Program-made: the position numbers and the translations under genes
The notes under the pieces: generated by a model
What the model was told of the DNA's origin: nothing
Databases searched by the model: none
The model's input: only the letters and a program-made list of their open reading frames with translations
NCBI GenBank assembly: GCA_016178135.1
Contig: JACOTW010000002.1
Span: forward strand, 77,043-141,042
DNA: 64,000 nt
DNA from: Candidatus Saccharimonadota bacterium
GTDB lineage: Bacteria > Patescibacteriota > Saccharimonadia > Saccharimonadales > JACOTW01
Direction: 5' to 3'
Shown: piece by piece, positions 1-64,000 of the stretch
How positions within the stretch are numbered: the first letter of the stretch is position 1
How the letters are laid out: each line of letters starts with the position of its first letter

Positions 1-5
1 TAGGG

Positions 6-1634
6 ATGGAGGAAGCTTTGCGTAAGTCCAATATAGAGATACCGTTTGTTAGTGAGCGCGGATGGCATTACCGTTTATTTGAGATATTACCGGGGGCTAT
101 TACGTGGTCCATACTAATTTTGCCATTTATACTAAGCATATTTAACCCTCGCTTAACGGTGTTTTTCATCATTGCCTATCTATTACTTTGGTTCGTAAAA
201 GCTGTGGGACTCAATATCAGAGCTCTACAGGGTTACCATACGCTGACAATTCACCAGAAACTGCCATGGACACAAATGCTTAATGAGCTTGAGTCTGGAC
301 AATCCAACCAGTCAGACAAACGCTTACCTAATTGGCACCATGCTAATATCCGACGCATGCAAGACAGTACTCCATTAGTTAGGGCTAGCGATGTGTTACA
401 CGCGATTTTTATTGCTACGTATAACGAAAGTCGTGAAGTTCTTGAGCCAACGATTAAATCCGTACTTGCTTCTGATTTTGATATGAAACGAGTGATATTG
501 ATTCTGGCTTACGAAGAAAGAGGCGGTGAAGCGATTGCACGACAAGCCGAAACGCTCATAAAAGACTACAAATCTCATTTTCGAGACGCGATAGCCATAG
601 GTCATCCAAAAGATCTACCAGGTGAGATAATTGGCAAGGGTGGCAATATCACTTTTGCTGGCCGATATCTGAAGACATACTTAAAACAAAAGAAAATCAG
701 ACCTGTAGATGTCGTAGTTACAACTCTAGATGCCGATAATCGCCCTCATCCCAAGTATTTAGCCGCCCTAACCTATACCTACGTTATTTGCCCAGACCCC
801 ATACATATCTCTTATCAGCCCATACCTATGTATACGAGTAATATTTGGGATGCACCTGCTCCTATGCGAGTTATTGCTACGGGTAATTCGTTCTGGAATA
901 TAGTGTTGGCTTTACGGCCCCATATTCTGCGTAACTTTTCGGCTCATGCCCAAAGTATGCAAACCATAATTGATACAGATTTTTGGAGTGTTCGAACTAT
1001 TGTTGAAGATGGGCATCAATTTTGGCGTACATATTTTCGCTATGAAGGTAATCATGAAGTTGTTCCTATCTATCTACCAATTTATCAGGATGCCGTATTG
1101 GCCAATGGTTACATCAGAACCCTCAAAGCACAATTTATACAGCTTAGACGTTGGGCGTGGGGTGCTTCAGATGTGGCATATGTTGCAGAGAAAGGATTTT
1201 TTACAAAGAATAAGGTTCCAAAAATCGATCTTATCTTTAAGTTTTTGCGTCTTTTGGAAGGACATGTAACCTGGGCAGTTGCACCCTTGATATTAGCTTT
1301 CGGCGCCTTTATTCCTGTCTGGTTTAATCCAAAAGATTATGCAGCGAACCAACTACCAATTATTGCCAGTCGTATTCAGACGGTAGCCATGATCGGCATA
1401 TTTGCTACGCTTTACATAAGCCTGAAAACCTTACCGCCTAAACCTAAAAGGTACAAGGCACATCGCAACATTCTAATGATGGCGCAGTGGGTTATGTTGC
1501 CCGTAACGACTATTCTTTATAATTCTTTTTCGGCTCTTTATTCCCAGACGCGATTGATGTTCGGTAAATATATTGGCAAATTTGATCTTACCGAGAAAGC
1601 GGTCATTACCGAAGACAAAAAAACTATTGTTTAG
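6..1634 (+). CDS. Family-2 glycosyltransferase, multi-pass membrane, processive (cellulose/chitin-synthase-like)
   Basis: 542-aa ORF with hydrophobic N- and C-terminal segments. It has a DxD-like 'TLDADNRP', 'EDGHQFWR' and the processive GT2 QxxRW motif as 'QLRRWAWG'. Confidence 0.75.
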   Translation: MEEALRKSNIEIPFVSERGWHYRLFEILPGAITWSILILPFILSIFNPRLTVFFIIAYLLLWFVKAVGLNIRALQGYHTLTIHQKLPWTQMLNELESGQSNQSDKRLPNWHHANIRRMQDSTPLVRASDVLHAIFIATYNESREVLEPTIKSVLASDFDMKRVILILAYEERGGEAIARQAETLIKDYKSHFRDAIAIGHPKDLPGEIIGKGGNITFAGRYLKTYLKQKKIRPVDVVVTTLDADNRPHPKYLAALTYTYVICPDPIHISYQPIPMYTSNIWDAPAPMRVIATGNSFWNIVLALRPHILRNFSAHAQSMQTIIDTDFWSVRTIVEDGHQFWRTYFRYEGNHEVVPIYLPIYQDAVLANGYIRTLKAQFIQLRRWAWGASDVAYVAEKGFFTKNKVPKIDLIFKFLRLLEGHVTWAVAPLILAFGAFIPVWFNPKDYAANQLPIIASRIQTVAMIGIFATLYISLKTLPPKPKRYKAHRNILMMAQWVMLPVTTILYNSFSALYSQTRLMFGKYIGKFDLTEKAVITEDKKTIV

Positions 1635-1637
1635 ATA

Positions 1638-1800
1638 TAGCCCCCGCAAAACAAATTCGGGGGTTTTGGAGCCGATGATCTTCGAGTCAAAAACTGGCTT
1701 TTCCGAGGGAAGCATATCATTAGATAAGGTGAGTGAGGAAAGACAGCTTTTGGCCGAAGAGGGCGGTTCAAAAAGCCGTGAATTTGTTTTGCGGGGGCTA
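1638..1800. mobile_element. MITE-like element, family B (alpha subtype), full copy B1
   Basis: Perfect ~21-bp terminal inverted repeats: TAGCCCCCGCAAAACAAATTC ... GAATTTGTTTTGCGGGGGCTA. TA lies on both flanks. It starts 3 nt after the GT2 stop codon. Near-identical copies sit at 24275 and 51038. Confidence 0.85.
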
Positions 1801-1860
1801 TATATACCGGACTGACGCAAAACTTCTTTATTCCCAGACGGAATAATCTCGTGTCTGTGC

Positions 1861-2268
1861 CTAATGCAGGGGATGATATGCAAGATAATGCACTTGGGCA
1901 ACACGATCAAACCTTTTGAGTACTTCCGATCCAGCCCGTACAAGATCCTCTCTTTTAAGGGTAGCATTTATAATATATGCAGGAAGAAGGCTCAAAATAG
2001 TGTCTGTGAGTGCCGTAGCGTCATTTACAGCGGTTTTACGATGTCTACAGCATTCATAGATATCTAGAAACAATTTTTCCTTTATAAAGGGCTTTATGTG
2101 CCCAGTTGAGTCTTGAATGATTATTGAACTACTTAGATCGAGCTGTTCTACAGATGTAAAAATACTTCTGCAGTCTAGGCATTGCCGTCGTCGCCATACA
2201 TGGTTTTGACGCTTCTGGGGTCGAGAATTAATAACACCGGTATTTCCATCGCAATATATACATACCAT
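1861..2268 (-). CDS. NrdR-like regulator paralog (zinc ribbon plus ATP-cone-like domain)
   Basis: 135 aa. The N-terminus 'MVCIYCDG..(18)..RRRQCLDCRSIFTSVE' parallels the canonical NrdR in this window (58993-59466, 'MKCSQCH...RRRECTSCHYRFTTYE'). Confidence 0.5.
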   Translation of the reverse strand: MVCIYCDGNTGVINSRPQKRQNHVWRRRQCLDCRSIFTSVEQLDLSSSIIIQDSTGHIKPFIKEKLFLDIYECCRHRKTAVNDATALTDTILSLLPAYIINATLKREDLVRAGSEVLKRFDRVAQVHYLAYHPLH

Positions 2269-2324
2269 GACAATATATTGACATACGGCAGTTAAAATTA
2301 CTAGTGGAAAACCTGTGGAATTAA

Positions 2325-2484
2325 ACTCGACTTACGCAAAATCGTCCATTCCCAGAGTGAATTATCTTGAGCGAAAACTGTTTTGTCTGAAGGAGAGGTA
2401 GCCGTAGCTACATCGAGAGAAGAAAAACTGTTTGTAGCCGATAGAATTCGATCTGGGGATGGAGGAGTTTTGCATAAGTCGAGT
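2325..2484. mobile_element. MITE-like palindromic element, family A, full copy A1
   Basis: 160 bp with termini ACTCGACTTACGCAAAA / TTTTGCATAAGTCGAGT, flanked by AA/AA. Alignable end to end with 15984-16144. Confidence 0.85.
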
Positions 2485-2740
2485 AAAAAGCTCCAGGATA
2501 TACTGGAGCTTTTCACTCGTCCGACACTTCTATTTAGTAGCGCTAGAACGAGTGCGTCGTATGCGACTGTTGTTTGCTCTTGGTTTCAACTCCTCATAAA
2601 AAAGCTGAAAACTCTCGAGCGAACTTTTGGTACTCAAATTATGAGCGCCTCCCATTTAACTAGGTAATGCTAACATAAGTAATCAATTACGTCAATACTT
2701 TGTGAAATCTGTACCGGGTACAGTGTACAATATAAAGCAA

Positions 2741-3850
2741 ATGCCAACAGATAAGAATAAGCAATATTTTAATTATGAAGTTATGCATGGTTATAACCGT
2801 CGAGGCGTGTTGCGTACTCGTGTTGGCGACGTTTTAACACCGACCTTTATGCCCGATGGGACAAAGGGGGCTATAAAAGGGCTTACCCCCAGGCAGGTGC
2901 GATCAACAGGGGTTGGGGTAGTACTAGCCAATACTTACCATCTTCATATGCAGCCTGGAGAAGAGATTATTGCCAGGCTTGGCGGTATTCATAATTTTAG
3001 TAAGCAGACCCTGCCTCTATTGACTGATTCAGGGGGTTTTCAGGTATTTTCTTTGGCTAATATTCGTAAGATTAGTGAAGATGGTGTAACTTTTAAAGAC
3101 CCAAAAACAGGGGATGTTAATTTTTTGTCTCCAGAGAAATCTATTCAGATACAATTAAAACTTGGAGCCGATATGATGGTGGCCTTTGATGATGTAGTAT
3201 CTCTTGATCATACAGGACGGGAACGTACCAAAGAGGCTTTTGAACGAACGCACCGATGGCTGGAACGTAGTCTCGGGGAGTTTCAGCGCCTAACAAAAAA
3301 TATGGACCAAGACAAGAGACCTTTGTTATTTGGTGTAGTACAAGGAGGGCTAGATAAAGAGTTAAGAAAACTTAGTCTGGAAACGGTACAGTCGTTACCA
3401 GTAGACGGCATTGCTATAGGTGGCTTATCTGTTGGTGAGACAAGACAGGAGCTATATGATATGCTCGATTATTTAGTTGATTTTTATGATAATTCTTTTC
3501 GTCCACGGTTTTTACTAGGAGTTGGTGATCCGGTTGATCTGCGTTTTGCTATTGAACACGGCATAGATATGTTGGATTGTGTTTTGCCAACTCGTAACGC
3601 TCGCCATGGCATGGCTTGGATAAGTGGTGATAAAAAGATTCAATTAACTAATGCCAAATTTGCCACAGACACTGATCCTATTGATTTCAGTTGTGATTGT
3701 ACGACATGCGTACAGGGCTTTAGCCGTGGGTTCCTAAGGCATCAGTTTAAAGTTGGAGAACCTCTGGCTGGTACGCTAACTAGCATTCACAATATCCGGT
3801 ACCTACAGAGGATTTGTGAGGAGTATAGGGATAAGACTAAATTTTCATAA
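2741..3850 (+). CDS. tgt: Queuine tRNA-ribosyltransferase (tRNA-guanine transglycosylase)
   Basis: Tgt hallmarks: 'TPTFMPDGT', 'LTDSGGFQVFSL', 'VQGG', 'GIAIGGLSVGE' and a C-terminal CxCxxC zinc site 'CDCTTC'. ATG at 2741 is preferred over the GTG at 2702. Confidence 0.9.
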   Translation: MPTDKNKQYFNYEVMHGYNRRGVLRTRVGDVLTPTFMPDGTKGAIKGLTPRQVRSTGVGVVLANTYHLHMQPGEEIIARLGGIHNFSKQTLPLLTDSGGFQVFSLANIRKISEDGVTFKDPKTGDVNFLSPEKSIQIQLKLGADMMVAFDDVVSLDHTGRERTKEAFERTHRWLERSLGEFQRLTKNMDQDKRPLLFGVVQGGLDKELRKLSLETVQSLPVDGIAIGGLSVGETRQELYDMLDYLVDFYDNSFRPRFLLGVGDPVDLRFAIEHGIDMLDCVLPTRNARHGMAWISGDKKIQLTNAKFATDTDPIDFSCDCTTCVQGFSRGFLRHQFKVGEPLAGTLTSIHNIRYLQRICEEYRDKTKFS

Positions 3851-3954
3851 AACGCGTGAATGTTTCAGCAAATCTTGGTGGAGCTATACAACACAGCTCG
3901 AACCCATTTTCTCACAAAAAGCTGAGATAGCGAGAGCTAAATGGCGAATGGAAG

Positions 3955-4154
3955 CCCGACTGCGACCCCACGCCAAGTGAAATACTACCAAGCCCCACCG
4001 TTTGCCAGCCGAAGGCTGACCGCCCCAGCAGCCCTGGCCTTTGATTTTTTGGATTTACCCCCGCCAATTCCGAATTTTTTATATGGAAAAGTCCAGGTCT
4101 GCTGGTGCGCTGCCCGAGACGGGCAGAAACGGCGTGGCTTTTGCTGGCGGTAGC
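3955..4154. repeat. GC-rich repeat, family E, copy E1
   Basis: Shares 'GGCCTTTGATT..TTTTTGATTTCCCCGCC' and the terminus GCTACCGCCAGCA(R)AAGCC with 6200-6345. The ends are inverted: 4131-4154 is the reverse complement of the 6200 start. The 70-aa ORF 3941-4153 is read-through of this repeat. Confidence 0.6.
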
Positions 4155-4179
4155 CCCAAGAGCCTATATACTTATATGT

Positions 4180-4908
4180 ATGGCTATGTATATTGATGAG
4201 GGTTTTTGGCGAAAGGCGTTAGGCAAGCCAGATTGGTATTTGCTTTTATCTGACGATTTTAAGCGACTTGAAAAACTTGCTGAAGCAGAAAAAGACCCGA
4301 CTGTCCGCAAACGAATAAAAAGTGAGGCGTACGAAATGGTGGAAAGTGCAGTACGAGAAGAACGACTTCCTGTAGCAAAGTCCGGGGATAATTTTGATAA
4401 GGAACGTAAGCCTATCGATACAATCATTATCCATCACACAAAAAATCAACCAGGAATGACGCTTGAGCGACTTAACGCTATGCACTTACTACGAATATAT
4501 GGGATGTATTTTGCCAGTCCTACTGCTTCGAACGAACAGCACCTTAAGGGTCAACCAGTTTGGTCGGGGCATTTTTATAACGGTCAGCAAGTATTCTGGG
4601 GCTACCATTGGTTAGTAAGAGAAGATGGGACTACAGTGCAAATACTCAAAGATAAGTATGTTGGCTGGCATGCTGGTAACTGGGATATTAACACGCGTAG
4701 TATTGGTATTTGTATTGACAATGATCTCAGCGAAACAGAACCACGTGATAGTGTTATCAACGCAGTAGCTGAGATTATTCGTAAGCATTATCCAAAAATG
4801 CCCCCAAATCGAGTGCTTGGACACAAAGATGTCAATGATAAAACCGAATGCCCAGGCTCTTTATTTTCAAATGTTTGGAAACAAAAACTACTAGAACAGA
4901 TAACGTAA
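4180..4908 (+). CDS. N-acetylmuramoyl-L-alanine amidase (Amidase_2 / PGRP fold)
   Basis: 'IIIHHTKN', 'GWHAGNWDINTRSIGICID' and 'VLGHKDVNDKTECPG' match type-2 amidase zinc and substrate motifs. The ATG at 4180 lies 7 nt after TATACT. Confidence 0.8.
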   Translation: MAMYIDEGFWRKALGKPDWYLLLSDDFKRLEKLAEAEKDPTVRKRIKSEAYEMVESAVREERLPVAKSGDNFDKERKPIDTIIIHHTKNQPGMTLERLNAMHLLRIYGMYFASPTASNEQHLKGQPVWSGHFYNGQQVFWGYHWLVREDGTTVQILKDKYVGWHAGNWDINTRSIGICIDNDLSETEPRDSVINAVAEIIRKHYPKMPPNRVLGHKDVNDKTECPGSLFSNVWKQKLLEQIT

Positions 4909-4962
4909 ACATTTGCTATTTTATTGTAAATTATGCTATAATACACTAGATAGGAGGCACTT

Positions 4963-5589
4963 ATGGCAGAGGTTAAGTTATATCGTCCTGAAGAATTAGA
5001 GCATGATGAATGGAGACAACTTCAATCTATTGAGAGAGATGCTTTTGTAAGTACATTGGATAGAACTCAGGCTGAAATTGATGCATTAATTGAATGGGAT
5101 GACCCTGCCCACTTCACGGCTTCGCATGTTGACCCGAATACTGAAGTCGGTAAGCGCTATAACGCTAATCAGTCATATTCTCATTCACGAGTTGCAGTTG
5201 CTACAAAAAATCGCGAACCAATCGGGTTTGCCTACAGTGCTCATAATGTGTCCGGTGGCTCCGAACAGAATCGTTTAGTAAAAAGACTGACTGTTGTCAA
5301 AAATTACCTGTGGCTACGTGAAGTTGCTGTGAAACCAGAGCACCAAAGACAAGGTTTGGCTAGAGAACTTGGTAGGACACTGTTAAAAGATGCTATTGGA
5401 TTGCAGCCAGTAGCTGCCTATGTTTGGCCTGACGAAGACCCTGATTTTCTGCAAGGTACGCTAGAAAGACTTGGTTTTTCGCCGACTGGTGAGCAGCAGG
5501 TCAAAGTATTTGGCGAAAATAGTGAACCAATTAGACAGGTACGAATGCAAGCACCATCAGCTCGTGCTGTCTTAAGGAATTTAGGTTAA
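4963..5589 (+). CDS. GNAT-family N-acetyltransferase
   Basis: Acetyl-CoA binding motif A 'REVAVKPEHQRQGLARELGRTLL'. A strong SD (TAGGAGG) lies upstream of the ATG. Confidence 0.7.
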   Translation: MAEVKLYRPEELEHDEWRQLQSIERDAFVSTLDRTQAEIDALIEWDDPAHFTASHVDPNTEVGKRYNANQSYSHSRVAVATKNREPIGFAYSAHNVSGGSEQNRLVKRLTVVKNYLWLREVAVKPEHQRQGLARELGRTLLKDAIGLQPVAAYVWPDEDPDFLQGTLERLGFSPTGEQQVKVFGENSEPIRQVRMQAPSARAVLRNLG

Positions 5590-5608
5590 TAATTACAAGG
5601 CAATAGCT

Positions 5609-6199
5609 ATGGAACGAGGCGAGATATTAAATAAAGTACAGAGGCTTCCGTTAAATATCGTACGTGGCGTTCAAGAGGCGTTACAACGTCGCGTGGATCG
5701 CAAGTACGGCACTTTAGCCGAAAGACAAGCTACTTATTCGCACTTGTACAAGCGGTGTGAGGAACTTTTTACTGTTCATGCGGCTAAAGTAGGTACTCTG
5801 CAGGGTTATGCTAACCAAGGAGCCTACCAAAGACTTATACTTGATGGTATGCCTGGGGTGCATGAACTTATAATTGACAGGGATATAGGCGGCAACGATG
5901 AATTCCATTTGGTTGGTATGAATACGACAATGGGTTCATTTGAAAATCCGGTCATTTATGACCGCCAAATTCTGACAGTTACTCCGGAAACCGGCATTTT
6001 TCAGACGTCACATAGCGAAACACACTATCCGCCAAACTTTAATCCCCTTGATAACGTGCCCTACTACAAAGATACTGAGACCAAAGTACGACCATTAGCC
6101 GCTCCTGTTGCCCAAAGATGGGCAGAACAGATTAACCCTAATTTATCCCCAATTGATAATCACATTTTGATGAGCAGTGCTACTTTTGAAAACCAATAA
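5609..6199 (+). CDS. Hypothetical protein
   Basis: 196-aa ORF in an operon-like position after the GNAT gene. I recognise no motif. Confidence 0.45.
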   Translation: MERGEILNKVQRLPLNIVRGVQEALQRRVDRKYGTLAERQATYSHLYKRCEELFTVHAAKVGTLQGYANQGAYQRLILDGMPGVHELIIDRDIGGNDEFHLVGMNTTMGSFENPVIYDRQILTVTPETGIFQTSHSETHYPPNFNPLDNVPYYKDTETKVRPLAAPVAQRWAEQINPNLSPIDNHILMSSATFENQ

Positions 6200-6345
6200 G
6201 CTACCGCCAGCAGAAGCCCCGCCGCCTGTTCCAGCAAAGCTGTAATGCGCCCCGCCAGAAAAAACCGGCCTTTGATTCATTTTTTGATTTCCCCGCCGAG
6301 ATTTTTTAAAACAATATGGAAGAGGTCGGATTTTTCTGTCAGTTC
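6200..6345. repeat. GC-rich repeat, family E, copy E2 (truncated)
   Basis: Starts GCTACCGCCAGCAGAAGCCCCGCCGCCTGTTCCAGCAAAGCTGTAA. It shares blocks with 3955-4154 and, inverted, with 7556-7640. Confidence 0.6.
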
Positions 6346-6349
6346 GCCC

Positions 6350-6967
6350 CTAGCTTGTGAGTATTTTGACGGCTTCGCCAATGCTTTGTTGGAAATTGTC
6401 TCCAATAGTTATGACAGGCAAATTGTATTTCTTCGCCTCATCAAAGTAATATTTGTTCAATTCGAGATTAAAGATACAGAAAGCTCGGATGATTTCATCA
6501 TCATATTTGTGCAACCAGTCGAAAGTATTTTCATGCGCATGGCGCAATATTGTCTCGGTTTGGTCATGCAGATTAGCAATAAACACGACCTTGTACTCAA
6601 ACGGCAGTTCAGCAGTAAAGTTGTGTGGCAGAACCGCGACACCCTCTATTCCAATATCCTGACCATCCTCGACGTTAGATTTTGCGAAATCGAGCACCGA
6701 TTTCCATACAACTTCTGACTCACGATTTTGGTGGTCTACGACAACCGCTGGCTTATTTTGCATGTTTGTTACATTTTCCGGGGAATCAAACTTGCCCCTG
6801 GCAATTTTGAATAGGTCTTGATTACCATCAGCCTCTAGTACGCCACGTATGGTGTAACGTATCGCATCCGAAGAAGCAGCCAGGACAGACCTTTGTTTTA
6901 CAAATTCCTTGAGTGCAGTTGTCTTTCCTGCTCTCGGCGCACCGCCTATAAAATATGCTTTGGTCAT
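6350..6967 (-). CDS. P-loop NTPase / small-molecule kinase-like protein
   Basis: Walker A 'GGAPRAGKTT' at the N-terminus of a 205-aa protein. The family is not resolved. Confidence 0.55.
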   Translation of the reverse strand: MTKAYFIGGAPRAGKTTALKEFVKQRSVLAASSDAIRYTIRGVLEADGNQDLFKIARGKFDSPENVTNMQNKPAVVVDHQNRESEVVWKSVLDFAKSNVEDGQDIGIEGVAVLPHNFTAELPFEYKVVFIANLHDQTETILRHAHENTFDWLHKYDDEIIRAFCIFNLELNKYYFDEAKKYNLPVITIGDNFQQSIGEAVKILTS

Positions 6968-6971
6968 ATTT

Positions 6972-7526
6972 TTAGTTTATACTTTCTGGATCAATCATAA
7001 GTTCAAGTTTCATATTTTGGAACAGCAGGTCTCCGTCACTGTATGGTTCGCCTAAGTTTTCGAAACCCAACTTTGATAACAGATGTTCAGAGCCTATATT
7101 AGTGGTGATATACCGTGAGTACACGGTTTTCTCGCCACCATCCTTTAGATAATCTATAACTGAACTAACTGAAGCGAGTCCTACGCCTTTTCCGCGCATA
7201 TCCGGATCGCCAATCATTACGTGGACTGATGGACTTGCTAGAAAATCGCTAGCTTCTAAATCCACCCAGACGGAGCCTACAACTTTACCCCGGTATTCAA
7301 TCATCCAATTCAACTGGTCTTGTCTGGTTAAGAAATCGTTTACTCGTTCTTTTTCTTCATCGAGCGTTGTTGGTTTGTTATGCTCATCGGCTACGCCCAT
7401 AAGTTGTAGTGTGGCGCGTCCCATATCGCCCTCAAGCCATTTGACACCATTTAACGCATCACGTTCAATGTCAGGTTCAACGAGTTTCAAATCAGGATTG
7501 TTTGTTTCGAGCGTAACTATTTTCAT
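6972..7526 (-). CDS. GNAT-family N-acetyltransferase
   Basis: 'GDPDMRGKGVGLASVSSVIDYL' is a GNAT motif A. The ORF track starts at 7553, but that ATG lies in a hairpin of repeat E3. The ATG at 7526 sits 9 nt after TATAAT. Confidence 0.6.
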   Translation of the reverse strand: MKIVTLETNNPDLKLVEPDIERDALNGVKWLEGDMGRATLQLMGVADEHNKPTTLDEEKERVNDFLTRQDQLNWMIEYRGKVVGSVWVDLEASDFLASPSVHVMIGDPDMRGKGVGLASVSSVIDYLKDGGEKTVYSRYITTNIGSEHLLSKLGFENLGEPYSDGDLLFQNMKLELMIDPESIN

Positions 7527-7555
7527 ATGGGAGTTATTATAACAGGTTTCCAACC

Positions 7556-7640
7556 TGTTATTCCTTGTTCTGCGAAGCCTCGGGGCACGTTACAGCTTTG
7601 CTGGAACAGGCGGTGGGGCTTGTGCTTTTCAGCAGTTTTT
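7556..7640. repeat. GC-rich repeat, family E, copy E3 (partial, inverted)
   Basis: Its reverse complement reads AAGCCCCACCGCCTGTTCCAGCAAAGCTGTAACGTGCCCCG, matching 6214-6255. Confidence 0.6.
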
Positions 7641-7643
7641 TCT

Positions 7644-7720
7644 TGGTGGGCGATGCAGGATTTGAACCTGCCACCTCCGCAACGTCAATGCGGCGCTCTA
7701 GCCAAATGAGCTAATCGCCC
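7644..7720 (-). tRNA. tRNA-Val (anticodon GAC)
   Basis: The reverse complement folds as a cloverleaf: GGGCGAT TA GCTC ATTTGGCT AGAGC G CCGCA TTGACGT TGCGG AGGTG GCAGG TTCAAAT CCTGC ATCGCCC ACCA. CCA is encoded. Confidence 0.9.
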
Positions 7721-7727
7721 CAGATAG

Positions 7728-7931
7728 ACTGGATCTGTTGCAAAACTCCTCCATCCCCAGATCGAATTCTATCGGCTACTCTTCGAGTCTGAGCCTGAGG
7801 GCTCACCTCAGAGTCGAAAACAAACAGTTTTTCTTCTTTCGATGTAGCTAAGGCTACCTCTCCTTCAGACAAAACAGTTTTCGCTCGAGATAATTCACTC
7901 TGGGAACGGACGATTTTGCGACAGGTCCAGT
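7728..7931. mobile_element. Family A element A2 carrying a nested ~42-bp palindrome
   Basis: A-type termini with AG/AG flanks. The extra segment TCTTCGAGTCTGAGCCTGAGGGCTCACCTCAGAGTCGAAAA (~7789-7830) is absent from other copies and is itself a hairpin. Confidence 0.8.
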
Positions 7932-8129
7932 AGAACAGACACAAGCATACCGAAAAACTAGGTAAAAGTAAATTGACACCAACATGTCCACAGGAACAAT
8001 GTAAGGATAACAATAATAAAGTACTGGTAACATAATGCTAGTATGATATTCTGTATGTCTACGGTACCACATGGAGATGGGGTACGTAGACGTAGGTGCA
8101 GTTCTCGGAGAGGTTTTACGGGGTGAGCA

Positions 8130-8168
8130 GGGTCAAATGTATTTGCGAGAACATTTGACCCTTTTTTA
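8130..8168 (+). terminator. Rho-independent terminator-like hairpin
   Basis: GGGTCAAATGT-(10 nt)-ACATTTGACCC followed by TTTTTT. Confidence 0.6.
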
Positions 8169-8392
8169 TTTGTTATACAGGGGTGTATAATCTTTTATGA
8201 ACTATTAAGTAGTCTAACCAGCTATGGAGTTCCGTGGGAATGCCGAAAACGTGCGATAACGTGGTGGTAAGAGTGAAAGATTTCGGTGGAACAGCCTAAT
8301 TTTGCGACATCGTAATATTGGGCCCGGAACGCGCTATCAATACCGGTGTATTAATGTGTGTTTTTTATTTAAAATAATTTCGAGGGATTAGT

Positions 8393-10240
8393 ATGATAGA
8401 ACATCATAATGACGGTCTTAGCGTGATGCGACATAGTTTGGCGCATATTATGGCGACTACTATTCAGCACATCTGGCCTAATGCTAAGTTTGGAGTGGGT
8501 CCAGTTGTCGAGAATGGTTTTTATTATGATGTTGATTTAGGTGAAACCAAGATATCTGACAATGATTTTCAGCGCATAGAAACTGAAATGAAAAAAATAA
8601 TTGACCTAGATCAGCCTTTTAATCGAACCGAAAAGCTCATAGAAGAAGCCATTGAATGGGCGAAAAATACCGAACAACCTTATAAAGCGGAACTTTTGAA
8701 TGATTTGAAGAGGGCTGGCACTACGGTGGCTAAAGATCTGGATATTGCAGAGCTTGGGACTATTGTTGAGGGTGATGCCAAAGTAGAAACGGTATCATTT
8801 TATACAAATGGTGATTTTACTGATTTGTGTAGAGGTCCGCATGTGGTATCTACCGGTAAGGTTGGGGTGTTTAAGTTAATGAGGGTGAGTGGGGCATATT
8901 GGCGTGGTAACGAAAATAACGCTCAAATGCAACGTATTTACGGCGTGGCTTTTGCTACAAAAGAAGAACTAGTGCATCACCTGGAGATGCTAGAAGAGGC
9001 CAAGAAGCGTGATCATCGCAAACTTGGTCAAGAATTGGATTTGTTTGTTTTTTCAGATATGGTTGGATCCGGACTGCCTATGTTTACTCCACAAGGCACG
9101 ATTCTGCGCGATCAACTTGCATGTTTTTCAAATGAGTTAAGAGAGGCCTATGGTTATCAGAAGGTTTGGGTGCCTCACATGACTAAACGGGATCTATATG
9201 AAGCATCAGGACACTGGGCTAAATTTGGTGACGAGCTATTTATGGTTAAAAGCCAAGAAACTTCCGACGAACTAGTGCTTAAGCCTATGAATTGTCCTCA
9301 TCATACGCGTATCTATGCTAATAAACAGCGAAGTTATCGTGATTTACCCGTGCGATATTTAGAAACAACTACTGTTTATAGAGACGAAAAAACTGGTGAA
9401 CTCGGCGGTCTTAGTAGGGTGCGTTCAATTACGCAAGATGATAGTCATGCTTTTTGTCGTGAAGATCAGATAGAAGATGAAATTAATAATCTATTGAGTG
9501 CGGCTCAAGTGTTGTACTCAACCATAGATATGAAGCTCAAAGTGAGATTATCTTATCGTGGCGATGGTGATACTTATCTAGGGGATGAAAAATTATGGAA
9601 ATCCGCACAAGAGCAACTTAAAAGGGCTATTTTATCCAATAAATTAGATTATTTTGAGGCTGAAGGTGAAGCGGCTTTTTATGGTCCGAAAATTGATTTT
9701 ATGGCTACGGACGCAATTGGTCGCGAGCATCAGGTCGCCACGGTACAATTGGATTTTGTGATGCCCGAGCGATTTAAATTAGAATATGTGGCCGAAGACG
9801 GCAGCCTAAAAACACCTATAATGATCCACTCGGCATTACTGGGTTCCATAGAAAGATTCCTCTCCGTTTACATAGAACACACTGCGGGGCGATTCCCAAT
9901 CTGGTTAGCACCCGAGCAGTTGAGGCTTATAACTGTTAATCAGGAAGAAAAAACCATACAATTTGCAAACTCTGTATTAGAAAAAGCAAAAGAATACGAC
10001 ATCAGAGCGACCATTGATAACGGTAATGAATCTGTTGGTAAGAAAATTCGTTCGGCTGAAGTATGGAAGGTTCCATATAGTATTGTAATTGGTGAAAAGG
10101 AAATTGAATCTGGTATGGTAACGCCGCGTATCCGTAGTGATATGACGGTGGCTAATGAGCATAGTGAGCACGAAATTGAAAATTTCTTTCGTACAATTGC
10201 TAACGAAGCTAAGTCTCGTATCAATAAATCATCACTTTAA
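8393..10240 (+). CDS. thrS: Threonyl-tRNA synthetase (no N-terminal TGS domain)
   Basis: 615 aa. It shows a second-additional/editing-domain start 'MRHSLAHIMA', class II motifs ('LKPMNCPHH', 'RVRSITQDDSHAF', 'YGPKIDF') and a C-terminal anticodon-binding domain. Confidence 0.9.
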   Translation: MIEHHNDGLSVMRHSLAHIMATTIQHIWPNAKFGVGPVVENGFYYDVDLGETKISDNDFQRIETEMKKIIDLDQPFNRTEKLIEEAIEWAKNTEQPYKAELLNDLKRAGTTVAKDLDIAELGTIVEGDAKVETVSFYTNGDFTDLCRGPHVVSTGKVGVFKLMRVSGAYWRGNENNAQMQRIYGVAFATKEELVHHLEMLEEAKKRDHRKLGQELDLFVFSDMVGSGLPMFTPQGTILRDQLACFSNELREAYGYQKVWVPHMTKRDLYEASGHWAKFGDELFMVKSQETSDELVLKPMNCPHHTRIYANKQRSYRDLPVRYLETTTVYRDEKTGELGGLSRVRSITQDDSHAFCREDQIEDEINNLLSAAQVLYSTIDMKLKVRLSYRGDGDTYLGDEKLWKSAQEQLKRAILSNKLDYFEAEGEAAFYGPKIDFMATDAIGREHQVATVQLDFVMPERFKLEYVAEDGSLKTPIMIHSALLGSIERFLSVYIEHTAGRFPIWLAPEQLRLITVNQEEKTIQFANSVLEKAKEYDIRATIDNGNESVGKKIRSAEVWKVPYSIVIGEKEIESGMVTPRIRSDMTVANEHSEHEIENFFRTIANEAKSRINKSSL

Positions 10241-10269
10241 TTATGACAGTCTGAAAAGATTGGTAAGTT

Positions 10270-11322
10270 ATGAAATATAATCTACTGGACTTACGCAAAG
10301 CTCCCTCATCCCCAGACCAACTAACCTCGGCTGCAAACAGTTTTTCCTCTCTCGATGTACCTTCAGGTACCTCTCCTTCAGATAAAACTGTTTTCGCTCG
10401 AGCTGATTTGCCCTGGGAACGAGGGATTTTGCGTAAGTCCAGTCCACTCGACTTACACAAAATCGTCCGTTCCCAGAGTGAATTGCCCGAAACACCAGTT
10501 GCGCGAAAGACTCCATCTGTTAAATACAGCTCGGAGCCCATATTATCTAATTCTGCGCATTTCTTAGTGATTGTAGGGCCAACGGCTAGCGGAAAAAGTG
10601 CGTTAGCGATGGAGCTAGCTCAAAAATTAAATGGCGAAATAATCTGCGCTGATTCACGAACTGTATACAAGTATTTAGATATTGGTACCGCTAAACCTAC
10701 CAAAAAAGACAGAAAACAAGTGCCACATCATCTTTTGGATGTAGTTAATCCCGACCAGAACTTTACGGTTGCAGATTTTAAGTTACTGGCCAATGAGGCC
10801 ATAGATAACATACAAAAACGAGGGAGATTACCTATTATGGTTGGTGGTAGCGGACTATATATTGATGCTGTACTGTTTGATTATCAATTTGCAGCTGAAG
10901 GCATGCCACGTAATCCGATCAACCCGAGACATCTTATGCAAAAAAGGTCACGCCAGTTACAGGTATTACGCTCGAACACTCTTATTATTGGTTTGGATGT
11001 ACCTCGAGACATCCTAAAACAAAGAATTACGGATCGTGTACAAGACATGGTTGCGGTTGGTTTTATCGAAGAAGTACAACATCTTATGAAAATATATCCC
11101 GAAAGCAAAGCCTTACTAGCCCCAGGCTACAAGGCTTTTAGTGAATATATTAATGGTAATCTTAGTATCGAAGATGCCGAGGCCTTATTTATTAAAAATG
11201 ACTACCAATTAGTAAGGCGCCAGATGACATGGTTTAAGCGCAATAAAAGTATTCATTGGATAAATAACCCCAGTAATTCTGTAGAAATTATCACAACGTT
11301 TTTGAGTAAAACAATAGTTTGA
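10270..11322 (+). CDS. miaA: tRNA dimethylallyltransferase whose only in-frame ATG lies upstream of a family A repeat
   Basis: MiaA core from 'LVIVGPTASGKSALAMELA' onward, with 'DSRTVYKYLDIGTAKP' and 'LPIMVGGSGLY'. The first ~95 codons are translated repeat A3 plus a partial copy. An in-frame GTG at ~10567 is an alternative start. Confidence 0.8.
   Translation: MKYNLLDLRKAPSSPDQLTSAANSFSSLDVPSGTSPSDKTVFARADLPWERGILRKSSPLDLHKIVRSQSELPETPVARKTPSVKYSSEPILSNSAHFLVIVGPTASGKSALAMELAQKLNGEIICADSRTVYKYLDIGTAKPTKKDRKQVPHHLLDVVNPDQNFTVADFKLLANEAIDNIQKRGRLPIMVGGSGLYIDAVLFDYQFAAEGMPRNPINPRHLMQKRSRQLQVLRSNTLIIGLDVPRDILKQRITDRVQDMVAVGFIEEVQHLMKIYPESKALLAPGYKAFSEYINGNLSIEDAEALFIKNDYQLVRRQMTWFKRNKSIHWINNPSNSVEIITTFLSKTIV
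10284..10443. mobile_element. Family A element A3 (full), followed by a ~45-bp partial copy at 10446-10490
   Basis: ACTGGACTTACGCAAAG ... TTTTGCGTAAGTCCAGT. It lies inside the annotated miaA ORF, in the same frame and orientation as the copies in priA and the ROK kinase. Confidence 0.85.
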
Positions 11323-11350
11323 TTTATCGTCTGTCTGTTACAATGGGATC

Positions 11351-11977
11351 ATGATTGAGCAATTGTTTGGGTCAAAGACAAGGGTTAAGCTGTTAAGGCT
11401 TTTTTATAGCAACCCAAACAGATCATTTTATGTTCGTGAGATAACGCGGAAAATTGACGAACAAATCAACTCCGTTAGGCGAGAGCTGGCAAATCTATTG
11501 AGTATTGGGATTATTTCTTCAGACAATACAAATAATCGACTGTACTATGAAGTTAACCAGTCCTATGAATTCCATAAACCTTTAACGGTGATTTTTGGAG
11601 CCACCAGTATGTCCAAATCAAGTGTACCAGCTATTGCTAATGCGGAAACCAAGGACTTTAAAGCTCTTGGTAATGTGGATTTGGTTGTTTATACGGGACA
11701 GTTTACGCGTGATGAAACTGCTGGCATCGACTTTTTGGTAGTTGGCGACGTGAACCATACAAAACTAAATAAGTTTATTGCCGAGCTTGAAACCAAAGAA
11801 GGTAAAGAGATTCGCTATACTGCTATGTCTCTAGCTGAATTTAAGTATCGCAAACAGGTTAATGATCGGTTTTTGTCTAATGTCATGGATGCTAAAAAGC
11901 AGGTGATATACGATAGGCATTTTATATTAACCTCAAAACCAGAAAAGCTGGACAGCAAGAAAGTAGATAAGGAGTAA
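11351..11977 (+). CDS. Winged-helix (ArsR/MarR-like) DNA-binding domain protein
   Basis: The N-terminal 'KTRVKLLRLFYSNPNRSFYVREITRKIDEQINSVRRELANLLSIGII' looks like a wHTH. The C-terminal domain is unknown. A paralogous short form is at 53403-53693. Confidence 0.55.
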   Translation: MIEQLFGSKTRVKLLRLFYSNPNRSFYVREITRKIDEQINSVRRELANLLSIGIISSDNTNNRLYYEVNQSYEFHKPLTVIFGATSMSKSSVPAIANAETKDFKALGNVDLVVYTGQFTRDETAGIDFLVVGDVNHTKLNKFIAELETKEGKEIRYTAMSLAEFKYRKQVNDRFLSNVMDAKKQVIYDRHFILTSKPEKLDSKKVDKE

Positions 11978-11981
11978 TATT

Positions 11982-12608
11982 ATGGAACTACAGTTTTATG
12001 GAGCTAATTGTTTGCGTGTCGTAACCAAGAAGGCCGTGGTTACGATTGATGATAATCTGACAGATTTGGGCCTCAAGTCCGTAACAAAAAATGGAGACAT
12101 TGTTTTGTTCACCGGTTTACACGGTGATGTGCTGGCGGGGCCTAAAATAGTTATTGATCAGCCAGGCGAGTATGAGGTTTCGGATATGTCTATAAAAGGC
12201 GTGGCTGCTCGTGGGCACATTGAAGAAAATGATCGGCATGGTACTACGCTTTTTCGTTTGATTGTGGACGGAGTTAGAATTGTTATTACGGGCCATGTAT
12301 ATCCTGAATTAACAGATGAACAACTTGAGGCGCTAGGTACTGTTGATATTTTATGTATTCCTGTTGGCGGGAATGGATATACGCTTGATCCAACAGGGGC
12401 ATTAAAAATTATCAAAAAGATTGGACCCAAAATTATAATCCCGACCCATTATTTTGATGCTACAATTAAATATCCAGTTTCTCAAGTCAGTTTAGAAGAA
12501 GCAATAAAAGAATTGTCCATAGAGCCTAGCGAAACAGTAGATAAACTTAAATTGAAGGTTACAGAACTAGACGAGGCCACACGTTTAGTTATACTTGAGC
12601 GTCAATGA
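11982..12608 (+). CDS. MBL-fold metal-dependent hydrolase (UPF0173-like)
   Basis: 208 aa with the beta-lactamase-fold pattern 'LQFYGANCLRV...', 'ITGHVYPE', 'PVGGNGYTLD' and 'IIIPTHY'. SD AAGGAG is upstream. Confidence 0.6.
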   Translation: MELQFYGANCLRVVTKKAVVTIDDNLTDLGLKSVTKNGDIVLFTGLHGDVLAGPKIVIDQPGEYEVSDMSIKGVAARGHIEENDRHGTTLFRLIVDGVRIVITGHVYPELTDEQLEALGTVDILCIPVGGNGYTLDPTGALKIIKKIGPKIIIPTHYFDATIKYPVSQVSLEEAIKELSIEPSETVDKLKLKVTELDEATRLVILERQ

Positions 12609-12613
12609 AATGT

Positions 12614-12802
12614 CTATAAAAGACCTTTTTTCTTGAGTGTACGGATAGCTTGTGTACTAATTTTTAGAGTAATCTTCTTGCCATCAACGACAATGGTTTT
12701 GTTTTGTAAATTAGGCTTCCAAACTTTTTTGGTATGACGTTGTGAAAAGCTGACATTACTGCCATATTGTTTGCCTTTGCCGGTTAGATCACATACTTGC
12801 AT
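12614..12802 (-). CDS. rpmB: 50S ribosomal protein L28
   Basis: 'MQVCDLTGKGKQYGSNVSFSQRHTKKVWKPNLQ' is the canonical L28 N-terminus. The start is taken at the internal Met of the tracked ORF. Confidence 0.85.
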   Translation of the reverse strand: MQVCDLTGKGKQYGSNVSFSQRHTKKVWKPNLQNKTIVVDGKKITLKISTQAIRTLKKKGLL

Positions 12803-12938
12803 GGATGATATTGTATCTGTTTTGTCTCTGTAAGTCAATTAATCGATCTCATTCAAAATAAATCTAACCCAAGCCCCATTCGTTCTGTCGTAATAATCTA
12901 ACCTAAATAGCCATACTTGTTTCTGGAGGAAACGGAGT

Positions 12939-13758
12939 ATGGCTATGACTAATATTAACAGTCGTTATGAATATTTACGGGAGGCTCAAGTACTTTACTG
13001 GCGAGCTAAAAAGAGACGCAACCGCCGGAAGCTAACAGCTATTCTGGATGACGCGGTAGAGATAACTGGATTTAACCGTAAGTATCTAATTACTAAGCTT
13101 CGCAAAAGGCTTAAGCCATACCCCACAGGGCGTACTCGATCCGACCCTCGGGGACGCAAAGACATCTACGGTTCAACAGAGTTTCATGACGCTTTGCTGA
13201 CCTGTTGGCGGGCTGCCAATGAGATTTGTGCCGAACGGTTACAGCCATATTTACCTGAGCTGGTGCCGAAACTTGCACTGTGCGGCGAGTTATAGGTTAG
13301 TGACATCACCAAGGAATTGCTGTTAGCCGCCAGCATATCCACTATTGCCAGGCGGCTGGCTCGGGTCAAACGGCGCAGTCACGTGCACCAAGCCGGGTAC
13401 ACTGCTCAAAAGCCAGATACCGGTTCGTAAAGGCCTCTGGAATGAAACCAAGCCTGGCTATCTGGAAAGTGATACGGTTGCACACTGTGGCGGAGATTTA
13501 TCCGGTAGTTTCATCCATAGCTACAACTTCGTAGATATTGCTACTAGCTGGAGCGAGCAGTCCGTGGCCATGGGCATGGGAGAGAAGGCCACTGTTGAGT
13601 GCTTCGAGAAGATCCGTGGCCGGGTACCGTTCAAGGTACTCGGCATCGATTCCGACAATGGTGGTGAGTACATTAACCACCACCTGTGGCGGTACTGTCG
13701 GAAAAACAAGCTTGAGTTTACCCGTTCCCGTCCTGGCAAGAAGAACGGATATGGATGA
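12939..13758 (+). pseudogene. Decayed DDE (rve / integrase-core) transposase in two frames, truncated
   Basis: ORF1 is an HTH-like N-terminus. ORF2 'ESDTVAHCGGDLSGSFIHSYNFVDIATSWSE...LGIDSDNGGEYIN...TRSRPGKKN' is an rve core that stops just after RPxKKN, where an 18-bp hairpin (ACGGATATG..CATATCCGT) interrupts it. The region is visibly more GC-rich than its surroundings. Confidence 0.7.
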
Positions 13759-13956
13759 CAAAGTCATATCCGTCAAGCAGCAGGTATACGGATACCTAAC
13801 ACAACCAACCCATTAGATGGTCAATTTGGGGTCTGGAAGAGACGGATAAACAAACACTCAGGGCTCTCAAAACAACGGATAATTACACTGCTCCGTAGTT
13901 TCTTCTCTGAGGGAACAGATTAGGCTAGCAACATTATTTGAGTATTAACCCATAAT

Positions 13957-14101
13957 CACAAATCCTTTATCTGTTAGAGGACAGTCCTCTAGAATCCTCC
14001 TCTAGAATCAGTCCTCTAGAATCCCTCTAGAATCAAACCATGAACTTCGTATTTTTATATACACAAATCCTGCATCTGTTAGAGGATAGTTCTCTAGGAT
14101 C
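13957..14101. repeat. Direct ~40-bp repeats with the palindrome TAGAGGACAGTCCTCTA plus tandem TCCTCTAGAATC units
   Basis: CACAAATCCT..ATCTGTTAGAGGA.AGT.CTCTAG.ATC occurs at 13957 and 14062. There are 3-4 tandem (T)CCTCTAGAATC units at 13986-14034. An inverted copy at 14874-14893 lies just after the orphan gene. Confidence 0.7.
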
Positions 14102-14168
14102 ATAATTGTTTATGGTTTGAAAAGCATTACTAGGGGTATAAAATGGTTATATAAAAAGGAAGGGATTT

Positions 14169-14858
14169 ATGAGTGCAGACACAGGAGAGGGTGCGGTTAG
14201 TAGATACGAAGCAATTTTGTCAGCAGAACACAGTGCAGAAACAAAAGAAAGGTATCAAAAAGAGGCAGAGTTTTTAGCATTTTATGAACACTTGTTGGTG
14301 TTGGGACGCAATAAAGAAGTTGAACCCAATTTGATTAAAGGCCGTACCACGATTTCTGTACCTGCCTTTTTTGTCCTTGAAGGACATGGGACTAATCCTG
14401 TTAATAGAGCGGCTCTTGGATTACTCCCTACTTATTCATATTTCAAGGGCTACGGCGATAATGTGGAAACGCGCGTTGATGAGCCAGGATTGCGTCAAGT
14501 TCTAGCTTTGCCCGAGAATGAACTACAAGCCGCTAGAAAGGGTAAGGCTATACAGTTTATCGTAGCAAGTACCCTAGGATTACTTGACCCAGTTGCTAAA
14601 AAAACACTTCAAGAAGCTAGCCGTTCTTCTCGCAGTGGTTGGAGTGACGATACAAAACGTTCGCAGGATATTGGTGAGCTTGTTCGTAATGTCCCCAGTG
14701 ATCTTAATGAAATTGTTGTAAGTGAAGTAAGTGACATAGCAACTATGGTAGAACGAAAGGGTTATACGGACTTCCTAGATTACTTAGTTGACGCAAGGCA
14801 AATAATAGCAGATAGAGTTGCTACAATTTTTGCTCACGAAGCACCCGTTACAGAGTAG
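14169..14858 (+). CDS. Hypothetical protein (orphan, bracketed by palindromic sites)
   Basis: 229-aa ORF with SD AAGGAAGGG upstream. I recognise no motif. Confidence 0.5.
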   Translation: MSADTGEGAVSRYEAILSAEHSAETKERYQKEAEFLAFYEHLLVLGRNKEVEPNLIKGRTTISVPAFFVLEGHGTNPVNRAALGLLPTYSYFKGYGDNVETRVDEPGLRQVLALPENELQAARKGKAIQFIVASTLGLLDPVAKKTLQEASRSSRSGWSDDTKRSQDIGELVRNVPSDLNEIVVSEVSDIATMVERKGYTDFLDYLVDARQIIADRVATIFAHEAPVTE

Positions 14859-15356
14859 TTAATGGTTTTGTCAGGATCTAGAGGACTGTCCTCTTAAGCC
14901 TTAAGCTTCTGAAACACTTCCCAGGTTACTGGCTGCTGGCCGACTATTTGTTCTTCAATAAAATTTAGACCGCTGGCAGATAAACACCCCACTGCTTTGA
15001 ATGGACCCCCATGTTCCAGGCTTACAGAGTGCTCTGGGGATTGCATGAGTTTCATCGAACTGGAATGGGTGTGGTTGACCATTGGGCTGTTCTGGGATGA
15101 AGTGGCTGCTCTCCGTAGGAGCATTTCCCAATTGGTTACTGTGAGTCAACACTACGCGAATGAAGTCCCCACCAGCTTTGCTACAATCCGAATACAACAA
15201 TCTAAACCCAGTACAATTACTGGCTGAGATTAGATCTTTACTAACCGAACTGGAAACAACCTTGGGTTAGGTTTTATTGTGAATGATTACGTTAGTTGTG
15301 GAGGTTCTGTTTTTAGGTGTTGGCGACAAAGCGCAAAAGTCCTATATAATAAAGGT

Positions 15357-15974
15357 ATGATTTTTGAGCCGGGGGATATTTTTGTGGTAGCTGTGGCTAT
15401 TTTGCTGTCTATGGGATTCCATGAGGCAATGCATGCCTTTACTGCTCATTGGCTAGGGGACTCAACCGCCAAAGAGCAAGGACGGCTGACACTCAACCCG
15501 CTTAAGCATATAGATGTGGTTACTACAGTCCTACTACCTGTAATATTGATTTTATTAGGGCTACCCCCGATTTTTGCGGCTAAACCCGTACCATTTAATC
15601 CGGCCCTAGTTAAGTATGATGAATTTGGAGCGGCTCTTATAGGTATTGCAGGGCCCCTTACCAATCTTTTTCTGGCTATTATTGCTGCGCTTTTTCTTCG
15701 TGGCGTTAATCTTTCGGAGACTTTAGCACATGTATATCTTATATTTATAGCTGTAAATGTCGGATTTTTTGTCTTTAACATGATTCCGTTTCCGCCACTG
15801 GATGGCTCGCGTTTACTTTATGCTTTTGCTCCTGAACCAGTCCAACGCATCATGTATCAGATAGAATCAATGGGCTTCATGACGGTTTTATTGTTTCTAA
15901 TGCTACTTATTCCTGTGATTAGCCCCGTGATTGACTATGTTTACAGGCACATCATTATATTACTTCTCGGATAA
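15357..15974 (+). CDS. Site-2 protease family (peptidase M50) membrane metalloprotease
   Basis: The HExxH 'FHEAMHAF' lies in the first TM segment. There are multiple TM helices and the second motif 'NMIPFPPLDGSRLL'. The ATG at 15357 is 6 nt after TATAAT. Confidence 0.75.
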   Translation: MIFEPGDIFVVAVAILLSMGFHEAMHAFTAHWLGDSTAKEQGRLTLNPLKHIDVVTTVLLPVILILLGLPPIFAAKPVPFNPALVKYDEFGAALIGIAGPLTNLFLAIIAALFLRGVNLSETLAHVYLIFIAVNVGFFVFNMIPFPPLDGSRLLYAFAPEPVQRIMYQIESMGFMTVLLFLMLLIPVISPVIDYVYRHIIILLLG

Positions 15975-15983
15975 GGCGTATTT

Positions 15984-16144
15984 ACTGGACTTACGCAAAA
16001 TCGTCCGTTCCCAGAGTGAATTATCTCGAGCGAAAACTGTTTTATCTGAAGGAGAGGTAGCCATAGCTACATCGAGAGAAGAAAAACCGTTTGTAGCCGA
16101 TAGAATTTGATCTGGGGATGGAGGAGTTTTGCGACAGGTCCAGT
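15984..16144. mobile_element. Family A element A4 (full)
   Basis: 161 bp, ACTGGACTTACGCAAAATCG ... TTTTGCGACAGGTCCAGT. It begins 9 nt after the M50 stop codon. Confidence 0.85.
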
Positions 16145-16209
16145 TAAGCAGTTTTTAGCCCTGTAGGATTGGTTTGGGGTAGTGAAAAAATGCAAAAGTC
16201 CTATATACT

Positions 16210-16378
16210 ATATTGGCTGGGGAATACCAAGCTAATGATAATCTGAATACTTATCATTCGGGAGTTTAATATTATCGGTAACCGTGGTTACCGGATGAAA
16301 ACACCCACTTGGAATTACATTCCAGGTTGTCATCTTGGTTCTCAGTGAAAAAGCCCAAGGCTTCCTTGGGCTTTTTAC
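16210..16378 (+). ncRNA. Candidate structured small RNA of unknown class
   Basis: A TATACT -10-like box lies at 16204-16209. Three internal hairpins (AATGATAA/TTATCATT, GGTAACC/GGTTACC, CTTGGAAT/ATTCCAGG) are enclosed by ACCAAG/CTTGGT. A terminator AAAGCCCAAGG-CTTC-CTTGGGCTTTTT lies at 16350-16376. There is no ORF. Confidence 0.4.
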
Positions 16379-16431
16379 TTGGTCGGCACTCGTTTTTAGT
16401 TTTTTGACATATCTACAGATACATCTTCTTT

Positions 16432-16517
16432 ACTCGACTTACGCAAAATCGCCCGTCCCCAGAGTGAATCAGCTCGAGCAGATAGTGGTTTGACTGAAGG
16501 AGAGGTAGCCTTAGCTA
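16432..16517. mobile_element. Family A half-copy (A5), ending at its central TA
   Basis: ACTCGACTTACGCAAAATCGCCCG...GAGGTAGCCTTAGCTA is followed directly by a family B terminus. Confidence 0.75.
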
Positions 16518-16653
16518 TAGTCCCCGCAAAACAAATTCGTGGGTTTTTGAAGCAATGATCTTTGAGCCAAAAACTGACTTTTCCGAGAGAGACATATCCT
16601 TAGATACGTTGAACGAGGAAAGGCGGTTTTGGGCCAAAGAGGGTGATTCGAAA
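16518..16653. mobile_element. Family B (beta subtype) element, right end missing
   Basis: TAGTCCCCGCAAAACAAATTCGTGGG...GGTGATTCGAAA. It matches 37633-37796 over its whole length. Confidence 0.8.
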
Positions 16654-16691
16654 CTATTTGTAGTACGATCAAAAACACATAATATCTTGCT

Positions 16692-16767
16692 TGGTCGGGG
16701 TGACAGGACTTGAACCTGCGACCTCACGGCCCCCAGCCGTACGCGCTACCAACTGCGCCACACCCCG
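16692..16767 (-). tRNA. tRNA-Pro (anticodon GGG)
   Basis: Reverse complement: CGGGGTG..GCGC AGTTGGT AGCGC G TACGG CTGGGGG CCGTG AGGTC GCAGG TTCAAGT CCTGT CACCCCG ACCA. Confidence 0.85.
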
Positions 16768-16863
16768 TCTATTACTCGATTATTTCGTATTTTACATCAA
16801 TACTAAGGTTTTTATTAGTAAATCTTGAGATACTTGCGAACTATTATCTGTTAAGATAGTTGT

Positions 16864-17529
16864 ATGTGGCAAGAAAAAAACGGCGAATTATATCAAAAAT
16901 TTGAATTTAAAGATTTCCAGGATGCTTTTTTATTTATGCAAGTGGTGGCTACTGAAGCCGAAAAGCAACATCATCATCCTCGTTGGTGTAATGATTGGAA
17001 TGTAGTAGAGATATGGTTAAGTACGCATGAAGCTGGTCATGAAGTTACGGATAAGGATTGGTCGCTAGCGGAGAAAATCACCGAATTGTTCGATGGTCAG
17101 CAAATGTCTGCAGATGATTCAGTTATAAAATATGAAAAAATAAAGCTTTATGCCGATGGTGGCTCCAGGGGTAATCCTGGCCCTTCTGCTTCGGGCTATG
17201 TTTTGATGGATCTAAATGACAATGTTATATTCAGGACCGGCATTTATCTAGGTGTTACGACGAATAATCAAGCGGAATATAAGGCACTTAAATTTGGTCT
17301 AGAAAAAGCTCAAAAAATGCTAGTGCAAGAAGTAAATGTTTTCTTGGACAGTCTTTTAGTTGTGAATCAAATGAAAGGTACTTTTAAGATTAAAAATAAA
17401 GATCTTTTGCCAATTTATGATGCCATTCAAGAACTTCTAGGACATTTTCGAAAGGTTACTTTTACTCATGTCCCAAGAGCACTTAACAAGCTTGCCGACG
17501 CTGAAGTCAATAAGGTACTTGATCTATAG
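16864..17529 (+). CDS. Fusion protein: pterin-4a-carbinolamine dehydratase-like domain plus RNase H (type 1) domain
   Basis: The N-terminus 'FKDFQDAFLFMQVVATEAEKQHHHPRWCNDWNVVEIWLSTH' carries the PCD signature. The C-terminus 'LYADGGSRGNPGPSASGYVL...NNQAEYKALKFGLEKA...DSLLVVNQM...LNKLADAEVN' is an RNase H fold. Confidence 0.7.
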   Translation: MWQEKNGELYQKFEFKDFQDAFLFMQVVATEAEKQHHHPRWCNDWNVVEIWLSTHEAGHEVTDKDWSLAEKITELFDGQQMSADDSVIKYEKIKLYADGGSRGNPGPSASGYVLMDLNDNVIFRTGIYLGVTTNNQAEYKALKFGLEKAQKMLVQEVNVFLDSLLVVNQMKGTFKIKNKDLLPIYDAIQELLGHFRKVTFTHVPRALNKLADAEVNKVLDL

Positions 17530-17689
17530 CCATCCCAAAACAAAATGACCATTTTTGTCTGCGCCTGATGATCTAAAAACTACTTTTTTGTCTGTAGCAT
17601 ATCTACGGATATGCTTTAGCCAAAGAAAGCTAGTTTTTAGACTCATCATCCATCACTCAAAATTTGGTCATTTTGTTTTGGAATGGCTA
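17527..17689. mobile_element. MITE-like element, family C, copy C1
   Basis: TIRs TAGCCATCCCAAAACAAAATGACCA / TGGTCATTTTGTTTTGGAATGGCTA with TA on both flanks. Its first 3 nt (TAG) are the stop codon of the preceding gene. An inverted copy is at 22738-22900. Confidence 0.85.
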
Positions 17690-17761
17690 TACTATAGGCA
17701 TCAAACTCTGACTTGCCCCGATCCTGTACCCGTAAGCAGCACTAGTCGGCTTTTTTGCTAA

Positions 17762-17830
17762 ACTGGACCTGCTACAAAAATCCCTCGTTTCCGGGGCGAA
17801 TCAGCTCGAGCGAAAACTGTTTTTACTGGA
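17762..17830. repeat. Family A partial copy (left half)
   Basis: ACTGGACCTGCTACAAAAATCCCTCG...GAGCGAAAACTGTTTTTACTGGA. Confidence 0.6.
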
Positions 17831-17893
17831 TGTCATTCAATCTAAAAATGAAGTATGTCCGACAGTCCCAGTAAATGTTATAATTAACTCGTG

Positions 17894-18260
17894 CCAGATT
17901 ATCGGCTAATCGCCCCGCATATGCGGGGAGGAAAGTCCGGGCAGCGTAGGGAAAGACAGTCGCTAACGGCGACCGGGGGTAACCCTAGGGAAAGTGCCAC
18001 AGAAACGAAACCGCCTCGCATATGCGAGGTAAGGATGAAACGAGTGGGGTAAAAGCTCACAGTTCTATACGGTGACGTATGGGAGAGGTAAACCCTGTCT
18101 GCTGCAAGGAGATGGACTCTCATCGGCTAAACCGATTGGTGTCCCGCCAGAGCCTATCATAGAATCCGCTTGATCCGTCGAGCAATTGGCGGACTAGATA
18201 GATGATTAGCAGCCCCGCATATACGGGGTGAACAGAACCCGGCTTACGGATAATCTGGTA
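17894..18260 (+). ncRNA. rnpB: RNase P RNA, bacterial type A
   Basis: Conserved 'GAGGAAAGTCCGGGC' near the 5' end and 'ACAGAACCCGGCTTA' near the 3' end. P1 pairs CCAGATTATCGG (17894-) with CGGATAATCTGG (-18258). Confidence 0.9.
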
Positions 18261-18305
18261 CTTTATGTCTACTGTCAACGTTTAATGTGATGGACGTTAA
18301 TTATT

Positions 18306-19337
18306 ATGAGAAAAAACAAGAAATCTAATTTCCAGAATATTATTAGTACTCGTATGTGGACTAGGAACATTAAGTTGGTAGTATTTTTAGTAAGTTTTGG
18401 CTTAATTGGTGCTACATTTTTGCTAAAATCATACGCGATTACATCAAGCGAACCCCCTATGGGATTAATGATTCAAGTTTCATCTTTAGCCCCCAACACA
18501 ACACCGGCAACGCTAAAAACTTATCTTTCTACGATTCGCAAAAATCATCGTGATAAATCCAAGCCAGGCTATATTAACTCCATCGTTTTACAAGATATAG
18601 CAGATCAAAACGGTAATTTATTAACCAGTTATTTGGATGTTATTAAACCATTCTTGCCTGGCGGATCAACACCAGCTTTCGATCGCGCTTTTATTGGCAC
18701 AATCGATTTAAACTGGAGTGGAAGTGGCTCAAAATATATTGAAGGCATTGCCAACGCTACTTTTCGCGATAAGAACGTAAATCTTTCTAAAACTGTTGCT
18801 CAAGCCTTCAAAAAACGTTACCCATTAATAAAGACTGATTGGTATATAACATATGAGGCAAATTTGGCTGGTTTTTGGGACTCCAATATTGAAACGAATT
18901 ATCTAACCTATATCAATCAGCTGACCATAGCTCTATCGAGTGTAACTTCAGGCAAAACATTTATGTGGTCTCCAGCTTTTTGGACGCCCTATAGAAACGA
19001 ACCAGACTGGGCATTACCAGGACTAAAAACAAATTTCAACGATTTATTCTCTAAAATTCAGGCGCCTATAATTCTTAATTTTCAGGATTTTGTCGGTCAG
19101 AGTAACGGTAACTCAACAAAAGAGGACGCTGTAATCTGGCTGACTTACTTAAAACAAAATGTACCATCGTTAAGTAATATTCAGATTAATGTAGAACAAT
19201 TCAAGCAAAACACCGATGGTTCAATCGTCCCTGGCGACTCTACTGAATTGCCTGCCAGAGAAAAATATTACGTTAAAAATGGTATTAAATTAGGCCCAGC
19301 TTGGGAAATACGCTATTGGTATAAGCGATTATACTAA
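18306..19337 (+). CDS. Secreted or membrane-anchored hypothetical protein
   Basis: 343 aa. It has an N-terminal basic stretch and a TM/signal segment 'IKLVVFLVSFGLIGATFLLKSYA'. No catalytic motif is recognised. Confidence 0.5.
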   Translation: MRKNKKSNFQNIISTRMWTRNIKLVVFLVSFGLIGATFLLKSYAITSSEPPMGLMIQVSSLAPNTTPATLKTYLSTIRKNHRDKSKPGYINSIVLQDIADQNGNLLTSYLDVIKPFLPGGSTPAFDRAFIGTIDLNWSGSGSKYIEGIANATFRDKNVNLSKTVAQAFKKRYPLIKTDWYITYEANLAGFWDSNIETNYLTYINQLTIALSSVTSGKTFMWSPAFWTPYRNEPDWALPGLKTNFNDLFSKIQAPIILNFQDFVGQSNGNSTKEDAVIWLTYLKQNVPSLSNIQINVEQFKQNTDGSIVPGDSTELPAREKYYVKNGIKLGPAWEIRYWYKRLY

Positions 19338-19351
19338 CTATCGAAACTTGG

Positions 19352-19510
19352 CACGAGTTTCGCGCTTTTCCATCGTCCCAGATGACACCTGACAGGCTAC
19401 AGCCGCTCACTCCTCACTCAACATAGGCTATAGCCCAAGCCTCCCTCGGATTGAACAACTGTAACCAGCCAGCTACCACCTGGTATCAATGGCTAAGTGC
19501 GAAACTCGTG
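19352..19510. mobile_element. MITE-like element, family D, copy D1
   Basis: 14-bp TIRs CACGAGTTTCGC(G/A)C ... GTGCGAAACTCGTG. Alignable throughout with 56047-56205. Confidence 0.8.
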
Positions 19511-19547
19511 CCTGGTTGTAGCTCAAGGGGTTGTGAAAGAGGTCTAG

Positions 19548-19585
19548 TCTGGGGATGAAGGAGTTTTGCATAACTCGAGTCCAGT
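19548..19585. repeat. Family A partial copy (right end)
   Basis: TCTGGGGATGAAGGAGTTTTGCATAACTCGAGTCCAGT abuts the rplT stop codon. Confidence 0.6.
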
Positions 19586-19589
19586 AAAA

Positions 19590-19934
19590 TTATTTTTGAG
19601 TAACCTTAACTACGGCTTCAAAAGCTTTCGGTTCATTTACGGCAAGCTCACTCAAAATTTTACGGTCAATAACTACGTTGGCTTTTTTAAGGGCCGTAAT
19701 CAAGCGACTATACGTCGTACCATTTAGTCGAGCGGCGGCATTTATACGAGTGTTCCACAATTCTCTAAATGTTCGCTTACGATTTTTACGATCTCGCGTA
19801 GCGTACTGAAGTGATTTAGTTATTGCTTGCTTTCCACGCTTAATACTTGATCGATTACCACGAGTCATGCCTTTTGTAGCATGCCGAATTTTCTTGTGCT
19901 TGGCGTGACTGGCGACACCTCTTTTAACGCGCAT
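19590..19934 (-). CDS. rplT: 50S ribosomal protein L20
   Basis: '[16 protein letters not shown]...[23 protein letters not shown]' is canonical L20. Confidence 0.9.
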
Positions 19935-20008
19935 ATTTACTCCTTTTGGTAGTTTGCTTAAAATCTAATAATAAAAGTACTTTTGCTGATCGATTTGACG
20001 GACACATA

Positions 20009-20203
20009 CTAGATTCCCAGGTTTAACTTAATATTCTTTTTACTCTTGCCATCTACATTTTCTACACCAGCAAAACGTCGCTTGCGTGCAGCACTCTTTT
20101 TTTGCAAAAGGTGACTGCCAGTTGAATGACGACGTTGAACTTTGCCAGATTTAGATAGTTTAATACGGTCTTTTGTACCGCTATGGGTTTTTAGTTTTGG
20201 CAT
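20009..20203 (-). CDS. rpmI: 50S ribosomal protein L35
   Basis: 'MPKLKTHSGTKDRIKLSKSGKVQRR' is canonical L35. Confidence 0.9.
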   Translation of the reverse strand: MPKLKTHSGTKDRIKLSKSGKVQRRHSTGSHLLQKKSAARKRRFAGVENVDGKSKKNIKLNLGI

Positions 20204-20228
20204 ACGAAGCCTCCTTGTTTGGTAGTTA

Positions 20229-20753
20229 TCACGATTTTTTTGAAGAACCGTTCTTTCTTATCACGAAACTAAGTTGTTTACCAGCTAGTTGGGGCTGTTG
20301 CTCGACTACTACAGTGTCCCCGTAACCTTGTATGACTTTGTCAGCTAATTTAAATCCAAGATCTTTGTGGGCTAGTTCTCGACCGCGATAGAATACAGTA
20401 ATTTTTACTTTATGACCAGCCTCCAGGAAGCTACTCACTTTATTAAGCTTTACTACCAAATCATGTTCGCCAATCTTTAATCCGAAACGCATTTGTTTAA
20501 TCTCGGGATTTTTGACTCCTTGCTTGTTTTTTTGTAGCTGCTTAGTTCGCTGGTAATTATATTTCCCCCAGTCAATAATCTTAGCTACAGGCGGATTTGC
20601 ATCAGGTGAAATCTCTACAAGGTCAAGCTCTGATTCTTCAGCAAGCTTTAATGCCTCACTTCGAGATAAAACACCAAGCTGCTGGCCTTCTTCATCTATG
20701 ACTCGTAGCTGCGATGCCCGAATTGACTCATTCAGGCGTACAAACTTACTGAT
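20229..20753 (-). CDS. infC: Translation initiation factor IF-3, probable non-AUG (ATC) start
   Basis: The tracked ORF (87 aa) is only the C-domain. The frame stays open upstream and reads 'ISKFVRLNESIRASQLRVIDEEGQQLGVLSRSEALKLAEESELDLVEISPDANPPVAKIIDWGKYNYQ', an IF3 N-domain. AAGGAG lies 9 nt before the ATC at 20753. Confidence 0.8.
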   Translation of the reverse strand: MSKFVRLNESIRASQLRVIDEEGQQLGVLSRSEALKLAEESELDLVEISPDANPPVAKIIDWGKYNYQRTKQLQKNKQGVKNPEIKQMRFGLKIGEHDLVVKLNKVSSFLEAGHKVKITVFYRGRELAHKDLGFKLADKVIQGYGDTVVVEQQPQLAGKQLSFVIRKNGSSKKS

Positions 20754-20830
20754 ATGACAGATCTCCTTTTCATCTATTTGCTGACTTGCTGTTAATTCTA
20801 ACAGGTAAGGGAACAGAGGTCAAGCAAAAG

Positions 20831-22351
20831 CTATAGCATCATCTGTGGGCGACGATACTGCAGCGCTTCGGTAATATGTGGAATTTGAATATTTTGTTCT
20901 TCTGAAAGATCGGCAATAGTTCTAGCTACTTTAATTGTACGCATATAACTTCTGGCAGAGATTTGTAATTGTTCGGAGGCCTTGTTAAGGAGTTTTTCGG
21001 CCTCATTGGTTAGATTAGAGCTCTGTTTTATATCACGATTATTCATGCTGGCATTAAGCCGTAGTGAGCCAAGTCTCTGTAGCTGATTATGACGAGCAGC
21101 AACAACACGTGCCCTTATTTGCTTGCTATTTTCATTTTCATTATTCGCATGGAGCAGGGTATTATGCTTAACTTCGTCTACATTAACGTATAAATCTATT
21201 CGGTCGATAATTGGGCCAGAAATTTTACGTTGGTAATTATTGATTTGCCCGGGCAAGCAAGTGCACTCCTTCGATGTTCCATAATAACCACAAGGACAGG
21301 GATTACTTGTAGCTACTAGAATAAAGTCGGCAGGAAAAGTTATGGTATCTTTGGCTCGAGCTACTGTAATAACATTGTCCTCAAGTGGTTGCCTCAATGC
21401 CTCAATAGTGGATCGATTAAATTCGGGGAATTCATCAAAAAGTAAGACCCCTTTATGGCTAAGACTGATTTCACCTGGGCGAGGGTGTTGTCCACCCCCG
21501 ACAATAGCTATATTGCTAGCACTGTGGTGTGGTGAACGAAATGGTCGTGTAGCTATAATTTGTTCGTAGTCCTTATTTGCTAAACTGTGAAGCTGGGTAA
21601 CTTCTAATATTTCTTCTCTTTTAAGTGGAGGTAAAATTGACGGTAGTACTCTCGCTAGCATAGTTTTTCCGGTACCGGGCGGCCCATTTAATAAAATATT
21701 ATGTCCTCCAGCTGCGGTTATTTCTAGAGCACGTTTTGCCCGAGGCTGACCCACGATATCATTCATATCGTTGGGGTAATTTTCCTCGATTTTCGCTGAT
21801 ATCGAACTAGTATTAGTGTCGAATTTCTTAAAAGGCACTGTATCGCTAAAGCCAAGATACAATTCTCGCAAATGCTCTATAGGTATAAGAGTTATGTCTG
21901 GCACTAAAAGTGCTTGTGCCAGATTATTCCTTGGTATGAAGAAGTTATTTAGACCCTTTGCTCTACCGCTCAACAGTTTACCGATTATGCCCCGCACTGG
22001 ACGTGTGCGACCATCTAGGCCTAGCTCTCCTATAAGGGCTGATTTTTGCAATAGTGTAGTGGCTTTTATTTGTTGACTTGCCAGTAGTATCGCCGTAGCG
22101 ATGGCTAGATCATATCCCGTTCCTTCTTTGGGTAGGTCAGCTGGAGCTAGATTGATAGTAATACGTTTTTTAGGAAATGTCAGATCAGCACTAATAAAAC
22201 TACTTCTTACTCGTTCTTTGGCCTCTTCAATCGCTTTGCTTGCGAAACCTACGATAATAATACTAGGTAAGCCGTTTGTTACCTGACATTCAATATCAAT
22301 AATTATGCCACTGGCGGATGAATCTCCTATGCTACGAACGCTTACACTCAT
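20831..22351 (-). CDS. comM: YifB/ComM-family Mg-chelatase-like AAA+ ATPase
   Basis: 506 aa with an N-terminal Lon-protease-like 'ChlI' region ('RITINLAPADLPKEGTGYDLAIA'), Walker A 'GPPGTGKTM' and Walker B 'VLLFDEFPEF'. Confidence 0.85.
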   Translation of the reverse strand: MSVSVRSIGDSSASGIIIDIECQVTNGLPSIIIVGFASKAIEEAKERVRSSFISADLTFPKKRITINLAPADLPKEGTGYDLAIATAILLASQQIKATTLLQKSALIGELGLDGRTRPVRGIIGKLLSGRAKGLNNFFIPRNNLAQALLVPDITLIPIEHLRELYLGFSDTVPFKKFDTNTSSISAKIEENYPNDMNDIVGQPRAKRALEITAAGGHNILLNGPPGTGKTMLARVLPSILPPLKREEILEVTQLHSLANKDYEQIIATRPFRSPHHSASNIAIVGGGQHPRPGEISLSHKGVLLFDEFPEFNRSTIEALRQPLEDNVITVARAKDTITFPADFILVATSNPCPCGYYGTSKECTCLPGQINNYQRKISGPIIDRIDLYVNVDEVKHNTLLHANNENENSKQIRARVVAARHNQLQRLGSLRLNASMNNRDIKQSSNLTNEAEKLLNKASEQLQISARSYMRTIKVARTIADLSEEQNIQIPHITEALQYRRPQMML

Positions 22352-22410
22352 GGAATGTATTGTAATGTATGGTTGATTAACTTTAACTATAAAAAGTTTG
22401 AATGTTATTT

Positions 22411-22439
22411 AAAAACCCGCATATTTTTGTGCGGGTTTT
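22411..22439. terminator. Terminator-like hairpin with A/T runs on both sides
   Basis: AAAAACCCGCA-TATTTTTG-TGCGGGTTTT. Confidence 0.5.
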
Positions 22440-22737
22440 GTAAGGTTTTGAGATTTTTATTATGAGTTTTAAAACGTGTTGGTTTTATTGTTTTTATGGA
22501 ACAACGGCTTGCGAGAAGCCGTTGTTACAGATTCGTTTTTGTTTTGAGCACTTTTTTTATTCAAGCGCCATACTCATCTTATATATCTGATTTTGGACTG
22601 TCAATAGAACTCACGCTTATTTTTTTAGCTACCTGTGCATAACTTTATAATTTTAAGCCCTTTTTAGAAATATACACTTTATAATTTCTGCAAAAAATCT
22701 AGGATATGTGGCTATACAGGCACGAGTTTCGCACTTA

Positions 22738-22900
22738 TAGCCATTCCAAAACAAAATGACCAAATTTTGAGTGATGGATGATGAGTCTAAAAACTAGCTT
22801 TCTTTGGCTAAAGCATATCCGTAGATATGCTGCAGACAAAAAAGTAGTTTTTAGATCATCAAGCGCAGACAAAAATGGTCATTTTGTTTTGGGATGGCTA
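22738..22900. mobile_element. Family C element, copy C2 (inverted relative to C1)
   Basis: TAGCCATTCCAAAACAAAATGACCA ... TGGTCATTTTGTTTTGGGATGGCTA with TA flanks. It is preceded by a 15-bp family D terminus (22721-22735). Confidence 0.85.
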
Positions 22901-23279
22901 TAGGTCAATGCGTACTAATCGGGCTATGATATTTTATTCAAAAAATATATAAACATACAATAATTTATATCCTGAATGCTATACAAATCGTTATTTTTTA
23001 AACAACAGTAATTAATAAAAAATAAATGGTAAAATAATGTACGCAACAGTTTAACATTGTCTATATAACAACAAAAGTATTGACTAAAATAGTGTTTAGT
23101 AGTAACTTAACTAGTGTGAGTTAAAAAACAAAAAACTTACAATCTACAATAAATTTGGTTTGGCAAATTTATTGCTATCGCTCTCATTATGAGAGCGGTC
23201 AGTCAAAGCTATGGACGATAAGCGCTAATAAATTATTTTTTGTAAGAGCGGATTTATCGTCCTAGCTCTATTTAAAATA

Positions 23280-23464
23280 TTGTTCAACACGAGTTTCGCA
23301 GTTTGCCATTGATACCTTGGTTGCTCTAAGCCGAGCGAAAACAGTTTTCTCTGACACGCATTTCGCACTTAGCCGTTGATGCCAGTTTGCACCTAGCTGA
23401 GCAAAAACTGCTGAACTGATGGAGAGGTGGCTGTAGCTACATGGAGAGCAGGTCAATAGTTTGT
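23280..23464. repeat. Mosaic of degenerate family D and A fragments
   Basis: Contains CACGAGTTTCGCA, GAGCGAAAACAGTTTTCTCTGA, CATTTCGCACTTAGCCGTTGATG and GGAGAGGTGGCTGTAGCTACATGGAGAG. Confidence 0.55.
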
Positions 23465-23625
23465 ACTGGACTTGTATATTGATCCCTCATCCTCAGGCCG
23501 ACTAACCTCGGCTACAAACAGTTTTTCCTCTCTCGATGTACCTCCCAGGTACCTCTCCTTCAGACAAAACTGTTTTCGCTCGAGCTGATTCGCCCTGGGA
23601 ACGAGGGATTTTGCGTAAGTCCAGT
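23465..23625. mobile_element. Family A element A8 (full)
   Basis: 161 bp with GT/GT flanks, the same subtype as A3. Confidence 0.85.
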
Positions 23626-23825
23626 GTAGCCAGTTAGGAGTGAACTGGGGCAATGGAAAAGTGCGAAATGCGTGTCTGAAAGGGAGGTAGCCATATAGCT
23701 ACCGTAAACCAGAATCTACAGATTTGATCCATTGAGAGACATCAAAACACAGGTTTTGTTTCGGGCTATAGGGATATATAGATTGGGGGGTTGTGCAATA
23801 GGTCTAATATATTTAATCTAGTGTT

Positions 23826-24200
23826 ATGCTAGGGCGCAAAACTCACAAGAACAATATTTTTCGTAAACTACTACTTAGTAGCTTATTGTTTTTGTTGTTG
23901 CTACTGATTTTTGGAACAGATCCCCAGAAAATGGCTCTGCCTCTTTTGGTTGCTCCATTTATACTTATATTTATACTTATTTTTCTTAGTTTACTTTTTG
24001 TAATACAGGGCAGACTGAATGCCCCAAAACTATTAACTCAAAAATCAATAACTATAGCTATTACGGCAGCTGGAATACCGGTCATGTTGCTAGTTTTAAA
24101 ATCCATTGATCAGCTATCTTTAAGAGATATACTGATTTTATTGGGACTTTTCGGAGGTATATTATTCTACATTTCAAGATCCGATATGCTGACATCCTAA
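23826..24200 (+). CDS. Small integral membrane protein (3-4 TM), hypothetical
   Basis: 124 aa, strongly hydrophobic, with L/I/F-rich segments. Confidence 0.5.
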   Translation: MLGRKTHKNNIFRKLLLSSLLFLLLLLIFGTDPQKMALPLLVAPFILIFILIFLSLLFVIQGRLNAPKLLTQKSITIAITAAGIPVMLLVLKSIDQLSLRDILILLGLFGGILFYISRSDMLTS

Positions 24201-24274
24201 AAAATAATGTTTCATGGCATAGTCTTGCTTTAGCCAAAACTTATGTCTACGAAAAAGTGTGAAAGTCCTATATA

Positions 24275-24437
24275 TAGCCCCCGCAAAACAAATTCACGGC
24301 TTTTTGAACCGCCCTCTCCGGCCAAAAACTGTCTTTCCTCATTCACCTTATCTAATGATATGCTTCCCTCGGAAAAGCCAGTTTTTGACTCGAAGATCAT
24401 CGGCTCCAAAACCCCCGAATTTGTTTTGCGGGGGCTA
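24275..24437. mobile_element. Family B (alpha) element, full copy B2
   Basis: Same TIRs as B1 and TA flanks. It is immediately followed by family D copy D3. Confidence 0.85.
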
Positions 24438-24440
24438 TAC

Positions 24441-24600
24441 CACGAGTTTCGCACCTTTCTGTTGTCCCTAGCTCACACCTGAACGGCTACAAACTTCTAC
24501 TCCTCACTCAACATAGGCTACGGCTCAAGCCTCACTCGGATTAAAGGTTTTTGCCTGTCCAGTTGCAACTTGACATCAACGGCTAAGTGCGAAATTCGTG
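24441..24600. mobile_element. Family D element, divergent copy D3
   Basis: CACGAGTTTCGCACC ... GGCTAAGTGCGAAATTCGTG. As with D2, it is followed by TATACTAT and then an ATG. Confidence 0.75.
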
Positions 24601-24611
24601 TATACTATAAA

Positions 24612-25028
24612 ATGATGGATGAAAAGCATGTTGAATTTGGACCACCAACAGATCTTCCACCGTTAGCACACCGTTTATCACCTGAATTACAGGGAAAAGA
24701 AATGGGCTATAGAGAAGATGTGGTAGCCATGGCGCTTGAACAGGGCGCGAGTAGTTCAGTAACACCTCTTAATCATCAAACAGTTACAGTACCAGATGGT
24801 GCGTCTTCTGCAAAAACTCATTCGATTGGGGGCGCCTCTTATGCTTCTTCACTTCCGTCTGTTGCTGACGACACTAATCTTATAGAAAAGACCTGGGTGA
24901 TCAAAGCAAAAGAGATTGTCGAGAAAACAAAAGACAATCCCTACATACAAAATCAAGCAATGAATATAGTAAAAGCTGACTACCTCAAAAAACGTTATGG
25001 TAAGGATATTAAGTTAAGCAACAGCTAG
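24612..25028 (+). CDS. Hypothetical protein upstream of the TraD/VirD4-like ATPase
   Basis: 138 aa from the ATG at 24612, which is 5 nt after TATACT. The tracked start at 24570 lies inside repeat D3. Confidence 0.5.
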   Translation: MMDEKHVEFGPPTDLPPLAHRLSPELQGKEMGYREDVVAMALEQGASSSVTPLNHQTVTVPDGASSAKTHSIGGASYASSLPSVADDTNLIEKTWVIKAKEIVEKTKDNPYIQNQAMNIVKADYLKKRYGKDIKLSNS

Positions 25029-25037
25029 GTTAAAACA

Positions 25038-27920
25038 ATGATGACAGCTATATTAACTTTTTTTGGCATATTACTTGGCATAATGCTTGTGGCTTCGCCT
25101 GTTATATTTCTGCAAATTCGCAGAATATTGCGTGAACAGAAAAACTTTGAACGTGGTCTTAAGATGGTGCCTTTATTGATACATCTGCCACCTCCTAGCG
25201 ATGATACGGAAGTGGGTAGTCGAGATGTTCGAGACGTGTTAGATGAAAATATTTCTAAGGCCCAGATACTATACAACATTATATCTAGCACGCTCCAAAA
25301 AGGATTAAAGAGTCGCTTTTACGGACAGCGTCATATAACTTTTGAAATAGTTGGAAGCAAGGGTTTCGTGCATTTTTATGCTGCCGTGCCAGTTGCTTTG
25401 ATCGATGTAGTCAAGCAGGCAATCGTGAGTGCTTATCCAGCGGCCAGGCTAGAAGAGGTGGCAGAACACAATATTTTTAGTCCAATTGGTAAGATTAGTG
25501 GCACTATAGGAGGAGAGCTGACTCTCAAGGAGCATTATGCCTATCCTATTGCAACTTACCAGGATCTTAAGCGTGATGCCATGCAATCTTTGCTTAACTC
25601 TTTATCTACACTTGAAAAAGAAGATGGTGCTGGTATTCAGTTTTTGCTTCGTCCAGCCAATCCAGAATGGCGCAAAATTGCTTCGGGTATTTCTGCTAAA
25701 AAGCGTAAAGGTAAAGAATCCAAGAAAGGCCCAGACAAATTCTTCTCATGGACGCAACAACTGTTCACGGCCTTCACAAAGCCCCTTGAAGACAAAAGTG
25801 AAGGGGGTGGTGATAAGTCTAATTTATCTAGTCTAGATCAGGCGGTTTTGGATTCGATTGACGATAAAACCAGGAGTCCTGGATACGAGGTGCTAATAAG
25901 GATTGTGGCTTCTTCTAATATTTCTCAAAGAGCACAAGCTATTCTTAGTAATATAGTTGCAACTTTTGCACTTTTTGATGCTCAAGGGAAAAATGGCTTT
26001 AAATATACACCGGCAAAAGACATAGAGAAGTTTGTAACAGCTTACATATTGCGTTTCTTCCCCCAAGAAAATAATCAGAATATCTTGAATTCGGTGGAGC
26101 TGGCTACCTTATTTCACTTTCCAGATCAAGATAATATTCCAACTTCTCAACTTGAAAGACAGAACTCAAAACAGGTTGATGGACCACGCAACATCCCAGA
26201 AGAAGGATTTTTACTGGGCTATAATTTGTTCCGTGGTGTTAAAAAGCCCATTCGCATAAACCTAGAAGATCGTAGAAGGCATATGTATGTCGTTGGTCAG
26301 ACTGGTACGGGTAAATCTACTTTTCTTGAGAATCTGGCAATCCAAGACATGTTGAATGGTGAGGGTTTTGCTTTTGTTGATCCACACGGCGATGTAGCCG
26401 AGCGATTACTGGCTATGGTGCCACGTGAACGAACTGAAGATGTTGTCTATTTTGCGCCAGGGGATATGAACTATCCAATGGGCTTAAACCTTTTCGAATT
26501 TGACTCACCTGAACAAAAAGATTTTTTGATCCAAGAAGCAATTAATATGCTCTATAAATTGTATGATCCCCAGCATCAGGGAATTATCGGTCCGCGTTAT
26601 GAGCATTGGTTTCGTAATGCCGCATTAACATTGATGAGTGATCCGGGTGGCTCGACCTTTATAGATATTCCAAAGGTATTCACTGATAATAAATATGCCA
26701 AACAGAAACTTAAATTCGTTACAGATCAAACGGTTTTGGATTTTTGGAATAAAGAAATGGCCCAGACTAGTGATTATCACAAAAGTGAAGTGTTGGGATG
26801 GTTCGTAAGTAAATTCGGAGCGTTTCTTAGTAACGAAATGATGCGTAATATCATTGGTCAGACTAAAAGTGCCTTTGACCTTAGAGATATTATGGACAAC
26901 AAGAAGATACTCATAGTGAACCTTAGTAAAGGACGCACAGGAGAGTTGAACTCAAAACTTCTTGGTATGATCTTCGTTATGAAATTCCAGGCCGCGGCTA
27001 TGAGTAGAGCTAATATAGATGAGAATAAAAGGGTTGATTTCTCTTTGTATGTAGACGAATTTCAGAATTTTTCAACCGATTCTTTTGCTACTATTATGTC
27101 CGAAGCGCGTAAGTATCATTTAAACCTCATTGTGGCCAATCAGTTTACTACTCAGTTAACAGAAGAAATTAGAGATGCGGTATTTGGCAATATGGGCACT
27201 ATTGTTTCTTTTCGGGTTGGCCAAAATGATGTCGAGACTCTTTCTCGTTATTTCCAACCATTATTTGAGGCTGATGATTTGCTGCGCGTGCCGAACTTTA
27301 ACGCCATAGTCAGGACATTAGTAAACGGTGTTCCTACGCAATCATTCAGTATGGCTACAATGCCAGCACTTGGTAGACCAAACGCCCAGCTTGCTGTCGC
27401 CTTAAAACAGCTTTCGGCGGCAAAATTTGGACGCCCTAGGGCAAAAGTAGAAACTGAAATTTTTGCCCGCCTAACGACTATAGGAGAACCAAAGCCATCA
27501 TTTGACAGTCATCCTTTGCCACCGACCAGACCAAGAACTATGCCTCCTGTAAAATATCCTGCCAGCGGATCATCGTTTCTCGACGAATGGCTTGCCAAAA
27601 AACGTTCAAAAAACGTTCAAAAAACCAACAAACCCATATCTTCCGTTCCCCCACCGCTAACTCCAAAACAACCACAACAACAGCCAGCAGGACAAAATAT
27701 ATCAAGCAGTGAACTTCAAAGTAAAGAAATCACTCATATTGCTGACGAGTTACGGCAATCACTCCAAAAATCAGAAAAAAATGAAAAGCCAAAAGAAGAC
27801 TTAGTTAAGCAATCCTCGGAGGCTCAACTTTTAGTCGACGACACGAATGATAAACCCGAAGAAAAAGACACAATATATATAGATCAAGAAGGCAATATTC
27901 ATAATACTGATAGCAAGTAA
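25038..27920 (+). CDS. TraD/VirD4/TrwB-like (FtsK-HerA superfamily) membrane-anchored P-loop ATPase
   Basis: 960 aa with an N-terminal TM and a ~370-aa region of unknown fold. Walker A is 'VVGQTGTGKST', Walker B 'LYVDEFQNF', and 'LIVANQFTTQL' follows. The C-terminal tail is P/Q/K/E-rich and low-complexity. Confidence 0.65.
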   Translation: MMTAILTFFGILLGIMLVASPVIFLQIRRILREQKNFERGLKMVPLLIHLPPPSDDTEVGSRDVRDVLDENISKAQILYNIISSTLQKGLKSRFYGQRHITFEIVGSKGFVHFYAAVPVALIDVVKQAIVSAYPAARLEEVAEHNIFSPIGKISGTIGGELTLKEHYAYPIATYQDLKRDAMQSLLNSLSTLEKEDGAGIQFLLRPANPEWRKIASGISAKKRKGKESKKGPDKFFSWTQQLFTAFTKPLEDKSEGGGDKSNLSSLDQAVLDSIDDKTRSPGYEVLIRIVASSNISQRAQAILSNIVATFALFDAQGKNGFKYTPAKDIEKFVTAYILRFFPQENNQNILNSVELATLFHFPDQDNIPTSQLERQNSKQVDGPRNIPEEGFLLGYNLFRGVKKPIRINLEDRRRHMYVVGQTGTGKSTFLENLAIQDMLNGEGFAFVDPHGDVAERLLAMVPRERTEDVVYFAPGDMNYPMGLNLFEFDSPEQKDFLIQEAINMLYKLYDPQHQGIIGPRYEHWFRNAALTLMSDPGGSTFIDIPKVFTDNKYAKQKLKFVTDQTVLDFWNKEMAQTSDYHKSEVLGWFVSKFGAFLSNEMMRNIIGQTKSAFDLRDIMDNKKILIVNLSKGRTGELNSKLLGMIFVMKFQAAAMSRANIDENKRVDFSLYVDEFQNFSTDSFATIMSEARKYHLNLIVANQFTTQLTEEIRDAVFGNMGTIVSFRVGQNDVETLSRYFQPLFEADDLLRVPNFNAIVRTLVNGVPTQSFSMATMPALGRPNAQLAVALKQLSAAKFGRPRAKVETEIFARLTTIGEPKPSFDSHPLPPTRPRTMPPVKYPASGSSFLDEWLAKKRSKNVQKTNKPISSVPPPLTPKQPQQQPAGQNISSSELQSKEITHIADELRQSLQKSEKNEKPKEDLVKQSSEAQLLVDDTNDKPEEKDTIYIDQEGNIHNTDSK

Positions 27921-27933
27921 GCAGTTCACTTAA

Positions 27934-30096
<2,163 letters not shown>

Positions 30097-30097
30097 T

Positions 30098-32686
30098 ATG
30101 GATGATGAACAAGTAAAATCTACAAATAATATTAACGAACCTGTAAGTGTGCCACAAGCAGGCAATTCATTTGAACGAGCTGGCGAAATGGTCGACAGTG
30201 ATCATTCTAGAAGTATAGAATTACGAACCGTCGAAGATGTTATGGAGGATAGCTACCTTCGTTATTCAATGAGCGTTATTGTGGCTAGGGCATTGCCGGA
30301 TGTTCGTGATGGCATGAAACCAGTGCATCGACGCATTTTGTATTCTATGGATAAAAATGGTTGGCGACCAGGTAGCAAGTTTGTAAAAAGTGCTCGTATT
30401 ACAGGTGATGTCATGGGTAAGTATCACCCTCACGGTGATGTAGCTATCTATGATGCTATGGTTCGTTTGGCCCAAGATTGGTCAACGCGCTACTTGCTAG
30501 TTGATGGTCAAGGTAACTTTGGTTCAATGGATGGCGATCCGCCAGCTGCGCAACGCTATACCGAAGCTCGGATGGCTAAGGCTGGTGCGGCCATGATGGA
30601 AGATATAGACAAAGACACAGTGCCATTTAGAGATAATTATGATGGATCAGAACAAGAACCAGAAGTTTTACCAGCTAAATTACCCAACTTATTATTAAAT
30701 GGTCAAATCGGTATTGCGGTCGGTATGGCTACAAATATCCCACCACATAACATCAGCGAAATTATTGATGCTACCGTGCAACTGATAGATAAGCCAGACT
30801 CAACAGTCGATGATTTGCTTGAATATGTGAAGGGGCCAGATTTTCCGACAGGTGGTGTTGTTTATGGAAAAGAGTCTATCCGTACCGCGCTGGCAACTGG
30901 TAGGGGGGGAGTGGTAGTTCGTGGTGTGGCCTCTGTTGAAGAAAACAAAAAAGGCCTGCAACAGATTATTATTTCTGAAGTACCCTATCAAGTGAATAAA
31001 GCTAGTTTGCTAGAAAAGATTGCCGAACTCTATAAAGATAAAAAGATTTCTGGCATCCGCGATCTTCGTGATGAAACTGCTCGCGGGGTGGTGCGTATTG
31101 TTATAGACCTTAAAAAAGATGCATATCCCAAGAAATTGCTTAACCAACTGTATAAATTGACACCTTTGCAACAAACCTTCCACTACAATATGCTAGCCCT
31201 AATTGATGGCATACAGCCACGCGTACTTGGTCTACAGGATATTTTGCAAGAGTACATTAAGCATCGTCAAGTTGTGATACGTCGGCGAACCGAATTTGAA
31301 CTTCGCAAGGCTAAAGATCGGGCACATATACTGGAAGGACTTAAGATCGCTCTTGACCACATAGATGAGGTCATTAAAACTATCCGCGCCTCACAAACCA
31401 CTGACGAGGCCCAGATTAATTTAATAAAACAGTTCAAGTTATCTGAAATTCAAGCTAAAGCCATCTTGGCCATGCAACTACGTACGTTGACCGGCCTACA
31501 ACGACAAGAAATTGAAAATGAGCTATCCCAGCTACTAAAATTGATCACTGAATTAGAGGATATTTTGGCTGACGAAAAGAAAATACTTAAGATTATTAAA
31601 ACTGAATTGCTTGAGATGAAAAAACAGTTTGGCGATGATCGTCGCACCAAAGTCGTTTTGAGTGAACTTGGAAAAATGAGTGATGAAGATCTTGTGCCAG
31701 ACGAGCAAGTAGTGGTTACACTTACTAGTGCCAACTATATTAAGCGGAGCCAGATTGCTGACTATCGTCGTCAAAATAGAGGTGGTAAAGGTAAGCGCGG
31801 TATGGCCACGCGTGAGGAAGACGTAATAGAGCATGTCGTGAATGCAAGTACACACGATTTCTTGCTATTCTTTACCAATAAGGGTCGAGTATTTCGTATT
31901 AAAACTTATGAAGTGCCAGCTGTTGGTCTGAACGCAAAGGGAATTGCTATAGTAAATCTATTGCAATTACAGCCAGAGGAAACTGTTAGTTCGGTTATAA
32001 ACGTCAGTAGGCAATCACGGGGTGGAAACTTACTTATGTGCACGGTTCGGGGCGTGGTTAAGAAAACACCATTTGAGCAGTATCAAAATGTTCGCCAGAC
32101 TGGCCTGATTGCTATCAACCTTGACGAGGGTGATGAACTTAAATGGATTCGTATGACTACTGGTAATAACGAGGTGATTATATCTACCCAGCAAGGTCAG
32201 GCTATTCGTTTCCACGAAAAAGATGCTCGTCCCATGGGTCGCGTTAGTCGTGGTGTTCGTGGTATTCGTTTGCGTGCTGGTGATCAAGTCATCGGTATGG
32301 ATATCGTAGAAGAGGGTAGCAGTATTTTTGTCATAAGTGAAAAGGGATATGGTAAGCGCACCAAGATTGCCCAATTTACAGCCCATGCTCGTGGTGGCGT
32401 AGGTATAAGATCGGCAGTGGTCAACGACAAAACCGGTCAATTAATTGGCGTTAAAACACTAAATGGAGACGATACCCAAGAGGTAATCATCATATCTAAG
32501 AACGGTCAGACAATCCGTTTGGGCCTAAAAGATACACCATCTATTAGCCGCGCTACTCAAGGTGTACGCATAATGCGTCTTTCAGAAGATGATCGAGTTG
32601 TATCCCTGGCCCTAGTAGACAAAGCCCAAGACGACGAAGCAGAAGGGCCAGAAGAAGAAGCTGTTGAAGCCCCTGAAAAAGCTTAA
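30098..32686 (+). CDS. gyrA: DNA gyrase subunit A
   Basis: '[19 protein letters not shown]', '[17 protein letters not shown]' and the active-site '[10 protein letters not shown]'. The C-terminal beta-pinwheel repeats end in an acidic tail. Confidence 0.95.
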
Positions 32687-32724
32687 GCTTAAGATTGAAC
32701 TGGCGCTACAGGGTCGCACCCTAT

Positions 32725-32801
32725 ACTGAACCTGTCGCAAAGCTCCCCCATCCCCAGACCAACTAATCTCGGTTGATAGCGGTCTGCCTTCTTTCGATGT
32801 A
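32725..32801. mobile_element. Family A half-copy (A9), ending at the central TA
   Basis: ACTGAACCTGTCGCAAAGCTCCCCCATCCCCAGACC...CTTTCGATGTA is followed directly by a family B terminus. Confidence 0.75.
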
Positions 32802-32928
32802 TAGCCCCCGCAAAACAAATTCCCGACTTTTCGAATCACCCTCTTTGGCCCAAAACCGCCTTTCCTCGTTCAACGTATCTAAGGATATGTCTCTCTCGGA
32901 AAAGTCAGTTTTTGGCTCAAAGATCATT
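32802..32928. mobile_element. Family B (beta) element, inverted and truncated (B5)
   Basis: TAGCCCCCGCAAAACAAATTCCCGACTTTTCGAATCACCC... is the reverse complement of the right part of 37633-37796. Confidence 0.8.
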
Positions 32929-32976
32929 CAGAATGATATGTTGTAAATGCTACTGCTTATATAGCCAAAAATAGTA

Positions 32977-33006
32977 TTGACACATCTGTATTGAGCGAGT
33001 TAAGAT
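32977..33006 (+). promoter_or_regulatory. Candidate sigma70-type promoter of the 16S transcription unit
   Basis: TTGACA (32977-32982), then 17-18 nt, then TTAAGAT (33000-33006). Confidence 0.55.
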
Positions 33007-33063
33007 GTACTCTACGCTTCGTGAGTGCTTGTATTTGGGTGTCTTGTGAGGTGTTTGAACGTT

Positions 33064-33096
33064 AAAAACTTATATAGTGCAAATCAACGTCAGTTC
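33064..33096 (+). other. 5' half of the 16S precursor processing stem
   Basis: AAAAACTTATATAGTGCAAATCAACGTCAGTTC is complementary to 35789-35823 (GAACTTGACGTTTGATTTGCACTATAAAAGTTTTT). Confidence 0.7.
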
Positions 33097-33299
33097 ATAT
33101 TGAACTATGTTTTGAAAATTAAGTCAGAATTCTAGATTTTCTAGATGTTCGACTGAAGTTCATGATTAGATTCTTTTTTGGAGAGTTTGATCCTGGCTCA
33201 GGATGAACCTCGCTCCGTAGGAGCGGTGAATTGTTGTCGGCGTTTACGCCGCCAGCGTTCATGTGGTTTATCTTGGCCTTGACCAGCCTTCATTTTTTT

Positions 33300-33346
<47 letters not shown>

Positions 33347-34254
33347 TACATGCAAGTCGAGCGGAAAGGTTCTGCACTTAGTATTTGACTTCGGTAAGTC
33401 CCGCATATGCGGGATACTGCCAAGAAACGTATTTTCTAGGCTAGAAAATACTGTCGAATTTTAAGTGTAGAATACTCGAGCGGCGGACGGCTGAGTAACA
33501 CGTAGGAACGTACCCCAAAGTGAGGGATAAGCACCAGAAATGGTGTCTAATACCGCATGTGATCTTCGGATTAAAGGATTTATCCGCTTTGGGAACGGCC
33601 TGCGCATGATTAGCTTGTTGGTGAGGTAAAAGCTCACCAAGGCGATGATCATTAGCTGGTCTGAGAGGATGACCAGCCAGACTGGGACTGAGAACGGCCC
33701 AGACTCCTACGGGAGGCAGCAGTAGGGAATTTTCCACAATGGGCGAAAGCCTGATGGAGCAACGCCGCGTGCAGGATGAATGCCTTAGGGTTGTAAACTG
33801 CTTTTATCTGTGAAGATTATGACGGTAGCAGATGAATAAGGATCGGCTAACTCCGTGCCAGCAGCCGCGGTCATACGGGGGATCCAAGCGTTATCCGGAA
33901 TTACTGGGCGTAAAGAGTTGCGTAGGTGGCAGAGTAAGTAGGTAGTGAAAGCGTCCCGCTCAACGGGATATACATTACCTAAACTGCTCAGCTAGAGGGC
34001 GAGAGAGGTTACTAGAATTCCTTGTGTAGGAGTGAAATCCGTAGATATAAGGAGGAATACCGATGGCGTAGGCAGGTAACTGGCTCGTCCCTGACACTAA
34101 GGCACGAAAGCGTGGGGAGCGACCGGGATTAGATACCCCGTTAGTCCACGCCGTAAACGATGGATGCTAGCTGTTAACCGTATCGACCCGGTTAGTAGCG
34201 AAGCTAACGCGTTAAGCATCCCGCCTGTGGAGTACGGTCGCAAGACTAAAACAT

Positions 34255-34290
<36 letters not shown>

Positions 34291-34393
34291 GTGTTCTTTA
34301 ATTCGATGGTAAGCGAAGAACCTTACCAGGGTTTGACATCCTTGGAATTTCTCTGAAAGGAGAAAGTGCTTTATTGAGCCAAGTGACAGGTGT

Positions 34394-34440
<47 letters not shown>

Positions 34441-34724
34441 TCAACGAGCGCAACCCTTATAGTTAGTTGGATTTTTCTAGCTAGACTGCCCCGGTAACGG
34501 GGAGGAAGGAGGGGATGATGTCAGGTCAGTATTACCCTTACACCCTGGGCTAGAAACACGCTACAATGGCCGGTACAAAGGGCTGCCAAGTCGCGAGACG
34601 GAGCAAATCCCATCAAAGCCGGTCTCAGTTCGGATAGCAGGCTGAAACTCGCCTGCTTGAAGCTGGAATCGCTAGTAACGGTAGGTCAGCACACTACCGT
34701 GAATACGTTCCCGGGTCTTGTACA

Positions 34725-35525
34725 AAATAAATGCGCCTGGCAGCGCATTGGACTAAGTGGTGTAAATCCACTTTCATAGCTGCGAGCAGGGCATCTCTGG
34801 TAACAGAATGCCTGAAGGGCTCTATATGCGAATAGTAGTCTTTACAATCAAAAGGCGCTTCGACCCTACAATGTGTACATAGGGGAAGAAGACAAGAAAA
34901 GCCTGTAAGGAATGCTAGAAATAGCCCAATGCGTGACCCAGGGAGATCCTGTTGTCGAAGAGTAATTGTTTCGCTGCATAAGCGAATAGACAGCAGGAAG
35001 TCAGCTGAGTTCATAGTATTTTTTATAGTAAAATGTAAAGAAGAAGGAATGAACCTTATGCTGAATCCACAATACATTGTTGGTTTTGTTGACGGAGAAG
35101 GGTGCTTTAGCATCACTATCAATAAAAACGGCGATAGGTTACCAGAAGTTCGTCTCATTTTTGAGATAGAACTTCGGGAAGATGACGAACCAATCTTGCG
35201 AGAGATCCGAAAAGTTCTTGATTGCGGTAATATTTACCACTTAGAGTACGAGCGTTATGCCAAATGGCGACCGCACGTTAAGCTTAAAGTCAGCAATTTT
35301 AATGACATATCGCAAAAGATTATTCCATTTTTTCAACGGTATCCACTTCAAGCAAAGAAGCGTTTGCAGTTTGAACAGTTTTGCTTAGTTGCAGAGCTTA
35401 TAAAGCGCAAACAACATCTTACAATTGAAGGAGTAGAGCAGATTCGAACCTTAAGGCATAAGGACTCGCGTAGTGCGTTAGACGCGCACGCTACGTGGGG
35501 AGCGCCGGAAATTACCCGAGCGCAA
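34725..35525 (+). mobile_element. Intervening sequence / intron-like insertion in 16S at about E. coli 1396/1397
   Basis: The flanks reconstruct the universal ...CTTGTACA|CACCGCCCGTCA... (the 1392-1406 primer site). It carries a homing-endonuclease ORF. Confidence 0.85.
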
Positions 35526-35546
35526 TCACCGCCCGTCAAACCATGA
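35049..35546 (+). CDS. LAGLIDADG homing endonuclease (single-motif type) encoded in the 16S insertion
   Basis: 'YIVGFVDGEGCFSI' is the LAGLIDADG motif, and 'IIPFFQRYPLQAKK' is paralogous to the 23S intron ORF at 40707. The frame runs 21 nt into the downstream 16S exon before its TGA. The alternative start is 35058. Confidence 0.85.
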   Translation: MNLMLNPQYIVGFVDGEGCFSITINKNGDRLPEVRLIFEIELREDDEPILREIRKVLDCGNIYHLEYERYAKWRPHVKLKVSNFNDISQKIIPFFQRYPLQAKKRLQFEQFCLVAELIKRKQHLTIEGVEQIRTLRHKDSRSALDAHATWGAPEITRAQSPPVKP

Positions 35547-35833
35547 AAGTCGCCAATACCTGACGTCTGCACTTGCTGCGGCCTAAGGTAGGGGAGATGA
35601 TTGGGGTTAAGTCGTAACAAGGTATCCGTACCGGAAGGTGCGGATGGATTACCTCCTTTCTAGGGAGAAAACTAGCATCATGCGGAGCAATCCTGTGAGA
35701 GCTAGGTCGGTCTTGGTGAGTTGTAATATCAGTACTGACAACTCACATATCCCGCATATGCGGGACAAGATTTCAGTTCTGTAACTACGAACTTGACGTT
35801 TGATTTGCACTATAAAAGTTTTTAAAATATAGA

Positions 35834-35860
35834 GAGCCCTCTGTTGAGGGTTCTTTTTGT
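35834..35860 (+). terminator. Rho-independent terminator after the 16S unit
   Basis: GAGCCCTC-TGTT-GAGGGTTC followed by TTTTTGTTT, just 3' of the processing stem. Confidence 0.6.
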
Positions 35861-35962
35861 TTGACAAAACGAAGACGAAGATTGACAAAATAACAAGCTT
35901 ATGCTAATATAAAAGTTGTAATATGTAATAATTGATTATTTTGTAAAAGGAAAAGCAATAAT

Positions 35963-36304
35963 ATGACACGTAAAGTAGAAGAAAGAGAACTATTCTATAG
36001 TATTGATAGTGAAGGAAATATTGATCCGAGACACAAGTTGGTAGGTGCCTTAGCTGCAGGTTTTGCCACAGCTTTAGAAGATAATGGTTACATATCAGGC
36101 GGGGTTTATCAAGCAGGCATGCAAGCTATTTCACAAGGAAGTGAATACATGGCAGGATCTGCATGGGTTGGTGTGGGAGGTAGTTGGGGTGATCAGGTTG
36201 GTTTTAAAACTGACCAATACCCCGTACTCAGCGAAGAACAACAACATGATCTTGACACGGCCATAGGACTTGCCAAAGATATTGCAGGATTAACCAAATT
36301 ATAA
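35963..36304 (+). CDS. Hypothetical protein (Gly/Ala-rich) lying between 16S and 23S
   Basis: 113-aa ORF with SD AAAGGAAAAG upstream. No motif is recognised. Confidence 0.45.
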   Translation: MTRKVEERELFYSIDSEGNIDPRHKLVGALAAGFATALEDNGYISGGVYQAGMQAISQGSEYMAGSAWVGVGGSWGDQVGFKTDQYPVLSEEQQHDLDTAIGLAKDIAGLTKL

Positions 36305-36381
36305 ATGTAAGTTATATTATCGGTGAGGGGTAATGTATTGCTATGATTGTGATGGCTGAAAGCACTAGCAAGGAAAAGTTT

Positions 36382-36768
36382 TTAGATTTTGTCTGTAACT
36401 TTTGTAAGCAATAATTTTGCTACGGTTTGACCTGCTTCAAGAGTTATTGGGTTTTGACTGGCATTGAATAATTCAAGTGTAAGTGGGTTGTTCGTCCCAG
36501 GCTCAATAAATGTAGAAGACTGCTCAACGGACAGACCTTGCCTAGCAAGCGAGGCGCGACCTTCAACAAACCCGCAAATGTCATTGCTAAGATGTATTGT
36601 TTCAGCCGTTTCTACTGTTAAGAATTCTTTTGGTGTTAGTAGCAAATCTGAACTACCGCCAAGATGTAAATCTACATGAGCTGGCCCCAACCATTCAGGG
36701 TTGAAAGGCTCAATTTTTATCTTATCAAGTTCAATAGCTGCAAGTATCGCTTTTTTCGAGAAGATCAT
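36382..36768 (-). CDS. dcd: dCTP deaminase / dUTPase-superfamily protein (short form)
   Basis: 'IKIEPFNPEWLGPAHVDLHLG' and 'GFVEGRASLARQGLSV...PGTNNPLTLELFN' match the dCTP deaminase beta-barrel signature. At 128 aa it is shorter than typical Dcd. Confidence 0.65.
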   Translation of the reverse strand: MIFSKKAILAAIELDKIKIEPFNPEWLGPAHVDLHLGGSSDLLLTPKEFLTVETAETIHLSNDICGFVEGRASLARQGLSVEQSSTFIEPGTNNPLTLELFNASQNPITLEAGQTVAKLLLTKVTDKI

Positions 36769-37056
36769 GAAGCTATTTTACAATATATTCAGTTAATAAG
36801 CATAAGCGTCCGGAAATTTATAATGGCTCGGTTGCAACTTTTGCCTTTGGCTGACTCACGGCCCCGACTTATCTCAGGTAATAACTTAGGGCGATGAGGG
36901 GCAAACGCACGACTACACCCGTTCTCGGAGTAAACTCCTGCGAGCGGGCTTGTCGACCGAGCCTCCGACTTCCGTATTGCTGAAGCAATCCGAGTCGGAG
37001 AACCGAGGCGCTTCATTCACCAATGAAGAAGCCCCACTTGCGTGGGGCATCTTCAT

Positions 37057-37133
37057 TGGTGGGCGATGAGGGACTCGAACCTCCGACCTCGTCATTATCA
37101 GTGACGCGCTCTAACCAGCTGAGCTAATCGCCC
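37057..37133 (-). tRNA. tRNA-Ile (anticodon GAT)
   Basis: Reverse complement: GGGCGAT TA GCTC AGCTGGTT AGAGC G CGTCA CTGATAA TGACG AGGTC GGAGG TTCGAGT CCCTC ATCGCCC ACCA. Confidence 0.9.
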
Positions 37134-37232
37134 ACATCATGTGGATTTTAAGATGTAAATGTATCTGCTAACTGAGGTGTTAACGACCGGTTAGCGTGCG
37201 TTATGCGCTATATAATTTTGCAGTAAACTGCG

Positions 37233-37260
37233 CCAGCTGAGCTAATCGCCCTTGGTGGAG
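37233..37260 (-). pseudogene. tRNA gene fragments: 19-nt copy of the tRNA-Ile 5' end fused to a tRNA 3' end (CTCCACCA)
   Basis: The minus strand reads ...CTCCACCA-A-GGGCGATTAGCTCAGCTGG and then diverges. The 19 nt are identical to tRNA-Ile positions 1-19, and CTCCACCA equals the tRNA-Ala 3' end. Confidence 0.6.
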
Positions 37261-37294
37261 ATGCTTTGCTTGCGCATCGCACCCCCATGTAATT

Positions 37295-37371
37295 TGGTGG
37301 AGCGTCGGGGACTCGAACCCCGGACCCCCTGCTTGCAAAGCAGGTGCTCTAGCCAACTGAGCTAACGCCCC
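37295..37371 (-). tRNA. tRNA-Ala (anticodon TGC)
   Basis: Reverse complement: GGGGCGT TA GCTC AGTTGGCT AGAGC A CCTGC TTTGCAA GCAGG GGGTC CGGGG TTCGAGT CCCCG ACGCTCC ACCA. The G3:U70 identity pair is present. Confidence 0.9.
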
Positions 37372-37429
37372 ACAGGAAATTACTCGAGTAATTCTACCTA
37401 AAAAGGCCCTTTATTACAAGGTTTACGGA

Positions 37430-37890
37430 TAACCCAACTTTCGCACTTATGGACATAACATTCCAGCTTGCCCTGATTCCGCACTCATAATAACGACTTT
37501 CGCACTTTTCCATCGCCCCCGTTCACACCAAACCGGCTGCAAACAGTTTTTCTGTCCTCGATGTAGCCACAGCTACCTCTCCGCCAGATAAAACTGTTTC
37601 GCTCGGTTTGATGCAACCTGGCATCGACAGATATAGTCCCCGCAAAACAAATTCGTGGGTTTTTGAAGCAATGATCTTTGAGCCAAAAGCTGACTTTTCC
37701 GAGAGAGACATATCCTTAGATACGTTGAACGAGGAAAGGCGGTTTTGGGCCAAAGAGGGTGATTCGAAAAGTCGGGAATTTGTTTTGCGGGGGCTATAAG
37801 TGCGAAACTCGTGATAATTAGCACTATTTGACTCTCTGACGAATTGATCTGGGGATGGGGGAGCTTTGCGACAGATTCAGTATAAGTCCA
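37430..37890. repeat. Nested mosaic of families D, A and B (full B6 at 37633-37796)
   Basis: In order: D-left fragments (ACTTTCGCACTTTTCCATCGCCCC), the A centre, a full B (beta) copy with TA flanks, the D-right end (AGTGCGAAACTCGTG) and the A-right end (TCTGGGGATGGGGGAGCTTTGCGACAG). Confidence 0.8.
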
Positions 37891-38160
37891 GCACACGTAG
37901 TGCCCAGATTATTTAGTTTCCGAAACGTAACACCTTCCAAAATGTTGCAAGTTTAACATCATAATGTGCTTGACCGCCTCTGTTATTGGTGCTAAGATAG
38001 TTTGGCTACTTGAGTTTAGGCACGAGGTTATTTGCATAAACCGCCAAGCTTCCAGCGTAAACTCAAGCTTCTGGAATAAACTAATCATATTTAGTGAGAT
38101 GTTCTTGAGTTAGTAATTTAACAATTTAGGTTTAAATTAAAGTATAAGGATGACGAGTTG

Positions 38161-38188
38161 TTGGTATTACCAATAACTAGTCAAATGT
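38161..38188 (+). other. 5' half of the 23S precursor processing stem
   Basis: TTGGTATTACCAATAACTAGTCAAATG is complementary (~24 of 27) to 43255-43281 (GCATTGACTAGTTATTGGTGTTACCAA). Confidence 0.65.
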
Positions 38189-38908
38189 ACATATGGGATA
38201 ATTTATCTCATATATCGTAAAAAGTTACATAAGCGCACACAAGGGATGCCTTGACGTGAGATACCGATGAAGGACGTGAGAAGCTGCGAAAAGCTTCGGG
38301 GAGCTGCTTACTAAGCTATGAACCGAAGATATCCGAATGGGGAAACCCGGCTAGAGTCATGTCTAGTCACCCGTAATTGAATATATAGATTACGAGGCGG
38401 GAACCAGGGGAACTGAAACATCTTAGTACCCTGAGGAAGAGAAAGTAAACAACGATTCCGGGAGTAGTGGCGAGCGAAACTGGAATAGCCCAAACCTTTT
38501 AAGTTTTTGTCTGCTCATTTATGGGCGGACAAATAAGTTGGTAGACGAATATTTAAAAGGGGTTGTGACACTACAAAAAACCTTTTGTAGGACCTGGACG
38601 TAGTCCAGATTCTACATAAGGCGGCAGGAGCTACCATTATTCTGCATAAGGTTAGAAATTTGCGAGGTGAGCAGAAGGAATTGGAAAGTTCCGCCAGAGA
38701 CGGTGAAAGCCCGGTATGCCAAACTTCGCAAACCTTATATTTGTAGAGCTTGTGCCGAGCACAAGCGAGTGAAAAGATAAAGGTCTTTTGGATTTTTGCT
38801 TTTAACTTGCTCGTGCGAAGTGCGAGCGATTGTCGAGTAGGTCGGGACACGTGAAACCCTGACTGAATCCGGGACGACCACGTCCCAAGGCTAAATATAT
38901 CTTGCGAT

Positions 38909-38939
<31 letters not shown>

Positions 38940-40548
38940 TAAAAGAACCCCGGAAGGGGAGTGAAATAGAACCTGAAATTGTGTGCGTACAAGGAGTCGG
39001 AGCCCCGCATATGCGGGGTGACGGCGTGCTTTTTGTAGAACGATCCAGCGAGTTAATTATTACGGCAAGCCTAAGACATCTGTCGGAGGCATAGTGAAAG
39101 CGAGGCTGAATAGGCCGTTAGGGATTTATCCCTTAAGTCGTGGTAATTAGACCCGAAACCAGGTGACCTAACCATGGGCAGGTTGAAGCGCAGGTAAAAC
39201 TGCGTGGAGGACCGAACCGTCGAGTATTGCAACACTCTCGGATGACCTGTGGTTAGCGGTGAAATGCCAATCGAACCTGGAGATAGCTGGTTCTCCTCGA
39301 AATAGCTTTAGGGCTAGCGTCGTACGGTAGCATGTAGGGGTAGAGCTCTGTTTCGGACTGGGGCGCGTAAGCGTACTCACCCTTGACAAACTACGAATAC
39401 TACATGTGGAACTACGGCAGTCAGAACGCCGGGGCTAAGCTCGGCGCTCGAAAGGGAAACAGCCCAGACCATCATCTAAGGTCCCTAAGTCTATGCTAAG
39501 TGGGAAACGAGGTGAGATTTCTTAAACAACTAGGATGTTGGCTTAGAAGCAGCCATTCATTTAAAGAGTGCGTAACAGCTCACTAGTCAAGAGATCTTGC
39601 GCGGAAAATGTAACGGGGCTAAGCATAGCACCGAAGATATGGATGTCACATTTATGTGGCGTGGTAGAGGAGCGTTGATATTGCATTGAAGTTGGACTGC
39701 GAGGTCTGGTGGAGCGGTATCAAGTGAGAATGCTGGAATGAGTAACCATAAGGCAGGTGAGAATCCTGCCCGCCGAAAGAGCAAGGTTTCCTGGGCCACG
39801 ATAATCGTCCCAGGGTTAGTCGGTCCTAAGCCGAGGCGCGTAGCGTAGGCGATGGACAACGGGTTAATATTCCCGTACTAGTCATACATTGTTTGAAATG
39901 ACGCATCATGTTAGCAGGAGCGAATTCATGGTTATATTCGTCTAATCTCGATTAACGTCGGGAGAATGAAAAGCCATTTTGGCTGATTCTTGTGAGAGTG
40001 GTGACTAGAAAATCTTTCAAACTTGTGTGTATGGCTATCCGTACCGCAAACCGACACAGGTGCTCAGGTCGAGTAGACCAATGGCGTACGAGTGATTCTT
40101 CGTTAAGGAACTCGGCAATTTAGCGACCGTAACTTCGGGATAAGGTCTGCCCCGTCACAGTGTCTATGACATTCGTGACTTGCCAGTTTTCTTTTTGAAA
40201 ACAATAGGTGTCTTGGCGTAAGTTTTTAACTTCTTACGTTCAAGCGCAAAGACGAGCATCCACCAACTGGTGGATTGAGAAAAGAAAGCTGACCCCATAG
40301 AATTACGTTTTAGTAAGTCTATTAAGTCAATTATCGTGGTAGATAATGTGACGGGGCCGCAGCTAAGGAGCCCACGCAACTGTTTACCAAAAACATAGGT
40401 CTCTGCTAACACGAAAGTGGATGTATAGGGGCTGACTCCTGCCCAGTGCTGGAAGGTTAAGGGGAGTGCTTTACGGTGCGAACTGAAGCCCCAGTGAACG
40501 GCGGCGGTAACTATAACCGTCCTAAGGTAGCGAAATTCCTTGTCAGGT

Positions 40549-41256
40549 AATAAACTTGCCTGAAAAGCAAAGCGATTTGCTTAGAGTAAACCAACTAATA
40601 ACGGGGAAATCTAAAACTGTTTTCAACAGTAATGACAATCCCGTGGCAATCATTCGCTTTACATAGTGAATGGAAGCCGTAACGACTAATCCGAAAGGAG
40701 AGGTACATGATGAAAAATGTACAATACGTTGGCTCTCGCCCAAAAAAGGAATCCATGGAGTTTGCTTGGTATATTACAGGTTTTACAGATGGAGAAGGTT
40801 GTTTTTCGGTTAGTTTTAACCAGCGTGCAAAACTGAAAACTGGTATCGAAGTGAGACCAAGTTTTTCTATTGCACAGAACAAACGCAGCCTACAGGTATT
40901 GAAAGACATTCATGCCTACTTCGGATGTGGCGCGATTCGTTTCAGTAAGCGCGATCAAATGTATAAATATGAAGTACGTTCGATTAGCGATCTGAGGTTG
41001 CGAATTATCCCGCATTTTCAGAAGTTTCCATTGTTAACCAGTAAAGCTAATGATTTTGAGATATTCGCCAAGGTATGTGAGCTGATTCATCAGTCGCATC
41101 ACCTGAATGCAGAATATCTTAAACAGATCATCATACAGAGTCATCTTATGAATAAGTCTGGAATCAGACGCAATAGCCAAGATGAGCTTCTAAAGATTCT
41201 GGCGAGATGAAAAGATAGTCTGATCTGCTTGGAAACGAGCAGCTAACTAAACTATG
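40549..41256 (+). mobile_element. Group-I-like intron in 23S domain IV at the L1951-type site
   Basis: The exons rejoin to CCTTGTCAGGT|AAGTTCTGACCCGCACGAATGG. The 5' exon ends in U and the insert ends in G, the group I splice-site rule. It carries a LAGLIDADG ORF. Confidence 0.8.
40707..41210 (+). CDS. LAGLIDADG homing endonuclease (23S intron 1)
   Basis: 'WYITGFTDGEGCFSVSF' and 'IIPHFQKFPLLTSK'. SD AAGGAGAGG is upstream. It is a paralog of the 16S-insert ORF. Confidence 0.85.
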   Translation: MMKNVQYVGSRPKKESMEFAWYITGFTDGEGCFSVSFNQRAKLKTGIEVRPSFSIAQNKRSLQVLKDIHAYFGCGAIRFSKRDQMYKYEVRSISDLRLRIIPHFQKFPLLTSKANDFEIFAKVCELIHQSHHLNAEYLKQIIIQSHLMNKSGIRRNSQDELLKILAR

Positions 41257-41352
41257 AAGTTCTGACCCGCACGAATGGAGTAATGATGTGGGCACTGTCT
41301 CAACGAAGAGCTCGGTGAAAGTGCATTGACGGTAAAGATGCCGTCTGTCCGC

Positions 41353-41384
<32 letters not shown>

Positions 41385-41830
41385 ACAGCTTGACATTGGG
41401 CATAGGGACAACATGTGTAGGATAGGTGGGAGACTTTGAAGCTTTGGCGCTAGCCGAGGTGGAGTCATCGGTGAAATACCACCCTTGTTGTTTTTGTGTC
41501 CTTACGGGGACCACAATTTGCAGAGCAAATTGAGTAATTAGTATGCAACATTTATCACATAAGATAAATTACGCAGTATTACTCACGATTGGTCTTCAAG
41601 TTCTGGTTCCTGGACAGTGTCTGGTGGGTAGTTTAACTGGGGCGGTTGCCTCCCAAAGAGTAGCGGAGGCGTTCAAAGGTTGGCTAGGTTCGGATGGAAA
41701 TCGAATCGATAGTGCATACGCATAAGCCAGCTTGACTGTGAGGCCTACAAGCCAATCAGACACGAAAGTGGGAGTAAGTGACCCGTTGTATCGGCCATTT
41801 ATGGCCATTGAACGTGGGATCGACAACGCA

Positions 41831-41863
<33 letters not shown>

Positions 41864-41999
41864 TATAGCGCCCAATAGTTCACATAGACGGCGCTGTTTG
41901 GCACCTCGATGTCGGCTCATCTCATCCTGGAGGGGGAGCACCTTCCAAGGGTCCGGCTGTTCGCCGGTTAAAGAGGTACGTGAGCTGGGTTCAGAACGT

Positions 42000-42765
42000 A
42001 AATTACATTGCGTTCTACCACTGAGAAGTGGTAAAGTACGGATGTACATCGCATCAATGGTACTAAATTCGACTAATATCGGTGAAACCTTACTTTAAAG
42101 TTTCGAACGACTTAAAAAGGCAATACCGAGGGAAGACGAAATCGAAAGTGACTCAAGAAGAAAAGGCCTACATAGCTGGATTTCTTGATGGTGATGGTTC
42201 AATCATGGCTCAATTAGTTTATCGTAAAGATTACAAATTGGGCTATCAGATACGAACCAGTATAGTTTTCTATCAGAAAACTAACCATCATGATTTCATC
42301 CTTTGGCTAAAGGACCAGTTAGGCTATGGTTATGTTCGCACGCGTCGTGACGGCATGAGCGAGTACGCCATAGTTGGCTTTAGGGAAGTTAGTCATGTGT
42401 TGACACTTCTGTATCCCTTTCTTCATCTCAAAAAAGCATTAGCTGAACGTGTTATTGCCCTTATAGAGCAACATCCGTCTCAGCGAAAACTAACTGCACA
42501 GCAATTGGTCGTTTTGAGTAAGCTCGTTGATAAAACAGCAAGTTTTAATTACTCTAAAAAACGAACTAATACGAGCATGCAAGTTATAGCTTTTTTGCGA
42601 GAGCACAAGATTTTTGTCCCCGTAGAGACTGATTCTGCCAAATAGACCGGGCAGATGAGATGGGACCCACAACTAATGGCCCATCATACGTCGACCCCTA
42701 GTCTCAAGCACATTGAGAAAGGGAGAAGATATAGTCCGTGCCATCAGAAATGGTGGAATTACACG
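42000..42765 (+). mobile_element. Group-I-like intron in 23S domain V at the I-CreI (Cr.LSU-type) site
   Basis: The exons rejoin to GGGTTCAGAACGT|CGTGAGACAGTTCGG. The 5' exon ends in U and the insert ends in G. Confidence 0.85.
42082..42645 (+). CDS. I-CreI-family LAGLIDADG homing endonuclease (23S intron 2)
   Basis: From memory of I-CreI: '[16 protein letters not shown]' matches 'YLAGFVDGDGSIIAQI', '[17 protein letters not shown]' matches 'GVGYVRDRGSVSDYIL', '[24 protein letters not shown]' matches 'LQPFLKLKQKQANLVLKIIEQLPS', and '[10 protein letters not shown]' matches 'NDSKTRKTTS'. The start codon is uncertain (GTG). Confidence 0.85.
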
Positions 42766-43478
42766 CGTGAGACAGTTCGGTTTATATCCGCTGTGGACGA
42801 TAGGAAATTTGAGGGAATTTGCTCGTAGTACGAGAGGACCCGAGTGAACGCACCGCTGGTGTACCAATTGTCATACCAATGGCATTGTTGGGTAGCTATG
42901 TGCGGACCAGATAAGCGCTGAAAGCATATTAAGCGCGAAACTGACCCCAAGATTAGATTTCCCGGAGATTTATCTCTAGAGGACCCTGAAAGACGATCAG
43001 GTTGATAGGCGCAAGGTGAAAGTGCGGTAACGTATTGAGCCGAAGTGTACTAATAGTCCCATCGACTTTTTACGACCCATGAAATGTGCGCCGCTAATCT
43101 GGACACTTGGCTTTGCCAGGCCTATAGATTAGTTTTTGACACAAGATGTGATATTTTGTTTATGATACTAAAGGAATAGTATTTTTGTACAACTCCTCTA
43201 GGCTTATTTACATAACGTTGATTTTGTAATCAAACGCACACCTCATGGTGAAGTGCATTGACTAGTTATTGGTGTTACCAAGAGGTAACACACGATCCTT
43301 ATACGGCATTTATTGAAATATATCACAAGTGGTATAGGCATTGTATAGACTATATCGTATATGGTATATTCATGGACATCAACAGAGCGCCTACGGTGCG
43401 GAATATGGAATATTGAAGATGCTTCAAAAAAGCTAACTTCTACCTTCTACCAATTTCCGTGTCATCGAGACGCGAAAA

Positions 43479-43590
43479 TTGGTGCCCATGGCGCGAGGGA
43501 AACACCTGTTCCCATCCCGAACACAGCAGTTAAGCCTCGCAGCGGTTACAATACTTGGGTTTTAACCCTGGGAAAATAGCACGGTGCCAA
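43479..43590 (+). rRNA. rrf: 5S rRNA
   Basis: TTGGTGCCCATGGCGCGAGGGAAACACCTGTTCCCATCCCGAACACAGCAGTTAAGCC...GGTGCCAA. The conserved CCCATCCCGAACACAG loop C/helix III block is present, and the ends pair. Confidence 0.9.
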
Positions 43591-43600
43591 ATTATATAAT

Positions 43601-43628
43601 GAGACCCCCAAAAGGGGTCTTTTTATTT
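43601..43628 (+). terminator. Rho-independent terminator of the 23S-5S unit
   Basis: GAGACCCC-CAAAA-GGGGTCTC followed by TTTTTATTTTT. Confidence 0.75.
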
Positions 43629-43788
43629 TTCTTAAACGTAAAGCATAACGTAAAACATGATTTTATTGACATGAGCGCAATGTAGTGCTATTATTAGTGT
43701 ATTCGATAGAGGTAAGGGGGTTCGGCCATCTTTTGTGGTAGGACCCTTTTATTTCACTCGAGAGAATTAATAACGGAGGTCACATAAT

Positions 43789-43986
43789 ATGGCTGGAACT
43801 AAAGATGGTGGCAAAGCTGCTGCTTCAACTAATAAGACTAAATATGGTGCTGATTTTTATGCAAAAATTGGAGCTATGGGTGGTAAAAAAGGAAAAACCG
43901 GTGGTTTTTATGCTAATCGCGAACTAGCTCGTATTGCTGGTGCAAGGGGTGGTCGTATTAGCCGTCGCTCTAAAAAAATAGCCTAA
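43789..43986 (+). CDS. KGG-repeat general stress protein (YciG/GsiB-like)
   Basis: 65 aa. 'GGKKGKTGGFYANRELARIAGARGG' is the stress-induced KGG repeat pattern. SD GGAGG is upstream. Confidence 0.65.
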   Translation: MAGTKDGGKAAASTNKTKYGADFYAKIGAMGGKKGKTGGFYANRELARIAGARGGRISRRSKKIA

Positions 43987-44157
43987 ACTGGACCTGTCGC
44001 AAAATCCCACTGATGAAAGGTAAAACAGTAGCAGCAACCATGATTTTTCTTGTATTTATTGTGCCAAAAGGTACCTAAACGGTACATTTTGAAGCAAAAA
44101 ATACAGGAAAAGTGGTCGACCTACTGTTTTAGCCATCAGTGGGATTTTGTCAGGCTC
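43986..44157. mobile_element. Palindromic element, family G (A-like terminus, distinct interior)
   Basis: The left end ACTGGACCTGTCGCAAAATCCCACTGATGAAAGGTAAAACAGTAG is an inverted repeat of the right end CTACTGTTTTAGCCATCAGTGGGATTTTGTCAGG. It fills the gap between two convergent genes and contains the stop codon of the 44150 ORF. Confidence 0.7.
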
Positions 44158-44599
44158 TTAGCCGGTATGGGCGACAAAACCTAGAACTAGTAACGCGCCA
44201 TACAAGGCCACAGTTTAGGCAGTAATAATGACGACTATCGCTTTGTAAGCCGTTACTAGTGCACTCTGGACAAGTGCTACGAGCATCTAGCCAATCTCTG
44301 TATGTATCAATGCAGTCTTGTATGTGATTTTTATCTATGATTATGTCATAATTTGCTGCCAGTTTTTCGGCTTTTGACCAAGCGGCTACCTCTAACATCA
44401 AAAGTTCCATGTCTGTTTTATAGATTGTATGGTTGAGGAGTCCGTGAGCAAGCTCGTGCATTAGTGACCACTCTGCTACGCTGGAATATTCAGATTTATA
44501 TATGATTTTCTTCTCTTCGGGTGACCAGCAAAATGCTTCGCCAGACACAAAACTAAGTTCTGTAAAATCTTTAGCCAGTCTATCAAGTAGATTTTGCAT
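44150..44599 (-). CDS. Putative zinc metallopeptidase-like protein (HExxH) with a C-terminal zinc ribbon
   Basis: 'LMHELAHGLL' is an HExxH motif, and 'CPEC...(14)...CLNC' looks like a zinc ribbon. It overlaps the upstream ROK gene by 17 nt, suggesting an operon. Confidence 0.5.
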   Translation of the reverse strand: MQNLLDRLAKDFTELSFVSGEAFCWSPEEKKIIYKSEYSSVAEWSLMHELAHGLLNHTIYKTDMELLMLEVAAWSKAEKLAANYDIIIDKNHIQDCIDTYRDWLDARSTCPECTSNGLQSDSRHYYCLNCGLVWRVTSSRFCRPYRLRA

Positions 44600-45563
44600 G
44601 ACTATCCCTTATTAATTCATAACAACCATATATTACAGCTTCTTCTGGCCGTTGTGCTTGTAGAATAGGAGGCATAGAAATTAATGGCATCTTGTATTTT
44701 TTTAGTTCGTTAACTAAAAAATCAGCAAATCTATCATAATAAGATGCCACCCCACCACCTAGAATTACTACTTCTGGCTCAAATAGTGATATGAAATTAA
44801 TAAGTCCTACGGATAAGTCTCTGGCAATAATCTGCCAAATTTTAGGATCTTCTATTTCGCTCGCTCTCTTGCCAAAACGTCTTACGATTGCTTTGCCTGA
44901 AGCAAAATTTTCCCATAACTCCATAGCTCCATCGTGCTCAACTAGCAATCCTTTGCCACCACTATCTCCTAATGATAAATCAATTACTCCACTTGTTACC
45001 AGGGCAGCCCCTATACCGGTTCCTATGGTTATGTATAGTACTTTATCGTAGTCTTGCTTAACAAGAATCGCTTCAGATAGGGCTCCTAGTTTTGCATCGT
45101 TTTCTACGGCAACAGGACACTTAACAATTTTTTCTAGATCAGATTGAATAAATTTATTTTTCCAGTTTAGATTCCCGCTACTTTTAAGTTTGCCTTGCTC
45201 TCTATCTAAGACACACGGGATACCTACACCGGCCCCCAGAAAACTATTAGTCTGTAGAACAGATATACTTGACTTACGCAAAATCGCCCGTTCCCAGGCT
45301 AAATCAGCTCGAGTTGGGAGTGGTTTGGCTGAAGGAGAGGTAGCCATAGCTACATCGAGAGAAGACAGACTGCTACCAGCCGAGATGAATTGGTCTGGGG
45401 ATGGGGGAGCTTTGCGTAAGTCCAGTATATTACTCCCCAGTTCTATTAAAAAATCATCATAGTTCTTGATCGTAGGGAATCGTAGTTTTTTTATTATATT
45501 ACCCATATCATCAAAAGAGGCAACAAGTGTTTTTGTCCCTCCAACATCTACAGCCAAATACAT
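44583..45563 (-). CDS. ROK-family sugar kinase (glucokinase-like) interrupted in frame by a family A repeat
   Basis: 'MYLAVDVGGTKT', 'GAGVGIPC', 'ENDAKLGALSE', 'ITIGTGIGAAL' and 'ILGGGV'. Residues ~46-99 ('ILDLRKAPPSPDQFISAGSSLSSLDVAMATSPSAKPLPTRADLAWERAILRKSSI') are the translated repeat A12. Confidence 0.85.
   Translation of the reverse strand: MYLAVDVGGTKTLVASFDDMGNIIKKLRFPTIKNYDDFLIELGSNILDLRKAPPSPDQFISAGSSLSSLDVAMATSPSAKPLPTRADLAWERAILRKSSISVLQTNSFLGAGVGIPCVLDREQGKLKSSGNLNWKNKFIQSDLEKIVKCPVAVENDAKLGALSEAILVKQDYDKVLYITIGTGIGAALVTSGVIDLSLGDSGGKGLLVEHDGAMELWENFASGKAIVRRFGKRASEIEDPKIWQIIARDLSVGLINFISLFEPEVVILGGGVASYYDRFADFLVNELKKYKMPLISMPPILQAQRPEEAVIYGCYELIRDSHAKST
45267..45426. mobile_element. 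Family A element A12 (full) inside the ROK kinase ORF
   Basis: 160 bp with AT/AT flanks. The internal ~125 bp differ at one position from the intergenic copy at 48627-48788, which is inverted. Confidence 0.9.
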
Positions 45564-45704
45564 AAGAACAGTTTACGTTTTTACTACTTATATGTCCAGT
45601 TGAGTGGATTGCTTTTACAGATTGGAACAGGTATAATATTTTTATAAGACTGATCGGACTAACAACTCAAGGGTTGCCGCAGGGATAAGGAGACATGTAT
45701 TAGT

Positions 45705-46766
45705 ATGTCAAACGATATGACTATGGATGAGCTTTTGGCTTCAACGGAAGTAAAAGAGCTTAAAACTGGTGATGTGATTGAAGCAACAATTACTTCAGTT
45801 CGTAAACATGAGGTCTGGGTCGATTTAGGGGCTAATGGCGTTGGCGTGGTTATGCGTCGAGAGATCGGCTATGGTCAACAACTGGAAGAGGGTGAAAAAG
45901 TTACTACTAGCGTAGTTGATCCAGAGCTTGAAGAAGGCTACGCTCTGCTTAGTATGAAGCGTGCAGTTAAGGACAGGGGATGGGATGAGCTTCAAAGGAT
46001 TTTTGACAACCAGGAAATTATTGAGATTACGGCCTACGATGCTAATCGAGGTGGTTTATTGGTTGAGCTTGAAGGTATACGCGGATTTCTGCCTGTTTCA
46101 CAGCTCGCCGCCGGCCATTACCCTCGTGTATCAGGGGCGGACAAAGATGAAATTCTACAGAAACTTAACCAGTTGGCTGGCAAGCCAATGCGAGTTCGTA
46201 TTTTAGATGTGAGTCGCAAGGATAATAAACTTATTTTTTCAGAAAAAGAAGCCATAAAAGATTACATGCAATCACGCCTAACCGAGCTTAAGGTGGGTGA
46301 TGTGGTGGAAGGGGTTATTACAGGGGTTATAGATTTCGGAGCGTTTGTAAATGTCGATGGCATCGAGGGCTTGATTCATATTTCAGAGATTTCTTGGGAG
46401 AGAGTAGAAAATCCTCGTAACTATATAAAGATCGGCCAGGTCATAAAAGCCAAGATTATTTCAATTGATAAAGATCGTTTATCGCTTAGCCTTAAACAGA
46501 TGACTGAAGACCCGTGGCTGCAAGAAGTTAAATCTTTTAAAAAAGATGACGTGGTGGAAGGTAAAGTAACCAGAATTACGCCATTTGGAGCTTTTGTACA
46601 ACTTTCATCTGCAGTTGAAGCCCTCGTCCATGTATCTGAAATGAGTAATGACGAAGGTATTGATCCAGAAAAAATCTTTCAACTTAATGAAAAAAAGAAA
46701 TTCAAGGTATTGGAAATTGATACTGAAGCTCGAAAGATCGCTCTAAGTCTAAAAAACGCTAAATAG
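45705..46766 (+). CDS. rpsA: 30S ribosomal protein S1 (four S1 domains)
   Basis: Four repeats of the S1 OB-fold pattern ('GDVIEATI..', 'G.LPVSQL', 'GDVVEGVITGVIDFGAFVNV..GLIHISE', 'DDVVEGKVTRITPFGAFVQL..ALVHVSE'). Confidence 0.9.
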   Translation: MSNDMTMDELLASTEVKELKTGDVIEATITSVRKHEVWVDLGANGVGVVMRREIGYGQQLEEGEKVTTSVVDPELEEGYALLSMKRAVKDRGWDELQRIFDNQEIIEITAYDANRGGLLVELEGIRGFLPVSQLAAGHYPRVSGADKDEILQKLNQLAGKPMRVRILDVSRKDNKLIFSEKEAIKDYMQSRLTELKVGDVVEGVITGVIDFGAFVNVDGIEGLIHISEISWERVENPRNYIKIGQVIKAKIISIDKDRLSLSLKQMTEDPWLQEVKSFKKDDVVEGKVTRITPFGAFVQLSSAVEALVHVSEMSNDEGIDPEKIFQLNEKKKFKVLEIDTEARKIALSLKNAK

Positions 46767-46782
46767 CGAAGGGTGGTTAAGC

Positions 46783-48540
46783 GTGAGTTCCATTATAGAA
46801 ATTGATAACATAATAACCGTTGGCGATCTTGCCGATAAGCTCATGCTACCTGTTACGAAATTGATAGCTGAACTTATGAAAAATGGTGTCATGGCGACGG
46901 TTAATGAGCGTATTGATTTCGACACGGCCCAAATTATCGTTGGTGAGCTGGATCTAGATGTGGAACTAAAGAAAAAAGATACTGAAAGTTCAACAACACC
47001 GCGCCAAAGAATTATCGCATCAGAAAAAGCTACGCCTAGACCACCGGTTGTTGCAGTTATGGGTCATGTAGATCATGGTAAAACAAGTTTACTGGATGCC
47101 ATTAGAGGTTCGGAGTTAACCAAAGCCGAGGCCGGAGGGATTACTCAACATATTGCAGCTTATCAGGTTGAACATAATGGTCGTTTTATCACACTTCTAG
47201 ATACTCCAGGACACGAGGCTTTTGCCGCTCTTCGTGAACATGGTGCTCAATTGACTGATTTAGTTATTATTGTGGTTGCTGCTGATGATGGCGTGAAGCC
47301 GCAGACAATAGAAGCTATTCGTTTCGCACGTAAAGCGAATGTTAGGATTATAGTAGCTATTAACAAGATGGATAAAGAAGGGGCTGATTCTAACCAAGTT
47401 AAACAACAGCTTGCCGAACAAAAATTATTAGTAGAAGAGTGGGGTGGCGATATTGTAGCTCTTGAAGTTTCAGCCAAGACCAAAAAAGGTGTCAATGAGC
47501 TTCTGGATATGATTTTATTGGTTGCAGATGTGGAAGATTTGCGTGCCGATAACAATGTGCCCGCCAAAGGATTGATTATTGAGTCGCATATGGAGCGAGG
47601 GCGAGGACCTGTAGCTGTAGCACTTATAGAGGAAGGAACTCTACATAGTGGGGATTATGTTGTAACTGGCGCAACATATGCCAAAATTCGTAATCTTGAA
47701 TCAACTAACGGTAAGACAATACGAGACGCCGGACCATCTACACCCGTAGTGATCACTGGTTTTAAATCTCTTCCAGAATTTGGAGATGAATTTATTATAT
47801 CTGTAGATGAAAAAACTGCTCGCCAGGAAGCTAAAACCATAGATATTGGTCGTAAATCGGAGGGGCGATCGGATATTGGTAATAGTGAACTGATTAGGAT
47901 GATTAATCGTCATAATCAGGTTAGCGAATTCAATGTAATTATAAAAACAGATGTTCAGGGTTCACTAACTTCTGTTGTTGATAGCCTAAGAACTCTCGAT
48001 ACTGAAGAGGTGGTAGTGCGTGTCGTGGCTAGCGGGGTTGGGCCTGTTAACGAAAATGATGTTCATCTGGCTCGTAGCAGTTCAGCCATTATTTATGGCT
48101 TTAACGTCCCTGTTCCCCCAAACATCAAACAACTTGCAGTTAGAGATCGAATACGTATTCGAATGTATAAGGTTATATACGAGTTGATTGATGATACTAA
48201 AGATGAAATGAGCAAGCTTTTAGTGCCAGAGATTATAGAAACTGTCATGGGTCAATTGGTCGTTAAGGGCGTTTTCAAGACCACTAAAACAGAAGTTATT
48301 TGTGGTGGTGAAGTCACAAAAGGTAAGTTAGTAATGCCGGCACTTGCACGGGTTATTCGGGATAAACAAGAGTTGGCTGAAGTAGAAGTAACTAACCTAA
48401 AACGTGGTACGCAAGATACAAAAGAAGTGTTTGAAGGTGAAATGTGTGGAATGAGCTTGAAGTATTCGTCACGAGTTGATCTTGTGATAGGCGATCGCGT
48501 AGAATTGTTCACGAGAGAGACAAAAGAACGCAAACTGTAG
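46783..48540 (+). CDS. infB: Translation initiation factor IF-2 (short N-terminus)
   Basis: G-domain 'VVAVMGHVDHGKTSLLD', 'DTPGHEAF' and 'NKMD', followed by typical IF2 domains II-IV. It starts with GTG. Confidence 0.9.
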   Translation: MSSIIEIDNIITVGDLADKLMLPVTKLIAELMKNGVMATVNERIDFDTAQIIVGELDLDVELKKKDTESSTTPRQRIIASEKATPRPPVVAVMGHVDHGKTSLLDAIRGSELTKAEAGGITQHIAAYQVEHNGRFITLLDTPGHEAFAALREHGAQLTDLVIIVVAADDGVKPQTIEAIRFARKANVRIIVAINKMDKEGADSNQVKQQLAEQKLLVEEWGGDIVALEVSAKTKKGVNELLDMILLVADVEDLRADNNVPAKGLIIESHMERGRGPVAVALIEEGTLHSGDYVVTGATYAKIRNLESTNGKTIRDAGPSTPVVITGFKSLPEFGDEFIISVDEKTARQEAKTIDIGRKSEGRSDIGNSELIRMINRHNQVSEFNVIIKTDVQGSLTSVVDSLRTLDTEEVVVRVVASGVGPVNENDVHLARSSSAIIYGFNVPVPPNIKQLAVRDRIRIRMYKVIYELIDDTKDEMSKLLVPEIIETVMGQLVVKGVFKTTKTEVICGGEVTKGKLVMPALARVIRDKQELAEVEVTNLKRGTQDTKEVFEGEMCGMSLKYSSRVDLVIGDRVELFTRETKERKL

Positions 48541-48567
48541 CCATCCCATAGCAAAACGGGTATTTTT
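48538..48567. repeat. Family C-like terminus remnant supplying the infB stop codon
   Basis: TAGCCATCCCATAGCAAAACGGGTATTTTT resembles the C terminus TAGCCATCCCAAAACAAAATGACCATTTTT. Confidence 0.5.
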
Positions 48568-48626
48568 AGGCGACGGAAAAGTGCGAAACTTGTGTCCGAG
48601 AAGGTATTTTGCGACAGGTCCAGCAT

Positions 48627-48788
48627 ACTGGACCTGTCGCAAAGCTCCCCCATCCCCAGACCAATTCATCTCGGCTGGTAGCGGTCTGTCTTCTCTCGAT
48701 GTAGCTATGGCTACCTCTCCTTCAGCCAAACCACTCCCAACTCGAGCTGATTTAGCCTGGGAACGGGCGATTTTGCGACAGGTCCAGT
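48627..48788. mobile_element. Family A element A11 (full), preceded by a 21-bp A-end fragment (48603-48623)
   Basis: 162 bp with AT/AT flanks. It is the near-identical inverted partner of A12. Confidence 0.9.
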
Positions 48789-48805
48789 ATACTGTGGTAG
48801 AAGAT

Positions 48806-49018
48806 ATGACAGAACCAGACTCTACCAACTTGAATCTTGCGGACAAAAATACAATTCACGCAGCTACTGCTGTTGGTGAAGTGCTACCTAACTTACATTC
48901 AACACAGTGGTTAGAAGGTAGAAAGAGAGCCAGTTCTATTTACAAACAAGCTTTTATGGTTGGTTTTTATACAGCCCTATTGTTACTTTTTGTTATAACT
49001 TTGCTAAAATACAAATGA
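48806..49018 (+). CDS. Small C-terminally membrane-anchored hypothetical protein
   Basis: 70 aa from the ATG at 48806, with the C-terminal TM 'FMVGFYTALLLLFVITLL'. The tracked ORF start (48581) would add a translated A repeat in the same frame as in priA and the ROK gene. Confidence 0.4.
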   Translation: MTEPDSTNLNLADKNTIHAATAVGEVLPNLHSTQWLEGRKRASSIYKQAFMVGFYTALLLLFVITLLKYK

Positions 49019-49034
49019 AAGGAATTATTCAACT

Positions 49035-49349
49035 ATGTTTAAACTAGATGATAATCTACTACAAGAGCTGGGATTAGGAGCTCTATCTGCTGAAGAAAAA
49101 AACAAAATGCTGACTCATATTTATGAAACTCTTGAGATGCGAGTTGGTATGAAACTAGCGGAACAGATGACCAACGAACAACTGGATGAGTTTGAAGCCT
49201 ACATAGATAAGAATGATGAACCTGGAGCTCTAAAATGGCTCGAAACTAATTTTCCGAACTACAAACAAGTGGTGGCCGATGAATTAGAAAAGCTAAAGTA
49301 TGAGATTAAGCAATCTGCTCCGCAAATTATAGCTGCTGCTGCTGAATAA
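49035..49349 (+). CDS. Hypothetical acidic helical protein
   Basis: 104-aa ORF. No motif is recognised. Confidence 0.45.
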   Translation: MFKLDDNLLQELGLGALSAEEKNKMLTHIYETLEMRVGMKLAEQMTNEQLDEFEAYIDKNDEPGALKWLETNFPNYKQVVADELEKLKYEIKQSAPQIIAAAAE

Positions 49350-50283
49350 TTTTATTACCAACAAGAAATGCTTTGCTGGTCATCTCTTTCTTACCAGCTG
49401 GCTTCACCGTTACCAAAATAAGTGCTCCTTTGCCCGTCTTGATTGCCAAATAATCGTCTGTGGTTATTATTTCTCCGCATTTTATATTTTCCAGTAAATC
49501 TATATCTGACACAGCACGAGCTTTAGTAATAATGACATCCCGATCACCAATTTTTACATGGCTTTTAGGCCAATTCATAAATGCTCTAATTTCTCGCTCA
49601 ATTTGTTGAGCAGGCTTGCGCCAATCTACTACTCCGTCTTTTTTGGATAACAAATTATCATATGTTGCACCTGATATATCTTGGGGCAGTGCCACTATGT
49701 TGCCGTGTAAAATTTCTGGCAGAATATCTAACAGCATGGCACCACCTATATTTAATAGGGTGTCAGCTAAATATTGTTTGGTTTCTGTGCCGTCTAGCTT
49801 GATTTGACTCTGTGCAAACACAGGCCCTGCATCCATATCTTTTGTAAGTTGCATTATAGAGACGCCAGTATCTGAATCATTATTTAAGATTGCACTTTCA
49901 ATAGGTGTTGGTCCACGATGTTTTGGCAGAAGAGAGGGGTGAATATTTATAATTCCTTTAGGGAAAATATCAATGATACTTTGAGGTACTATTTTTCCAT
50001 AGGCTATTAAAACTCCTACAGAAGCGCCATAATCTTTAAGCTGTTGTTCTATATCGATAAGTTTTTTAGGCAATAAAACAGGTATATTGTTTGCTTTAGC
50101 AATATCTTCAATTTCAAGATGTTGCTGCTTAGAACGAGACTTGCTGTGTTCGTTGTTGACAATTACTGCAGCAACATTGTACCTAGCTTTTATGAGGGCT
50201 TGTAGTGTTGGGGCAGAGGTTTTTACTCCTGTTGCGAGCCGTTCATTACCAAAGAATACGATTGTCTTTGATGTGTTTTTCAT
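49327..50283 (-). CDS. fmt: Methionyl-tRNA formyltransferase
   Basis: 'IVFFGNERLA', 'INIHPSLLPKHRGPTPIESAIL' and a C-terminal Fmt domain. The start is at the internal Met (MKNTSK...), overlapping def. Confidence 0.85.
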   Translation of the reverse strand: MKNTSKTIVFFGNERLATGVKTSAPTLQALIKARYNVAAVIVNNEHSKSRSKQQHLEIEDIAKANNIPVLLPKKLIDIEQQLKDYGASVGVLIAYGKIVPQSIIDIFPKGIINIHPSLLPKHRGPTPIESAILNNDSDTGVSIMQLTKDMDAGPVFAQSQIKLDGTETKQYLADTLLNIGGAMLLDILPEILHGNIVALPQDISGATYDNLLSKKDGVVDWRKPAQQIEREIRAFMNWPKSHVKIGDRDVIITKARAVSDIDLLENIKCGEIITTDDYLAIKTGKGALILVTVKPAGKKEMTSKAFLVGNKIIQQQQL

Positions 50284-50824
50284 AATCAAGCGCCTCCAGT
50301 TGGCCATCATTTTTTAATTTATAAAAAGCATCGGTTGTATTTTTGATGTGGTCGATAAATACGATTCCGTTGGTGTGATCGATTTCATGTTGAAAAACTC
50401 GGGCCAAGAATCCCTCGACCTTAACCCTGATTAACTTGCCATCTTCATTGATGGCCTTAACCCGAACTTTTTCATAACGAGGTACTTTGCCATAGATATC
50501 CGAGACACTTAAACATCCTTCAAAATCATCTATGATATCACCTTCATACTTAGTAATTTCTGGATTAATAAATGCTGTGAATACTCGGTTTTTTTTATTG
50601 TTGAAATCGTTGCGAACTATTACTACTCTTAGGGGTTGATCAATTTGTATGGCGGCTAGCGCAACACCGACTTCGTGATCTCGGCTGTCCTCCCAGTCTA
50701 GCGTAGCATCCTTCATGTTATCGATAAGTTGCTTGATTGATTCAGTAACCACACCTATTTTTTTTGAACCATGCCTTAAGTGAGGGTTAGGAAGCGTGAT
50801 AATGCTATCTTTTGTAATAATCAT
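50246..50824 (-). CDS. def: Peptide deformylase
   Basis: The three PDF motifs are present: 'GVALAAIQI', 'EGCLS' and 'QHEIDHTNG'. Confidence 0.9.
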   Translation of the reverse strand: MIITKDSIITLPNPHLRHGSKKIGVVTESIKQLIDNMKDATLDWEDSRDHEVGVALAAIQIDQPLRVVIVRNDFNNKKNRVFTAFINPEITKYEGDIIDDFEGCLSVSDIYGKVPRYEKVRVKAINEDGKLIRVKVEGFLARVFQHEIDHTNGIVFIDHIKNTTDAFYKLKNDGQLEALDYEKHIKDNRILW

Positions 50825-50883
50825 TTAACAGAGTATATAGGACTTTTACACTTTTTTGTAGATAACAGGGTGCAACTGGCTAA

Positions 50884-50950
50884 GCGAAAACTTTCAGGCC
50901 GAAGGAGAGGTAGCCATCGCTACATCGAAAGAGGCATGGAAGTTTGTAGC
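50884..50950. repeat. Family A central fragment
   Basis: GCGAAAACTTTCAGGCCGAAGGAGAGGTAGCCATCGCTACATCGAAAGAGG. Confidence 0.55.
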
Positions 50951-51037
50951 TAGTCAGTTGTGCTCTGTTGCTATGAAAAGGTGTGAAAGTCCTGTATATA
51001 TAGGACTTTTACACTTTTTTGTAGATATAGCCCCCGC

Positions 51038-51190
51038 AAAACAAATTCACGGCTTTTTGAACCGCCCTCTCCGGCCAAAAACTGTCTTTCCTCACTCACC
51101 TTATCTAATGATATGCTTCCCTCAGAAAAGCCAGTTTTTGACTCGAAGATCATCGGCTCCAAAACCCCCGAATTTGTTTTGCGGGGGCTA
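51038..51190. mobile_element. Family B (alpha) element, full copy B3, supplying the priA stop codon
   Basis: Same TIRs as B1/B2 and TA flanks. The last 3 nt (CTA, 51188-51190) are the reverse complement of the priA TAG stop. Confidence 0.85.
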
Positions 51191-53308
51191 TAACAGGGTA
51201 GCGGGAAGACTTTTGATAATTTCAAGCAATTTCCCTCGACTTCTTGATTTCACTATCAATTGCCAATGATATTTGCCTTGTTGTTTTTCATGAAATGCCG
51301 GTGATGGTCCGATGATTGATAGAGATAATTGTTTTTGCTGGAGTTCTAATAGTAATTTTTCCGAGGCTTTTTTAGCAGATTGCTGGGTGGCACGTTTGCA
51401 AGATAGTTTGAGAAGATAACAGAAGGGAGGGAATATGAAAATTTCACGTTCATGCAACTGTTGTTTATAAAATTCTTCATAATTTTTAGTTATTGCAGCG
51501 TTAATGATCGGGCTTTCTGGATGATATGTTTGTATTATCAACATACCTTTAAGGTGTCCGCGCCCTACTCGACCACTGACTTGGCTGATCATCTGAAATG
51601 TTTTTTCTTCAGCGGTATAATCTGGAATATATAAGCCGGTATCAGCCACAACTATGCCCACTAAACTTAATCGAGTCAAATCAAGGCCTTTTGAGAGTAT
51701 TTGTGTCCCGACCAATATATCTACGGCTCCACTTTCTATAGTTTCGTAATGCATTTCTAGCCGATCGGCCTTAAGATTGTCGCCGTCAAACCTTTGCACC
51801 CTTGCCTCGGGCAGTAGTCTTTTTATTTCGGCAACAATAAGTTTTGTGCCTATGCTCTTGAAGATAACTTCAGTACCGTGACAGTTTGGGCAATTAGATG
51901 GAGTTTGTTCGCTATGACCGCACGTATGGCATAAAGCCAAATGAGTATCACCATGATAGGTAAGTGGAAGGTCGCAACGTGGACAAAGTAGCTGCCAGCC
52001 ACAACTTTGACACAATATTATTCGTGCCGTACCCCGTCTATTTAAGAAAAGCAAAGACTGTTCCTTGTTTTGTAGGCGTAAGCGCATTTCTTTTATAAGA
52101 TCATCGGATAGCCATTTTGATTGTGAAAAATGAGCCTTATCTTGTAGTGCTATTAATTTGGTGACGGAGCCTGCTTCATTAGACTTATGCAAAATTGTTT
52201 GTTCCTGGGGCGAATCAGCTCGAGCGAAAACTGTTTTGTCTGAAGTAGAGGTACCTGAAGGCACATCGAGAGAAGAAAAACTGGTTGTAGGCGAGGTTAT
52301 TCGATCTGGGGATGGGAGAGCTTTGTTTAAGTCCAGTTTAGCGGTCTCTGTGGCTGCTCTTGTCATGCGGACGATTGGCAGTCCCTTCGCCTTAAAGGTG
52401 AAGTAGTCATTGATTAGGGGGGTAGCGGAGCCAAGTACTAGTCGCGCACCTTCTAATTGGGCTAAACGTGCTGCAACTCGTGTTGTTTGATAGTTGGGGG
52501 CTTGTTCTTGCTTGTATGCTGTGTCATGAGCCTCGTCTACCACAATAAGTCCTATGTTTGACAAAGGGGTGAACAATGCCGATCGAGGTCCAACTACCAC
52601 TAGTGGCTCCTCGGCCTCCAGAATCTTTAACCAGGCATCACGCCTTTGTGCCGAGGTTAGCGCGGAATGTATACCGATAATTTGATCAGGAAATGCTACT
52701 TCCAGCATTTTTATTAGTTGAGGCGTAAGACCGATTTCGGGTGTTAATATGAGTACTGAACGACCATTTTGAATCTGTTCTTTTGCTAATTCAATATATA
52801 CCCTGGTTTTGCCTGTGCCGGTATCGCCATGCAGCAATATGGGTTCTTGTTTTTTTGATGCTTGTATTTGTTGTAGTGCAGATTGCTGATCAGGCGTAAG
52901 CGTTGGGAGCTTTTTTTCAGGGGGTGGAGGAGTTTCGGGTAAGTCGTCGAGTATAGGGATTTTGCTTGGGCCCGGTGTCGGTCTAGCTTGTTGCTGGATG
53001 CCACTCGGTAAAAATAATTGTATCAAGACCCCAGAAGGAGCTGGATAATAAGATCTAAGCCACCCAAAAAGCTTAAACACCGAAGAAGGCACAGGATTTT
53101 TACCTATTTGCTTCAATATAGATTGAGTTTTAAAAGCTGGCTTTTTAACTTGAGCATTAACGATACCAAGTACTACTTGTCGCCGTAGACCTACAGTAAC
53201 AACAGAGCCATTTTCTATCGATATGTCGCTTTCGTAAATCAGAGGCTTATCACCATGATATCTAGGGCTACTTATCCAAACTTCGTAGTACGACTTTATT
53301 GTAGGCAT
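51188..53308 (-). CDS. priA: Primosomal protein N' (replication restart helicase PriA) interrupted in frame by a family A repeat
   Basis: 'LLHGDTGTGKT', 'VVDEAHD' and a Cys-rich zinc module 'CQSCGWQLLCPRCDLPLTYH...CHTCGH...CPNCHG', then 'GTQILSKGLD' and 'QVSGRVGRG'. The segment 'LDLNKALPSPDRITSPTTSFSSLDVPSGTSTSDKTVFARADSPQEQTILHKSN' is the translated repeat A13. Confidence 0.9.
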   Translation of the reverse strand: MPTIKSYYEVWISSPRYHGDKPLIYESDISIENGSVVTVGLRRQVVLGIVNAQVKKPAFKTQSILKQIGKNPVPSSVFKLFGWLRSYYPAPSGVLIQLFLPSGIQQQARPTPGPSKIPILDDLPETPPPPEKKLPTLTPDQQSALQQIQASKKQEPILLHGDTGTGKTRVYIELAKEQIQNGRSVLILTPEIGLTPQLIKMLEVAFPDQIIGIHSALTSAQRRDAWLKILEAEEPLVVVGPRSALFTPLSNIGLIVVDEAHDTAYKQEQAPNYQTTRVAARLAQLEGARLVLGSATPLINDYFTFKAKGLPIVRMTRAATETAKLDLNKALPSPDRITSPTTSFSSLDVPSGTSTSDKTVFARADSPQEQTILHKSNEAGSVTKLIALQDKAHFSQSKWLSDDLIKEMRLRLQNKEQSLLFLNRRGTARIILCQSCGWQLLCPRCDLPLTYHGDTHLALCHTCGHSEQTPSNCPNCHGTEVIFKSIGTKLIVAEIKRLLPEARVQRFDGDNLKADRLEMHYETIESGAVDILVGTQILSKGLDLTRLSLVGIVVADTGLYIPDYTAEEKTFQMISQVSGRVGRGHLKGMLIIQTYHPESPIINAAITKNYEEFYKQQLHEREIFIFPPFCYLLKLSCKRATQQSAKKASEKLLLELQQKQLSLSIIGPSPAFHEKQQGKYHWQLIVKSRSRGKLLEIIKSLPATLL
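52178..52337. mobile_element. Family A element A13 (full, diverged) inside the priA ORF
   Basis: ATTAGACTTATGCAAAATTG...GGGATGGGAGAGCTTTGTTTAAGTCCAGT. It is colinear with A1 and A4. Confidence 0.85.
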
Positions 53309-53402
53309 TATAGTCCCAGTATAGGCTTTTTACAGAAACATATTGAAATAATAAGACAAGTTAACTATACTTGACGTTGTCCTAATAACAATAGAAGAGC
53401 TT

Positions 53403-53693
53403 ATGCTAGATGTATTTATAACTTCAAGGGTTCGTAGAAAGATAATCGTAGTTTACGCCAAGTATCCAGACTTCAAGACGCATGTTCGTGGTCTTGCCAA
53501 GCTTATTAAGGAGGACGCTGGCAATATTCAGCGTGAGCTTAAGCGACTGGAAAAAATAGGTTTTCTTATTTCTGAAAAACAGGGCAATACAAAAATCTAT
53601 CATACCAACAAGCATTTCGCCATCTTTAAAGAGCTTCAGAGTATAGTGTTGAAATCACAACGAATAAACCAGAAAAAACAACTAGGTCAATAG
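53403..53693 (+). CDS. Small winged-helix DNA-binding protein
   Basis: 'SRVRRKIIVVYAKYPDFKTHVRGLAKLIKEDAGNIQRELKRLEKIGFLISEKQGNTKIY' parallels the N-domain of 11351-11977. Confidence 0.5.
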   Translation: MLDVFITSRVRRKIIVVYAKYPDFKTHVRGLAKLIKEDAGNIQRELKRLEKIGFLISEKQGNTKIYHTNKHFAIFKELQSIVLKSQRINQKKQLGQ

Positions 53694-53731
53694 GTTGCAA
53701 AACCTTCCCTGTTACTGTACAATTTACACTC

Positions 53732-53947
53732 GTGATACAAGTTACTAGAAAAGATGCCAAAGAATCATTAGAAAACCTACTACGTCGCTTTACTCGAAAG
53801 GTTCAGCAAGCAGGGATAATGACTGTCGCGAAGCAGAACCAGTATTTTGATAAGCCAACAAGCAAACGTGATAGGCGTGAAAAAGCAATTATTCGTCGTG
53901 AACGCAAGGCCATCAAGATGAAAAAAATGAAACTTGGCCAAAAATAA
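53732..53947 (+). CDS. rpsU: 30S ribosomal protein S21
   Basis: 'LENLLRRFTRKVQQAGI...KRDRREKAIIRRERKA' is the S21 pattern. It starts with GTG. Confidence 0.8.
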   Translation: MIQVTRKDAKESLENLLRRFTRKVQQAGIMTVAKQNQYFDKPTSKRDRREKAIIRRERKAIKMKKMKLGQK

Positions 53948-53960
53948 TCCAAGAATCTAA

Positions 53961-54036
53961 ACTGGACCTATCGCAAACTCCTCCATCCCCAGATCAACTA
54001 ATCTCGGCTGGTATCAGTCGGTATTTTCTCGATGTA
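53961..54036. mobile_element. Family A half-copy (A10), ending at the central TA
   Basis: ACTGGACCTATCGCAAACTCCTCCATCCCCAGATC...TTCTCGATGTA is followed directly by a family B terminus. Confidence 0.75.
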
Positions 54037-54186
54037 TAGTCCCCGCAAAACAAATTCGTGGGTTTTTGAAGCAATGATCTTTGAGCCAAAAACTGACTTT
54101 TCCGAGAGAGACATATCCTTAGATACGTTGAACGAGGAAAGGCGGTTTTGGGCCAAAGAGGGTGATTCGAAAAGTTGCGGGGGCTA
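54037..54186. mobile_element. Family B (beta) element with a ~12-bp internal deletion near the right TIR (B7)
   Basis: TAGTCCCCGCAAAACAAATTCGTGGG...GATTCGAAAAGTTGCGGGGGCTA, followed by TA. Confidence 0.8.
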
Positions 54187-54231
54187 TAATTATAGCCAAA
54201 CTAACTGTGGTTTGATACACTTTTGTTATAA

Positions 54232-54696
54232 ATGAAGATCAAGCAACAAATTGAGCAAGATCTAAAACAGGCTATGCTTGCCGGTAACAAATTACTTGTG
54301 GATACTCTTAGAGGGCTTAAGAATGCGATTCTTTATGCTGAGGTTGCTGCAAATAAGCGAGATGAGGGTTTGCCAGAGGATATTGTAACTAGCTTACTCT
54401 TAAAAGAAGTAAAAAAACGTCAAGAAAGCGCCGATATGTATAGGCAAGGCGGTAGTACTGAACGAGCAGAAAAAGAACTTGCCGAAAAAATAATGATAGA
54501 ACACTATCTGCCCGCACAAATGCAAGAAAAAGACATAGAAATACTTATAGATGAAATTATGACAGACATTAAAGATCCATCAATTATTACGATGGGGCAA
54601 GTTATAGGATTGGTAAAGCAGGCAAGTAAGGGATTGGCAGACGGTGCTACTATTGCCAGATTGGTCAAAGAGCGTATAGCGAAGATGGCAAAATGA
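54232..54696 (+). CDS. GatB/YqeY domain protein
   Basis: 'IEQDLKQAMLAGNKLLVDTLRGLKNAI' is a typical YqeY N-terminus. 154 aa. Confidence 0.75.
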   Translation: MKIKQQIEQDLKQAMLAGNKLLVDTLRGLKNAILYAEVAANKRDEGLPEDIVTSLLLKEVKKRQESADMYRQGGSTERAEKELAEKIMIEHYLPAQMQEKDIEILIDEIMTDIKDPSIITMGQVIGLVKQASKGLADGATIARLVKERIAKMAK

Positions 54697-55259
54697 TTAT
54701 CTTTATAGGAGTAGCTGGATCTGGAAAAAGTATGCAGGGGCGACTTTTGGCGGATGAACTAGCGGTACCTTGGCTATCAACAGGTGAGTTTCTTAGAATG
54801 CTTATTTCTGGTGAGCGACGCAAAGATATGGTGGCCGGCAAACTCCTAAAAGACCAAGATATAATTAGTTTAGTACGTAAAATATTTACCATAATAGATG
54901 TAGGCAATGAATTTGTGCTGGACGGGTTTCCTCGAACGCCCGCCCAAGCTGACTGGCTACTCAATCAAGTTAAGCATGGTCAATTGTCGTCCACAGTAGT
55001 GATTCACCTCAAGGCATCTTCAGAAATTATCAAGGAACGATTATTGCAACGTGGTCGTAAGGATGATTATAAAGAAGCTATTGACGAGAGATTACTTGAG
55101 TATGAACAACTTAGCGTACCGATTATTAAAAACTTTAAAGAAGCTGGAATTATGGTTTATGATATTAACGGAGAAGAAACTTCGGAAAAGGTGCATCAAC
55201 AAATTCTTGAAGCTGTAGAGAAGGCGCATAGTGTTTACGCGAATAAAAACCAAGTCTGA
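54693..55259 (+). CDS. adk: Adenylate kinase (short lid)
   Basis: P-loop 'GVAGSGKSMQG', 'STGEFLR', 'VLDGFPRTPAQADWL' and 'RGRKDD'. Confidence 0.8.
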   Translation: MIIFIGVAGSGKSMQGRLLADELAVPWLSTGEFLRMLISGERRKDMVAGKLLKDQDIISLVRKIFTIIDVGNEFVLDGFPRTPAQADWLLNQVKHGQLSSTVVIHLKASSEIIKERLLQRGRKDDYKEAIDERLLEYEQLSVPIIKNFKEAGIMVYDINGEETSEKVHQQILEAVEKAHSVYANKNQV

Positions 55260-55992
55260 AATTGATTCTATGAGAGCAAGTGGCCAGATATTGGCTACAA
55301 TTCTCAAACTATTAGAAGAACAGCTTAGCGTTGGGATGACCACTCAACAACTTGCCGATTCTGCCGGTCGGGAACTAAAAGCACTTGGCGGAAAACCTGC
55401 TTTTTTGGGCTACTTTGGCTATCCTGACGTGCTTTGCGTATCAATTAATGATGAGGTTGTTCACGGTATACCGAGCAGCCGGCGTGTAATTGAGGATGGA
55501 GATATTGTTAGTATTGATTTTGGGGTTTTATATGAAGGTATGATCACCGACTCGGCCCTTACGACCATAGCTGGACGACCAAAATCGGCTACTGACACCA
55601 AACTAGTGCAAGACACCCGTAAATCACTTAATGCAGGCATAGGGGCCTTACATGGTGGTGTTATGGTTGGTGATGTGGCGGCAGCAATCCAGAAAGTATT
55701 AGATGACGGCAAGTACGGTGTAGTTAGGGATTTGGTGGGTCATGGTGTTGGACATGAATTGCACGAAGATCCAAATATTCCAAATTATGGAAGCCGTGGT
55801 ATGGGGCCAAAGCTTGAGGTTGGCATGACAATCGCCATAGAACCGATGGCAACCCTGGGGGACTATCGTGTCTATATAGAAAATGATGGCTGGACTGTTC
55901 GTACGCGTGATGGTTCAAGGGCAGCACATTTCGAGCACACGGTATTAATTACTGAAAACGGTGCTGAAATATTAACAGAACGTCGAAATTAG
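55231..55992 (+). CDS. map: Type I methionine aminopeptidase
   Basis: 'VVHGIP', 'GDIVSIDFG', 'GHGVGHELHEDP', 'IAIEP' and 'HFEHTVLIT' are the metal-ligand motifs. It starts with GTG. Confidence 0.9.
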   Translation: MFTRIKTKSEIDSMRASGQILATILKLLEEQLSVGMTTQQLADSAGRELKALGGKPAFLGYFGYPDVLCVSINDEVVHGIPSSRRVIEDGDIVSIDFGVLYEGMITDSALTTIAGRPKSATDTKLVQDTRKSLNAGIGALHGGVMVGDVAAAIQKVLDDGKYGVVRDLVGHGVGHELHEDPNIPNYGSRGMGPKLEVGMTIAIEPMATLGDYRVYIENDGWTVRTRDGSRAAHFEHTVLITENGAEILTERRN

Positions 55993-55998
55993 TAGTTA

Positions 55999-56044
55999 TA
56001 GCCCCCGCAAAACAAATTCGGAGGTTTTGGAGCCGATGATCTTT
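55999..56044. repeat. Family B (alpha) left-end fragment (B8)
   Basis: TAGCCCCCGCAAAACAAATTCGGAGGTTTTGGAGCCGATGATCTTT, starting 6 nt after the map stop codon. Confidence 0.7.
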
Positions 56045-56046
56045 AA

Positions 56047-56205
56047 CACGAGTTTCGGACTTTTCCATCGCCCCAGATGACACCTGACAGGCTACAGCCG
56101 CTCACTCCTCACTCAACATAGGCTATGGTCCAAGCCTCCCTCGGATTGAACAACTGTAACCAGCCAGCTACCACCTGGTATCAATGGCTAAGTGCGAAAC
56201 TCGTG
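56047..56205. mobile_element. Family D element, copy D2
   Basis: CACGAGTTTCGGAC ... GTGCGAAACTCGTG, nearly colinear with D1. It is followed by TATACT and the ftsA ATG. Confidence 0.8.
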
Positions 56206-56217
56206 TATACTATTTAT

Positions 56218-57450
56218 ATGCGTGAATCCTTGCCGGCGCACTATGTCGGTCTTGATATTGGTACTAGCACTGTTCGCTGCGTAGTCGGTGTTGTTGATGG
56301 TAATGACTCAACTCAACTGTCTGTAATTGGACATGGTAGTGCTCCCAATCTTGGTATGCGTAAGGGAGTTATAGTTCATTCCGAAGACGTTGTTGAGGCT
56401 ATTAGTCAGGCTGTTAGTGATGCCGAGCGGTTAGCGGGCATCCATATCCAAAGAGCTACCATAAATATAAATGGTGCAAATGTCGTAGGTATGAATTCAA
56501 AAGGTGTCATAGCAATTAGTACTGCAAACCGCGAAATTACATCAGAAGACCGGCTGCGTGTAGAAAGGGAAGCTACTATCGTTCAGCTACCGCCTAATCG
56601 TGAGATTGTACAGGTATTTGCTAAAAACTATCGACTGGATGGACAGGAAAATATCAAAGATCCTGTTGGTATGCAGGGTGTGCGTCTAGAGGTAGATACT
56701 CATATAGTTACAGCCGCGACTCCCAATCTTCGAAGCCTAGCATCAGTTCTAGAAAAAGCCAATATAAACATAGCTCATCATACCGTTTCGGGCGTAGCGT
56801 CAGCGGAAGCAGTTCTAAATAGACAACAAAAAGAGTCAGGAACTCTGTTGTTAGATATTGGTGCGGGCACTACAAACGTTGTAGTAATTGAAGATGGCGA
56901 GGTACAACATATAGCAGTACTGCCTATAGGCGGTATAAATATTACAAATGATTTAGCTATTGGACTAAAAACCGATCTAGATATAGCTGAAATTGTAAAA
57001 ATCCAGCATGCCAGCCTAGAAGAAAACAGCTCATTCGATAACAGCATTAGCGTAACGTTTAATAATAAAGAATATAAGTTCGATACCCGTGAAATTCGAA
57101 TGATTACAGAAGCACGAGTTGAGGAATTACTTGAATATGTAGATAAAGAACTCAAGAAAATACATCGTTCGCGCAAGCTACCAGGGGGTGTTGTGTTGGT
57201 GGGTGGCACGTCTAAATTGCCAGGTATTGCTGACTTTACGCGGGATAAATTAGAACTGGCTGCTCGATTGGGTACGTTGCAGTCTATTGGAGGGCTGGTT
57301 GATACTGTTCAAGATCCTGCATTTACTACAGCGGTGGGTCTCATGGTACTGGACGTACTACTGATACCCTCCCATAATCTACAAAAAGGTCAGCCCAATA
57401 CTAATGCGTTTGGTCTGATAGAAAGTTTATTCAAGTGGATCAAGCGATGA
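56218..57450 (+). CDS. ftsA: Cell division protein FtsA
   Basis: Actin-fold 'VGLDIGTSTVRCVVG', 'LLDIGAGTTNVVV' and 'VLVGGTSKLPG'. The ATG at 56218 is 6 nt after TATACT. The tracked start at 56125 lies inside repeat D2. Confidence 0.85.
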   Translation: MRESLPAHYVGLDIGTSTVRCVVGVVDGNDSTQLSVIGHGSAPNLGMRKGVIVHSEDVVEAISQAVSDAERLAGIHIQRATININGANVVGMNSKGVIAISTANREITSEDRLRVEREATIVQLPPNREIVQVFAKNYRLDGQENIKDPVGMQGVRLEVDTHIVTAATPNLRSLASVLEKANINIAHHTVSGVASAEAVLNRQQKESGTLLLDIGAGTTNVVVIEDGEVQHIAVLPIGGINITNDLAIGLKTDLDIAEIVKIQHASLEENSSFDNSISVTFNNKEYKFDTREIRMITEARVEELLEYVDKELKKIHRSRKLPGGVVLVGGTSKLPGIADFTRDKLELAARLGTLQSIGGLVDTVQDPAFTTAVGLMVLDVLLIPSHNLQKGQPNTNAFGLIESLFKWIKR

Positions 57451-57527
57451 GCACTCTAGTCTATAGACTACAGGTACTGTTTGAGGTATACTCTGGTCGT
57501 AGGTAAGAGCTTAGAGGATATTATAAT

Positions 57528-58811
57528 ATGCCACAAGTAGCACCAGATATTGAAACATTTGCACGAATTAAGGTTATAGGCGTTGGCGGAGCTGGTGGAG
57601 CTGCCGTTGATCGTATGGTGGAGGCTGGCATAGAAGGTGTTGAATTTATTGCTATCAACACCGATGCCCAAGCAATTCATCATTCCAAGGCCCAGAAAAA
57701 GATTCATATAGGTAGCGATACTACTCGCGGACTTGGTGCCGGAGCAGATCCTCTTGTAGGGCAAAAGGCCGCAGAGGAGTCACTGGATGAAATCAAGAAG
57801 GTTGTTGAGGGTGCCGATATGGTATTTATTACCATTGGAGCTGGTGGGGGTACTGGTAGTGGAGCCGGACATATAGTAGCTAAGGTAGCCAAAGAAGCGG
57901 GGGCACTTGTTGTAGGATTTGCTACAAAGCCTTTTGCTTTCGAGGGTGAAAAGCGTCGTCGAAATGCCGATATAGCCATTACTAATCTGCGTGATGCCGT
58001 GGATACTCTAATCATTATTCCAAATGATCGTCTCCTGCAGACTATTGATAGGCAAACTCCATTACTTGAAGCTTTTAAGGTTGCTGATGATGTCTTAAGA
58101 CAGGGCGTACAGGGTATATCTGACCTTATAACAGTACATGGTCTTATTAACTTAGACTTTGCTGACGTCAAAACTGTCATGAGTAATGCTGGATCAGCTC
58201 TTATGGGTATTGGTCGAGCTAGTGGTGAAAATAGATCAGTCCAGGCCGCACAGCAAGCCATTGAATCACCACTGCTTGAGATATCTATAGATGGCGCTAG
58301 GGGCATACTGTTTAATGTAATTGGCGGCATGGATATGTCCATGCATGAAATCAACAGTGCCGCAGAGACCATAACGGCCGCCGCCGATCCTGATGCGAAC
58401 ATAATCTTTGGAGCCACGCTCAATCCTGCTCTTGACGGGGAGATTATTATTACAGTGGTGGCTACAGGTTTTGACGCGTCATATTTTTCAAATCGATCCA
58501 CAAAAGTTGACCATAAAACCCGAACGAGCACATCGCCAAAACACGATGAGCACGTCATGAAAGATATTGATATGGATCTTGATGATACTACAGGTGCAGA
58601 CAGAGATTTTCATAATGATAATCCAATGCCCAATATATGGACGTTAGACAATAATGAAGAATCCAAAAACCCGGAAGATGACAAATCAGAAACTGTACAA
58701 ACAATTTTTACGAGCGATCATGAGGATGATGAACTGGAAAAACCCTCATTTTTGCGTCGGTTAAAGAATCGTCGCAATAAATCAGAAAAAGAAGATGACG
58801 AATCTTTTTGA
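57528..58811 (+). CDS. ftsZ: Cell division protein FtsZ
   Basis: '[17 protein letters not shown]', the tubulin signature '[11 protein letters not shown]' and '[11 protein letters not shown]'. The C-terminal tail is acidic. Confidence 0.95.
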
Positions 58812-58927
58812 TTTTTACTCTTTATAACAGGGGTAAATTGTTTATGCCAATTTGTACAATAGTACAACAAAAAACGCATTATTAGTCTTGCATAACGCTA
58901 TCAGTAGGGTTATTATCTAAGGCATAG

Positions 58928-58959
58928 CCACTATATGTAGCATGATTAATATAGTGTTA
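58928..58959 (+). promoter_or_regulatory. Candidate NrdR-box pair or palindrome upstream of nrdR-nrdJ
   Basis: CCACTATATGTAGCATGATTAATATAGTGTT has inverted halves CACTATAT / ATATAGTG. These resemble the remembered NrdR-box consensus acaCwAtATaTwGtgt. Confidence 0.45.
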
Positions 58960-58992
58960 GTACGTTCAGAATGAGTAAAGGAGGTGTGCAAC

Positions 58993-59466
58993 ATGAAGTG
59001 TAGCCAATGTCATCAAGTTGATACCAAGGTGATTGAATCGCGGGATGTAAGTGACGGAGAAGCTATTCGCCGCCGCCGCGAGTGCACTAGTTGTCATTAT
59101 AGATTTACGACCTATGAACGCTTAGAGCGTCCACAGATTATCGTGATTAAGAATAATGGCACAAGAGAGCTATTCAATCGGGAAAAACTTCTTGGAGGGT
59201 TGTATAGAGCCTGCGAAAAAACACCTGTTACCAGTTTGCAGCTGGAAAGATTGGTCTCTAATATTGAACACCAAATATATGATTGCGGAGATCAAGAAGT
59301 TCGATCAGCAAAAATTGGTGATATGGTGATGGATCAACTAGCACGAACCAATGAAGTCGCGTATGTACGCTTTGCTAGCGTATACCGTCGATTCAAAGAC
59401 ATTGCCGGATTTGAGCGTGAATTACTACAAATTCGGGAACGCAAGACCAGTAGTCTTAAGGTATAA
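58993..59466 (+). CDS. nrdR: Transcriptional repressor NrdR
   Basis: 'MKCSQCHQVDTKVIESRDV...IRRRRECTSCHYRFTTYE' is the zinc ribbon, followed by an ATP-cone ('VIKNNGTRELFNREKLLGGLYRACEK'). Confidence 0.9.
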   Translation: MKCSQCHQVDTKVIESRDVSDGEAIRRRRECTSCHYRFTTYERLERPQIIVIKNNGTRELFNREKLLGGLYRACEKTPVTSLQLERLVSNIEHQIYDCGDQEVRSAKIGDMVMDQLARTNEVAYVRFASVYRRFKDIAGFERELLQIRERKTSSLKV

Positions 59467-59554
59467 TTGTTGTCAGTTAGCTGACTTGAGGTTATCGGAG
59501 ACGATAAAAAACACCAAACATTAACTAAATATAATTAAAAAAGTGAGGGTACTT

Positions 59555-62320
59555 ATGGGACAAACTACTATCCTGGGTCGCAGGCGGCTATTTACGCCAC
59601 CCAAATCTAAGGCATACGAACAACTAAAATGGACAAGTCGTGATTCGATCATCGTTAATCCGATAGCCAATAAACCGGTTTTTGAGCAAAAAGATATAGA
59701 GTTTCCTGAAGGCTGGTCTCTGAATTCTATCAATATAGTCGCACAAAAATACTTTACTGGTACACCCGGTACTCCGGGGCGTGAAGATTCTCTTAAGAAA
59801 CTCATTGATCGTGTTGTTGATACTATTGTCAGGACTGGTCTTCAAGAGGATTATTTTGAAACAGATACAGAGGCAGAAGATTTTCGTGAAGAACTCAAAT
59901 ACATCCTTGCTACTCAACGTGCCGCGTTTAATTCGCCAGTTTGGTTCAATATCGGTGCTCCTGATCGTCCTCAACAGGCAAGCGCCTGTTTTATTCTTGC
60001 GGTAGAAGATACAATGCCCTCAATACTGAATTGGTACAAAGAAGAAGGCATGATTTTTAAGGGTGGTTCTGGCGCTGGCGTCAACCTAAGTACTATCCGA
60101 TCGTCTGTAGAAAAACTAGGTAAGAGTGCTGGTACGGCTTCTGGACCACTTTCATTTATGCGTGGTGCTGATTCTTCGGCTGGAGCTATTAAAAGCGGTG
60201 GCAAGACACGTAGGGCTGCTAAAATGGTTATCCTGAATGCTGACCACCCTGATATTGAAGAGTTTATTTGGGCAAAAGCCATAGAAGAACGAAAAGCTCG
60301 CGTATTGCAGGATGCTGGTTATGATATGGATCTGGATGGCAAAGATTCCTTCTCTGTACAGTATCAAAATGCCAATAATTCGGTGCGTGTTACTGACGAA
60401 TTTATGCAAGCGGTCATAAATGATGAAGACTGGCAATTAAAAGCCGTCAGTAATGACAAGCCACTCAAAACACTCAAGGCACGCGACTTGTTTCGTCAAG
60501 TTAATGAAGCGGCATGGGAGTGTGCCGATCCGGGTATGCAGTTTGACACAACTATTAATAAATGGCACACAACCCCAAATGTTGGCCGTATTAATGCCAG
60601 CAACCCTTGTAGTGAATATATGCATCTTGATAATTCAGCCTGTAACCTGGCCTCTATAAACTTACTGAAGTATTTAAATGACGATGGCAGTTTTGACATT
60701 AAGTCTTTTATACATACGGTAGAAATTATATTTACTGCTCAGGAAATTCTGGTTGGCTATAGCGAGTATCCGACAGAGAGTATTGCCAAGAACGCTCGAG
60801 CTTATCGCGAGTTAGGACTTGGCTATGCTAATTTGGGCGCCATGCTTATGGCTATGGGCCTTCCTTATGATAGCGATGAAGGTCGTGCTATTGCCGCAGC
60901 TATTACTGCTCTAATGACCGGACAGGCATACGCTACAAGCGCGCGTTTAGCTAATCGCGTCGGGCCTTTTGCTGGATTTCATAAGGATAGAGAAGGTGTT
61001 TTAAATGTTCTAAAGATGCACCGTGCAGAGGTTTCCAAAATTGATGCAAGTTTGGTAGCCGAGGACCTGCTTAATGCCGCAACAACCGCATGGGACGAAG
61101 CCGTAGAGTTAGGCGAATTGTATGGTGTTCGTAATTCTCAGGCAAGCGTGCTTGCTCCTACCGGTACCATAGGACTTATGATGGACTGCGATACCACCGG
61201 TATTGAACCAGATCTGGGACTAGTAAAAGTCAAGAAGTTAGTTGGTGGCGGTACGATGAGTATCGTTAACCAAACTGTTCCCCGAGCACTAAAAGTACTC
61301 GGCTATAGCGAAGGTCAAATAAGGGATATTGTAAAATATATTGATGTAGAAAAAACAATAATCGGGGCTCCTCACCTCAAGAAAGAACACGAAGCCGTAT
61401 TTTCTTGTTCTATGGGAGATAACGCGATTCATTATATAGGTCATGTGAAGATGATGGGGGCAGTACAGCCATTCATATCCGGTGCTATTAGCAAAACCGT
61501 CAATATGCCTGAAGATGTAACGGTAGAGGACGTAGAGCAGCTACACATAGAAGCGTGGAATCTAGGTCTCAAGGCGGTTGCTATATATCGTGATAATTGT
61601 AAAGTGGCACAACCTCTTTCAATGGCCAAAAAAGACAGTTCTAAGGCTGATGAAAAAAACACAACGAAAGATGCCATTAATGATGGGTTTATAGTAAAGG
61701 GCGCAGTACGTCGCGCACTGCCTAAAGTTCGAACAGCCAAAACTTTTTCCTTTACCGTATCTGGCGTACATGGCTATGTTACTGTTGGTGAATACCAAGA
61801 CGGTACGCCCGGGGAGTTGTTTATCAATATCGCCAAGATGGGGTCTACATTAGCTGGCTTAATGGATTCATTTGCTCGAAGTGTAAGTTACGGTTTGCAA
61901 TACGGAGTACCGCTAAAATCTTACGCCAAGGGACTTAGTCATATGAGCTTCGCGCCCGCCGGCATTACTGATGATCCAGAAATTCGTACTGCTTCAAGTC
62001 TTGTTGACTACATTTTTCGACGCCTATCCTTGACATATCTAAGCTTTGACGATCGTCTTGAGCTAGGACTTGCATCTATTGAAGATATGCCCGAAGATCA
62101 GACTAGCTTGCTTGAACAGGCGGTGGTGGTAGAACCGATTGCTGAAGAAATAAAACCAGAAATAACGACTAGCTCCGAAACAGCTCCAACAACCAAGCCA
62201 GCAGTATCAAGTAGGGTAGATATAGCTGCACCGCTATGCTACAACTGCGGTAACCAGACTCAAAAAGCTGGTAGCTGCTATGTCTGTACAAGTTGCGGTA
62301 GCACCACCGGTTGCTCTTAG
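59555..62320 (+). CDS. nrdJ: Class II (adenosylcobalamin-dependent) ribonucleotide reductase
   Basis: ~920 aa monomeric RNR with 'NSPVWFNIG', 'ACFIL', 'SNPCSEY' and 'APTGTIG'. The C-terminal Cys cluster is 'CYNCGN...CYVCTSCGSTTGCS'. The ATG at 59555 follows the SD GAGGG. Confidence 0.85.
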   Translation: MGQTTILGRRRLFTPPKSKAYEQLKWTSRDSIIVNPIANKPVFEQKDIEFPEGWSLNSINIVAQKYFTGTPGTPGREDSLKKLIDRVVDTIVRTGLQEDYFETDTEAEDFREELKYILATQRAAFNSPVWFNIGAPDRPQQASACFILAVEDTMPSILNWYKEEGMIFKGGSGAGVNLSTIRSSVEKLGKSAGTASGPLSFMRGADSSAGAIKSGGKTRRAAKMVILNADHPDIEEFIWAKAIEERKARVLQDAGYDMDLDGKDSFSVQYQNANNSVRVTDEFMQAVINDEDWQLKAVSNDKPLKTLKARDLFRQVNEAAWECADPGMQFDTTINKWHTTPNVGRINASNPCSEYMHLDNSACNLASINLLKYLNDDGSFDIKSFIHTVEIIFTAQEILVGYSEYPTESIAKNARAYRELGLGYANLGAMLMAMGLPYDSDEGRAIAAAITALMTGQAYATSARLANRVGPFAGFHKDREGVLNVLKMHRAEVSKIDASLVAEDLLNAATTAWDEAVELGELYGVRNSQASVLAPTGTIGLMMDCDTTGIEPDLGLVKVKKLVGGGTMSIVNQTVPRALKVLGYSEGQIRDIVKYIDVEKTIIGAPHLKKEHEAVFSCSMGDNAIHYIGHVKMMGAVQPFISGAISKTVNMPEDVTVEDVEQLHIEAWNLGLKAVAIYRDNCKVAQPLSMAKKDSSKADEKNTTKDAINDGFIVKGAVRRALPKVRTAKTFSFTVSGVHGYVTVGEYQDGTPGELFINIAKMGSTLAGLMDSFARSVSYGLQYGVPLKSYAKGLSHMSFAPAGITDDPEIRTASSLVDYIFRRLSLTYLSFDDRLELGLASIEDMPEDQTSLLEQAVVVEPIAEEIKPEITTSSETAPTTKPAVSSRVDIAAPLCYNCGNQTQKAGSCYVCTSCGSTTGCS

Positions 62321-62473
62321 ACACGAATTTCTAGACATTGGTAGCTCTACCTAAACTTACCCAAAAATATTCTAAAATTTTGCTTGCATACACCCAACCA
62401 TAAGCGTATAATTTACAGATAATAAACAGGTAAGGAGCTACAACTGCCTATAGGCATCAGCTACAACAGAAAT

Positions 62474-64000
62474 ATGGCAGACAAACAACCCATTACCACA
62501 ATATTTAATCAGCCGTATGATATTGAGTCTTCGGCCTCTGTTGGTAATGTTAGTGATCTTGCCAGCTCGAACATCGGACAACCAGTTAACGGCCATGCCG
62601 TACCCCTAATAAGCTATGGCTCTTTTGGCCCGATCAAACCTGACGGCAAGAACAAACGCCGATCACCATTCCCTTGGCGTCCGGTATTTACCTTCTTAGC
62701 AGTCATAGCTGCCATAGCCTTGCTAACATTTGGATATATATCACTGCGTAACAGAGACGATTCTATACTGACCGACGCTAGTAGCGATGATGCCATTATC
62801 GCCAATGGCGCTATCAATGCTACTAATCCTTCCAGACTGATCGTCGGCCGCCTAACCGCTGGCTTTAATCTATCTCTGCAGGGTGGTCTTGACAGTACTT
62901 TTAAAGTTACAGATGGTACCAACACTACCACTCTGGGTTTTACTCCTCCAATTGCTAATACTACTATAAACGTACCAGCCCTGGCAGCCGGCAATTATAC
63001 CCTCTGTACTAATGGCGGTAATTGTATTGGTGGTAATGGTAGTTCACCTAACGGTGCTGCCTATTTGACTGTAGGCAATAATGCTACTTTATCTTCCGAA
63101 AGATCTATCACGGCCGGCCTAAATCTTACTGCCGTTGATGGTGGCGCCAACTCGGCTTATACCTTATCTGTAGTAAATAATCCAACGTTTTCCGGCCTAA
63201 TAACAGCAACCTCTGGTATAGCAACCTCTGGTGCGGACTTAAGCCTAAACGTTAATTCTAATTTTGCCACCAACATCAACACAGGGTCTTCTACTGGTAC
63301 GGTATCTATTGGTAGTAGCAATGCTGGCACTATTGCTATTCAAAGCGCTTCAACTCTCAACCTAACTGGTGCCACCACTATCACCGGCCTAACTAGTGGC
63401 AACGCCCTAGTGGTTAATAATTCTACCAGTACTGGCAACATACTAGTCCTGCAAAACAACGGTATACCTACTCTAACAGTTCAAAACGACGCCAGTTTAG
63501 CCTGGGAAGGTACTACCGTAGACACTAACAAAACCGTGCTTACCGTTGTAAATCCTACAGCAAACATCACATATCGCCTAGCCGATGCCTTGCCTGGTAC
63601 CTATGACATATGTACCATGGCTGGTAATTGTGCTGGTGTTGCCGGCAATACTTTGCAGGCTGCCTACAGTGCCGATATTGATGGTGGAAATTCTATTATT
63701 GCCTTAACTACCACTGACGATTCCCTAATTGTTCGTAATCCAGCTGTTGGCGGTTCAGATTCAACTTTTGTGTTCAAAGTAGATCAGCTCAATACGGGTG
63801 CCGTTGATGGCGTAATAGTTAGTCACGCCGGCACTGGCTATGCCCTAAGAGTCAACGATGACGGCACCGATACCGACAGTACACCTTTTGTGATAGATAA
63901 CAATGGCAACGCCGGCATTGGGACGACTACCGGCATAAACTCTAAGCTAACATTCGCAGCCGATACTACCGCAGCTGGCGGCATACTCTTTGGCACAGAC
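62474..64000 (+). CDS. Large membrane-anchored, T/N/G/A-rich repetitive surface protein (partial; runs off the window)
   Basis: Manual translation from the ATG at 62474 stays open for 509 codons to the window end. An N-terminal cytoplasmic stretch precedes the TM 'VFTFLAVIAAIALLTFGYI'. Low-complexity beta-rich repeats follow, with recurring 'NYTLCTNGGNCIGG' / 'TYDICTMAGNCAGV' Cys pairs. Confidence 0.7.
   Translation, partial: MADKQPITTIFNQPYDIESSASVGNVSDLASSNIGQPVNGHAVPLISYGSFGPIKPDGKNKRRSPFPWRPVFTFLAVIAAIALLTFGYISLRNRDDSILTDASSDDAIIANGAINATNPSRLIVGRLTAGFNLSLQGGLDSTFKVTDGTNTTTLGFTPPIANTTINVPALAAGNYTLCTNGGNCIGGNGSSPNGAAYLTVGNNATLSSERSITAGLNLTAVDGGANSAYTLSVVNNPTFSGLITATSGIATSGADLSLNVNSNFATNINTGSSTGTVSIGSSNAGTIAIQSASTLNLTGATTITGLTSGNALVVNNSTSTGNILVLQNNGIPTLTVQNDASLAWEGTTVDTNKTVLTVVNPTANITYRLADALPGTYDICTMAGNCAGVAGNTLQAAYSADIDGGNSIIALTTTDDSLIVRNPAVGGSDSTFVFKVDQLNTGAVDGVIVSHAGTGYALRVNDDGTDTDSTPFVIDNNGNAGIGTTTGINSKLTFAADTTAAGGILFGTD

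What the first reader, a model, noticed from the sequence alone, without database searches (positions are those of the whole stretch)
1..64000. Unusually dense, multi-family MITE load in a reduced genome, with no cognate transposase in view
At least six structured repeat families occur. A is ~160 bp, with 8 full and at least 8 partial copies. B is ~163 bp, with alpha and beta subtypes and 9 copies. C is ~163 bp, with 2 copies plus 1 remnant. D is ~159 bp, with 3 copies plus fragments. E is GC-rich with 3 copies. G has 1 copy. Together they cover roughly 5 kb (~8%) of a window otherwise made of core genes. Elements are nested in or abut one another at 16432-16653, 23280-23700, 24275-24600, 37430-37890 and 55999-56205. 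The only transposase-like gene in the window is a decayed rve-type pseudogene whose ends do not resemble any of these TIRs. Small symbiont-type genomes are usually thought to be repeat-poor, which makes this notable.
Basis: partly seen in the sequence, partly recalled or inferred. Interest (0 to 1): 0.7.

Follow-up and report, generated by a model that had tools for sequence, protein, structure and literature searches.

The report
MITE swarm in a Saccharibacteria genome
A tiny-genome episymbiotic bacterium (Candidatus Saccharibacteria, from a groundwater MAG study) carries an unusually dense, recently active swarm of about 160-bp non-autonomous transposons; the parent transposase gene of one family was found only in other bacteria of the same radiation, and the elements sit in almost every intergenic gap, inside each other and in-frame inside two essential genes.

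Summary
Self-BLAST finds 5.2 kb (8.1%) of the window repeated, in at least six related families of 157-170 bp hairpin elements.

The MITE reading is supported and can now be made specific:
- **Target site:** families A, C and F (20 of 20 termini) and most B termini are flanked by TA.
- **Parent element:** the 23-27 bp TIR of family A matches the ends of 1.13-kb IS630-family insertion sequences found only in other Patescibacteria genomes.
- **Recent movement:** a sister strain (99.56% identical) has one empty C site and one extra A insertion, both precise and with TA duplication.
- **Spread:** the elements occur on other contigs of the genome at 5-11% of sampled DNA.
- **Transposase:** no IS630 transposase was found in the 117 kb of this genome that I could read.
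- **In-frame copies:** two B copies add about 54 residues to PriA and to a ROK kinase, as Rickettsia palindromic elements do.

One caveat matters. Five "partial" copies in the window are complete in the sister strain. They are probably local assembly collapses, so the window understates the true load.

This is a new member of a known kind. No paper on MITEs in this radiation was found. The hairpins are much more stable on one RNA strand, and I could not explain this.

The parts
1636..1804 (+). Family A1, complete (element 1638-1802) with TA on both sides. It starts 2 bp after the stop codon of ORF 6-1634.
   Evidence: fold -87.3 kcal/mol, z -11.6
2326..2483 (+). Family B, complete, between the nrdR-like gene (minus strand) and tgt (plus strand).
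7729..7930 (-). Family B, long variant carrying a 42-bp internal palindrome (7777-7822). It lies 9 bp upstream of tRNA-Val.
10285..10484 (-). Family B, complete (10285-10442), followed by a 38-nt B 5' fragment (10447-10484). It lies between thrS and miaA and is annotated as the N-terminus of the 350-aa miaA ORF.
12939..13758 (+). Decayed rve/IS481-like transposase fragments. These are context only and are not the partner of any family here.
   Evidence: Pfam rve 29 bits, below cutoff; NF033577 23 bits; no family terminus nearby
15985..16143 (+). Family B, complete, 11 bp after the stop of the M50 peptidase ORF.
16433..16653 (+). B left half (16433-16517) with A2 nested at TA (from 16518). The A2 right end, the B right half and 37 bp of unique DNA (142 bp in all) are missing here but present in both other assemblies.
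17525..17691 (+). Family C, complete (17527-17689) with TA duplication. It is absent from sister strain GCA_040960765.1, where the empty site reads CTTGATC-TA-CTATAGG. It supplies the stop codon of ORF 16864-17529.
17763..17823 (+). B 5' fragment immediately upstream of RNase P RNA (17894-18262).
19352..19510 (+). Family D, complete. Its ends are CACGAGTTTCGC.../...GCGAAACTCGTG and its flanks are CTTGG and CCTGG.
19548..19580 (+). B 3' fragment.
22721..22902 (-). D left end (22721-22735) interrupted at TA by a complete C element (22738-22900). The remaining 156 bp of D are missing in the window but present in both other assemblies.
23288..23680 (.). A D-end fragment (23288-23353), then a D-ended element with a B-like core (23354-23680) that carries a nested complete B (about 23466-23624).
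24246..24600 (.). F terminal fragment (24246-24270), complete A1 (24275-24437, opposite orientation) and complete D (24442-24600), abutting one another. D is flanked by TATAC on both sides.
27934..28072 (+). A2 between the HerA-like gene and gyrB. The right 146 bp (A2 right TIR plus a C-like remnant) are missing here. They are present in both other assemblies and in Logan contig L025.
32726..32927 (-). B half (32726-32801) with A2 nested at GATG-TA, truncated in the window. GCA_016196105.1 holds the missing A2 end and B half.
37493..37880 (.). A D-ended element with a B-like core (37493-37815) carrying a nested complete A2 (37634-37796), then a B 3' fragment (37844-37880). It lies between tRNA-Ala (minus strand) and 23S rRNA.
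   Evidence: identical in GCA_016196105.1
43988..44160 (+). Family G: B-type termini around an unrelated palindromic core, downstream of 5S rRNA.
45268..45425 (+). Family B, complete, TA on both sides, translated in-frame inside the ROK kinase ORF 44583-45563 (minus strand), residues about 44-101.
48603..48787 (-). B TIR fragment (48603-48623) plus a complete B (48628-48787). In sister strain GCA_040960765.1 an A2 element (163 bp, plus the duplicated TA) sits in its central loop at 48702 (GATG-TA|A2|TA-GCTA).
50838..51199 (.). Family F, complete (50838-50994), then a second F (from 51001) interrupted at TA by a complete A1 (51028-51190). 87 bp of the second F are missing in the window but present in both other assemblies.
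52176..52337 (+). Family B, older copy (about 80% identity to the reference, decayed TIRs), translated in-frame as a 54-residue insert in PriA (ORF 51188-53308, minus strand).
53960..54190 (.). B half (53960-54036) with A2 nested at GATG-TA (from 54037). The window has a 13-bp gap in the A2 right TIR. GCA_016196105.1 lacks 53936-54064.
55997..56205 (+). A1 5' fragment (55999-56043) abutting a complete D (56047-56205). The annotated ftsA ORF (56125-57450) starts inside D.

Best explanation
These are non-autonomous DNA transposons (MITEs) that have expanded in the roughly 0.9-Mb genome of a Candidatus Saccharibacteria bacterium.

**Shown.** Families A, C, F and B/G insert at TA and duplicate it, which is the hallmark of IS630/Tc1-mariner cut-and-paste transposition. 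Family A carries the same 23-27 bp terminal inverted repeat as 1.13-kb IS630-family insertion sequences in other Patescibacteria.

**Inferred.** Family A is mobilised in trans by such a transposase, which binds the TIRs through its N-terminal helix-turn-helix domains. That is the mechanism demonstrated for ISY100. B, C and F are presumed to use related IS630-type enzymes. Their termini share the inner CAAAA motif and the TA target, but no partner was found.

D has different ends and apparently 5-bp duplications, so it probably uses another transposase family.

**Consequences seen in the sequence.**
- The families share a homologous hairpin core and nest into one another. The TA-containing central loop of B is a repeated target for A2.
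- They fill most intergenic gaps.
- Where a copy landed in the orientation and frame that has no stop codon, it persists as a roughly 54-residue insert in PriA and in a ROK kinase.
- The near-identity of A2 copies and two strain-specific insertions indicate transposition at about the time the strains diverged (0.44% divergence).

The source of the transposase in this lineage is unknown.
For: **Repeats and folds**
- 8.1% of the window is repeated.
- The elements fold as long hairpins with z -6.3 to -13.4.

**Target site**
- TA flanks 13/13 A termini, 4/4 C, 3/3 F and 11/20 B, against a 7.7% background for the TA dinucleotide.

**Cognate insertion sequence for family A**
- An exact scan for the A TIR across one genome per species of GTDB hit only 9 loci, all in Patescibacteria MAGs.
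- At four of them two TIRs lie 1.10-1.14 kb apart. Three enclose an intact single 345-348 aa ORF; the fourth (L008) is split into 82-aa and 236-aa ORFs.
- The two intact ORFs scanned score 185 and 202 bits on NCBIfam NF033545, IS630 family transposase (cutoff 100), and match Pfam DDE_3 plus HTH domains.
- A1 termini are 97% identical to the IS ends over 32-34 nt.
- The TIR encodes the transposase C-terminus ...PEFVLR. About 80 of 120 homologues at 49-100% identity end the same way.
- Contig ends L001 and L007 show the right end of full-length IS copies at two sites in another Saccharibacteria MAG.

**Strain polymorphism (sister strain, 99.56% identity)**
- C at 17525-17689 is present here and the site is empty there.
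- A2 at 48702 is present there and the site is empty here.
- Both are precise and have TA duplication.
- A2 copies are 99.3-100% identical to each other, A1 98.2-98.8% and C 98.8%.

**Genome-wide spread**
- 35 B-derived short ORFs were found. Most carry HY003 locus tags (HY003_00600 to HY003_04340) and lie on at least 10 contigs; about ten come from other public assemblies.
- Other contigs of the genome hold 5.0-11.1% MITE sequence.

**In-frame inserts**
- PriA is 706-715 aa here, against about 640-650 aa in nearly all of the listed homologues.
- Its 54-aa gap in the alignment is colinear with the B element.
- The ROK kinase carries about 53 extra residues between the ATP motif and the core.
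- Both inserts use the same stop-free frame.

**Mechanism reference**
- ISY100 transposase binds its TIRs through two HTH motifs and is the only protein required (abstract of PMC2170065, seen).
- RUP is proposed to be mobilised by IS630-Spn1, on TIR similarity and TA targets (PMC2229807).
Against: - No IS630 transposase, intact or decayed, was found in the window or in 117 kb (about 13%) of the genome. Mobilisation in this lineage is therefore inferred, not shown.
- Only the termini (36 nt or less) of A match the IS. The MITE interior is unrelated, so A is not a simple deletion derivative.
- No autonomous partner was found for B, C, D or F:
  - the exact B TIR scan of JGI metagenomes gave only chance 17-18 nt matches;
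  - viral scans for A, B, C and D gave nothing real;
  - no IS630 homologue ends with the peptide a B or C TIR would encode.
- 9 of 20 B termini lack a clean TA.
- D does not show a TA duplication.
Confidence: 0.88

Rival explanations
1. The repeat load is an assembly artefact (collapsed or chimeric contigs), not a property of the organism.
For: The window and GCA_016196105.1 have 0 mismatches across all but one of the aligned unique blocks (2 in the 10.8-kb block 35968-46768). Yet they differ by 8 indels (9 counting a 13-bp gap in an A2 TIR), and all but one lie at MITE loci. Each assembly lacks the piece on the opposite side of an identical repeat core.

The sister strain carries both sides at the loci it covers. 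Logan contig L025, assembled from raw reads of SRR12113416, carries the 146 bp missing at window 28073. Short-read Logan contigs of this organism break at the elements.
Against: The elements themselves are present, with the same flanks, in three NCBI assemblies from at least two projects and in Logan assemblies of several runs. They also occur in other Saccharibacteria genomes (L004, L048).

Filled and empty sites have exact TA duplications. The artefacts remove MITE sequence, so the window understates the load. The same regions hold 8.8-11.5% in the sister strain.
Confidence: 0.03
2. The elements are fossils. They moved in the past, but this lineage has lost the transposase and they are now immobile. 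The strain differences reflect old insertions or later deletions.
For: No IS630 transposase was found in 117 kb of the genome, and the only transposase-like genes seen are decayed rve fragments. B and D copies are old, at 70-97% identity. The PriA insert is shared by both strains.
Against: A2 copies are 99.3-100% identical. Two insertions differ between genomes that are 99.56% identical, and the empty sites are intact single TA dinucleotides. Only about 13% of the genome was searched.
Confidence: 0.25
3. The elements are kept, at least partly, because their transcripts act as structured RNAs, for example terminators, RNase III sites, mRNA stabilisers or antisense RNAs. On this reading they are more than selfish DNA. 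This does not exclude mobility.
For: - The RNA of one strand is more stable than its complement in 18 of 18 B copies, by 20 kcal/mol on average.
- G.U pairs are one-sided: 13 vs 1 in D, 11 vs 0 in F and 8 vs 1 in B2.
- The favoured strand is the same homologous strand in A, B, D and F.
- B shows 9 pairs with compensatory double changes and 96.4% of cells paired, reached in 1 of 500 and 0 of 500 shuffles respectively.
- The A terminus contains CCCCCG-N11-CGGGGG-TTTT.
Against: - Copies descend from a few master sequences, so the 18 copies are not independent, and the shuffle control does not remove relatedness (tool note).
- Orientation relative to neighbouring genes shows no clear bias in my reading: 4 sense and 6 antisense for B, 6 and 2 for A.
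- There is no Rfam match.
- The terminator scan shows no enrichment.
- C and G are symmetric.
Confidence: 0.2
4. The elements belong to another class of small repeats, such as REP/BIME with a RAYT, IS200/IS605-derived palindromic elements, or intron or retron fragments.
For: They form long hairpins and lie in intergenic DNA. The window holds group I and group II-like intron sequences in its rRNA genes.
Against: - They have 14-27 bp terminal inverted repeats, a TA duplication, and termini identical to a DDE_3/IS630 element.
- No Rfam family matches them.
- No similarity to the rRNA introns appears in self-BLAST.
Confidence: 0.02

Closest known systems
RUP (repeat unit of pneumococcus) and IS630-Spn1, Streptococcus pneumoniae
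   Same: A small hairpin MITE whose TIRs match an IS630-family element, with insertion at TA. It is therefore proposed to be mobilised in trans, and it inserts preferentially into other mobile elements (PMC2229807).
   Different: RUP is 107 bp, a single family, intergenic only, and its IS partner is in the same genome. Here there are at least six related families of 157-170 bp, no partner was seen in the genome, some copies are in-frame in genes, and the load is far higher per Mb.
Rickettsia palindromic elements (RPE)
   Same: Palindromic elements of about 105-146 bp in a reduced genome, found both in intergenic DNA and fused in-frame into conserved protein genes (PMC2229807). Here PriA and a ROK kinase carry about 54-residue inserts.
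   Different: No transposase partner or consistent TSD has been defined for RPE. Here the TA duplication and an IS630 partner for one family are clear. Only 2 in-frame cases were seen, and the B-peptide search returned only short ORFs.
Correia/NEMIS elements of Neisseria
   Same: TA duplication, TIRs of about 24-26 bp, 107-155 bp hairpins, many intergenic copies, and known RNA-level effects (PMC2229807). From memory, the Correia TIR also begins TATAGC and contains AACAAAAA.
   Different: The TIR sequences were not compared with tools. No autonomous partner is established for Correia. Here there are multiple families with a shared core, and the host phylum is different.
ISY100 (Synechocystis), the biochemically characterised IS630/Tc1-mariner member
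   Same: It serves as the model for the mechanism. [quoted passage not shown] Its family inserts at TA. The CPR partner transposases have the same HTH plus DDE_3 architecture.
   Different: ISY100 is autonomous. No biochemical work exists for the CPR elements.
QMITE1/QMITE2 of Coxiella burnetii
   Same: MITE families in a reduced, host-associated genome, with proposed effects on proteins and small RNAs (PMC5896051, title and abstract).
   Different: A different host and different sequences. I did not read or compare densities or termini.

Membership tests
Bacterial MITE (generic) | Small (under about 300 bp), many copies, no transposase gene | tested here: met
   Elements are 157-170 bp. About 40 copies or fragments lie in 64 kb. 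C and D have stops in all six frames, and A and B have only about 55-codon open frames.
Bacterial MITE (generic) | Terminal inverted repeats and a hairpin fold | tested here: met
   TIRs are 14-27 bp. MFE is -56 to -87 kcal/mol, with z -6.3 to -13.4.
Bacterial MITE (generic) | Target-site duplication, and filled versus empty sites | tested here: met
   TA flanks 20 of 20 A, C and F termini. Two precise filled/empty pairs separate the strains.
IS630/Tc1-mariner-derived MITE | TIRs match those of an IS630-family insertion sequence | tested here: met
   Met for family A only, at 96-97% over 32-34 nt to the ends of L002, L003 and L005, and 94% over 32 nt to L008. The two partner ORFs scanned (L003, L002) score 202 and 185 bits on NF033545.
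IS630/Tc1-mariner-derived MITE | Autonomous partner identified for families B, C, D and F | tested here: not met
   Scans of metagenome and viral contigs gave only chance hits. The C-terminus test on 270 IS630 homologues was negative.
IS630/Tc1-mariner-derived MITE | TA target duplication | tested here: met
   A 13/13, C 4/4, F 3/3 and B 11/20, with 8 further B termini flanked by NA. D does not fit: its flanks suggest 5-bp duplications (TATAC/TATAC, ATAAT/ATAAT) in my reading.
IS630/Tc1-mariner-derived MITE | Cognate transposase available in the same cell | tested here: inconclusive
   tblastn found nothing in 117 kb of the source genome, best E 0.26. About 87% of the genome could not be read.
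IS630/Tc1-mariner-derived MITE | Transposase binds and moves the element | not testable with these tools
   Needs in vitro or in vivo transposition assays.
RPE-like protein-coding palindromic elements | In-frame insertion in conserved protein genes with the ORF preserved | tested here: met
   PriA carries a 54-aa insert absent from 9 aligned homologues. The ROK kinase has about 53 extra residues relative to PDB homologues.
RPE-like protein-coding palindromic elements | Sequence homology to Rickettsia RPE families | not tested
Homology is not expected, given the IS630-type termini.
RPE-like protein-coding palindromic elements | The insert is translated and tolerated in the folded protein | not testable with these tools
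   Only ORF integrity in two strains is shown (PriA is 715 aa in both).

The most novel reading that the evidence does not exclude
The MITE superfamily may be more than genomic parasites. All families with the shared core keep a hairpin that is 16-37 kcal/mol more stable on one homologous strand, through one-sided G.U pairs, and B keeps it through compensatory changes.

This could mean that the transcripts are used as a dispersed RNA-level regulatory or processing signal, in a bacterium that has very few conventional regulators. The elements would then be spread by an IS630 transposase that the genome does not carry and that arrives transiently. One route is uptake of foreign DNA, since Saccharibacteria are naturally competent (abstract of PMC10187176).
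Probability: 0.12. Interest if true: 0.75.

Novelty: new member of a known kind. Interest (0 to 1): 0.48.

Why it matters
- **Unexpected load.** Patescibacteria/CPR genomes are usually described as small, streamlined and poor in mobile DNA (my background knowledge). This one has 8-11% of the sampled sequence made of recently active MITEs. From memory, that is higher than the classic reduced-genome example (RPE, about 3% of Rickettsia conorii).
- **Shared mobile-element pool.** The cognate IS630 element occurs in several CPR lineages: MAGs labelled Saccharibacteria, Kuenenbacteria and Minisyncoccia. That points to a mobile-element pool shared across the radiation.
- **Assembly quality.** The elements break short-read assemblies. 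They also appear to have caused silent local deletions, including gene ends, in deposited MAGs. This bears on how far CPR MAG gene content and intergenic regions can be trusted.
- **Protein tolerance.** The in-frame inserts in PriA and a sugar kinase are natural tests of how well proteins tolerate insertions in a minimal genome.

Tried and rejected
- **Organism guesses.** Coxiella or a cyanobacterium, guessed from GC content and the odd rRNA operon, were dropped once the TIR scan and the PriA match pointed to Saccharibacteria.
- **16S search.** A 16S search against plasmids was uninformative.
- **B partner, DNA scans.** The exact TIR scan of JGI metagenomes returned 3 chance matches in GC-rich DNA. 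The viral scan returned 10 chance matches.
- **D, A and C termini.** Viral contigs gave chance hits or none.
- **B and C partners, protein tails.** I looked for IS630 homologues whose C-terminus would be encoded by a B or C TIR (..ILRQVQ..FVLGWL). There were none among 120 close and 150 distant representatives.
- **Rfam.** No family matched the elements. A 31-bit hit to a plant microRNA precursor, against a gathering score of 140, is a generic hairpin match.
- **Promoter and terminator scan.** No enrichment over shuffles, and the A-terminus hairpin was not flagged.
- **In-frame inserts elsewhere.** The B-peptide profile search was meant to find more of them. It returned only short ORFs and did not even return PriA or ROK, so it says little about how common in-frame copies are.
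- **rve fragment.** The rve pseudogene as partner of D was rejected, because no D-like ends lie near it.

Full report
**1. What is in the window**

The window is 42% GC and holds core genes. These include thrS, miaA, gyrB/gyrA, infB, def/fmt, priA, ftsA/ftsZ, nrdR and a class II ribonucleotide reductase. It also holds an rRNA set whose 16S and 23S genes carry LAGLIDADG-encoding insertions.

Self-BLASTN marks 5,184 bp (8.1%) as repeated. Reading those blocks shows 157-170 bp elements with terminal inverted repeats.

| Family | Terminus | Note |
|---|---|---|
| A | TAG(C/T)CCCCGCAAAACAAATTC | Subfamilies A1 and A2, 83% alike |
| C | TAGCCAT(C/T)CCAAAACAAAATG | |
| F | TAGGACTTTTACAC | |
| B | CTGGAC(TTA/CTGT)CGCAAAA | |
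| G | as B | Different core |
| D | CACGAGTTTCGC...GCGAAACTCGTG | |

Each family folds as one long imperfect hairpin, with z-scores of -6.3 to -13.4 against shuffles. The copy counts need the corrections given in the observation check.

**2. Whose genome it is**

PriA of the window is 100% identical to a protein annotated as from Candidatus Saccharibacteria bacterium. It lies on JACPYE010000003.1 of GCA_016196105.1.

A sister strain exists, GCA_040960765.1 (contig JBFOMR010000010.1, 654 kb). It is 99.56% identical over 36 kb. Locus tags on B-derived ORFs run to HY003_04340. If tags step by 5, that is roughly 870 genes. "Reduced genome" is right.

**3. Why these are IS630-type MITEs**

- **TA duplication.** The dinucleotide outside the terminus is TA at 13/13 A, 4/4 C, 3/3 F and 11/20 B termini. 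The background frequency of TA is 7.7%.
- **Matching insertion sequence.**
  - An exact scan for the A terminus over one genome per GTDB species found 9 loci, all in Patescibacteria MAGs. They were labelled Saccharibacteria, Kuenenbacteria, Minisyncoccia or "Patescibacteria group".
  - At four of these loci two inverted copies of the terminus lie 1.10-1.14 kb apart.
  - Three of them (L002, L003, L005) enclose a single intact 345-348 aa ORF. In L008 the ORF is split into 82-aa and 236-aa pieces.
  - The L003 and L002 ORFs were scanned. They match NCBIfam "IS630 family transposase" at 202 and 185 bits (cutoff 100), and Pfam DDE_3 plus HTH domains.
  - The MITE and the IS share only the terminal 32-36 nt.
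- **Why the terminus is so conserved.** It encodes the transposase C-terminus ...PEFVLR. About 80 of 120 homologues, down to 49% identity, end the same way.
- **Full-length copies in Saccharibacteria.** Two contig ends of another Saccharibacteria MAG stop inside the same IS, with ...RFDYKIL* followed by the TIR (L001 and L007).

For the mechanism I rely on ISY100. Its transposase binds the TIRs through two HTH motifs and is the only protein needed (abstract of PMC2170065). I also rely on the RUP/IS630-Spn1 precedent (PMC2229807).

**4. Recent activity**

Against the sister strain, the C element at 17525-17689 is present here. Its site is empty there and reads CTTGATC-TA-CTATAGG.

Conversely, an A2 element of 163 bp (165 bp with the duplicated TA) sits in the central loop of the B copy at 48702 in the sister strain only. 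The junction reads GATG-TA|A2|TA-GCTA.

A2 copies are 99.3-100% identical to each other.

A2 has entered the TA-containing loop of B at four loci: 16518, 32802, 54037 and sister-strain 48702. At least the last is an independent event, so the B loop is a preferred target.

**5. Not confined to the window**

A profile of the B-encoded peptide found 35 short ORFs. About two dozen carry HY003 or HYS01 locus tags and lie on at least 10 contigs of these assemblies. The rest come from other public assemblies.

| Region sampled | MITE content |
|---|---|
| L046, another contig of the genome | 5.0% |
| L047, another contig of the genome | 6.2% |
| 7.7 kb upstream of the window | 11.1% |
| 4.8 kb downstream, inside a giant gene | 0% |

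Each of the first three samples was reached through a B element, so the figures are biased upwards.

Other genomes hold few copies. L004 has one A2 copy (96-98% identical to A2 copies of the window and the sister strain) and one B copy. L048 has one B copy in 17 kb. The expansion therefore looks lineage-specific.

**6. The transposase question**

tblastn with three partner transposases finds nothing in the window or in 117 kb of the genome, with a best E-value of 0.26. The rve fragments (window 12939-13758, and another in L046) are decayed and unrelated.

Partners for B, C, D and F were not found. D has different ends and apparently 5-bp duplications (my reading), so it is probably driven by another family.

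**7. Effects on genes**

- **PriA.** It is 706-715 aa here, against about 640-650 aa in nearly all of the listed homologues. The alignment shows a 54-residue insert between the DEAD lobe and the Cys-rich region, colinear with B at 52176-52337.
- **ROK kinase.** It has about 53 extra residues between the DxGGT motif and the core, colinear with B at 45268-45425.
- **Reading frame.** Both inserts use the same stop-free frame of B (LDLRKAPPSPDQ...ILRKSS). The PriA insert is shared by both strains.
- **Other effects.** C supplies the stop codon of ORF 16864-17529. Annotated starts of miaA, ftsA and several "hypothetical proteins" lie inside elements.

**8. Assembly caveat**

The window and GCA_016196105.1 show 0 mismatches across all but one of the aligned unique blocks (2 in the 10.8-kb block 35968-46768). 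Yet they differ by 8 indels (9 counting a 13-bp gap in an A2 TIR), and all but one lie at MITE loci.

- The window lacks pieces to the right of an identical repeat core, at 16652, 22903, 28073, 32928, 51199 and 54175.
- The other assembly lacks pieces to the left.
- The sister strain has both sides at the loci it covers, giving complete nested elements.
- A Logan contig built from raw reads carries the 146 bp missing at 28073.

I infer local misassembly in both MAGs, and that the window comes from a second MAG of the same study (locus tag HYS01). This is not proven without reads.

The consequence is that several "partial copies" are really complete, and the true load is higher. The same regions hold 8.8-11.5% in the sister strain.

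**9. Relatedness of the families, and an unexplained asymmetry**

Global alignment scores against shuffles link the families: A-C (z 9.9), A-B (6.3), B-F (10.0) and B-D reverse complement (5.1). D-ended elements with B-like cores also exist (23354-23680 and 37493-37815). The families therefore form one superfamily with diversified ends.

Across 17 B copies, 96.4% of cells pair and 9 pairs show compensatory double changes. That count was reached in 1 of 500 shuffles.

The RNA of one strand is more stable than its complement in 18 of 18 B copies, by 20 kcal/mol on average, and also in A, D and F. The cause is one-sided G.U pairs: 13 vs 1 in D, 11 vs 0 in F and 8 vs 1 in B2. The favoured strand is the homologous one across families.

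Copies are not independent, and orientation relative to genes shows no clear bias. I record this as a hint of RNA-level constraint, not a finding.

**10. Comparison and verdict**

The system works like RUP/IS630-Spn1 and resembles Correia elements (TA target, long TIRs) and RPE (in-frame inserts in a reduced genome) (PMC2229807).

It is a new member of a known kind. Full-text searches found no paper on MITEs in Patescibacteria, CPR or Saccharibacteria.

Interest is moderate. The density and recent activity in an ultra-small genome, the CPR-wide partner IS, and the effect on MAG assembly quality are worth reporting. The mechanism itself is conventional.

Noticed in passing
window 34725-35661: The 16S rRNA gene is interrupted after ...GGGTCTTGTACA (about 34725) by an insertion of roughly 0.85 kb. 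The insertion holds a LAGLIDADG ORF (34929-35546) and an Rfam group-II-D1D4-1 hit (34967-35049). The real 3' end, GGATTACCTCCTTTCT, is at 35646-35661, not at 34774 as the Rfam match suggests.
   Followed up: partly
window 40539-41242 and 41990-42757: Two group-I-intron-like insertions, each with a LAGLIDADG ORF (40707-41210 and 42082-42645), lie in or at the end of 23S rRNA. The Rfam RF00028 hits are below the gathering score. The second runs past the reported 23S end at 42101.
   Followed up: no
window 36382-37371: Between 16S and 23S, tRNA-Ile and tRNA-Ala lie on the opposite strand, together with a dCTP-deaminase-like gene (36382-36768). The rRNA genes are therefore not a simple operon.
   Followed up: no
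window 35881-35967: An 87-bp segment is present in the window but absent from GCA_016196105.1 and from two Logan contigs. It carries TTGACA-17 nt-TAATAT, an AAGGA motif and the ATG of ORF 35963-36304, so the ORF gains a promoter-like leader and 25 codons. It is not MITE-related.
   Followed up: partly
GCA_016196105.1 versus the window: window 1558-1638, 53936-54064 and others: The deposited MAG lacks short segments next to MITEs, including the 3' ends of genes (ORF 6-1634 and ribosomal protein S21). The window has complementary losses. Public CPR MAGs may carry silent repeat-associated deletions.
   Followed up: partly
window 16864-17529: An ORF fuses a pterin-4a-carbinolamine dehydratase domain to an RNase H domain. 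Its stop codon comes from the polymorphic C element, giving 221 aa here against 222 aa in the sister strain.
   Followed up: partly
window 7777-7822; sister strain at window position 16093: A 42-bp GC-rich palindrome (CGAGTCTGAGCC..GGCTCA..CTCAGAGTCG) sits inside some B copies. It is polymorphic between strains in the B copy at 15985-16143. It has no TA flanks and its origin is unclear.
   Followed up: partly
L045 17398-19581 (about 5-7 kb upstream of the window start): A 727-aa tyrosine recombinase (Phage_integrase) is interrupted by an intein with a LAGLIDADG_3 domain.
   Followed up: no
from about 62,470 to beyond the window end (L020 14947-, L021 14941-): A giant ORF with only a faint nSTAND3 hit differs in annotated length between strains, 2502 aa against 3224 aa.
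   Followed up: no
window 1861-2268 and 58984-59466: A second, shorter ORF with only the NrdR zinc-ribbon domain (135 aa) lies between two MITEs. The complete nrdR lies upstream of the ribonucleotide reductase gene.
   Followed up: no

Follow-up and report, generated by a model that had tools for sequence, protein, structure and literature searches.

In Rickettsia, genes carry in-frame palindromic repeats known as RPEs (Ogata et al. 2000, Science 290:347; summarised in PMC10969869). The element considered here, family A, was found in a 64,000-nt stretch of the genome of a Candidatus Saccharimonadota bacterium (the window) and, as far as that summary goes, resembles the RPEs in several respects. 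Both are palindromic repeats of ~100–160 nt scattered in the reduced genome of a host-dependent bacterium (PMC10969869), both occur in frame within conserved genes that are unrelated to one another (for family A, priA, a ROK-family kinase gene, miaA, and others), and both combine a conserved open frame for a hydrophilic peptide with a frame-preserving insert length. The hosts differ, since family A belongs to the Saccharibacteria (candidate phyla radiation) and the RPEs to the Alphaproteobacteria. Unlike the RPEs, family A has clear 16-nt terminal inverted repeats (TIRs) and an apparent 2-bp target duplication, and several of its insertions sit within the first ~5–20 codons, so that the N-terminus includes the element. 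RPE inserts have reportedly been shown by experiment to be transcribed. We liken family A to the RPEs by how it appears to work and do not file it as a member by sequence; by this analogy, the element is tolerated inside genes here as RPEs are in Rickettsia.

Family A also shares features with other bacterial MITEs, e.g., Correia/NEMIS of Neisseria, ERIC, BOX, RUP, Coxiella QMITE1, and the Anabaena MITEs (PMC10969869), which are likewise small, non-autonomous, and present in many copies, with TIRs and hairpins; they also have target-site duplication, which in family A is apparent. Those elements show presence/absence polymorphism between strains, which is seen here for sister repeat families (17526–17690 in the window, 16426–16567 in L001, and 14697–14861 in L083), whereas all family-A copies are common to the sister strain in the ~39 kb compared. 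Although occasional ORF fusions are known, other MITEs are mainly intergenic and act via promoters, terminators, and mRNA processing (PMC10969869). Family A differs in its consistent coding phase in at least 20 proteins, and no promoter or terminator, including any U-tract terminator, was found within or after the miaA repeat. Among the papers searched, none links Saccharibacteria with MITEs or RPEs. On that search, the in-frame element family appears to be new for Saccharibacteria, while the kind itself is already known from Rickettsia.

The element is 160–162 nt long, and its sole open frame is a 53-codon read-through without a start of its own. The window contains seven full copies (160–162 nt), one copy of 204 nt, and several fragments. 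The ends are conserved across eight copies, and five of the eight window copies are flanked by 2-bp duplications (AT/AT twice, GT/GT, TT/TT, and AG/AG). Being short, dispersed in many copies, bounded by TIRs, and devoid of a transposase gene, the element has the sequence characteristics of a MITE. A frameshifted pair of DDE-integrase-like ORFs lies at 12939–13758. At the gathering threshold, no Rfam family matches the element and no known RNA family overlaps the region. Since 160 nt plus an apparent 2-bp target duplication gives 162 nt, an insertion adds 54 codons. In phase 1, where base 1 of the element falls on the third codon position, the peptide is hydrophilic and rich in Ser and Pro, and none of the four indel-free copies has a stop in this frame. 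As one of these is intergenic, an open frame across a repeat is unremarkable on its own.

Features of the miaA locus and of the family-A copies inside other genes (positions in the window).
Feature	Position	Strand	Remarks
thrS (threonyl-tRNA synthetase)	8393–10240	+	Gene 5' of miaA; Pfam tRNA-synt_2b, tRNA_SAD, HGTP_anticodon
SD-like GGTAA	10262–10266	+	Complementary to UUACC of the genome's own 16S 3' tail (GGAUUACCUCCUUUCU, 35646–35661)
ATG, proposed miaA start	10270–10272	+	Sole in-frame ATG 5' of the MiaA core
Full 160-nt family-A MITE (A3)	10284–10443	+	Phase 1, peptide LDLRKAPSSPDQLTSAANSFSSLDVPSGTSPSDKTVFARADLPWERGILRKSS
Remnant of a second family-A copy (39 nt, 13 codons)	10446–10484	-	Peptide LDLHKIVRSQSE(L)
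TTG, alternative start	10483–10485	+	Repeat TT plus unique G at the junction; gives 279 aa
Unique sequence	10485–10566	+	10498–10566 (VARKTPSVKYSSEPILSNSAHFL) homologous to ortholog N-terminal leaders
MiaA catalytic core, V100 (GTG 10567) to stop	10567–11322	+	P-loop GPTASGKS; Pfam IPPT, E = 1.2e-54
MITE in ROK-family kinase ORF (44583–45563)	45267–45426	-	Phase 1; residues 47–99
MITE in priA ORF (51188–53308)	52178–52337	-	Phase 1; residues ~324–376

At miaA, an ORF encoding 350 aa (10270–11322) opens 29 nt past the thrS stop (TAA 10238–10240), and is bounded upstream by an in-frame TAA (10264–10266). The sequence-only reading had placed the only in-frame ATG 14 nt 5' of the repeat, which agrees with our boundaries, and had found no further in-frame ATG after the repeat; this holds as far as M114 (in ALAMELAQ), which is already within the core. 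Its estimate of ~95 codons of translated repeat was too high. Ninety-nine codons precede the core, but only 67 of them are repeat-derived, and the last 23 (10498–10566) are homologous to ortholog leaders. The insert is composed of the full copy, 2 nt, and the remnant, which add up to 201 nt and are divisible by three, with each of the two copies read in phase 1. The frame is open throughout, as had been described, whereas the partial copy, previously given as 45 bp, measures 39 nt and has the opposite orientation. The TIRs of the full copy (ACTGGACTTACGCAAA, 10284–10299, and TTTGCGTAAGTCCAGT, 10428–10443) are complementary at 16 of 16 positions, and it is flanked by CT at its left end and by CC (in the sister strain, TC) at its right. 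Hidden repeat homology in 10241–10283 or 10485–10566 did not rise above shuffled controls. Predicted peptides specific to the miaA copy or its junctions are MKYNLLDLR, ADLPWER, SSPLDLHK, and IVRSQSELPETPVAR.

The remnant is identical at 38 of 39 positions to the start of a full copy next to a response-regulator gene in the sister strain, with which it shares a run of 35 nt; that copy is flanked by GT/GT. A 300-aa "MiaA" (P0153) on a Logan contig with response-regulator genes upstream was considered as an allele free of the full repeat, and was rejected as a k-mer chimera: on the 654-kb contig of the sister strain the response-regulator locus has its own full copy, and the first 39 nt of this copy equal the junction in the P0153 contig.

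The copies in priA and the ROK kinase lie inside conserved proteins. In PriA, residues 321–399 match 20 residues of the solved structure, and the insert peptide is identical across three strains. The junction peptide predicted for priA is AATETAKLDLNK. In the ROK kinase, residues 32–123 correspond to 38 residues in the PDB, i.e., ~53 extra residues lie between conserved blocks, and the insert is kept in the sister strain. To judge from the intact downstream domains, both copies must be translated in phase 1. An exhaustive profile search with the phase-1 frame gave 72 representative proteins that contain the peptide. Beyond PriA and the ROK kinase, at least 18 longer public proteins carry it; 20 longer proteins, matched by the profile of the same frame, were retrieved and 10 were scanned, and these 10 include FemAB, NUDIX, TatC, CyoD-like, guanylate kinase, HAD, and T4SS pilin proteins. 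The pilin P0300 of the sister strain (MNQIIKQITR/element/LLISCLVILGG...AFA) contains the element in phase 1 with no start codon 3' of it, and since its paralog begins MIKIIKKLLMSVS, the native ATG is placed 10 codons 5' of the in-frame element. From its sequence, the pilin appears to be a direct analogue of miaA. Chance extension of ORFs into repeats is also common in this genome: ORF 48581 reaches into a repeat, and so do the ORFs of ftsA and gyrB, although these two keep conventional starts where homology predicts them, which miaA does not.

Canonical bacterial MiaA proteins (tRNA dimethylallyltransferases, PF01715, IPPT) share with this ORF the P-loop in the core (10567–11319) and the position of thrS, which precedes miaA at each of the 15 related loci examined in Saccharibacteria. 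Orthologs in Saccharibacteria are 57–67% identical and 249–285 aa long. Among 92 full-length close orthologs, 8–32 residues precede the P-loop glycine, as opposed to 102 here if translation starts at ATG 10270 (67 of them from the mobile repeat), 31 from TTG 10483, and 3 from GTG 10567. Among the orthologs compared, the long form is confined to the three assemblies of this species. The segment VARKTPSVKY...LSN, from 10498 onward, aligns with the long leaders of orthologs (MVARTPTTNY..., MVDSKPPNTKYQ...), and one peptide N-terminal to V100 is YSSEPILSNSAHFLVIVGPTASGK. The core itself keeps all residues that are invariant in 49 orthologs (50-sequence alignment). In an AF2 model, residues 1–73 are disordered, pLDDT is mostly >85 from residue ~100, and strand β1 comprises F98–V102. 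The earlier placement of the core at ~10567 is right insofar as the Pfam matches (IPPT, IPT, and P-loop) start at about residue 99 and GTG 10567 encodes the first valine of VIVGPTASGKS, but homology begins already at 10498, and F98 and L99 belong to β1.

The orthologs also bear on how the repeat came to lie at this position. The Met of long-leader orthologs is replaced by CCA (10495–10497), so that no native start exists 3' of the insert. On this count, the proposal that the repeat has displaced the native 5' region, together with its translation signals, is half right. On the other hand, removal of the 201 nt in silico joins ATG-AAA-TAT-AAT-CT/G-CCC... as a single ORF (MKYNLPETPVARK...), which keeps the SD-like GGTAA and the distance of 29 nt from the thrS stop, and an in-frame insertion therefore fits at least as well as a replacement. 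The predicted junction of the empty site is ATGAAATATAATCT/GCCCGAAACACCAG. Two exact-pattern scans of JGI metagenomes yielded neither empty-site nor related alleles, and the protein collection searched held no MiaA of 67%–98% identity. A native origin of MKYNL, upstream of the element, thus appears unsupported by the allele search, and equally by the long-leader orthologs, which begin 9 residues later.

The best initiation signals belong to ATG 10270. The duplex between the 16S tail and the 20 nt upstream of this codon has a calculated energy of -7.2 kcal/mol, compared with -6.8 kcal/mol for thrS and a background of -4.4 ± 2.6 kcal/mol. Downstream of the full copy, TTG 10483 and GTG 10567 are the only canonical in-frame starts (ATG/GTG/TTG) ahead of the core, and inside the copy TTG 10408 and TTG 10429 are also in frame. 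The RNA hairpin of the miaA copy (-72.5 kcal/mol; z = -6.2 for the region) matches the intergenic copies in strength and is stronger than the two copies that have to be translated (-30.6 and -56.9 kcal/mol). In the folded RNA, pairing of the SD-like region with the 39-nt remnant is also possible.

Compared with the sister strain, the extension has 12 differences in 297 nt (3/4/5 over the codon positions; 7 replacements against 5; 11 transitions), five of the 12 fall in the unique leader (10486–10557), and the core has one synonymous change. We reject this contrast (12 vs 1) as proof that the extension is non-coding: strain divergence is patchy, as the 2 kb past the core have no differences at all, synonymous sites included, and the dN/dS of the extension is indistinguishable from that of a neutral or weakly constrained peptide. 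A PriA linker has 8 nt and 7 aa differences between the strains. From these substitutions the extension seems free of protein-level constraint, which fits non-coding DNA and an unconstrained tail equally well. Gene conversion between copies was also rejected, because derived alleles are found on both lineages and no single donor copy matched. Paired changes at 10319 and 10409 preserve a base pair of the hairpin while altering two amino acids; as evidence of compensation they are no more than suggestive (p about 0.1, a rough estimate).

We lean, with reservations, towards an RPE-like explanation of the locus, in which a coding-compatible MITE inserted in-frame at the 5' end of miaA and translation starts at ATG 10270 and reads through. 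thrS and miaA would be co-transcribed, and ribosomes would initiate at the ATG and unwind the element hairpin, as they would have to do in priA and the ROK kinase as well. This would yield a 350-aa MiaA whose intact P-loop core is preceded by a tail of ~73–97 residues, disordered and unconstrained. By the layout of the ORF, MiaA then probably carries an N-terminal tail encoded by the repeat. The sequence-only reading offered a choice between initiation at GTG 10567 and a repeat-derived extension; the latter is the better supported, by its shared phase with the priA and ROK kinase copies and the signals at the ATG. Against read-through, the hairpin 14 nt past the ATG and the pairing of the SD with the remnant could hinder initiation, and an N-terminus of 102 residues is far beyond the range of correctly called orthologs.

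A start at TTG 10483 is worth weighing, although we consider it unlikely. This codon, made at the repeat/unique junction, was absent from the earlier options. On this reading, the repeat is an untranslated insertion in the thrS-miaA spacer that is in frame by chance, and MiaA is a protein of 279 aa (MPETPVARKTPSVKY..., MPETPVAR...), whose leader falls inside the ortholog range and exceeds the long-leader class by only 4 residues. The codon is kept in the sister strain, the sequence 5' of it evolves without protein-level constraint, and the chance extensions at ftsA and gyrB offer a precedent. Nevertheless, TTG is the weakest canonical start codon, it lies in a segment that base-pairs with repeat arms nearby, and its SD duplex (-4.8 kcal/mol, poorly placed, ending 13 nt upstream) is within background; the phase-1 placement, the multiple-of-three insert, and the SD-preceded ATG would all have to be coincidental. 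A start at GTG 10567, giving a 251-aa protein (MIVGPTASGKS...) with everything upstream as 5' UTR, is very unlikely. GTG is a legitimate start codon, the Pfam match begins at about this position, and all 12 upstream strain differences, including the five in the leader, look neutral. The resulting N-terminus would, however, be shorter than any in the 92 orthologs and cut two of the five residues of β1. F-L in frame and the homology to ortholog leaders also persist upstream of it. Furthermore, the codon has neither an SD (-3.4 kcal/mol, misplaced) nor a promoter-like site, and a GTG at the same valine is found in relatives that clearly start upstream.

The stability of the hairpin and the compensatory change could instead point to a function at the RNA level, as a stabiliser of the thrS mRNA 3' end or an RNase III site, with MiaA made from a non-canonical codon such as ATA 10540. 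This codon would give a typical 12-residue leader and has GGAG 3 nt upstream, but the motif is too close and is GGGG in the sister strain, and ATA starts are very rare. With neither a U-tract terminator nor a promoter-like site found at the repeat, and given how little weight the single compensatory pair carries, we regard this combination as highly improbable. Least credible is a loss of the miaA start that has left the gene an unexpressed, recent pseudogene, its long ORF being an annotation artefact of the stop-free repeat. It would account for CCA at the Met position of the orthologs and for the poor signals at all downstream candidates, and the near identity of the core between strains does not speak against it, since the next 2 kb are identical as well. 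Yet the 251-aa core is intact, with all invariant residues kept and a confident AF2 fold, an SD-preceded in-frame ATG is present, and the same element is tolerated inside essential genes.

In-frame mobile repeats are best known from Rickettsia, and the same design, a hydrophilic peptide read in one constant phase from an insert whose length preserves the frame, in an episymbiotic bacterium of the candidate phyla radiation suggests recurrence in the setting of reduced, host-dependent genomes. For annotation, the repeats lengthen ORFs artefactually in ftsA and gyrB, and probably genuinely in miaA, priA, and the ROK kinase, and their copies yield dozens of spurious "hypothetical proteins". The question of the miaA start decides between a tail of ~100 residues on the enzyme and an unconventional start. 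We hold it an even matter whether a Saccharibacteria lineage carries RPE-like, translated "protein-coding palindromes" in dozens of proteins, as a MITE fitted to life inside genes by its length, target duplication, and stop-free phase, and at the N-terminus in MiaA and some secreted proteins, where the native start would lie directly 5' of it. If it does, colonisation of coding sequence by selfish DNA would have arisen independently in a reduced genome of the candidate phyla radiation, and these proteins would be natural cases in which essential enzymes tolerate disordered insertions of 50–100 residues.

The miaA open reading frame (ORF) of this Candidatus Saccharibacteria genome encodes a protein deposited in exactly this form as MBI1856839.1 and MBI3337776.1, [quoted passage not shown]. 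Matches to Pfam IPPT (E = 1.2e-54) and P-loop families are confined to the region from about residue 99 onward. The sequence-only reading had placed ATG 10270 14 nt upstream of a repeat, which is confirmed; an in-frame TAA at 10264 delimits the ORF, and the frame is stop-free from this ATG up to the core. The repeat-derived stretch of the frame described in that reading is also present, but it spans 201 nt, or 67 codons, rather than about 95. The flanking segments 10241–10283 and 10485–10566 show no repeat homology and constitute unique sequence. As had been claimed, no in-frame ATG lies between the repeat and the core, where the first methionine past the repeat, M114, is found. The only canonical in-frame starts (ATG/GTG/TTG) between the full copy and the core are TTG 10483, located on the junction of remnant and unique sequence, and GTG 10567; additional in-frame TTG codons (10408 and 10429) fall within the full copy.

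Coordinates of the miaA region, of other genes carrying the family-A element, and of start codons in ORFs that run into repeats
Feature	Position	Remarks
thrS	8393-10240	upstream gene of miaA ORF
miaA ORF	10270-11322	350 aa
Repeat-derived part of miaA ORF	10284-10484	160-nt copy + 2 nt + 39-nt remnant, the remnant oppositely oriented
Family-A element in ROK-kinase ORF	within 44583-45563	same phase as in miaA
Family-A element in priA ORF	within 51188-53308	same phase as in miaA
ftsA start	ATG 56218	conserved N-terminus MRESLPAHYVGLDIGTS, where homology predicts
gyrB start	GTG 28132	has SD; where homology predicts
ORF 48581 start	ATG	gives MTEPD...

The repeat belongs to family A, a palindromic miniature element with perfect 16-nt terminal inverted repeats and a computed fold forming a long hairpin (−72.5 kcal/mol). 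The window holds seven copies of 160–162 nt along with a 204-nt copy and fragments, with apparent 2-bp target duplications (AT/AT twice, GT/GT, TT/TT, and AG/AG); a locus of the sister strain (GCA_040960765.1) shows GT/GT. An insert of 160 + 2 nt equals 162 nt, or 54 codons, and phase 1 (element base 1 at the third codon position) lacks stops in all four indel-free copies, among them the intergenic copy 2325–2484. The phase-1 peptide reads LDLRKAPxSPD..SFSSLDV..TSPSDKTVFARAD..WER.ILRKSS. The right end of family A, TTTTGCGTAAGTCCAGT, is resembled by a recurrent promoter-like motif, GCAAAAGTCCTATATAAT (15321–15350, 16180–16209, 24247–24276, and 50971–51000, and upstream of the ORFs ending at 50824 and 53308). 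Because this motif often lies 7–10 nt ahead of an ATG, leaderless genes are suggested.

Among the best 120 MiaA homologs, lengths are 249–285 residues except for P0001, the sister-strain protein (likewise 350 residues, 98% identical), and two outliers of 319 and 421 residues, in which the protein is fused with, or extends into, an MGMT-like gene upstream. In 93 close orthologs, residue 1 precedes the P-loop glycine by 8–14 (57 proteins) or 17–32 (33 proteins) positions; the distance is below 8 only in one truncated entry, and far greater in the sister-strain form and one fused entry. Since the long-leader class (MVARTPTTNYELP.., MVDSKPPNTKYQL..) aligns with VARKTPSVKYSSEP..LSN.. of the window protein, MiaA homology extends back to 10498, with the orthologs' methionine corresponding to CCA 10495–10497. 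Removal of 10284–10484 joins CT to G and yields MKYNLPETPVARKTPSVKY... In all 15 relatives checked, thrS precedes miaA at a spacing of 240–1100 nt. The closest relative outside the species (CAZWRG010000001.1) carries between them a 108-residue MGMT/ATL-like gene (2608–2934 of the compared locus), which is missing from the window and fused to MiaA in some entries (P0040 and P0109). A 300-residue arrangement (P0153, locus L082) was rejected as a k-mer chimera formed via the repeat.

We favour, with moderate confidence, an in-frame insertion of a MITE resembling the Rickettsia palindromic element (RPE) at the miaA 5' end, with translation proceeding from ATG 10270 through the element. Against the 16S tail of the genome, GGAUUACCUCCUUUCU, the well-placed GGTAA ahead of this ATG gives a Shine–Dalgarno duplex of −7.2 kcal/mol, compared with −6.8 kcal/mol for thrS and a background of −4.4 ± 2.6 kcal/mol. 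Initiation at TTG 10483 is unlikely; its duplex (−4.8 kcal/mol) is misplaced. The GTG 10567 start offered by the sequence-only reading is rather improbable, with a duplex of −3.4 kcal/mol. In an AF2 model built on a 50-sequence alignment, it would cut strand β1 (F98–V102) and leave three residues ahead of the P-loop glycine; residues 1–73 have pLDDT <50.

The sister strain differs from the window at 20 of 4216 aligned nt, 12 of them within 10319–10557 (11 transitions; codon positions 3/4/5; seven replacements vs five silent). The extension thus displays no protein-level constraint, a pattern that would fit non-coding sequence and an unconstrained tail alike. Hairpin base pair 10319/10409 changed jointly from A-U to G-C with the same hairpin energy, which is no more than suggestive. 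An RNA-level role of the repeat with a non-canonical MiaA start is less probable still, and a silent miaA is the least probable reading. No promoter-like or terminator-like site occurs in 10100–10700.

The ftsA ORF (56125), gyrB ORF (27973), and ORF 48581 also enter repeats, each with a conventional start past the repeat, so chance extension into repeats is common in the window; miaA differs in lacking a downstream start. Annotated FtsA (441 residues) starts within repeat 56047–56205, affecting 56125–56217, and TATACT ahead of its later ATG suggests a leaderless mRNA. The B-type repeat 27931–28100 has its own ATG-led open frame that lengthens the gyrB ORF to 707 residues, the GTG probably being the true start.

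Elsewhere, sister-strain differences amount to 0.3–0.4% outside repeats and ~1% inside. Divergence is patchy, with none in 10609–12608 vs 8 nt (seven residues) in a priA linker. Tight clusters (10319–10557, 12673–12842, 16063–16111, 52710–52924, and 56542–56586) reach 3–6% locally vs 0.3–0.4% overall, possibly through recombination tracts, mutation associated with hairpins, or polishing of the assembly. Repeats of several families make up 7.7% of the window, and other families differ in presence between ~99.5% identical strains. Segments of MITE size (140–164 nt) found in one strain and absent from the other (window 17526–17690; 16426–16567 and 14697–14861 of compared loci L001 and L083) indicate recent mobility of these families. 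A frameshifted DDE-integrase-like ORF pair (12939–13758) is possibly an autonomous IS remnant. Segment 3881–7641 (3.76 kb; ORFs 4105–7553), missing in the 99.5%-identical sister strain, adjoins on its right a tRNA (7647–7720) and the 204-nt family-A copy (7728–7931), and resembles a strain-specific island located where a tRNA meets a MITE. The 16S rRNA gene (33296–35661) has an insertion of ~830 nt near its 3' end (34775–35600) containing ORFs and an Rfam group-II-intron D1–D4 match (34967–35049); in the region 38218–42645, the 23S is over-long by ~950 nt, and a LAGLIDADG-type ORF is present at 42082–42645.

The closest known system is the RPE (review PMC10969869); family A is likened to it for the way it works, not for common descent, and no paper in the literature searched connects Saccharibacteria with MITEs or RPEs. 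In priA and the ROK kinase, comparison with solved structures places ~53–59 extra residues at the insert, with conserved sequence flanking both sides. Both inserts are retained in sister strains, and the priA insert peptide is identical in three strains; we infer that the element would be translated inside these genes. The priA C-terminus reads ...LPATLL* (706 residues) in the window vs ...LPANWTYDIDPTNLL* (715 residues) in two sister assemblies; because the responsible 87-nt indel abuts the B-type repeat 51022–51195 (priA 3' end 51188–51199), a repeat-associated event rewrote it. With the peptide profile as query, a word-indexed search found nothing beyond short "hypothetical proteins" of the same species, and an exhaustive representative search gave 72 proteins. 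Of these, 20 longer proteins were retrieved, and a Pfam scan of ten identified FemAB, NUDIX, TatC, CyoD-like, guanylate kinase, HAD, and T4SS pilin; in two of the retrieved proteins, the element lies between the signal-peptide n- and h-regions. The pilin (P0300) is encoded on the sister strain's 654-kb contig next to a paralog (MIKIIKKLLMSVS...), which establishes MNQIIKQITR upstream of the element as the native N-terminus. The in-frame element follows the native ATG by ten codons and no start lies downstream, which is the architecture proposed for miaA.

Follow-up and report, generated by a model that had tools for sequence, protein, structure and literature searches.

RUP of Streptococcus pneumoniae is a small non-coding MITE, present in many copies, which has terminal repeats like those of IS630-Spn1, uses TA as its target and contains stop codons in its reading frames (PMC2229807). 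Its mobilisation in this bacterium is thought to be carried out by IS630-Spn1 (PMC2229807). Correia elements (NEMIS) of Neisseria, 100-155 bp in length, are also MITEs and also duplicate TA; they form stem-loop transcripts and are often co-transcribed with the flanking genes, and one of their length classes bears stops in all frames, another being fused to open reading frames (PMC2229807). IS630 itself generates a 2-bp duplication within the sequence CTAG (PMC2577343).

Here we describe two families of short repeats, B and C, from a genome of Saccharibacteria, which are very probably small non-coding MITEs of the IS630 family that insert at TA. They were studied in a 64-kb stretch of this genome, the whole of which is referred to below as the window. 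The genomes of Patescibacteria, Saccharibacteria included, are small and reduced, and mobile DNA is usually said to be scarce in them. Repeats of several families occupy about 5 kb of the window, many of the copies being near-identical, and this MITE content of about 8% bears on the mobile-element load of a reduced genome. The literature searched contained no report on MITEs or IS630 elements in Saccharibacteria or Patescibacteria.

Results

Two related families of whole-length palindromes

The terminus of family B, TAGCCCCCGCAAAACAAATTC, was found 13 times in the window when up to one mismatch was allowed, and never in 100 shuffles. The terminus of family C, TAGCCATCCCAAAACAAAATG, gave four matches at the same threshold, and an additional remnant with three mismatches is present at 48538. 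A first-pass annotation of this DNA had described the terminal inverted repeats of the two families as related, and indeed 16 of the 21 positions are common to both. It had also placed TA beside every intact end; the dinucleotide directly precedes all 19 intact ends in the window (15/15 for B and 4/4 for C).

Nine copies of B and two to three of C were counted in the window (Table 1). Four of the B copies are complete, the remaining five being cut back or internally deleted. Complete copies of either family are 163 bp long and palindromic over their whole length, so that they are near-perfect foldbacks; the two 21-bp termini of each are identical or one base apart, and the central motif CATATC-N4-GATA(T/A)G is common to families B and C. 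Identity among the copies reaches 97-100%, which suggests recent activity.

Table 1. Positions of the family B and C copies in the window, with an uninterrupted family A centre
Feature	Positions	Strand	Remarks
B1, complete family B MITE	1638..1800	+	TA-flanked; flank reads TAGaTA
Uninterrupted family A centre, GGAGAGGTAGCCATAGC-TA-CATCGAGAGAAG	16051..16081	+	paralogous empty site
B copy without right end	16518..16653	+	inserted at central TA of a family A copy
C1, complete family C MITE	17527..17689	+	TA copies at 17525-17526 and 17690-17691
C2, complete family C copy	22738..22900	-	about 98% identical to C1 and in inverted orientation; TA on both sides
Complete B copy	24275..24437	-	inverted relative to B1; TA-flanked; 74 nt past the stop of ORF 23826..24200
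B copy without right end	27936..28072	+	TA on left; 15 nt past a TAA stop, about 35 nt before gyrB
Cut-back B copy	32802..32928	-	at central TA of another family A fragment; downstream of gyrA
Complete B copy, TAGTCCCC subfamily	37634..37796	+	TA-flanked; located in the tRNA-Ala (minus strand)/23S rRNA spacer
C-like degenerate terminus, TAGCCATCCCATAGCAAAACG	48538..48570	+	18/21 bases; preceded by TG, not TA
Complete B copy	51028..51190	-	terminal TAG of the right end is the priA stop
B copy with 10-bp internal deletion	54037..54189	+	TA on both sides; left end at central TA of a family A fragment
B left-end remnant, 46 bp	55999..56044	+	6 nt past the map stop; CACGAG-family MITE next

[quoted passage not shown] Family B and its duplication together measure 165 bp, that is 55 codons, and one frame is open in both orientations; this 55-codon frame shows no similarity to a transposase. 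Both families combine the features by which MITEs are recognised: a length below about 300 bp, multiple copies, terminal inverted repeats and no transposase gene of their own. We also considered REP/BIME sequences, which are mobilised by RAYT (IS200/IS605-like) transposases and are imperfect palindromes of 20-40 bp with neither terminal inverted repeats nor a target duplication bounding them, but this identity was ruled out by the 163-bp length, the 30-bp terminal repeats and the TA duplication of B and C, and it is contradicted as well by the DDE_3 transposases of their relatives.

Several copies lie side by side with other repeats. The right end of C1 is the reverse complement of TAGCCATCCCAAAACAAAATG with one mismatch. 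C2 is located 386 nt upstream of the start of a comM-like gene, and next to its left TA there is a solitary end, CACGAGTTTCGCACT, that belongs to another MITE family. Directly behind the B copy at 24275 comes a MITE of the CACGAG family (24440-24600); a solo end of this family adjoins the right TA of the copy at 37634, and another CACGAG-family end is joined to the C-like remnant at 48538. The TAA codon (27918-27920) upstream of the copy at 27936 is the stop of a HerA/TraG-like ORF.

The flanking proteins assign the window to a Candidatus Saccharibacteria MAG. This genome has also been assembled as NCBI JACPYE010000003.1 (GCA_016196105.1), which is identical to the window outside repeats over the stretch compared and differs from it exactly at two MITE sites. 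Window positions 1558-1638 are missing from this record, so that the GT2-like gene, as called on it, extends 31 codons into B1. The portion of a nested A/B composite found in it at 16428-16651 also differs from that in the window. Because the two assemblies differ at MITE sites, some of the cut-back copies may be assembly or population variants. Three indirect pointers to mobility may be listed together: the 97-100% identity, three independent hits on one family A site in both orientations, and the two assemblies that disagree at the sites of MITEs.

Full-length relatives encode IS630-family transposases

A degenerate terminal pattern was scanned over genome contigs, which yielded at least 77 stretches. 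Among the matches listed, most come from MAGs of Patescibacteria (Saccharibacteria, Uhrbacteria, Kuenenbacteria, Roizmanbacteria and Minisyncoccia); other listed matches, often at contig ends, belong to MAGs labelled Pseudobdellovibrionaceae, Deltaproteobacteria, Gammaproteobacteria and Limnocylindria. Pairs of termini at MITE-sized distances make up most of the matches listed, and at no fewer than five loci the pairs are 1.09-1.14 kb apart and enclose ORFs of 341-348 aa.

At least eight full-length elements of 1.09-1.14 kb have ends that match the terminal repeat of B, about 30 bp long (L014, L018, L042, L053, L076, L083, L084 and L085), with TA before every end whose flank was available. The two proteins that were scanned, encoded by L018 and L042, match NCBIfam NF033545 ('IS630 family transposase') with E values of 1.2e-59 and 1.5e-55, respectively, and contain Pfam DDE_3 and HTH domains. 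A protein search added L083-L085, whose products share 76-80% identity with the L018 protein and have DDE_3 and HTH hits on record; in these three elements the ends read TAG(C/T)C..CCGCAAAACAAATTCGGG, with TA on the outside. In L076 the frame is broken. The terminus of L042, ...CAAAACAAAATG, is closer to that of family C, and the L042 transposase is 47% identical to the one of the B-type element L018.

The match between B and the full-length elements covers the first 30 bp or so only, and the interior of B is unrelated to them. This outer segment, common to B, C and the full-length elements, reads TAGCC(nn)C(n)CAAAACAAA followed by a short tail, and would be the terminal repeat that the transposase binds. 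To judge from the terminal match of about 30 bp, the NF033545 hits and the 47% identity of the B-type and C-type transposases, B and C are MITEs belonging to a single IS630 clade, and the transposases that serve them are presumably related but distinct. The earlier suggestion that the same or related transposases mobilise both families agrees with these data, and so does the Tc1/mariner-IS630 kind of TA duplication considered there, as the B terminus is found at the ends of elements encoding IS630 transposases. A tblastn search of the 64-kb window detected no transposase gene or remnant (best E 0.09), and the transposase homologues that we looked up all come from other metagenome assemblies.

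TA is duplicated upon insertion

According to the first-pass annotation, a duplication of TA and a TA belonging to the terminal inverted repeat could not be told apart from sequence alone. This view has to be revised, since B insertions nested in family A decide for duplication. The centre of family A reads GGTAGCCATAGC-TA-CATCGAGAG (GC-TA-CATCG) in ten copies in the window, eight of which have a single TA. Family B has entered this central TA on at least three occasions and in either orientation, the copy at 54037 lying opposite to that at 16518. The left junction at 16518 consists of TTAGC, TA and then the B start TAGTCCCC (TAGTCC...). At 32802, read on the minus strand, the right junction consists of the B end GGGGGCTA, TA and then CATCGAAAG, and at 54037 it comprises the B end GGGGACTA, TA and then CATCGAGA. 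At the 16518 locus the NCBI assembly presents the right junction instead, GGGGGCTA-TA-CATCGAAAG (CATCGA). No assembly has both junctions of one nested insertion intact; taken over the insertions, a family A site with a single TA has TA on both junctions after B has inserted. By this comparison TA is the target-site duplication, the empty site being a paralogous one (a family A copy) and not an orthologous one. No direct repeats other than TA were seen beside complete copies.

The comparison with empty sites, which had been proposed as a way of defining the duplication, thus gave an answer at the paralogous family A site, while an orthologous site was absent, the nearest homologue of a neighbouring gene being 67-68% identical. 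The protein collection contained no close strain for an orthologous empty site. A syntenic locus of Saccharibacteria (L047) is only about 72% identical, and the C-type copy present there lies within extra DNA. We also tried to read the duplication from the C-termini of homologues of the gene that ends in C1, comparing the reconstructions ...LDLL(stop), as expected with TA duplication, and ...LDPIGIKL(stop), as expected with no duplication. Among the best 120 Pterin_4a/RNase H homologues identity does not exceed 68%, and the ending ...LDAEAKK found in them did not discriminate between the two.

Elements adjoin or supply stop codons

The cases in which an element had been reported to adjoin or provide a stop codon were all found to be correct. 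The GT2-like ORF ends in TAG at 1632-1634, 3 nt ahead of B1. An ORF assigned by Pfam to Pterin_4a/RNase H (16864..17529) is terminated by the first TAG of C1 (17527-17529), and the infB stop, TAG at 48538-48540, is provided by the C-like remnant. The stop of map is located at 55990-55992 and a B copy starts 6 nt later, the junction reading TAG TAG tTA and then the TAG of the element. On the minus strand, the terminal TAG of another B copy ends priA (51190-51188), and ORF 44150 has its TGA in the right arm of a different palindromic element, G.

At C1 and priA the duplicated TA provides the last two bases of a Leu codon (cTA or tTA; the last Leu of priA is tTA). Among the B and C insertions in the window there is no case in which the TA of a stop codon itself served as the target. 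Read inward from either end, TA-TAG stops one frame in three immediately; for B in its G-rich orientation, TGA closes a second frame 13 codons in. Since the ends of the elements carry stops in this way, insertion into the last codons of a gene is cheap, and only the tail of the protein is lost. The empty site reconstructed for C1 ends in ...VLDLL(stop), one residue longer than the present ...VLDL(stop). The terminal TAG is the stop of a long ORF in other genomes too, namely at L015 (399 codons), L034 (492), L042 (103) and L009 (92). The priA frame runs through a family A copy; in the window, none of the B and C copies is found within the interior of a gene.

Clustering at gene 3' ends and preference for TAG-like targets

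The position of the insertions relative to genes was compared with a null model based on an ORF-derived gene list, in which intergenic non-repeat sequence and the last ten codons of genes provided the permissible TA sites. Look-ups of exact proteins supplied gene calls for positions 1-20240, gyrA was encountered on a short Logan contig only and priA had no record, and the ORF-derived list was used for this reason. Six of the eight free B/C insertions in the window lie between -30 and +18 nt from a stop, in comparison with 0.17 of the permissible TA sites (binomial P 5e-4), in a test that is post hoc, the window having been chosen for this very pattern. Read with this restriction, the clustering at gene 3' ends described in the first-pass annotation is confirmed within the window.

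The flanks of the elements are not random either. A or T was found at -5 in 101/114 flanks, G at -4 in 47/114 and C at -3 in 45/114 (39%), in a logo driven partly by nested insertions into other repeats; TAG occurs at -6 in 12/119 flanks, as against about 2 at other offsets. By symmetry, a palindromic target preference of approximately TAGnTAnCTA, with C at -3, may be proposed. It resembles the CTAG of IS630, although C at -3 is present in only 45/114 flanks and the signals of A/T at -5 and G at -4 are stronger. As a consequence of the TAGnTA motif, a real TAG stop is sometimes located two codons upstream, in frame with the element: the motif coincides with a gene stop at B1, L052 and L061, and at 55999 it lies directly past the map stop.

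It might be supposed that a transposase or a host factor actively directs B and C to TA-containing stops or terminators, so that the clustering would reflect insertion preference and not survival. The six of eight free insertions near stops would fit such a mechanism, as would the TAGnTA flanks that form gene stops at B1, L052 and L061 or directly follow one at 55999. It would also fit the excess of in-frame ends, since among long ORFs in the matches listed 15 of the 25 stops located up to 45 nt upstream are in frame with the terminal TAG, where one-third would be expected. This excess, however, is largely explained by the TAGnTA flank motif, and the in-frame terminal TAG (6/6 cases in the window, 15/25 overall) was dropped as a separate phenomenon. 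Moreover, the target is never the TA of a stop codon, and families with other termini adjoin stops as well: family A starts 6 nt past the stop at 15974, a CACGAG element 15 nt past that at 19337, and an overlap with a stop is seen for G. Among the matches listed from at least 77 loci in other genomes, 30 ends of this family lie within 50 nt of the 3' end of a long ORF and 23, hence nearly as many, within the same distance of a 5' end. Terminator-like sites in window positions 1-20000 amount to 16, against 16.6 in shuffles, and both C2 and the B copy at 37634 lie away from any 3' end. We therefore consider active targeting rather unlikely. Of the earlier proposal that TA-containing stops or terminators are targeted, the part concerning these two kinds of site is not supported, as no stop TA is used and terminator-like sites are not enriched in window positions 1-20000, and what persists is a weaker flank preference that sometimes falls on a real TAG stop.

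Stable hairpins and their possible role in RNA

Every complete copy can form a single hairpin, of -55 to -92 kcal/mol and with z from -7 to -15; for C1 these values are -76.7 kcal/mol and -12.5, and for B1 -86.7 kcal/mol and -9.6. Across four genomes, C-type copies had 93.6% of cells paired and 20 of 52 pairs changed on both sides, in comparison with 2-5 in slid controls, and the apical CATATC-nACG-GATATG was nearly invariant. In family B, G.U pairs are polarised, with 5-8 on one strand and 0-3 on the other, and in seven of nine copies the G.U-tolerant, better-folding strand is the sense strand, a bias that is not significant (P ~0.09). The B end carries CCCCCG-N11-CGGGGG-TTTT. A search for intrinsic terminators, defined by a G+C-rich stem, a loop of 3-8 nt and a U tract, flagged no B or C terminus, the 11-nt loop at the B end being too long. 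No Rfam family matched at the gathering threshold. A hairpin that covaries could mean that there is some function beyond transposition.

Transcribed hairpins of Correia and ERIC-type elements are reported to stabilise or terminate upstream mRNA. B and C might likewise act as RNA modules at gene 3' ends, the transcribed hairpin stabilising or terminating the upstream mRNA and being retained for this reason, which would explain both the position and the conservation of the elements. The great stability of the hairpins points in this direction, and so do the double-sided changes in 20/52 pairs with the nearly invariant apical hairpin, the GC-rich structure followed by TTTT at the B end, and the polarised G.U pairs with the sense-strand preference. 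On the other hand, the compensatory changes are nearly all from one Watson-Crick pair to another, for which a DNA palindrome or homogenisation of the arms is an equally good explanation. The orientation bias of 7/9 does not reach significance, the terminal hairpin with its 11-nt loop was not called as a terminator, Rfam offered no match at the gathering threshold, and the copies are near-identical, hence too young for a test of retention. A role as RNA modules thus appears unlikely. One could go further and regard B and C as portable 3'-end cassettes, composed of a stop and a stabilising or terminating hairpin, retained in Patescibacteria and delivered to TAG stops by the TAGnTAnCTA preference; this we find very doubtful. 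The cassette reading rests on the apical hairpin, the covarying stem, the TAG-bearing ends and the fact that canonical terminators are not in excess.

Discussion

The mechanism that we favour for B and C is transposition by an IS630-family DDE transposase supplied in trans. Such an enzyme would excise the element and paste it into a TA, a cut-and-paste mode expected from the family, and the target TA would be duplicated on insertion, as was demonstrated here at family A sites. The position at gene 3' ends could then have three causes. The first would be the target preference for a TA within TAG-like sequence. The second would be purifying selection, which in a gene-dense genome should remove hits in promoters, in ribosome-binding regions and in the interior of coding sequences, so that mostly the few bases past stops, or the last codons, would stay open to insertion. 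The third would lie in the element ends, whose TA-TAG should allow an insertion into late codons to end the gene cheaply. We infer that the 3'-end pattern arises jointly from target preference, from selection acting on a gene-dense genome and from the stop codon carried by the element; from surviving insertions alone, selection and targeting are inseparable.

It is hardly credible that TA is part of the terminal repeat, i.e. that the element is 167 bp long, reads TATAGCC...GGCTATA and inserts with no target duplication, because, although TA is invariant at 19/19 ends (an observation equally compatible with duplication), a 167-bp insert predicts TAGCTATATAG or CTATATACATCG, neither of which occurs at the family A junctions, where TAGC-TA-(TAG... 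and ...CTA)-TA-CATCG are observed, and because it would leave no duplication at all, at odds with the IS630-type DDE transposases of the full-length relatives.

Irrespective of the mechanism, elements of this kind have practical consequences. Palindromes of 163 bp break or scramble assemblies, and many contigs in other MAGs end inside a terminus. The elements also shift the annotated ends of genes, as at C1, priA and infB, and mislead gene callers, an example being the GT2-like gene extended into B1.

Among known systems, RUP of S. pneumoniae is the closest to B and C, and Correia elements constitute a functional parallel. RUP is like family C in having stop codons in its reading frames. It is 107 bp long and its sequence is not known to be related to those of B and C, to which it is likened by features. 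In contrast to RUP, B and C are 163-bp foldbacks over their whole length, with a conserved apical hairpin, and reside in a Saccharibacteria host; furthermore, the candidate partner IS elements found for them come from other Patescibacteria and metagenome assemblies.

IS630 and ISY100, of the Tc1/mariner superfamily, resemble the full-length relatives of B and C in the combination of DDE_3 with an N-terminal HTH, in the length of about 1.1 kb and in the terminal inverted repeats. Common to the IS630 family and to B and C are the duplication of TA (2 bp) and a target that is palindromic around this dinucleotide. Unlike IS630, B and C are devoid of a transposase, and their flanks show TAGnTA with a partial C at -3 instead of a strict CTAG. 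The terminus of the B/C clade is TAGCCCCCGCAAAACAAA, and the clade was placed in IS630 through NF033545.

The ends of Correia elements also read TA-TAG. Correia elements differ from B and C in carrying an IHF site and in being confined to Neisseria, and the likeness is one of features; we know of no transposase partner of these elements. Rickettsia palindromic elements (RPEs) are like B in being palindromes able to sit in coding sequence with the frame kept (B with its duplication corresponds to 55 codons), whereas no B or C copy in the window is located in a gene interior. To our knowledge, neither a TA duplication nor a transposase partner has been described for RPEs. For RUP, Correia and ERIC-type elements all of this is already established: the IS630-type MITE, the duplicated TA, the tolerance of insertions at the 3' ends of genes and the stops in the termini. 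Families B and C present this ordinary mechanism in an unusual host.

Junctions of the MITE families

The window contains, in addition to the 163-bp palindromic families B and C, a further MITE family, the CACGAG family, whose ends read CACGAGTTTCGCAC...GTGCGAAACTCGTG. At two sites, the TA adjoining a B or C end meets a solo end of this family, giving the junction CACGAGTTTCGCACT-TA-TAGCC, and the subterminal sequence of the CACGAG family (...ACTTAGCCATTG) is similar to the C terminus. Together, these features suggest either that resident elements have been hit repeatedly at their duplicated TA, or that some elements are chimeric.

MITE copies and other features in the window
Feature	Position	Strand	Location
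CACGAG-family MITE	19352-19510
CACGAG-family MITE	24440-24600
CACGAG-family MITE	56046-56205
CACGAG-family end	48571-48596
CACGAG-family solo end	22722-22737		abuts TA beside C end
CACGAG-family solo end	37797-37815		abuts TA beside B end
Family A copy	10278-10484		5' part of ORF 10270..11322 (IPPT/miaA gene, pipeline call)
Family A copy	45259-45432		5' part of long ORF 44583..45563
Family A copy	52171-52345		within the minus-strand gene priA (51188..53308)
RNase P RNA gene	17894-18262		~200 nt downstream of promoter-like site
Group II intron domain match	34967-35049		directly after 16S gene
tRNA-Ile(GAT) and tRNA-Ala(TGC)	37057-37371	minus	between 16S and 23S of plus-strand operon

Variation and distribution of the elements

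Comparison of the window with a sister assembly of the same genome (NCBI JACPYE010000003.1) revealed identity outside repeats across the compared stretch, and two differences located exactly at MITE sites. One is an 81-bp deletion (1558-1638), whose endpoint lies one base within the left end of the B copy B1, and which removes the stop of the GT2-like ORF. At the other (16428-16651), a composite of B nested in family A is present as two different deletion variants, one in each assembly. Such differences could represent a true population variant, instability of palindromes or an assembly error.

Related elements were found in another Saccharibacteria MAG (L026, CAYGIR010000012.1; copies at L026:5771-5942 and L026:979-1139), namely a family B element sharing 96% identity with the window's TAGTCCCC subfamily, along with a family A copy of about 80% identity. 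No nucleotide match to the window was found for the DNA flanking them in this MAG. The shared MITEs are explained either by close kinship of the two genomes or by horizontal transfer of the elements in recent times.

MITEs near RNA genes

The right end of the C copy C1, the duplicated TA and the flank together form a promoter-like sequence, TGGTCA-17-TATACT (17665-17693), which is a weak match to the consensus (9/12). The plus-strand rRNA operon (33296-43592) has an unusual layout, and its spacer houses MITE copies. Its 23S match extends over 3884 nt, compared with 2925 nt in the model, and therefore represents a 23S gene with insertions.

MITEs and open reading frames

With its target-site duplication, each complete copy of B (1638-1800, 24275-24437, 37634-37796 and 51028-51190) comprises 165 bp, that is 55 codons, and the frame TA|T AGC CCC... 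is free of stops over the whole element in both orientations and both subfamilies; all six frames of family C contain stops. If B entered the TA within a stop codon (TAA or TAG), it would append 55 residues and then restore the stop. No gene fusion extended by B in this manner was found within the window, and the full-length open frame may have arisen by chance.

Family A occurs within coding sequence. In priA, its copy is read through in frame, at approximately residues 321-379 (KLDLNKALPSPDRITSPTTSFSSLDVPSGTSTSDKTVFARADSPQEQTILHKSNE). Residues 48-320 and 400-700 of this PriA align with solved PriA proteins; since the latter have only about 21 residues between these blocks, the family A segment is, judging by the alignment, an additional insertion, which contributes about 59 aa after the helicase lobe and ahead of the zinc ribbon. 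As to the two ORFs with family A in their 5' parts, either translation really begins downstream of the MITE, or the MITE is itself translated as well. A palindromic element carried within a protein-coding frame, as family A is in priA, resembles the Rickettsia palindromic elements.

Follow-up and report, generated by a model that had tools for sequence, protein, structure and literature searches.

Inserts of the 16IS9 type in CPR genomes were reportedly first noted by Brown et al. in 2015, and the 16S rRNA introns of Thiotrichaceae are said to go back to Salman et al. (PNAS, 2012). In the CPR, rRNA inserts in general are removed from the transcripts, according to Brown et al. as cited in PMC11270868. 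Tsurumaki et al. (2024, J Bacteriol, PMC11270868) found 53 group-II-like inserts in CPR genomes. All of these are located at site 16IS9 (around position 1400), and 39 of them carry a LAGLIDADG endonuclease. The authors concluded that the 16IS9 inserts move by DNA-based homing (PMC11270868).

The second closely related system, from giant sulfur bacteria (Thiotrichaceae), is the rns-1396 family, the single bacterial family in a survey from 2026 that covers group II introns with LAGLIDADG genes (Liu et al., GBE, PMC13190283). It is IIC-like and has a single-motif endonuclease in domain IV (DIV), conserved IBS1 and IBS3, and no EBS2 (PMC13190283). A 5' terminal linker was described for this family and is present in all of its members (PMC13190283). 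Splice sites that lie upstream of the GUGYG motif are also found in two further groups. In fungal mitochondrial rRNA introns of class IIB1 the splice site is 1–33 nt upstream of GUGYG (Li et al. 2011, RNA, as cited in PMC4424553 and PMC4024640). The C.te.I1 intron of Clostridium tetani splices 8 nt upstream of GUGYG via a relocated IBS1–EBS1 pairing (PMC4424553; PMC4024640).

The window, which is the whole stretch of 64,000 nucleotides analysed, contains a single 16S rRNA gene, with the 23S and 5S genes downstream of it. When the 16S gene was aligned to the Rfam bacterial SSU model, the match stopped at 34724 (...CUUGUACA; longer, ...CCCGGGUCUUGUACA; model position 1387) and restarted at 35527 (CACCGCCCGUCA; model position 1388). 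The insert is thus 34725–35526, 802 nt in length. The insert, its parts and the flanking exon bases discussed below are all on the + strand. It separates GUACA from CACCGCCC, between A1396 and C1397 of E. coli, where the 1392–1406 primer site with its established numbering served as the ruler. The original prediction had placed the insert at E. coli 1396/1397, which the SSU model supports. It had also ended the insert at 35525 with a length of 801 bp, which is one base short, as the last base is T35526. The boundaries it had given, an exon ending in A and an insert ending in T, are those we observe.

No other register restores GUACACACCGCCCG, as position 34725 is A and not C, and position 35526 is T and not A. 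A slide of the splice register by one base was rejected, as the universal sequence is not restored. A 5' splice site at the AUGCG motif inside the insert was also rejected, because AAAUAA would then remain in the decoding centre. With the intron taken out, the 16S sequence is full length and scores 1337 bits in the Rfam scan.

With the encoded LAGLIDADG protein as query, a protein search found 3025 homologues (E <= 1e-5), and for many of these the identity is 75–90%. The GTDB was scanned with one genome per GTDB species, and a homologue of the intron LAGLIDADG gene was found in 35 genomes (35 loci). Among the loci in which both exon flanks are readable, nearly all have the insert at the identical 16S site, and one (L034) has it <=3 nt away. 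The same insert and junction are present in about 30 other genomes. In nearly all of the readable-flank loci the intron starts with AAWUWA-A[U/G]GCG directly after exon GUACA, and ends in [A/G][A/G]U directly before CACCGCCC. The homologues and this shared site indicate that the presence of the insert at the 16S site is not chance.

Taken together, the features described below make it highly probable that the insert represents a compact, IIC-like group II intron that is mobile, has a LAGLIDADG endonuclease in place of a reverse transcriptase, and would be removed by splicing. In the Rfam scan of the whole window, the group II model RF01998 (group-II-D1D4-1) matched 34967–35049 with 43.9 bits. 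The gathering score of this model is 35, so the margin is only about 9 bits. The E-values are 1.2e-4 for the window and 2e-6 in a local search. The match covers distal domain II, J2/3 and domain III (D3). The J2/3-D3 region extends up to 35049 and has a conserved stretch, GGAAGUCAGCUGAG followed by CAUAGUA. The gathering score of RF01998 is also passed at the equivalent place by 11 of 20 homologous loci. The Rfam model for D5–D6 (RF00029) gave no match to this region, either on 1.1 kb or on 91 nt at E <= 10. The identification of domains V and VI therefore rests on anatomy and covariation.

Covariation was assessed with 24 homologous introns for the 5' part and 26 sequences for the 3' part. 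Domain I spans 34736–34942. It was delineated with RNAalifold and pair counts, and is closed by CCUGG (34736–40) and CCAGG (34938–42). In addition to this closing helix, RNAalifold predicted several internal D1 helices and the D2 helix in the 5' part. Helices 1–8 of D1 are 93–100% paired, with compensatory changes in most pairs. Domain II (34943–35002) is a helix formed by GAGAUCCUGUUGU...ACAGCAGGAAGUC (helix 9). It is 95.8% paired and has five compensatory pairs. Over D1 and D2 together, 97.2% of the positions are paired in the 24 introns, and 39 of the 56 pairs show compensatory changes. The corresponding value is 29–50% when the partners are slid, and none of 500 shuffles reached the observed values.

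The 5' exon, with its end as given by the SSU model, finishes in the five bases GUACA (34720–34724; E. coli 1392–1396), which are IBS1. Their exact complement, UGUAC (34874–34878), lies in the D1 loop GUGUAC (34873–34878), the EBS1 loop, which sits on a covarying stem. This loop is kept in 23 of the 24 aligned introns, and the remaining one (L032) has GUGUAU, which is wobble-compatible. The variants of the family are informative here. In L034 the intron lies 2–3 nt further downstream. Its exon ends in ...GUACACAC, its intron starts with AAAUAA, and its loop is GUGUGU, which is complementary to ACACAC. In L033 the exon is GCACA and the loop is CGUGC, where an A-to-G change compensates the U-to-C change. 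In L012 the loop GUGUAC is retained and the linker is 7 nt in length. These three variants support a role of the EBS1–exon pairing in setting the splice site. The first base of the 3' exon, C1397 (35527), is a candidate IBS3/delta' partner of G34873. Judging from the complementarity of GUGUAC and GUACAC and from the L034 variant, these two bases could form a pair similar to delta or EBS3.

At the start of the intron a 5' terminal linker, AAAUAA (34725–34730), separates the splice site from the 5' motif. The linker has the form AAWUWA throughout the 24 aligned introns, and L012 and L034 have one extra C. The 5' motif AUGCG (34731–34735) is the equivalent of GUGYG, with A replacing the first G. 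It lies directly before the first D1 helix, as GUGYG does in ordinary introns. AGGCG, AUGUG and UUGCG are the variants found in the family. The motif is thus not at the splice site but 6 nt downstream of the intron start. The departure from the textbook 5' end of a group II intron arises because the splice site is six nucleotides upstream of the GUGYG-like motif.

At the other end of the intron, 35465–35499 forms a hairpin of the domain V type (about 34 nt, with an AGC or CGC triad and a 2-nt bulge). The triad is C35467-G35468-C35469, with a central G.U, and the bulge is A35488-C35489. The CGC triad and the central G.U are both invariant. The lower helix has 9–10 bp and the upper helix has 4 bp. 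The loop is 5 nt and is not GNRA. The two helices of D5 are 99–100% paired, with five compensatory pairs. This hairpin appears to follow the canonical pattern, that of domain V in yeast ai5-gamma and in Oceanobacillus, in its lower helix, its bulge and its closing U.G.

Domain VI (35502–35523) has the form GCGCCGG-loop-CCG-A-GCGC. All seven of its pairs (7/7) show compensatory changes, and the bulged A is present in at least 90% of the sequences. In the window this is A35519, which precedes the 3' splice site by 8 nt and is the candidate branch point; the distance in group II introns is 7–8 nt. The intron ends in AY, as group II introns do. Its 3' tail is AAU (35524–35526), and AAU, GAU or AGU is found in the family. 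For D5 and D6 together, 97.2% of the positions are paired in the 26 sequences, with compensatory changes in 12 of the 21 pairs. When the 3' partners were slid by 1–3 columns, 31–46% of the cells paired. Elsewhere, 5' linkers accompany loss of the branch A and hydrolysis (PMC4024640), in contrast to the conserved bulged A seen here.

The open reading frame occupies domain IV (35049–35546). It encodes a LAGLIDADG homing endonuclease of 165 aa from the ATG at 35049, or of 162 aa from a second ATG at 35058. There is one match to the Pfam family LAGLIDADG_1 (PF00961), at residues 10–113 (E = 5e-23). The stop codon (35544–35546) is 20 nt inside the 3' exon. A single-motif LAGLIDADG protein with a frame that runs into the 3' exon had been predicted, and both parts of that description hold. 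About 25 codons at the end of the frame coincide with D5, D6 and the first 20 nt of the 3' exon. The homologues are 145, 153, 162 or 165 aa in length, and the position of the stop varies accordingly. From these differing ends, the read-through into the exon looks incidental to the RNA constraint. A functional extension formed by the C-terminal 25 residues was considered and rejected, given these lengths and a tail that comes from D5, D6 and the exon.

Comparison with the described systems places the intron among known elements. It shares with the CPR 16IS9 inserts the gene and the site, the Rfam group II assignment, a single-domain LAGLIDADG_1 ORF, the lack of a reverse transcriptase, and a CPR host. 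There are two differences. The 16IS9 survey found almost no intron or endonuclease inserts in Saccharibacteria (PMC11270868), whereas the intron is abundant in the Saccharibacteria-lineage genomes analysed here. The anatomy of the linker, EBS1, D5 and D6 is also not part of that paper (PMC11270868).

The likeness to rns-1396 of the Thiotrichaceae, compared by features and not by alignment, consists of the site after 1396, the single-motif LAGLIDADG protein in domain IV, the 5' linker, the conserved IBS1 and candidate IBS3, and a compact IIC-like core with a CGC triad. The hosts differ, being Gammaproteobacteria for rns-1396 and CPR here. The 2026 survey restricts the family to Thiotrichaceae and does not mention the CPR (PMC13190283). 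A protein search with L034, a member that is not CPR-like, returned none named Thiotrichaceae among the 50 matches listed.

The fungal IIB1 introns and C.te.I1, so far as they are described in the sources cited above, share with the 16S intron an upstream splice site set by a relocated IBS1–EBS1 pairing, the absence of retromobility, LAGLIDADG ORFs in some members, and an IIA-like recognition of the 3' exon adjacent to EBS1. In those same descriptions they lack the bulged A of D6 and are hydrolytic, whereas in the 16S family D6 covaries and its bulged A is nearly invariant. They also belong to another structural class: the fungal introns and C.te.I1 are IIB, and the 16S intron is IIC-like.

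We infer that the insert is spliced by its own ribozyme. The transcribed RNA would fold into domains I–VI. The D1 loop UGUAC would pair with GUACA and so place the 5' splice site six nucleotides upstream of AUGCG, with AAAUAA bridging the gap. D5 would provide the catalytic centre. Water, or the 2'-OH of A35519 that bulges from D6, would cut the 5' junction, and the exon released in this step would attack the 3' junction after ...AAU. In the product GUACA would be joined to CACCGCCC, leaving the decoding centre uninterrupted.

Hydrolysis appears to be the more likely first step, by analogy with the linker-bearing introns studied so far and with IIC introns in vitro (PMC4024640; PMC4748821). 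If the first step were instead branching at the shifted site, a lariat with a 2'-5' bond from A35519 to A34725 would be formed. This is possible but on the doubtful side. It would account for the maintenance of D6 by compensatory changes at 7/7 pairs, and for a bulged A that lies the canonical 8 nt away and is conserved in >= 90% of the sequences. However, fungal IIB1 introns with 5' insertions and C.te.I1 splice hydrolytically (PMC4024640, PMC4424553), and in vitro a branched product is generally not obtained from IIC introns whose branch site looks normal (PMC4748821). This intron has also lost the first G of GUGYG.

A broader interpretation concerns the family as a whole, which, with its 3025 endonuclease homologues, is very widespread in the CPR. 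With its conserved 6-nt linker, covarying D6 and bulged A, it may represent branching at a first nucleotide other than G (a lariat with an A-A 2'-5' bond), or a new role of the linker, and it may be the same family as the rns-1396 introns of Thiomargarita. We consider this rather unlikely. If true, the family identity with rns-1396 of Thiomargarita would mean a cross-phylum spread that the 2026 survey missed.

Ribozyme-catalysed splicing, by either first step, has to be weighed against other fates of the insert. Fragmented rRNAs that result from the excision of intervening sequences exist in bacteria. Host endonucleases of the RNase III type could, in the same way, excise this insert without ligation and leave the 16S rRNA in two pieces. 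The absence of an RF00029 match would agree with this, and exon ligation is itself a prediction. However, the ends of the insert lack a conserved terminal stem and do not covary with each other: the 5' end consists of the invariant linker and AUGCG, and the 3' end consists of D6, which covaries separately. The compensatory changes maintain a full ribozyme core that a host nuclease would not need, and in the site variants the EBS1 loop changes along with the exon. Fragmentation at 1396/1397 would also place a break in the decoding centre. We thus regard fragmentation as very unlikely. The GCGC present at both ends of the window intron could pair and was considered as an RNase III terminal stem. 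It was rejected, as the 3' copy covaries within D6 and the 5' motif is constant.

It is scarcely credible that mature 16S rRNA still contains the insert, or that the gene is a pseudogene: the 16S, the only one in the window and upstream of the 23S and 5S genes, is full length apart from the intron (1337 bits), the decoding site would be disrupted by 802 nt placed between A1396 and C1397, and dozens of genomes share the arrangement, their ORFs and RNA helices being intact.

The 23S gene of the same operon (38218–43074) also has two inserts, each of which encodes a LAGLIDADG protein (LAGLIDADG_1). For the first (40549–41256; E. coli ~1917), the exon ends in ...CAGGU, the insert runs AAUAAAC...CUAUG, and the exon resumes with AAGUUC. 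For the second (42000–42765; E. coli ~2593), the exon ends in ...GAACGU, the insert runs AAAUUAC...UUACACG, and the exon resumes with CGUGAGAC. The Rfam group I model (RF00028) matches the first with 39.5 bits (E = 5e-8) and the second with 31.8 bits (E = 7e-6), in both cases below the gathering score. The original prediction had stated that both 23S inserts obey the group I rule, with an exon ending in U and an insert ending in G. The junctions confirm this, and RF00028 matches both. Like the 16S intron, they are mobile introns at conserved rRNA sites, driven by homing endonucleases of the LAGLIDADG_1 type. They differ from it in the U and G at their junctions and in the RF00028 match, as the 16S intron has neither.

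That the 16S insert is itself a group I intron whose splice junction is merely unusual can be dismissed with similar assurance: LAGLIDADG genes are typical of group I introns and the two 23S inserts of the operon are group I introns, but RF00028, which detects both of those, finds nothing in the 16S insert at E <= 10, the boundaries of that insert are A (exon end) and U (insert end), and the conserved helices fit D1, D2, D5 and D6 of a group II intron.

The 16S insert had been said not to follow group I splice-site rules. This is correct, with boundaries of A and U and no RF00028 match, and the rules are broken because the insert is not a group I intron. The apparent violation arose because the LAGLIDADG gene was assumed to imply a group I intron. 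The search with Rfam group I and group II models that had been suggested as a check matched the group II model RF01998 and no group I model in the insert. The expectation of a removal route other than that of group I introns was also sound, as a group II core is found instead (RF01998; covarying D1, D2, D5 and D6). The two routes then named, endonucleolytic excision leaving a fragmented 16S and retention, are not supported in view of this core, the EBS1 loop and the 3' AY.

The distribution of the group II intron was compared with that of its hosts. The window 16S exons are 92% identical to those of a Candidatus Saccharimonadales MAG (L002), the closest intron-bearing relative, which places the host among the CPR, in the Saccharibacteria lineage. 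Saccharibacteria or Saccharimonadales is also the label of more than 10 of the GTDB relatives, as it is of the host. The L002 intron is 75% identical to the window intron. The best intron match is L004, with 83.7% intron identity and 80% 16S identity. Intron similarity is thus discordant with host 16S similarity. The uninterrupted junction, ...GGGTCTTGTACACACCGCCCGTCAAACC..., which is the intron-less target sequence, was found in at least 120 metagenome contigs by an exact 46-nt search. Among the matches listed, intron-less 16S sequences are up to 93.9% identical to the spliced sequence of the window and align straight across the junction. As 93.9% compares with 92% for L002, some lineages with intron-less alleles are no more distant from the host than the nearest lineage that bears the intron. 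The pattern is that expected of a homing element and indicates that the intron is optional and mobile. The single-motif endonuclease, presumably as a homodimer, would cut intron-less 16S alleles, and the intron would then be copied in. Both the activity of the endonuclease and the spread by homing are deduced from this pattern.

Five of the loci (L021, L022, L025, L029 and L031) are labelled 'uncultured Gammaproteobacteria'. Their assignment to Thiotrichaceae was rejected, as they have a CPR-type 3' exon (...CGUCAAG). Where the 5' ends are readable, the introns of several such loci, for example L021, are near-identical to Levybacteria introns. These loci are probably mislabelled bins.

The element, its site, its endonuclease and the 5' linker are already in the literature. 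The removal mechanism at this site had been regarded as open; this does not stand, as group II introns with a 5' terminal linker and the CPR inserts near 16S position 1400 have been published (PMC13190283; PMC4424553; PMC4024640; PMC11270868). For the organism, the intron explains a 16S gene that is ~800 nt too long, and universal primers that span 1392–1406 would fail on it. For the family, the interest is modest and specialist. The branch adenosine is kept alongside the linker, and genomes of the Saccharibacteria lineage have the intron in abundance, where one survey reported almost no such inserts. The shared features also point to a possible link between the CPR and Thiotrichaceae introns.

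The reading frame of the LAGLIDADG endonuclease encoded in the 16S intron does not end within the intron. It crosses D5 and D6, the 3′ domains of this group II intron, and then continues for 20 nt into the 3′ exon (35465-35546 of the window). The position of the stop codon differs among the endonuclease homologues, which gives proteins of 145, 153, 162 or 165 amino acids. Constraint on the RNA alone may account for the strong apparent conservation of the protein tail.

Among the 35 loci in GTDB genomes that carry a homologue of this gene (numbered with an L), a few differ in the insertion site or the intron ends. In L034 (374-1200), from a bin labelled Elusimicrobia, the intron site lies 2-3 nt downstream, and the loop of EBS1, the D1 element that pairs with the end of the 5′ exon, matches it (GUGUGU). 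L033 (800-1770) has the exon GCACA, the loop CGUGC, and a longer, divergent 3′ end. The 5′ linker of L012 (2118-2990) is 7 nt long (CAAAUAA), and an insertion of around 38 nt separates D5 from D6 in L016.

The 16S 3′ exons of five loci in bins labelled 'uncultured Gammaproteobacteria' (L021, L022, L025, L029, and L031) are of the CPR type (...CGUCAAG). Among the loci with a readable intron 5′ end, several of these five (e.g., L021) have introns near-identical to those of Levybacteria MAGs. The bins have probably been mislabelled.

The 16S and 23S genes are separated by a spacer of approximately 2.5 kb (35660-38218). On its minus strand, in the reverse orientation to the rRNA genes, are tRNA-Ile(GAU) (37057-37133) and tRNA-Ala(UGC) (37295-37371). 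The spacer also has small ORFs, such as those at 36382-36768 (minus strand) and 35963-36304 (plus strand). The nearest 16S relative, the Saccharimonadales MAG locus L002, also has two minus-strand tRNAs 3′ of its 16S. The 23S gene spans 38218-43074 and contains two group I introns. The first (40549-41256; ORF 40707-41210) lies near E. coli position ~1917, and the second (42000-42765; LAGLIDADG ORF 42082-42645) near ~2593. The Rfam scan at the gathering threshold ends the 23S at 42101, short of the true end, because the second intron interrupts the gene. Elsewhere in the window, and unrelated to the 16S intron, the plus strand carries an RNase P RNA gene of bacterial class A (17894-18262, 262.6 bits).

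A 2024 survey found introns or homing endonucleases almost never within the rRNA inserts of Saccharibacteria (PMC11270868). Of the MAGs with a Saccharibacteria or Saccharimonadales label, more than ten have the 16S intron or its endonuclease (loci L001-L006, L008, L011-L014, L023, and L030).
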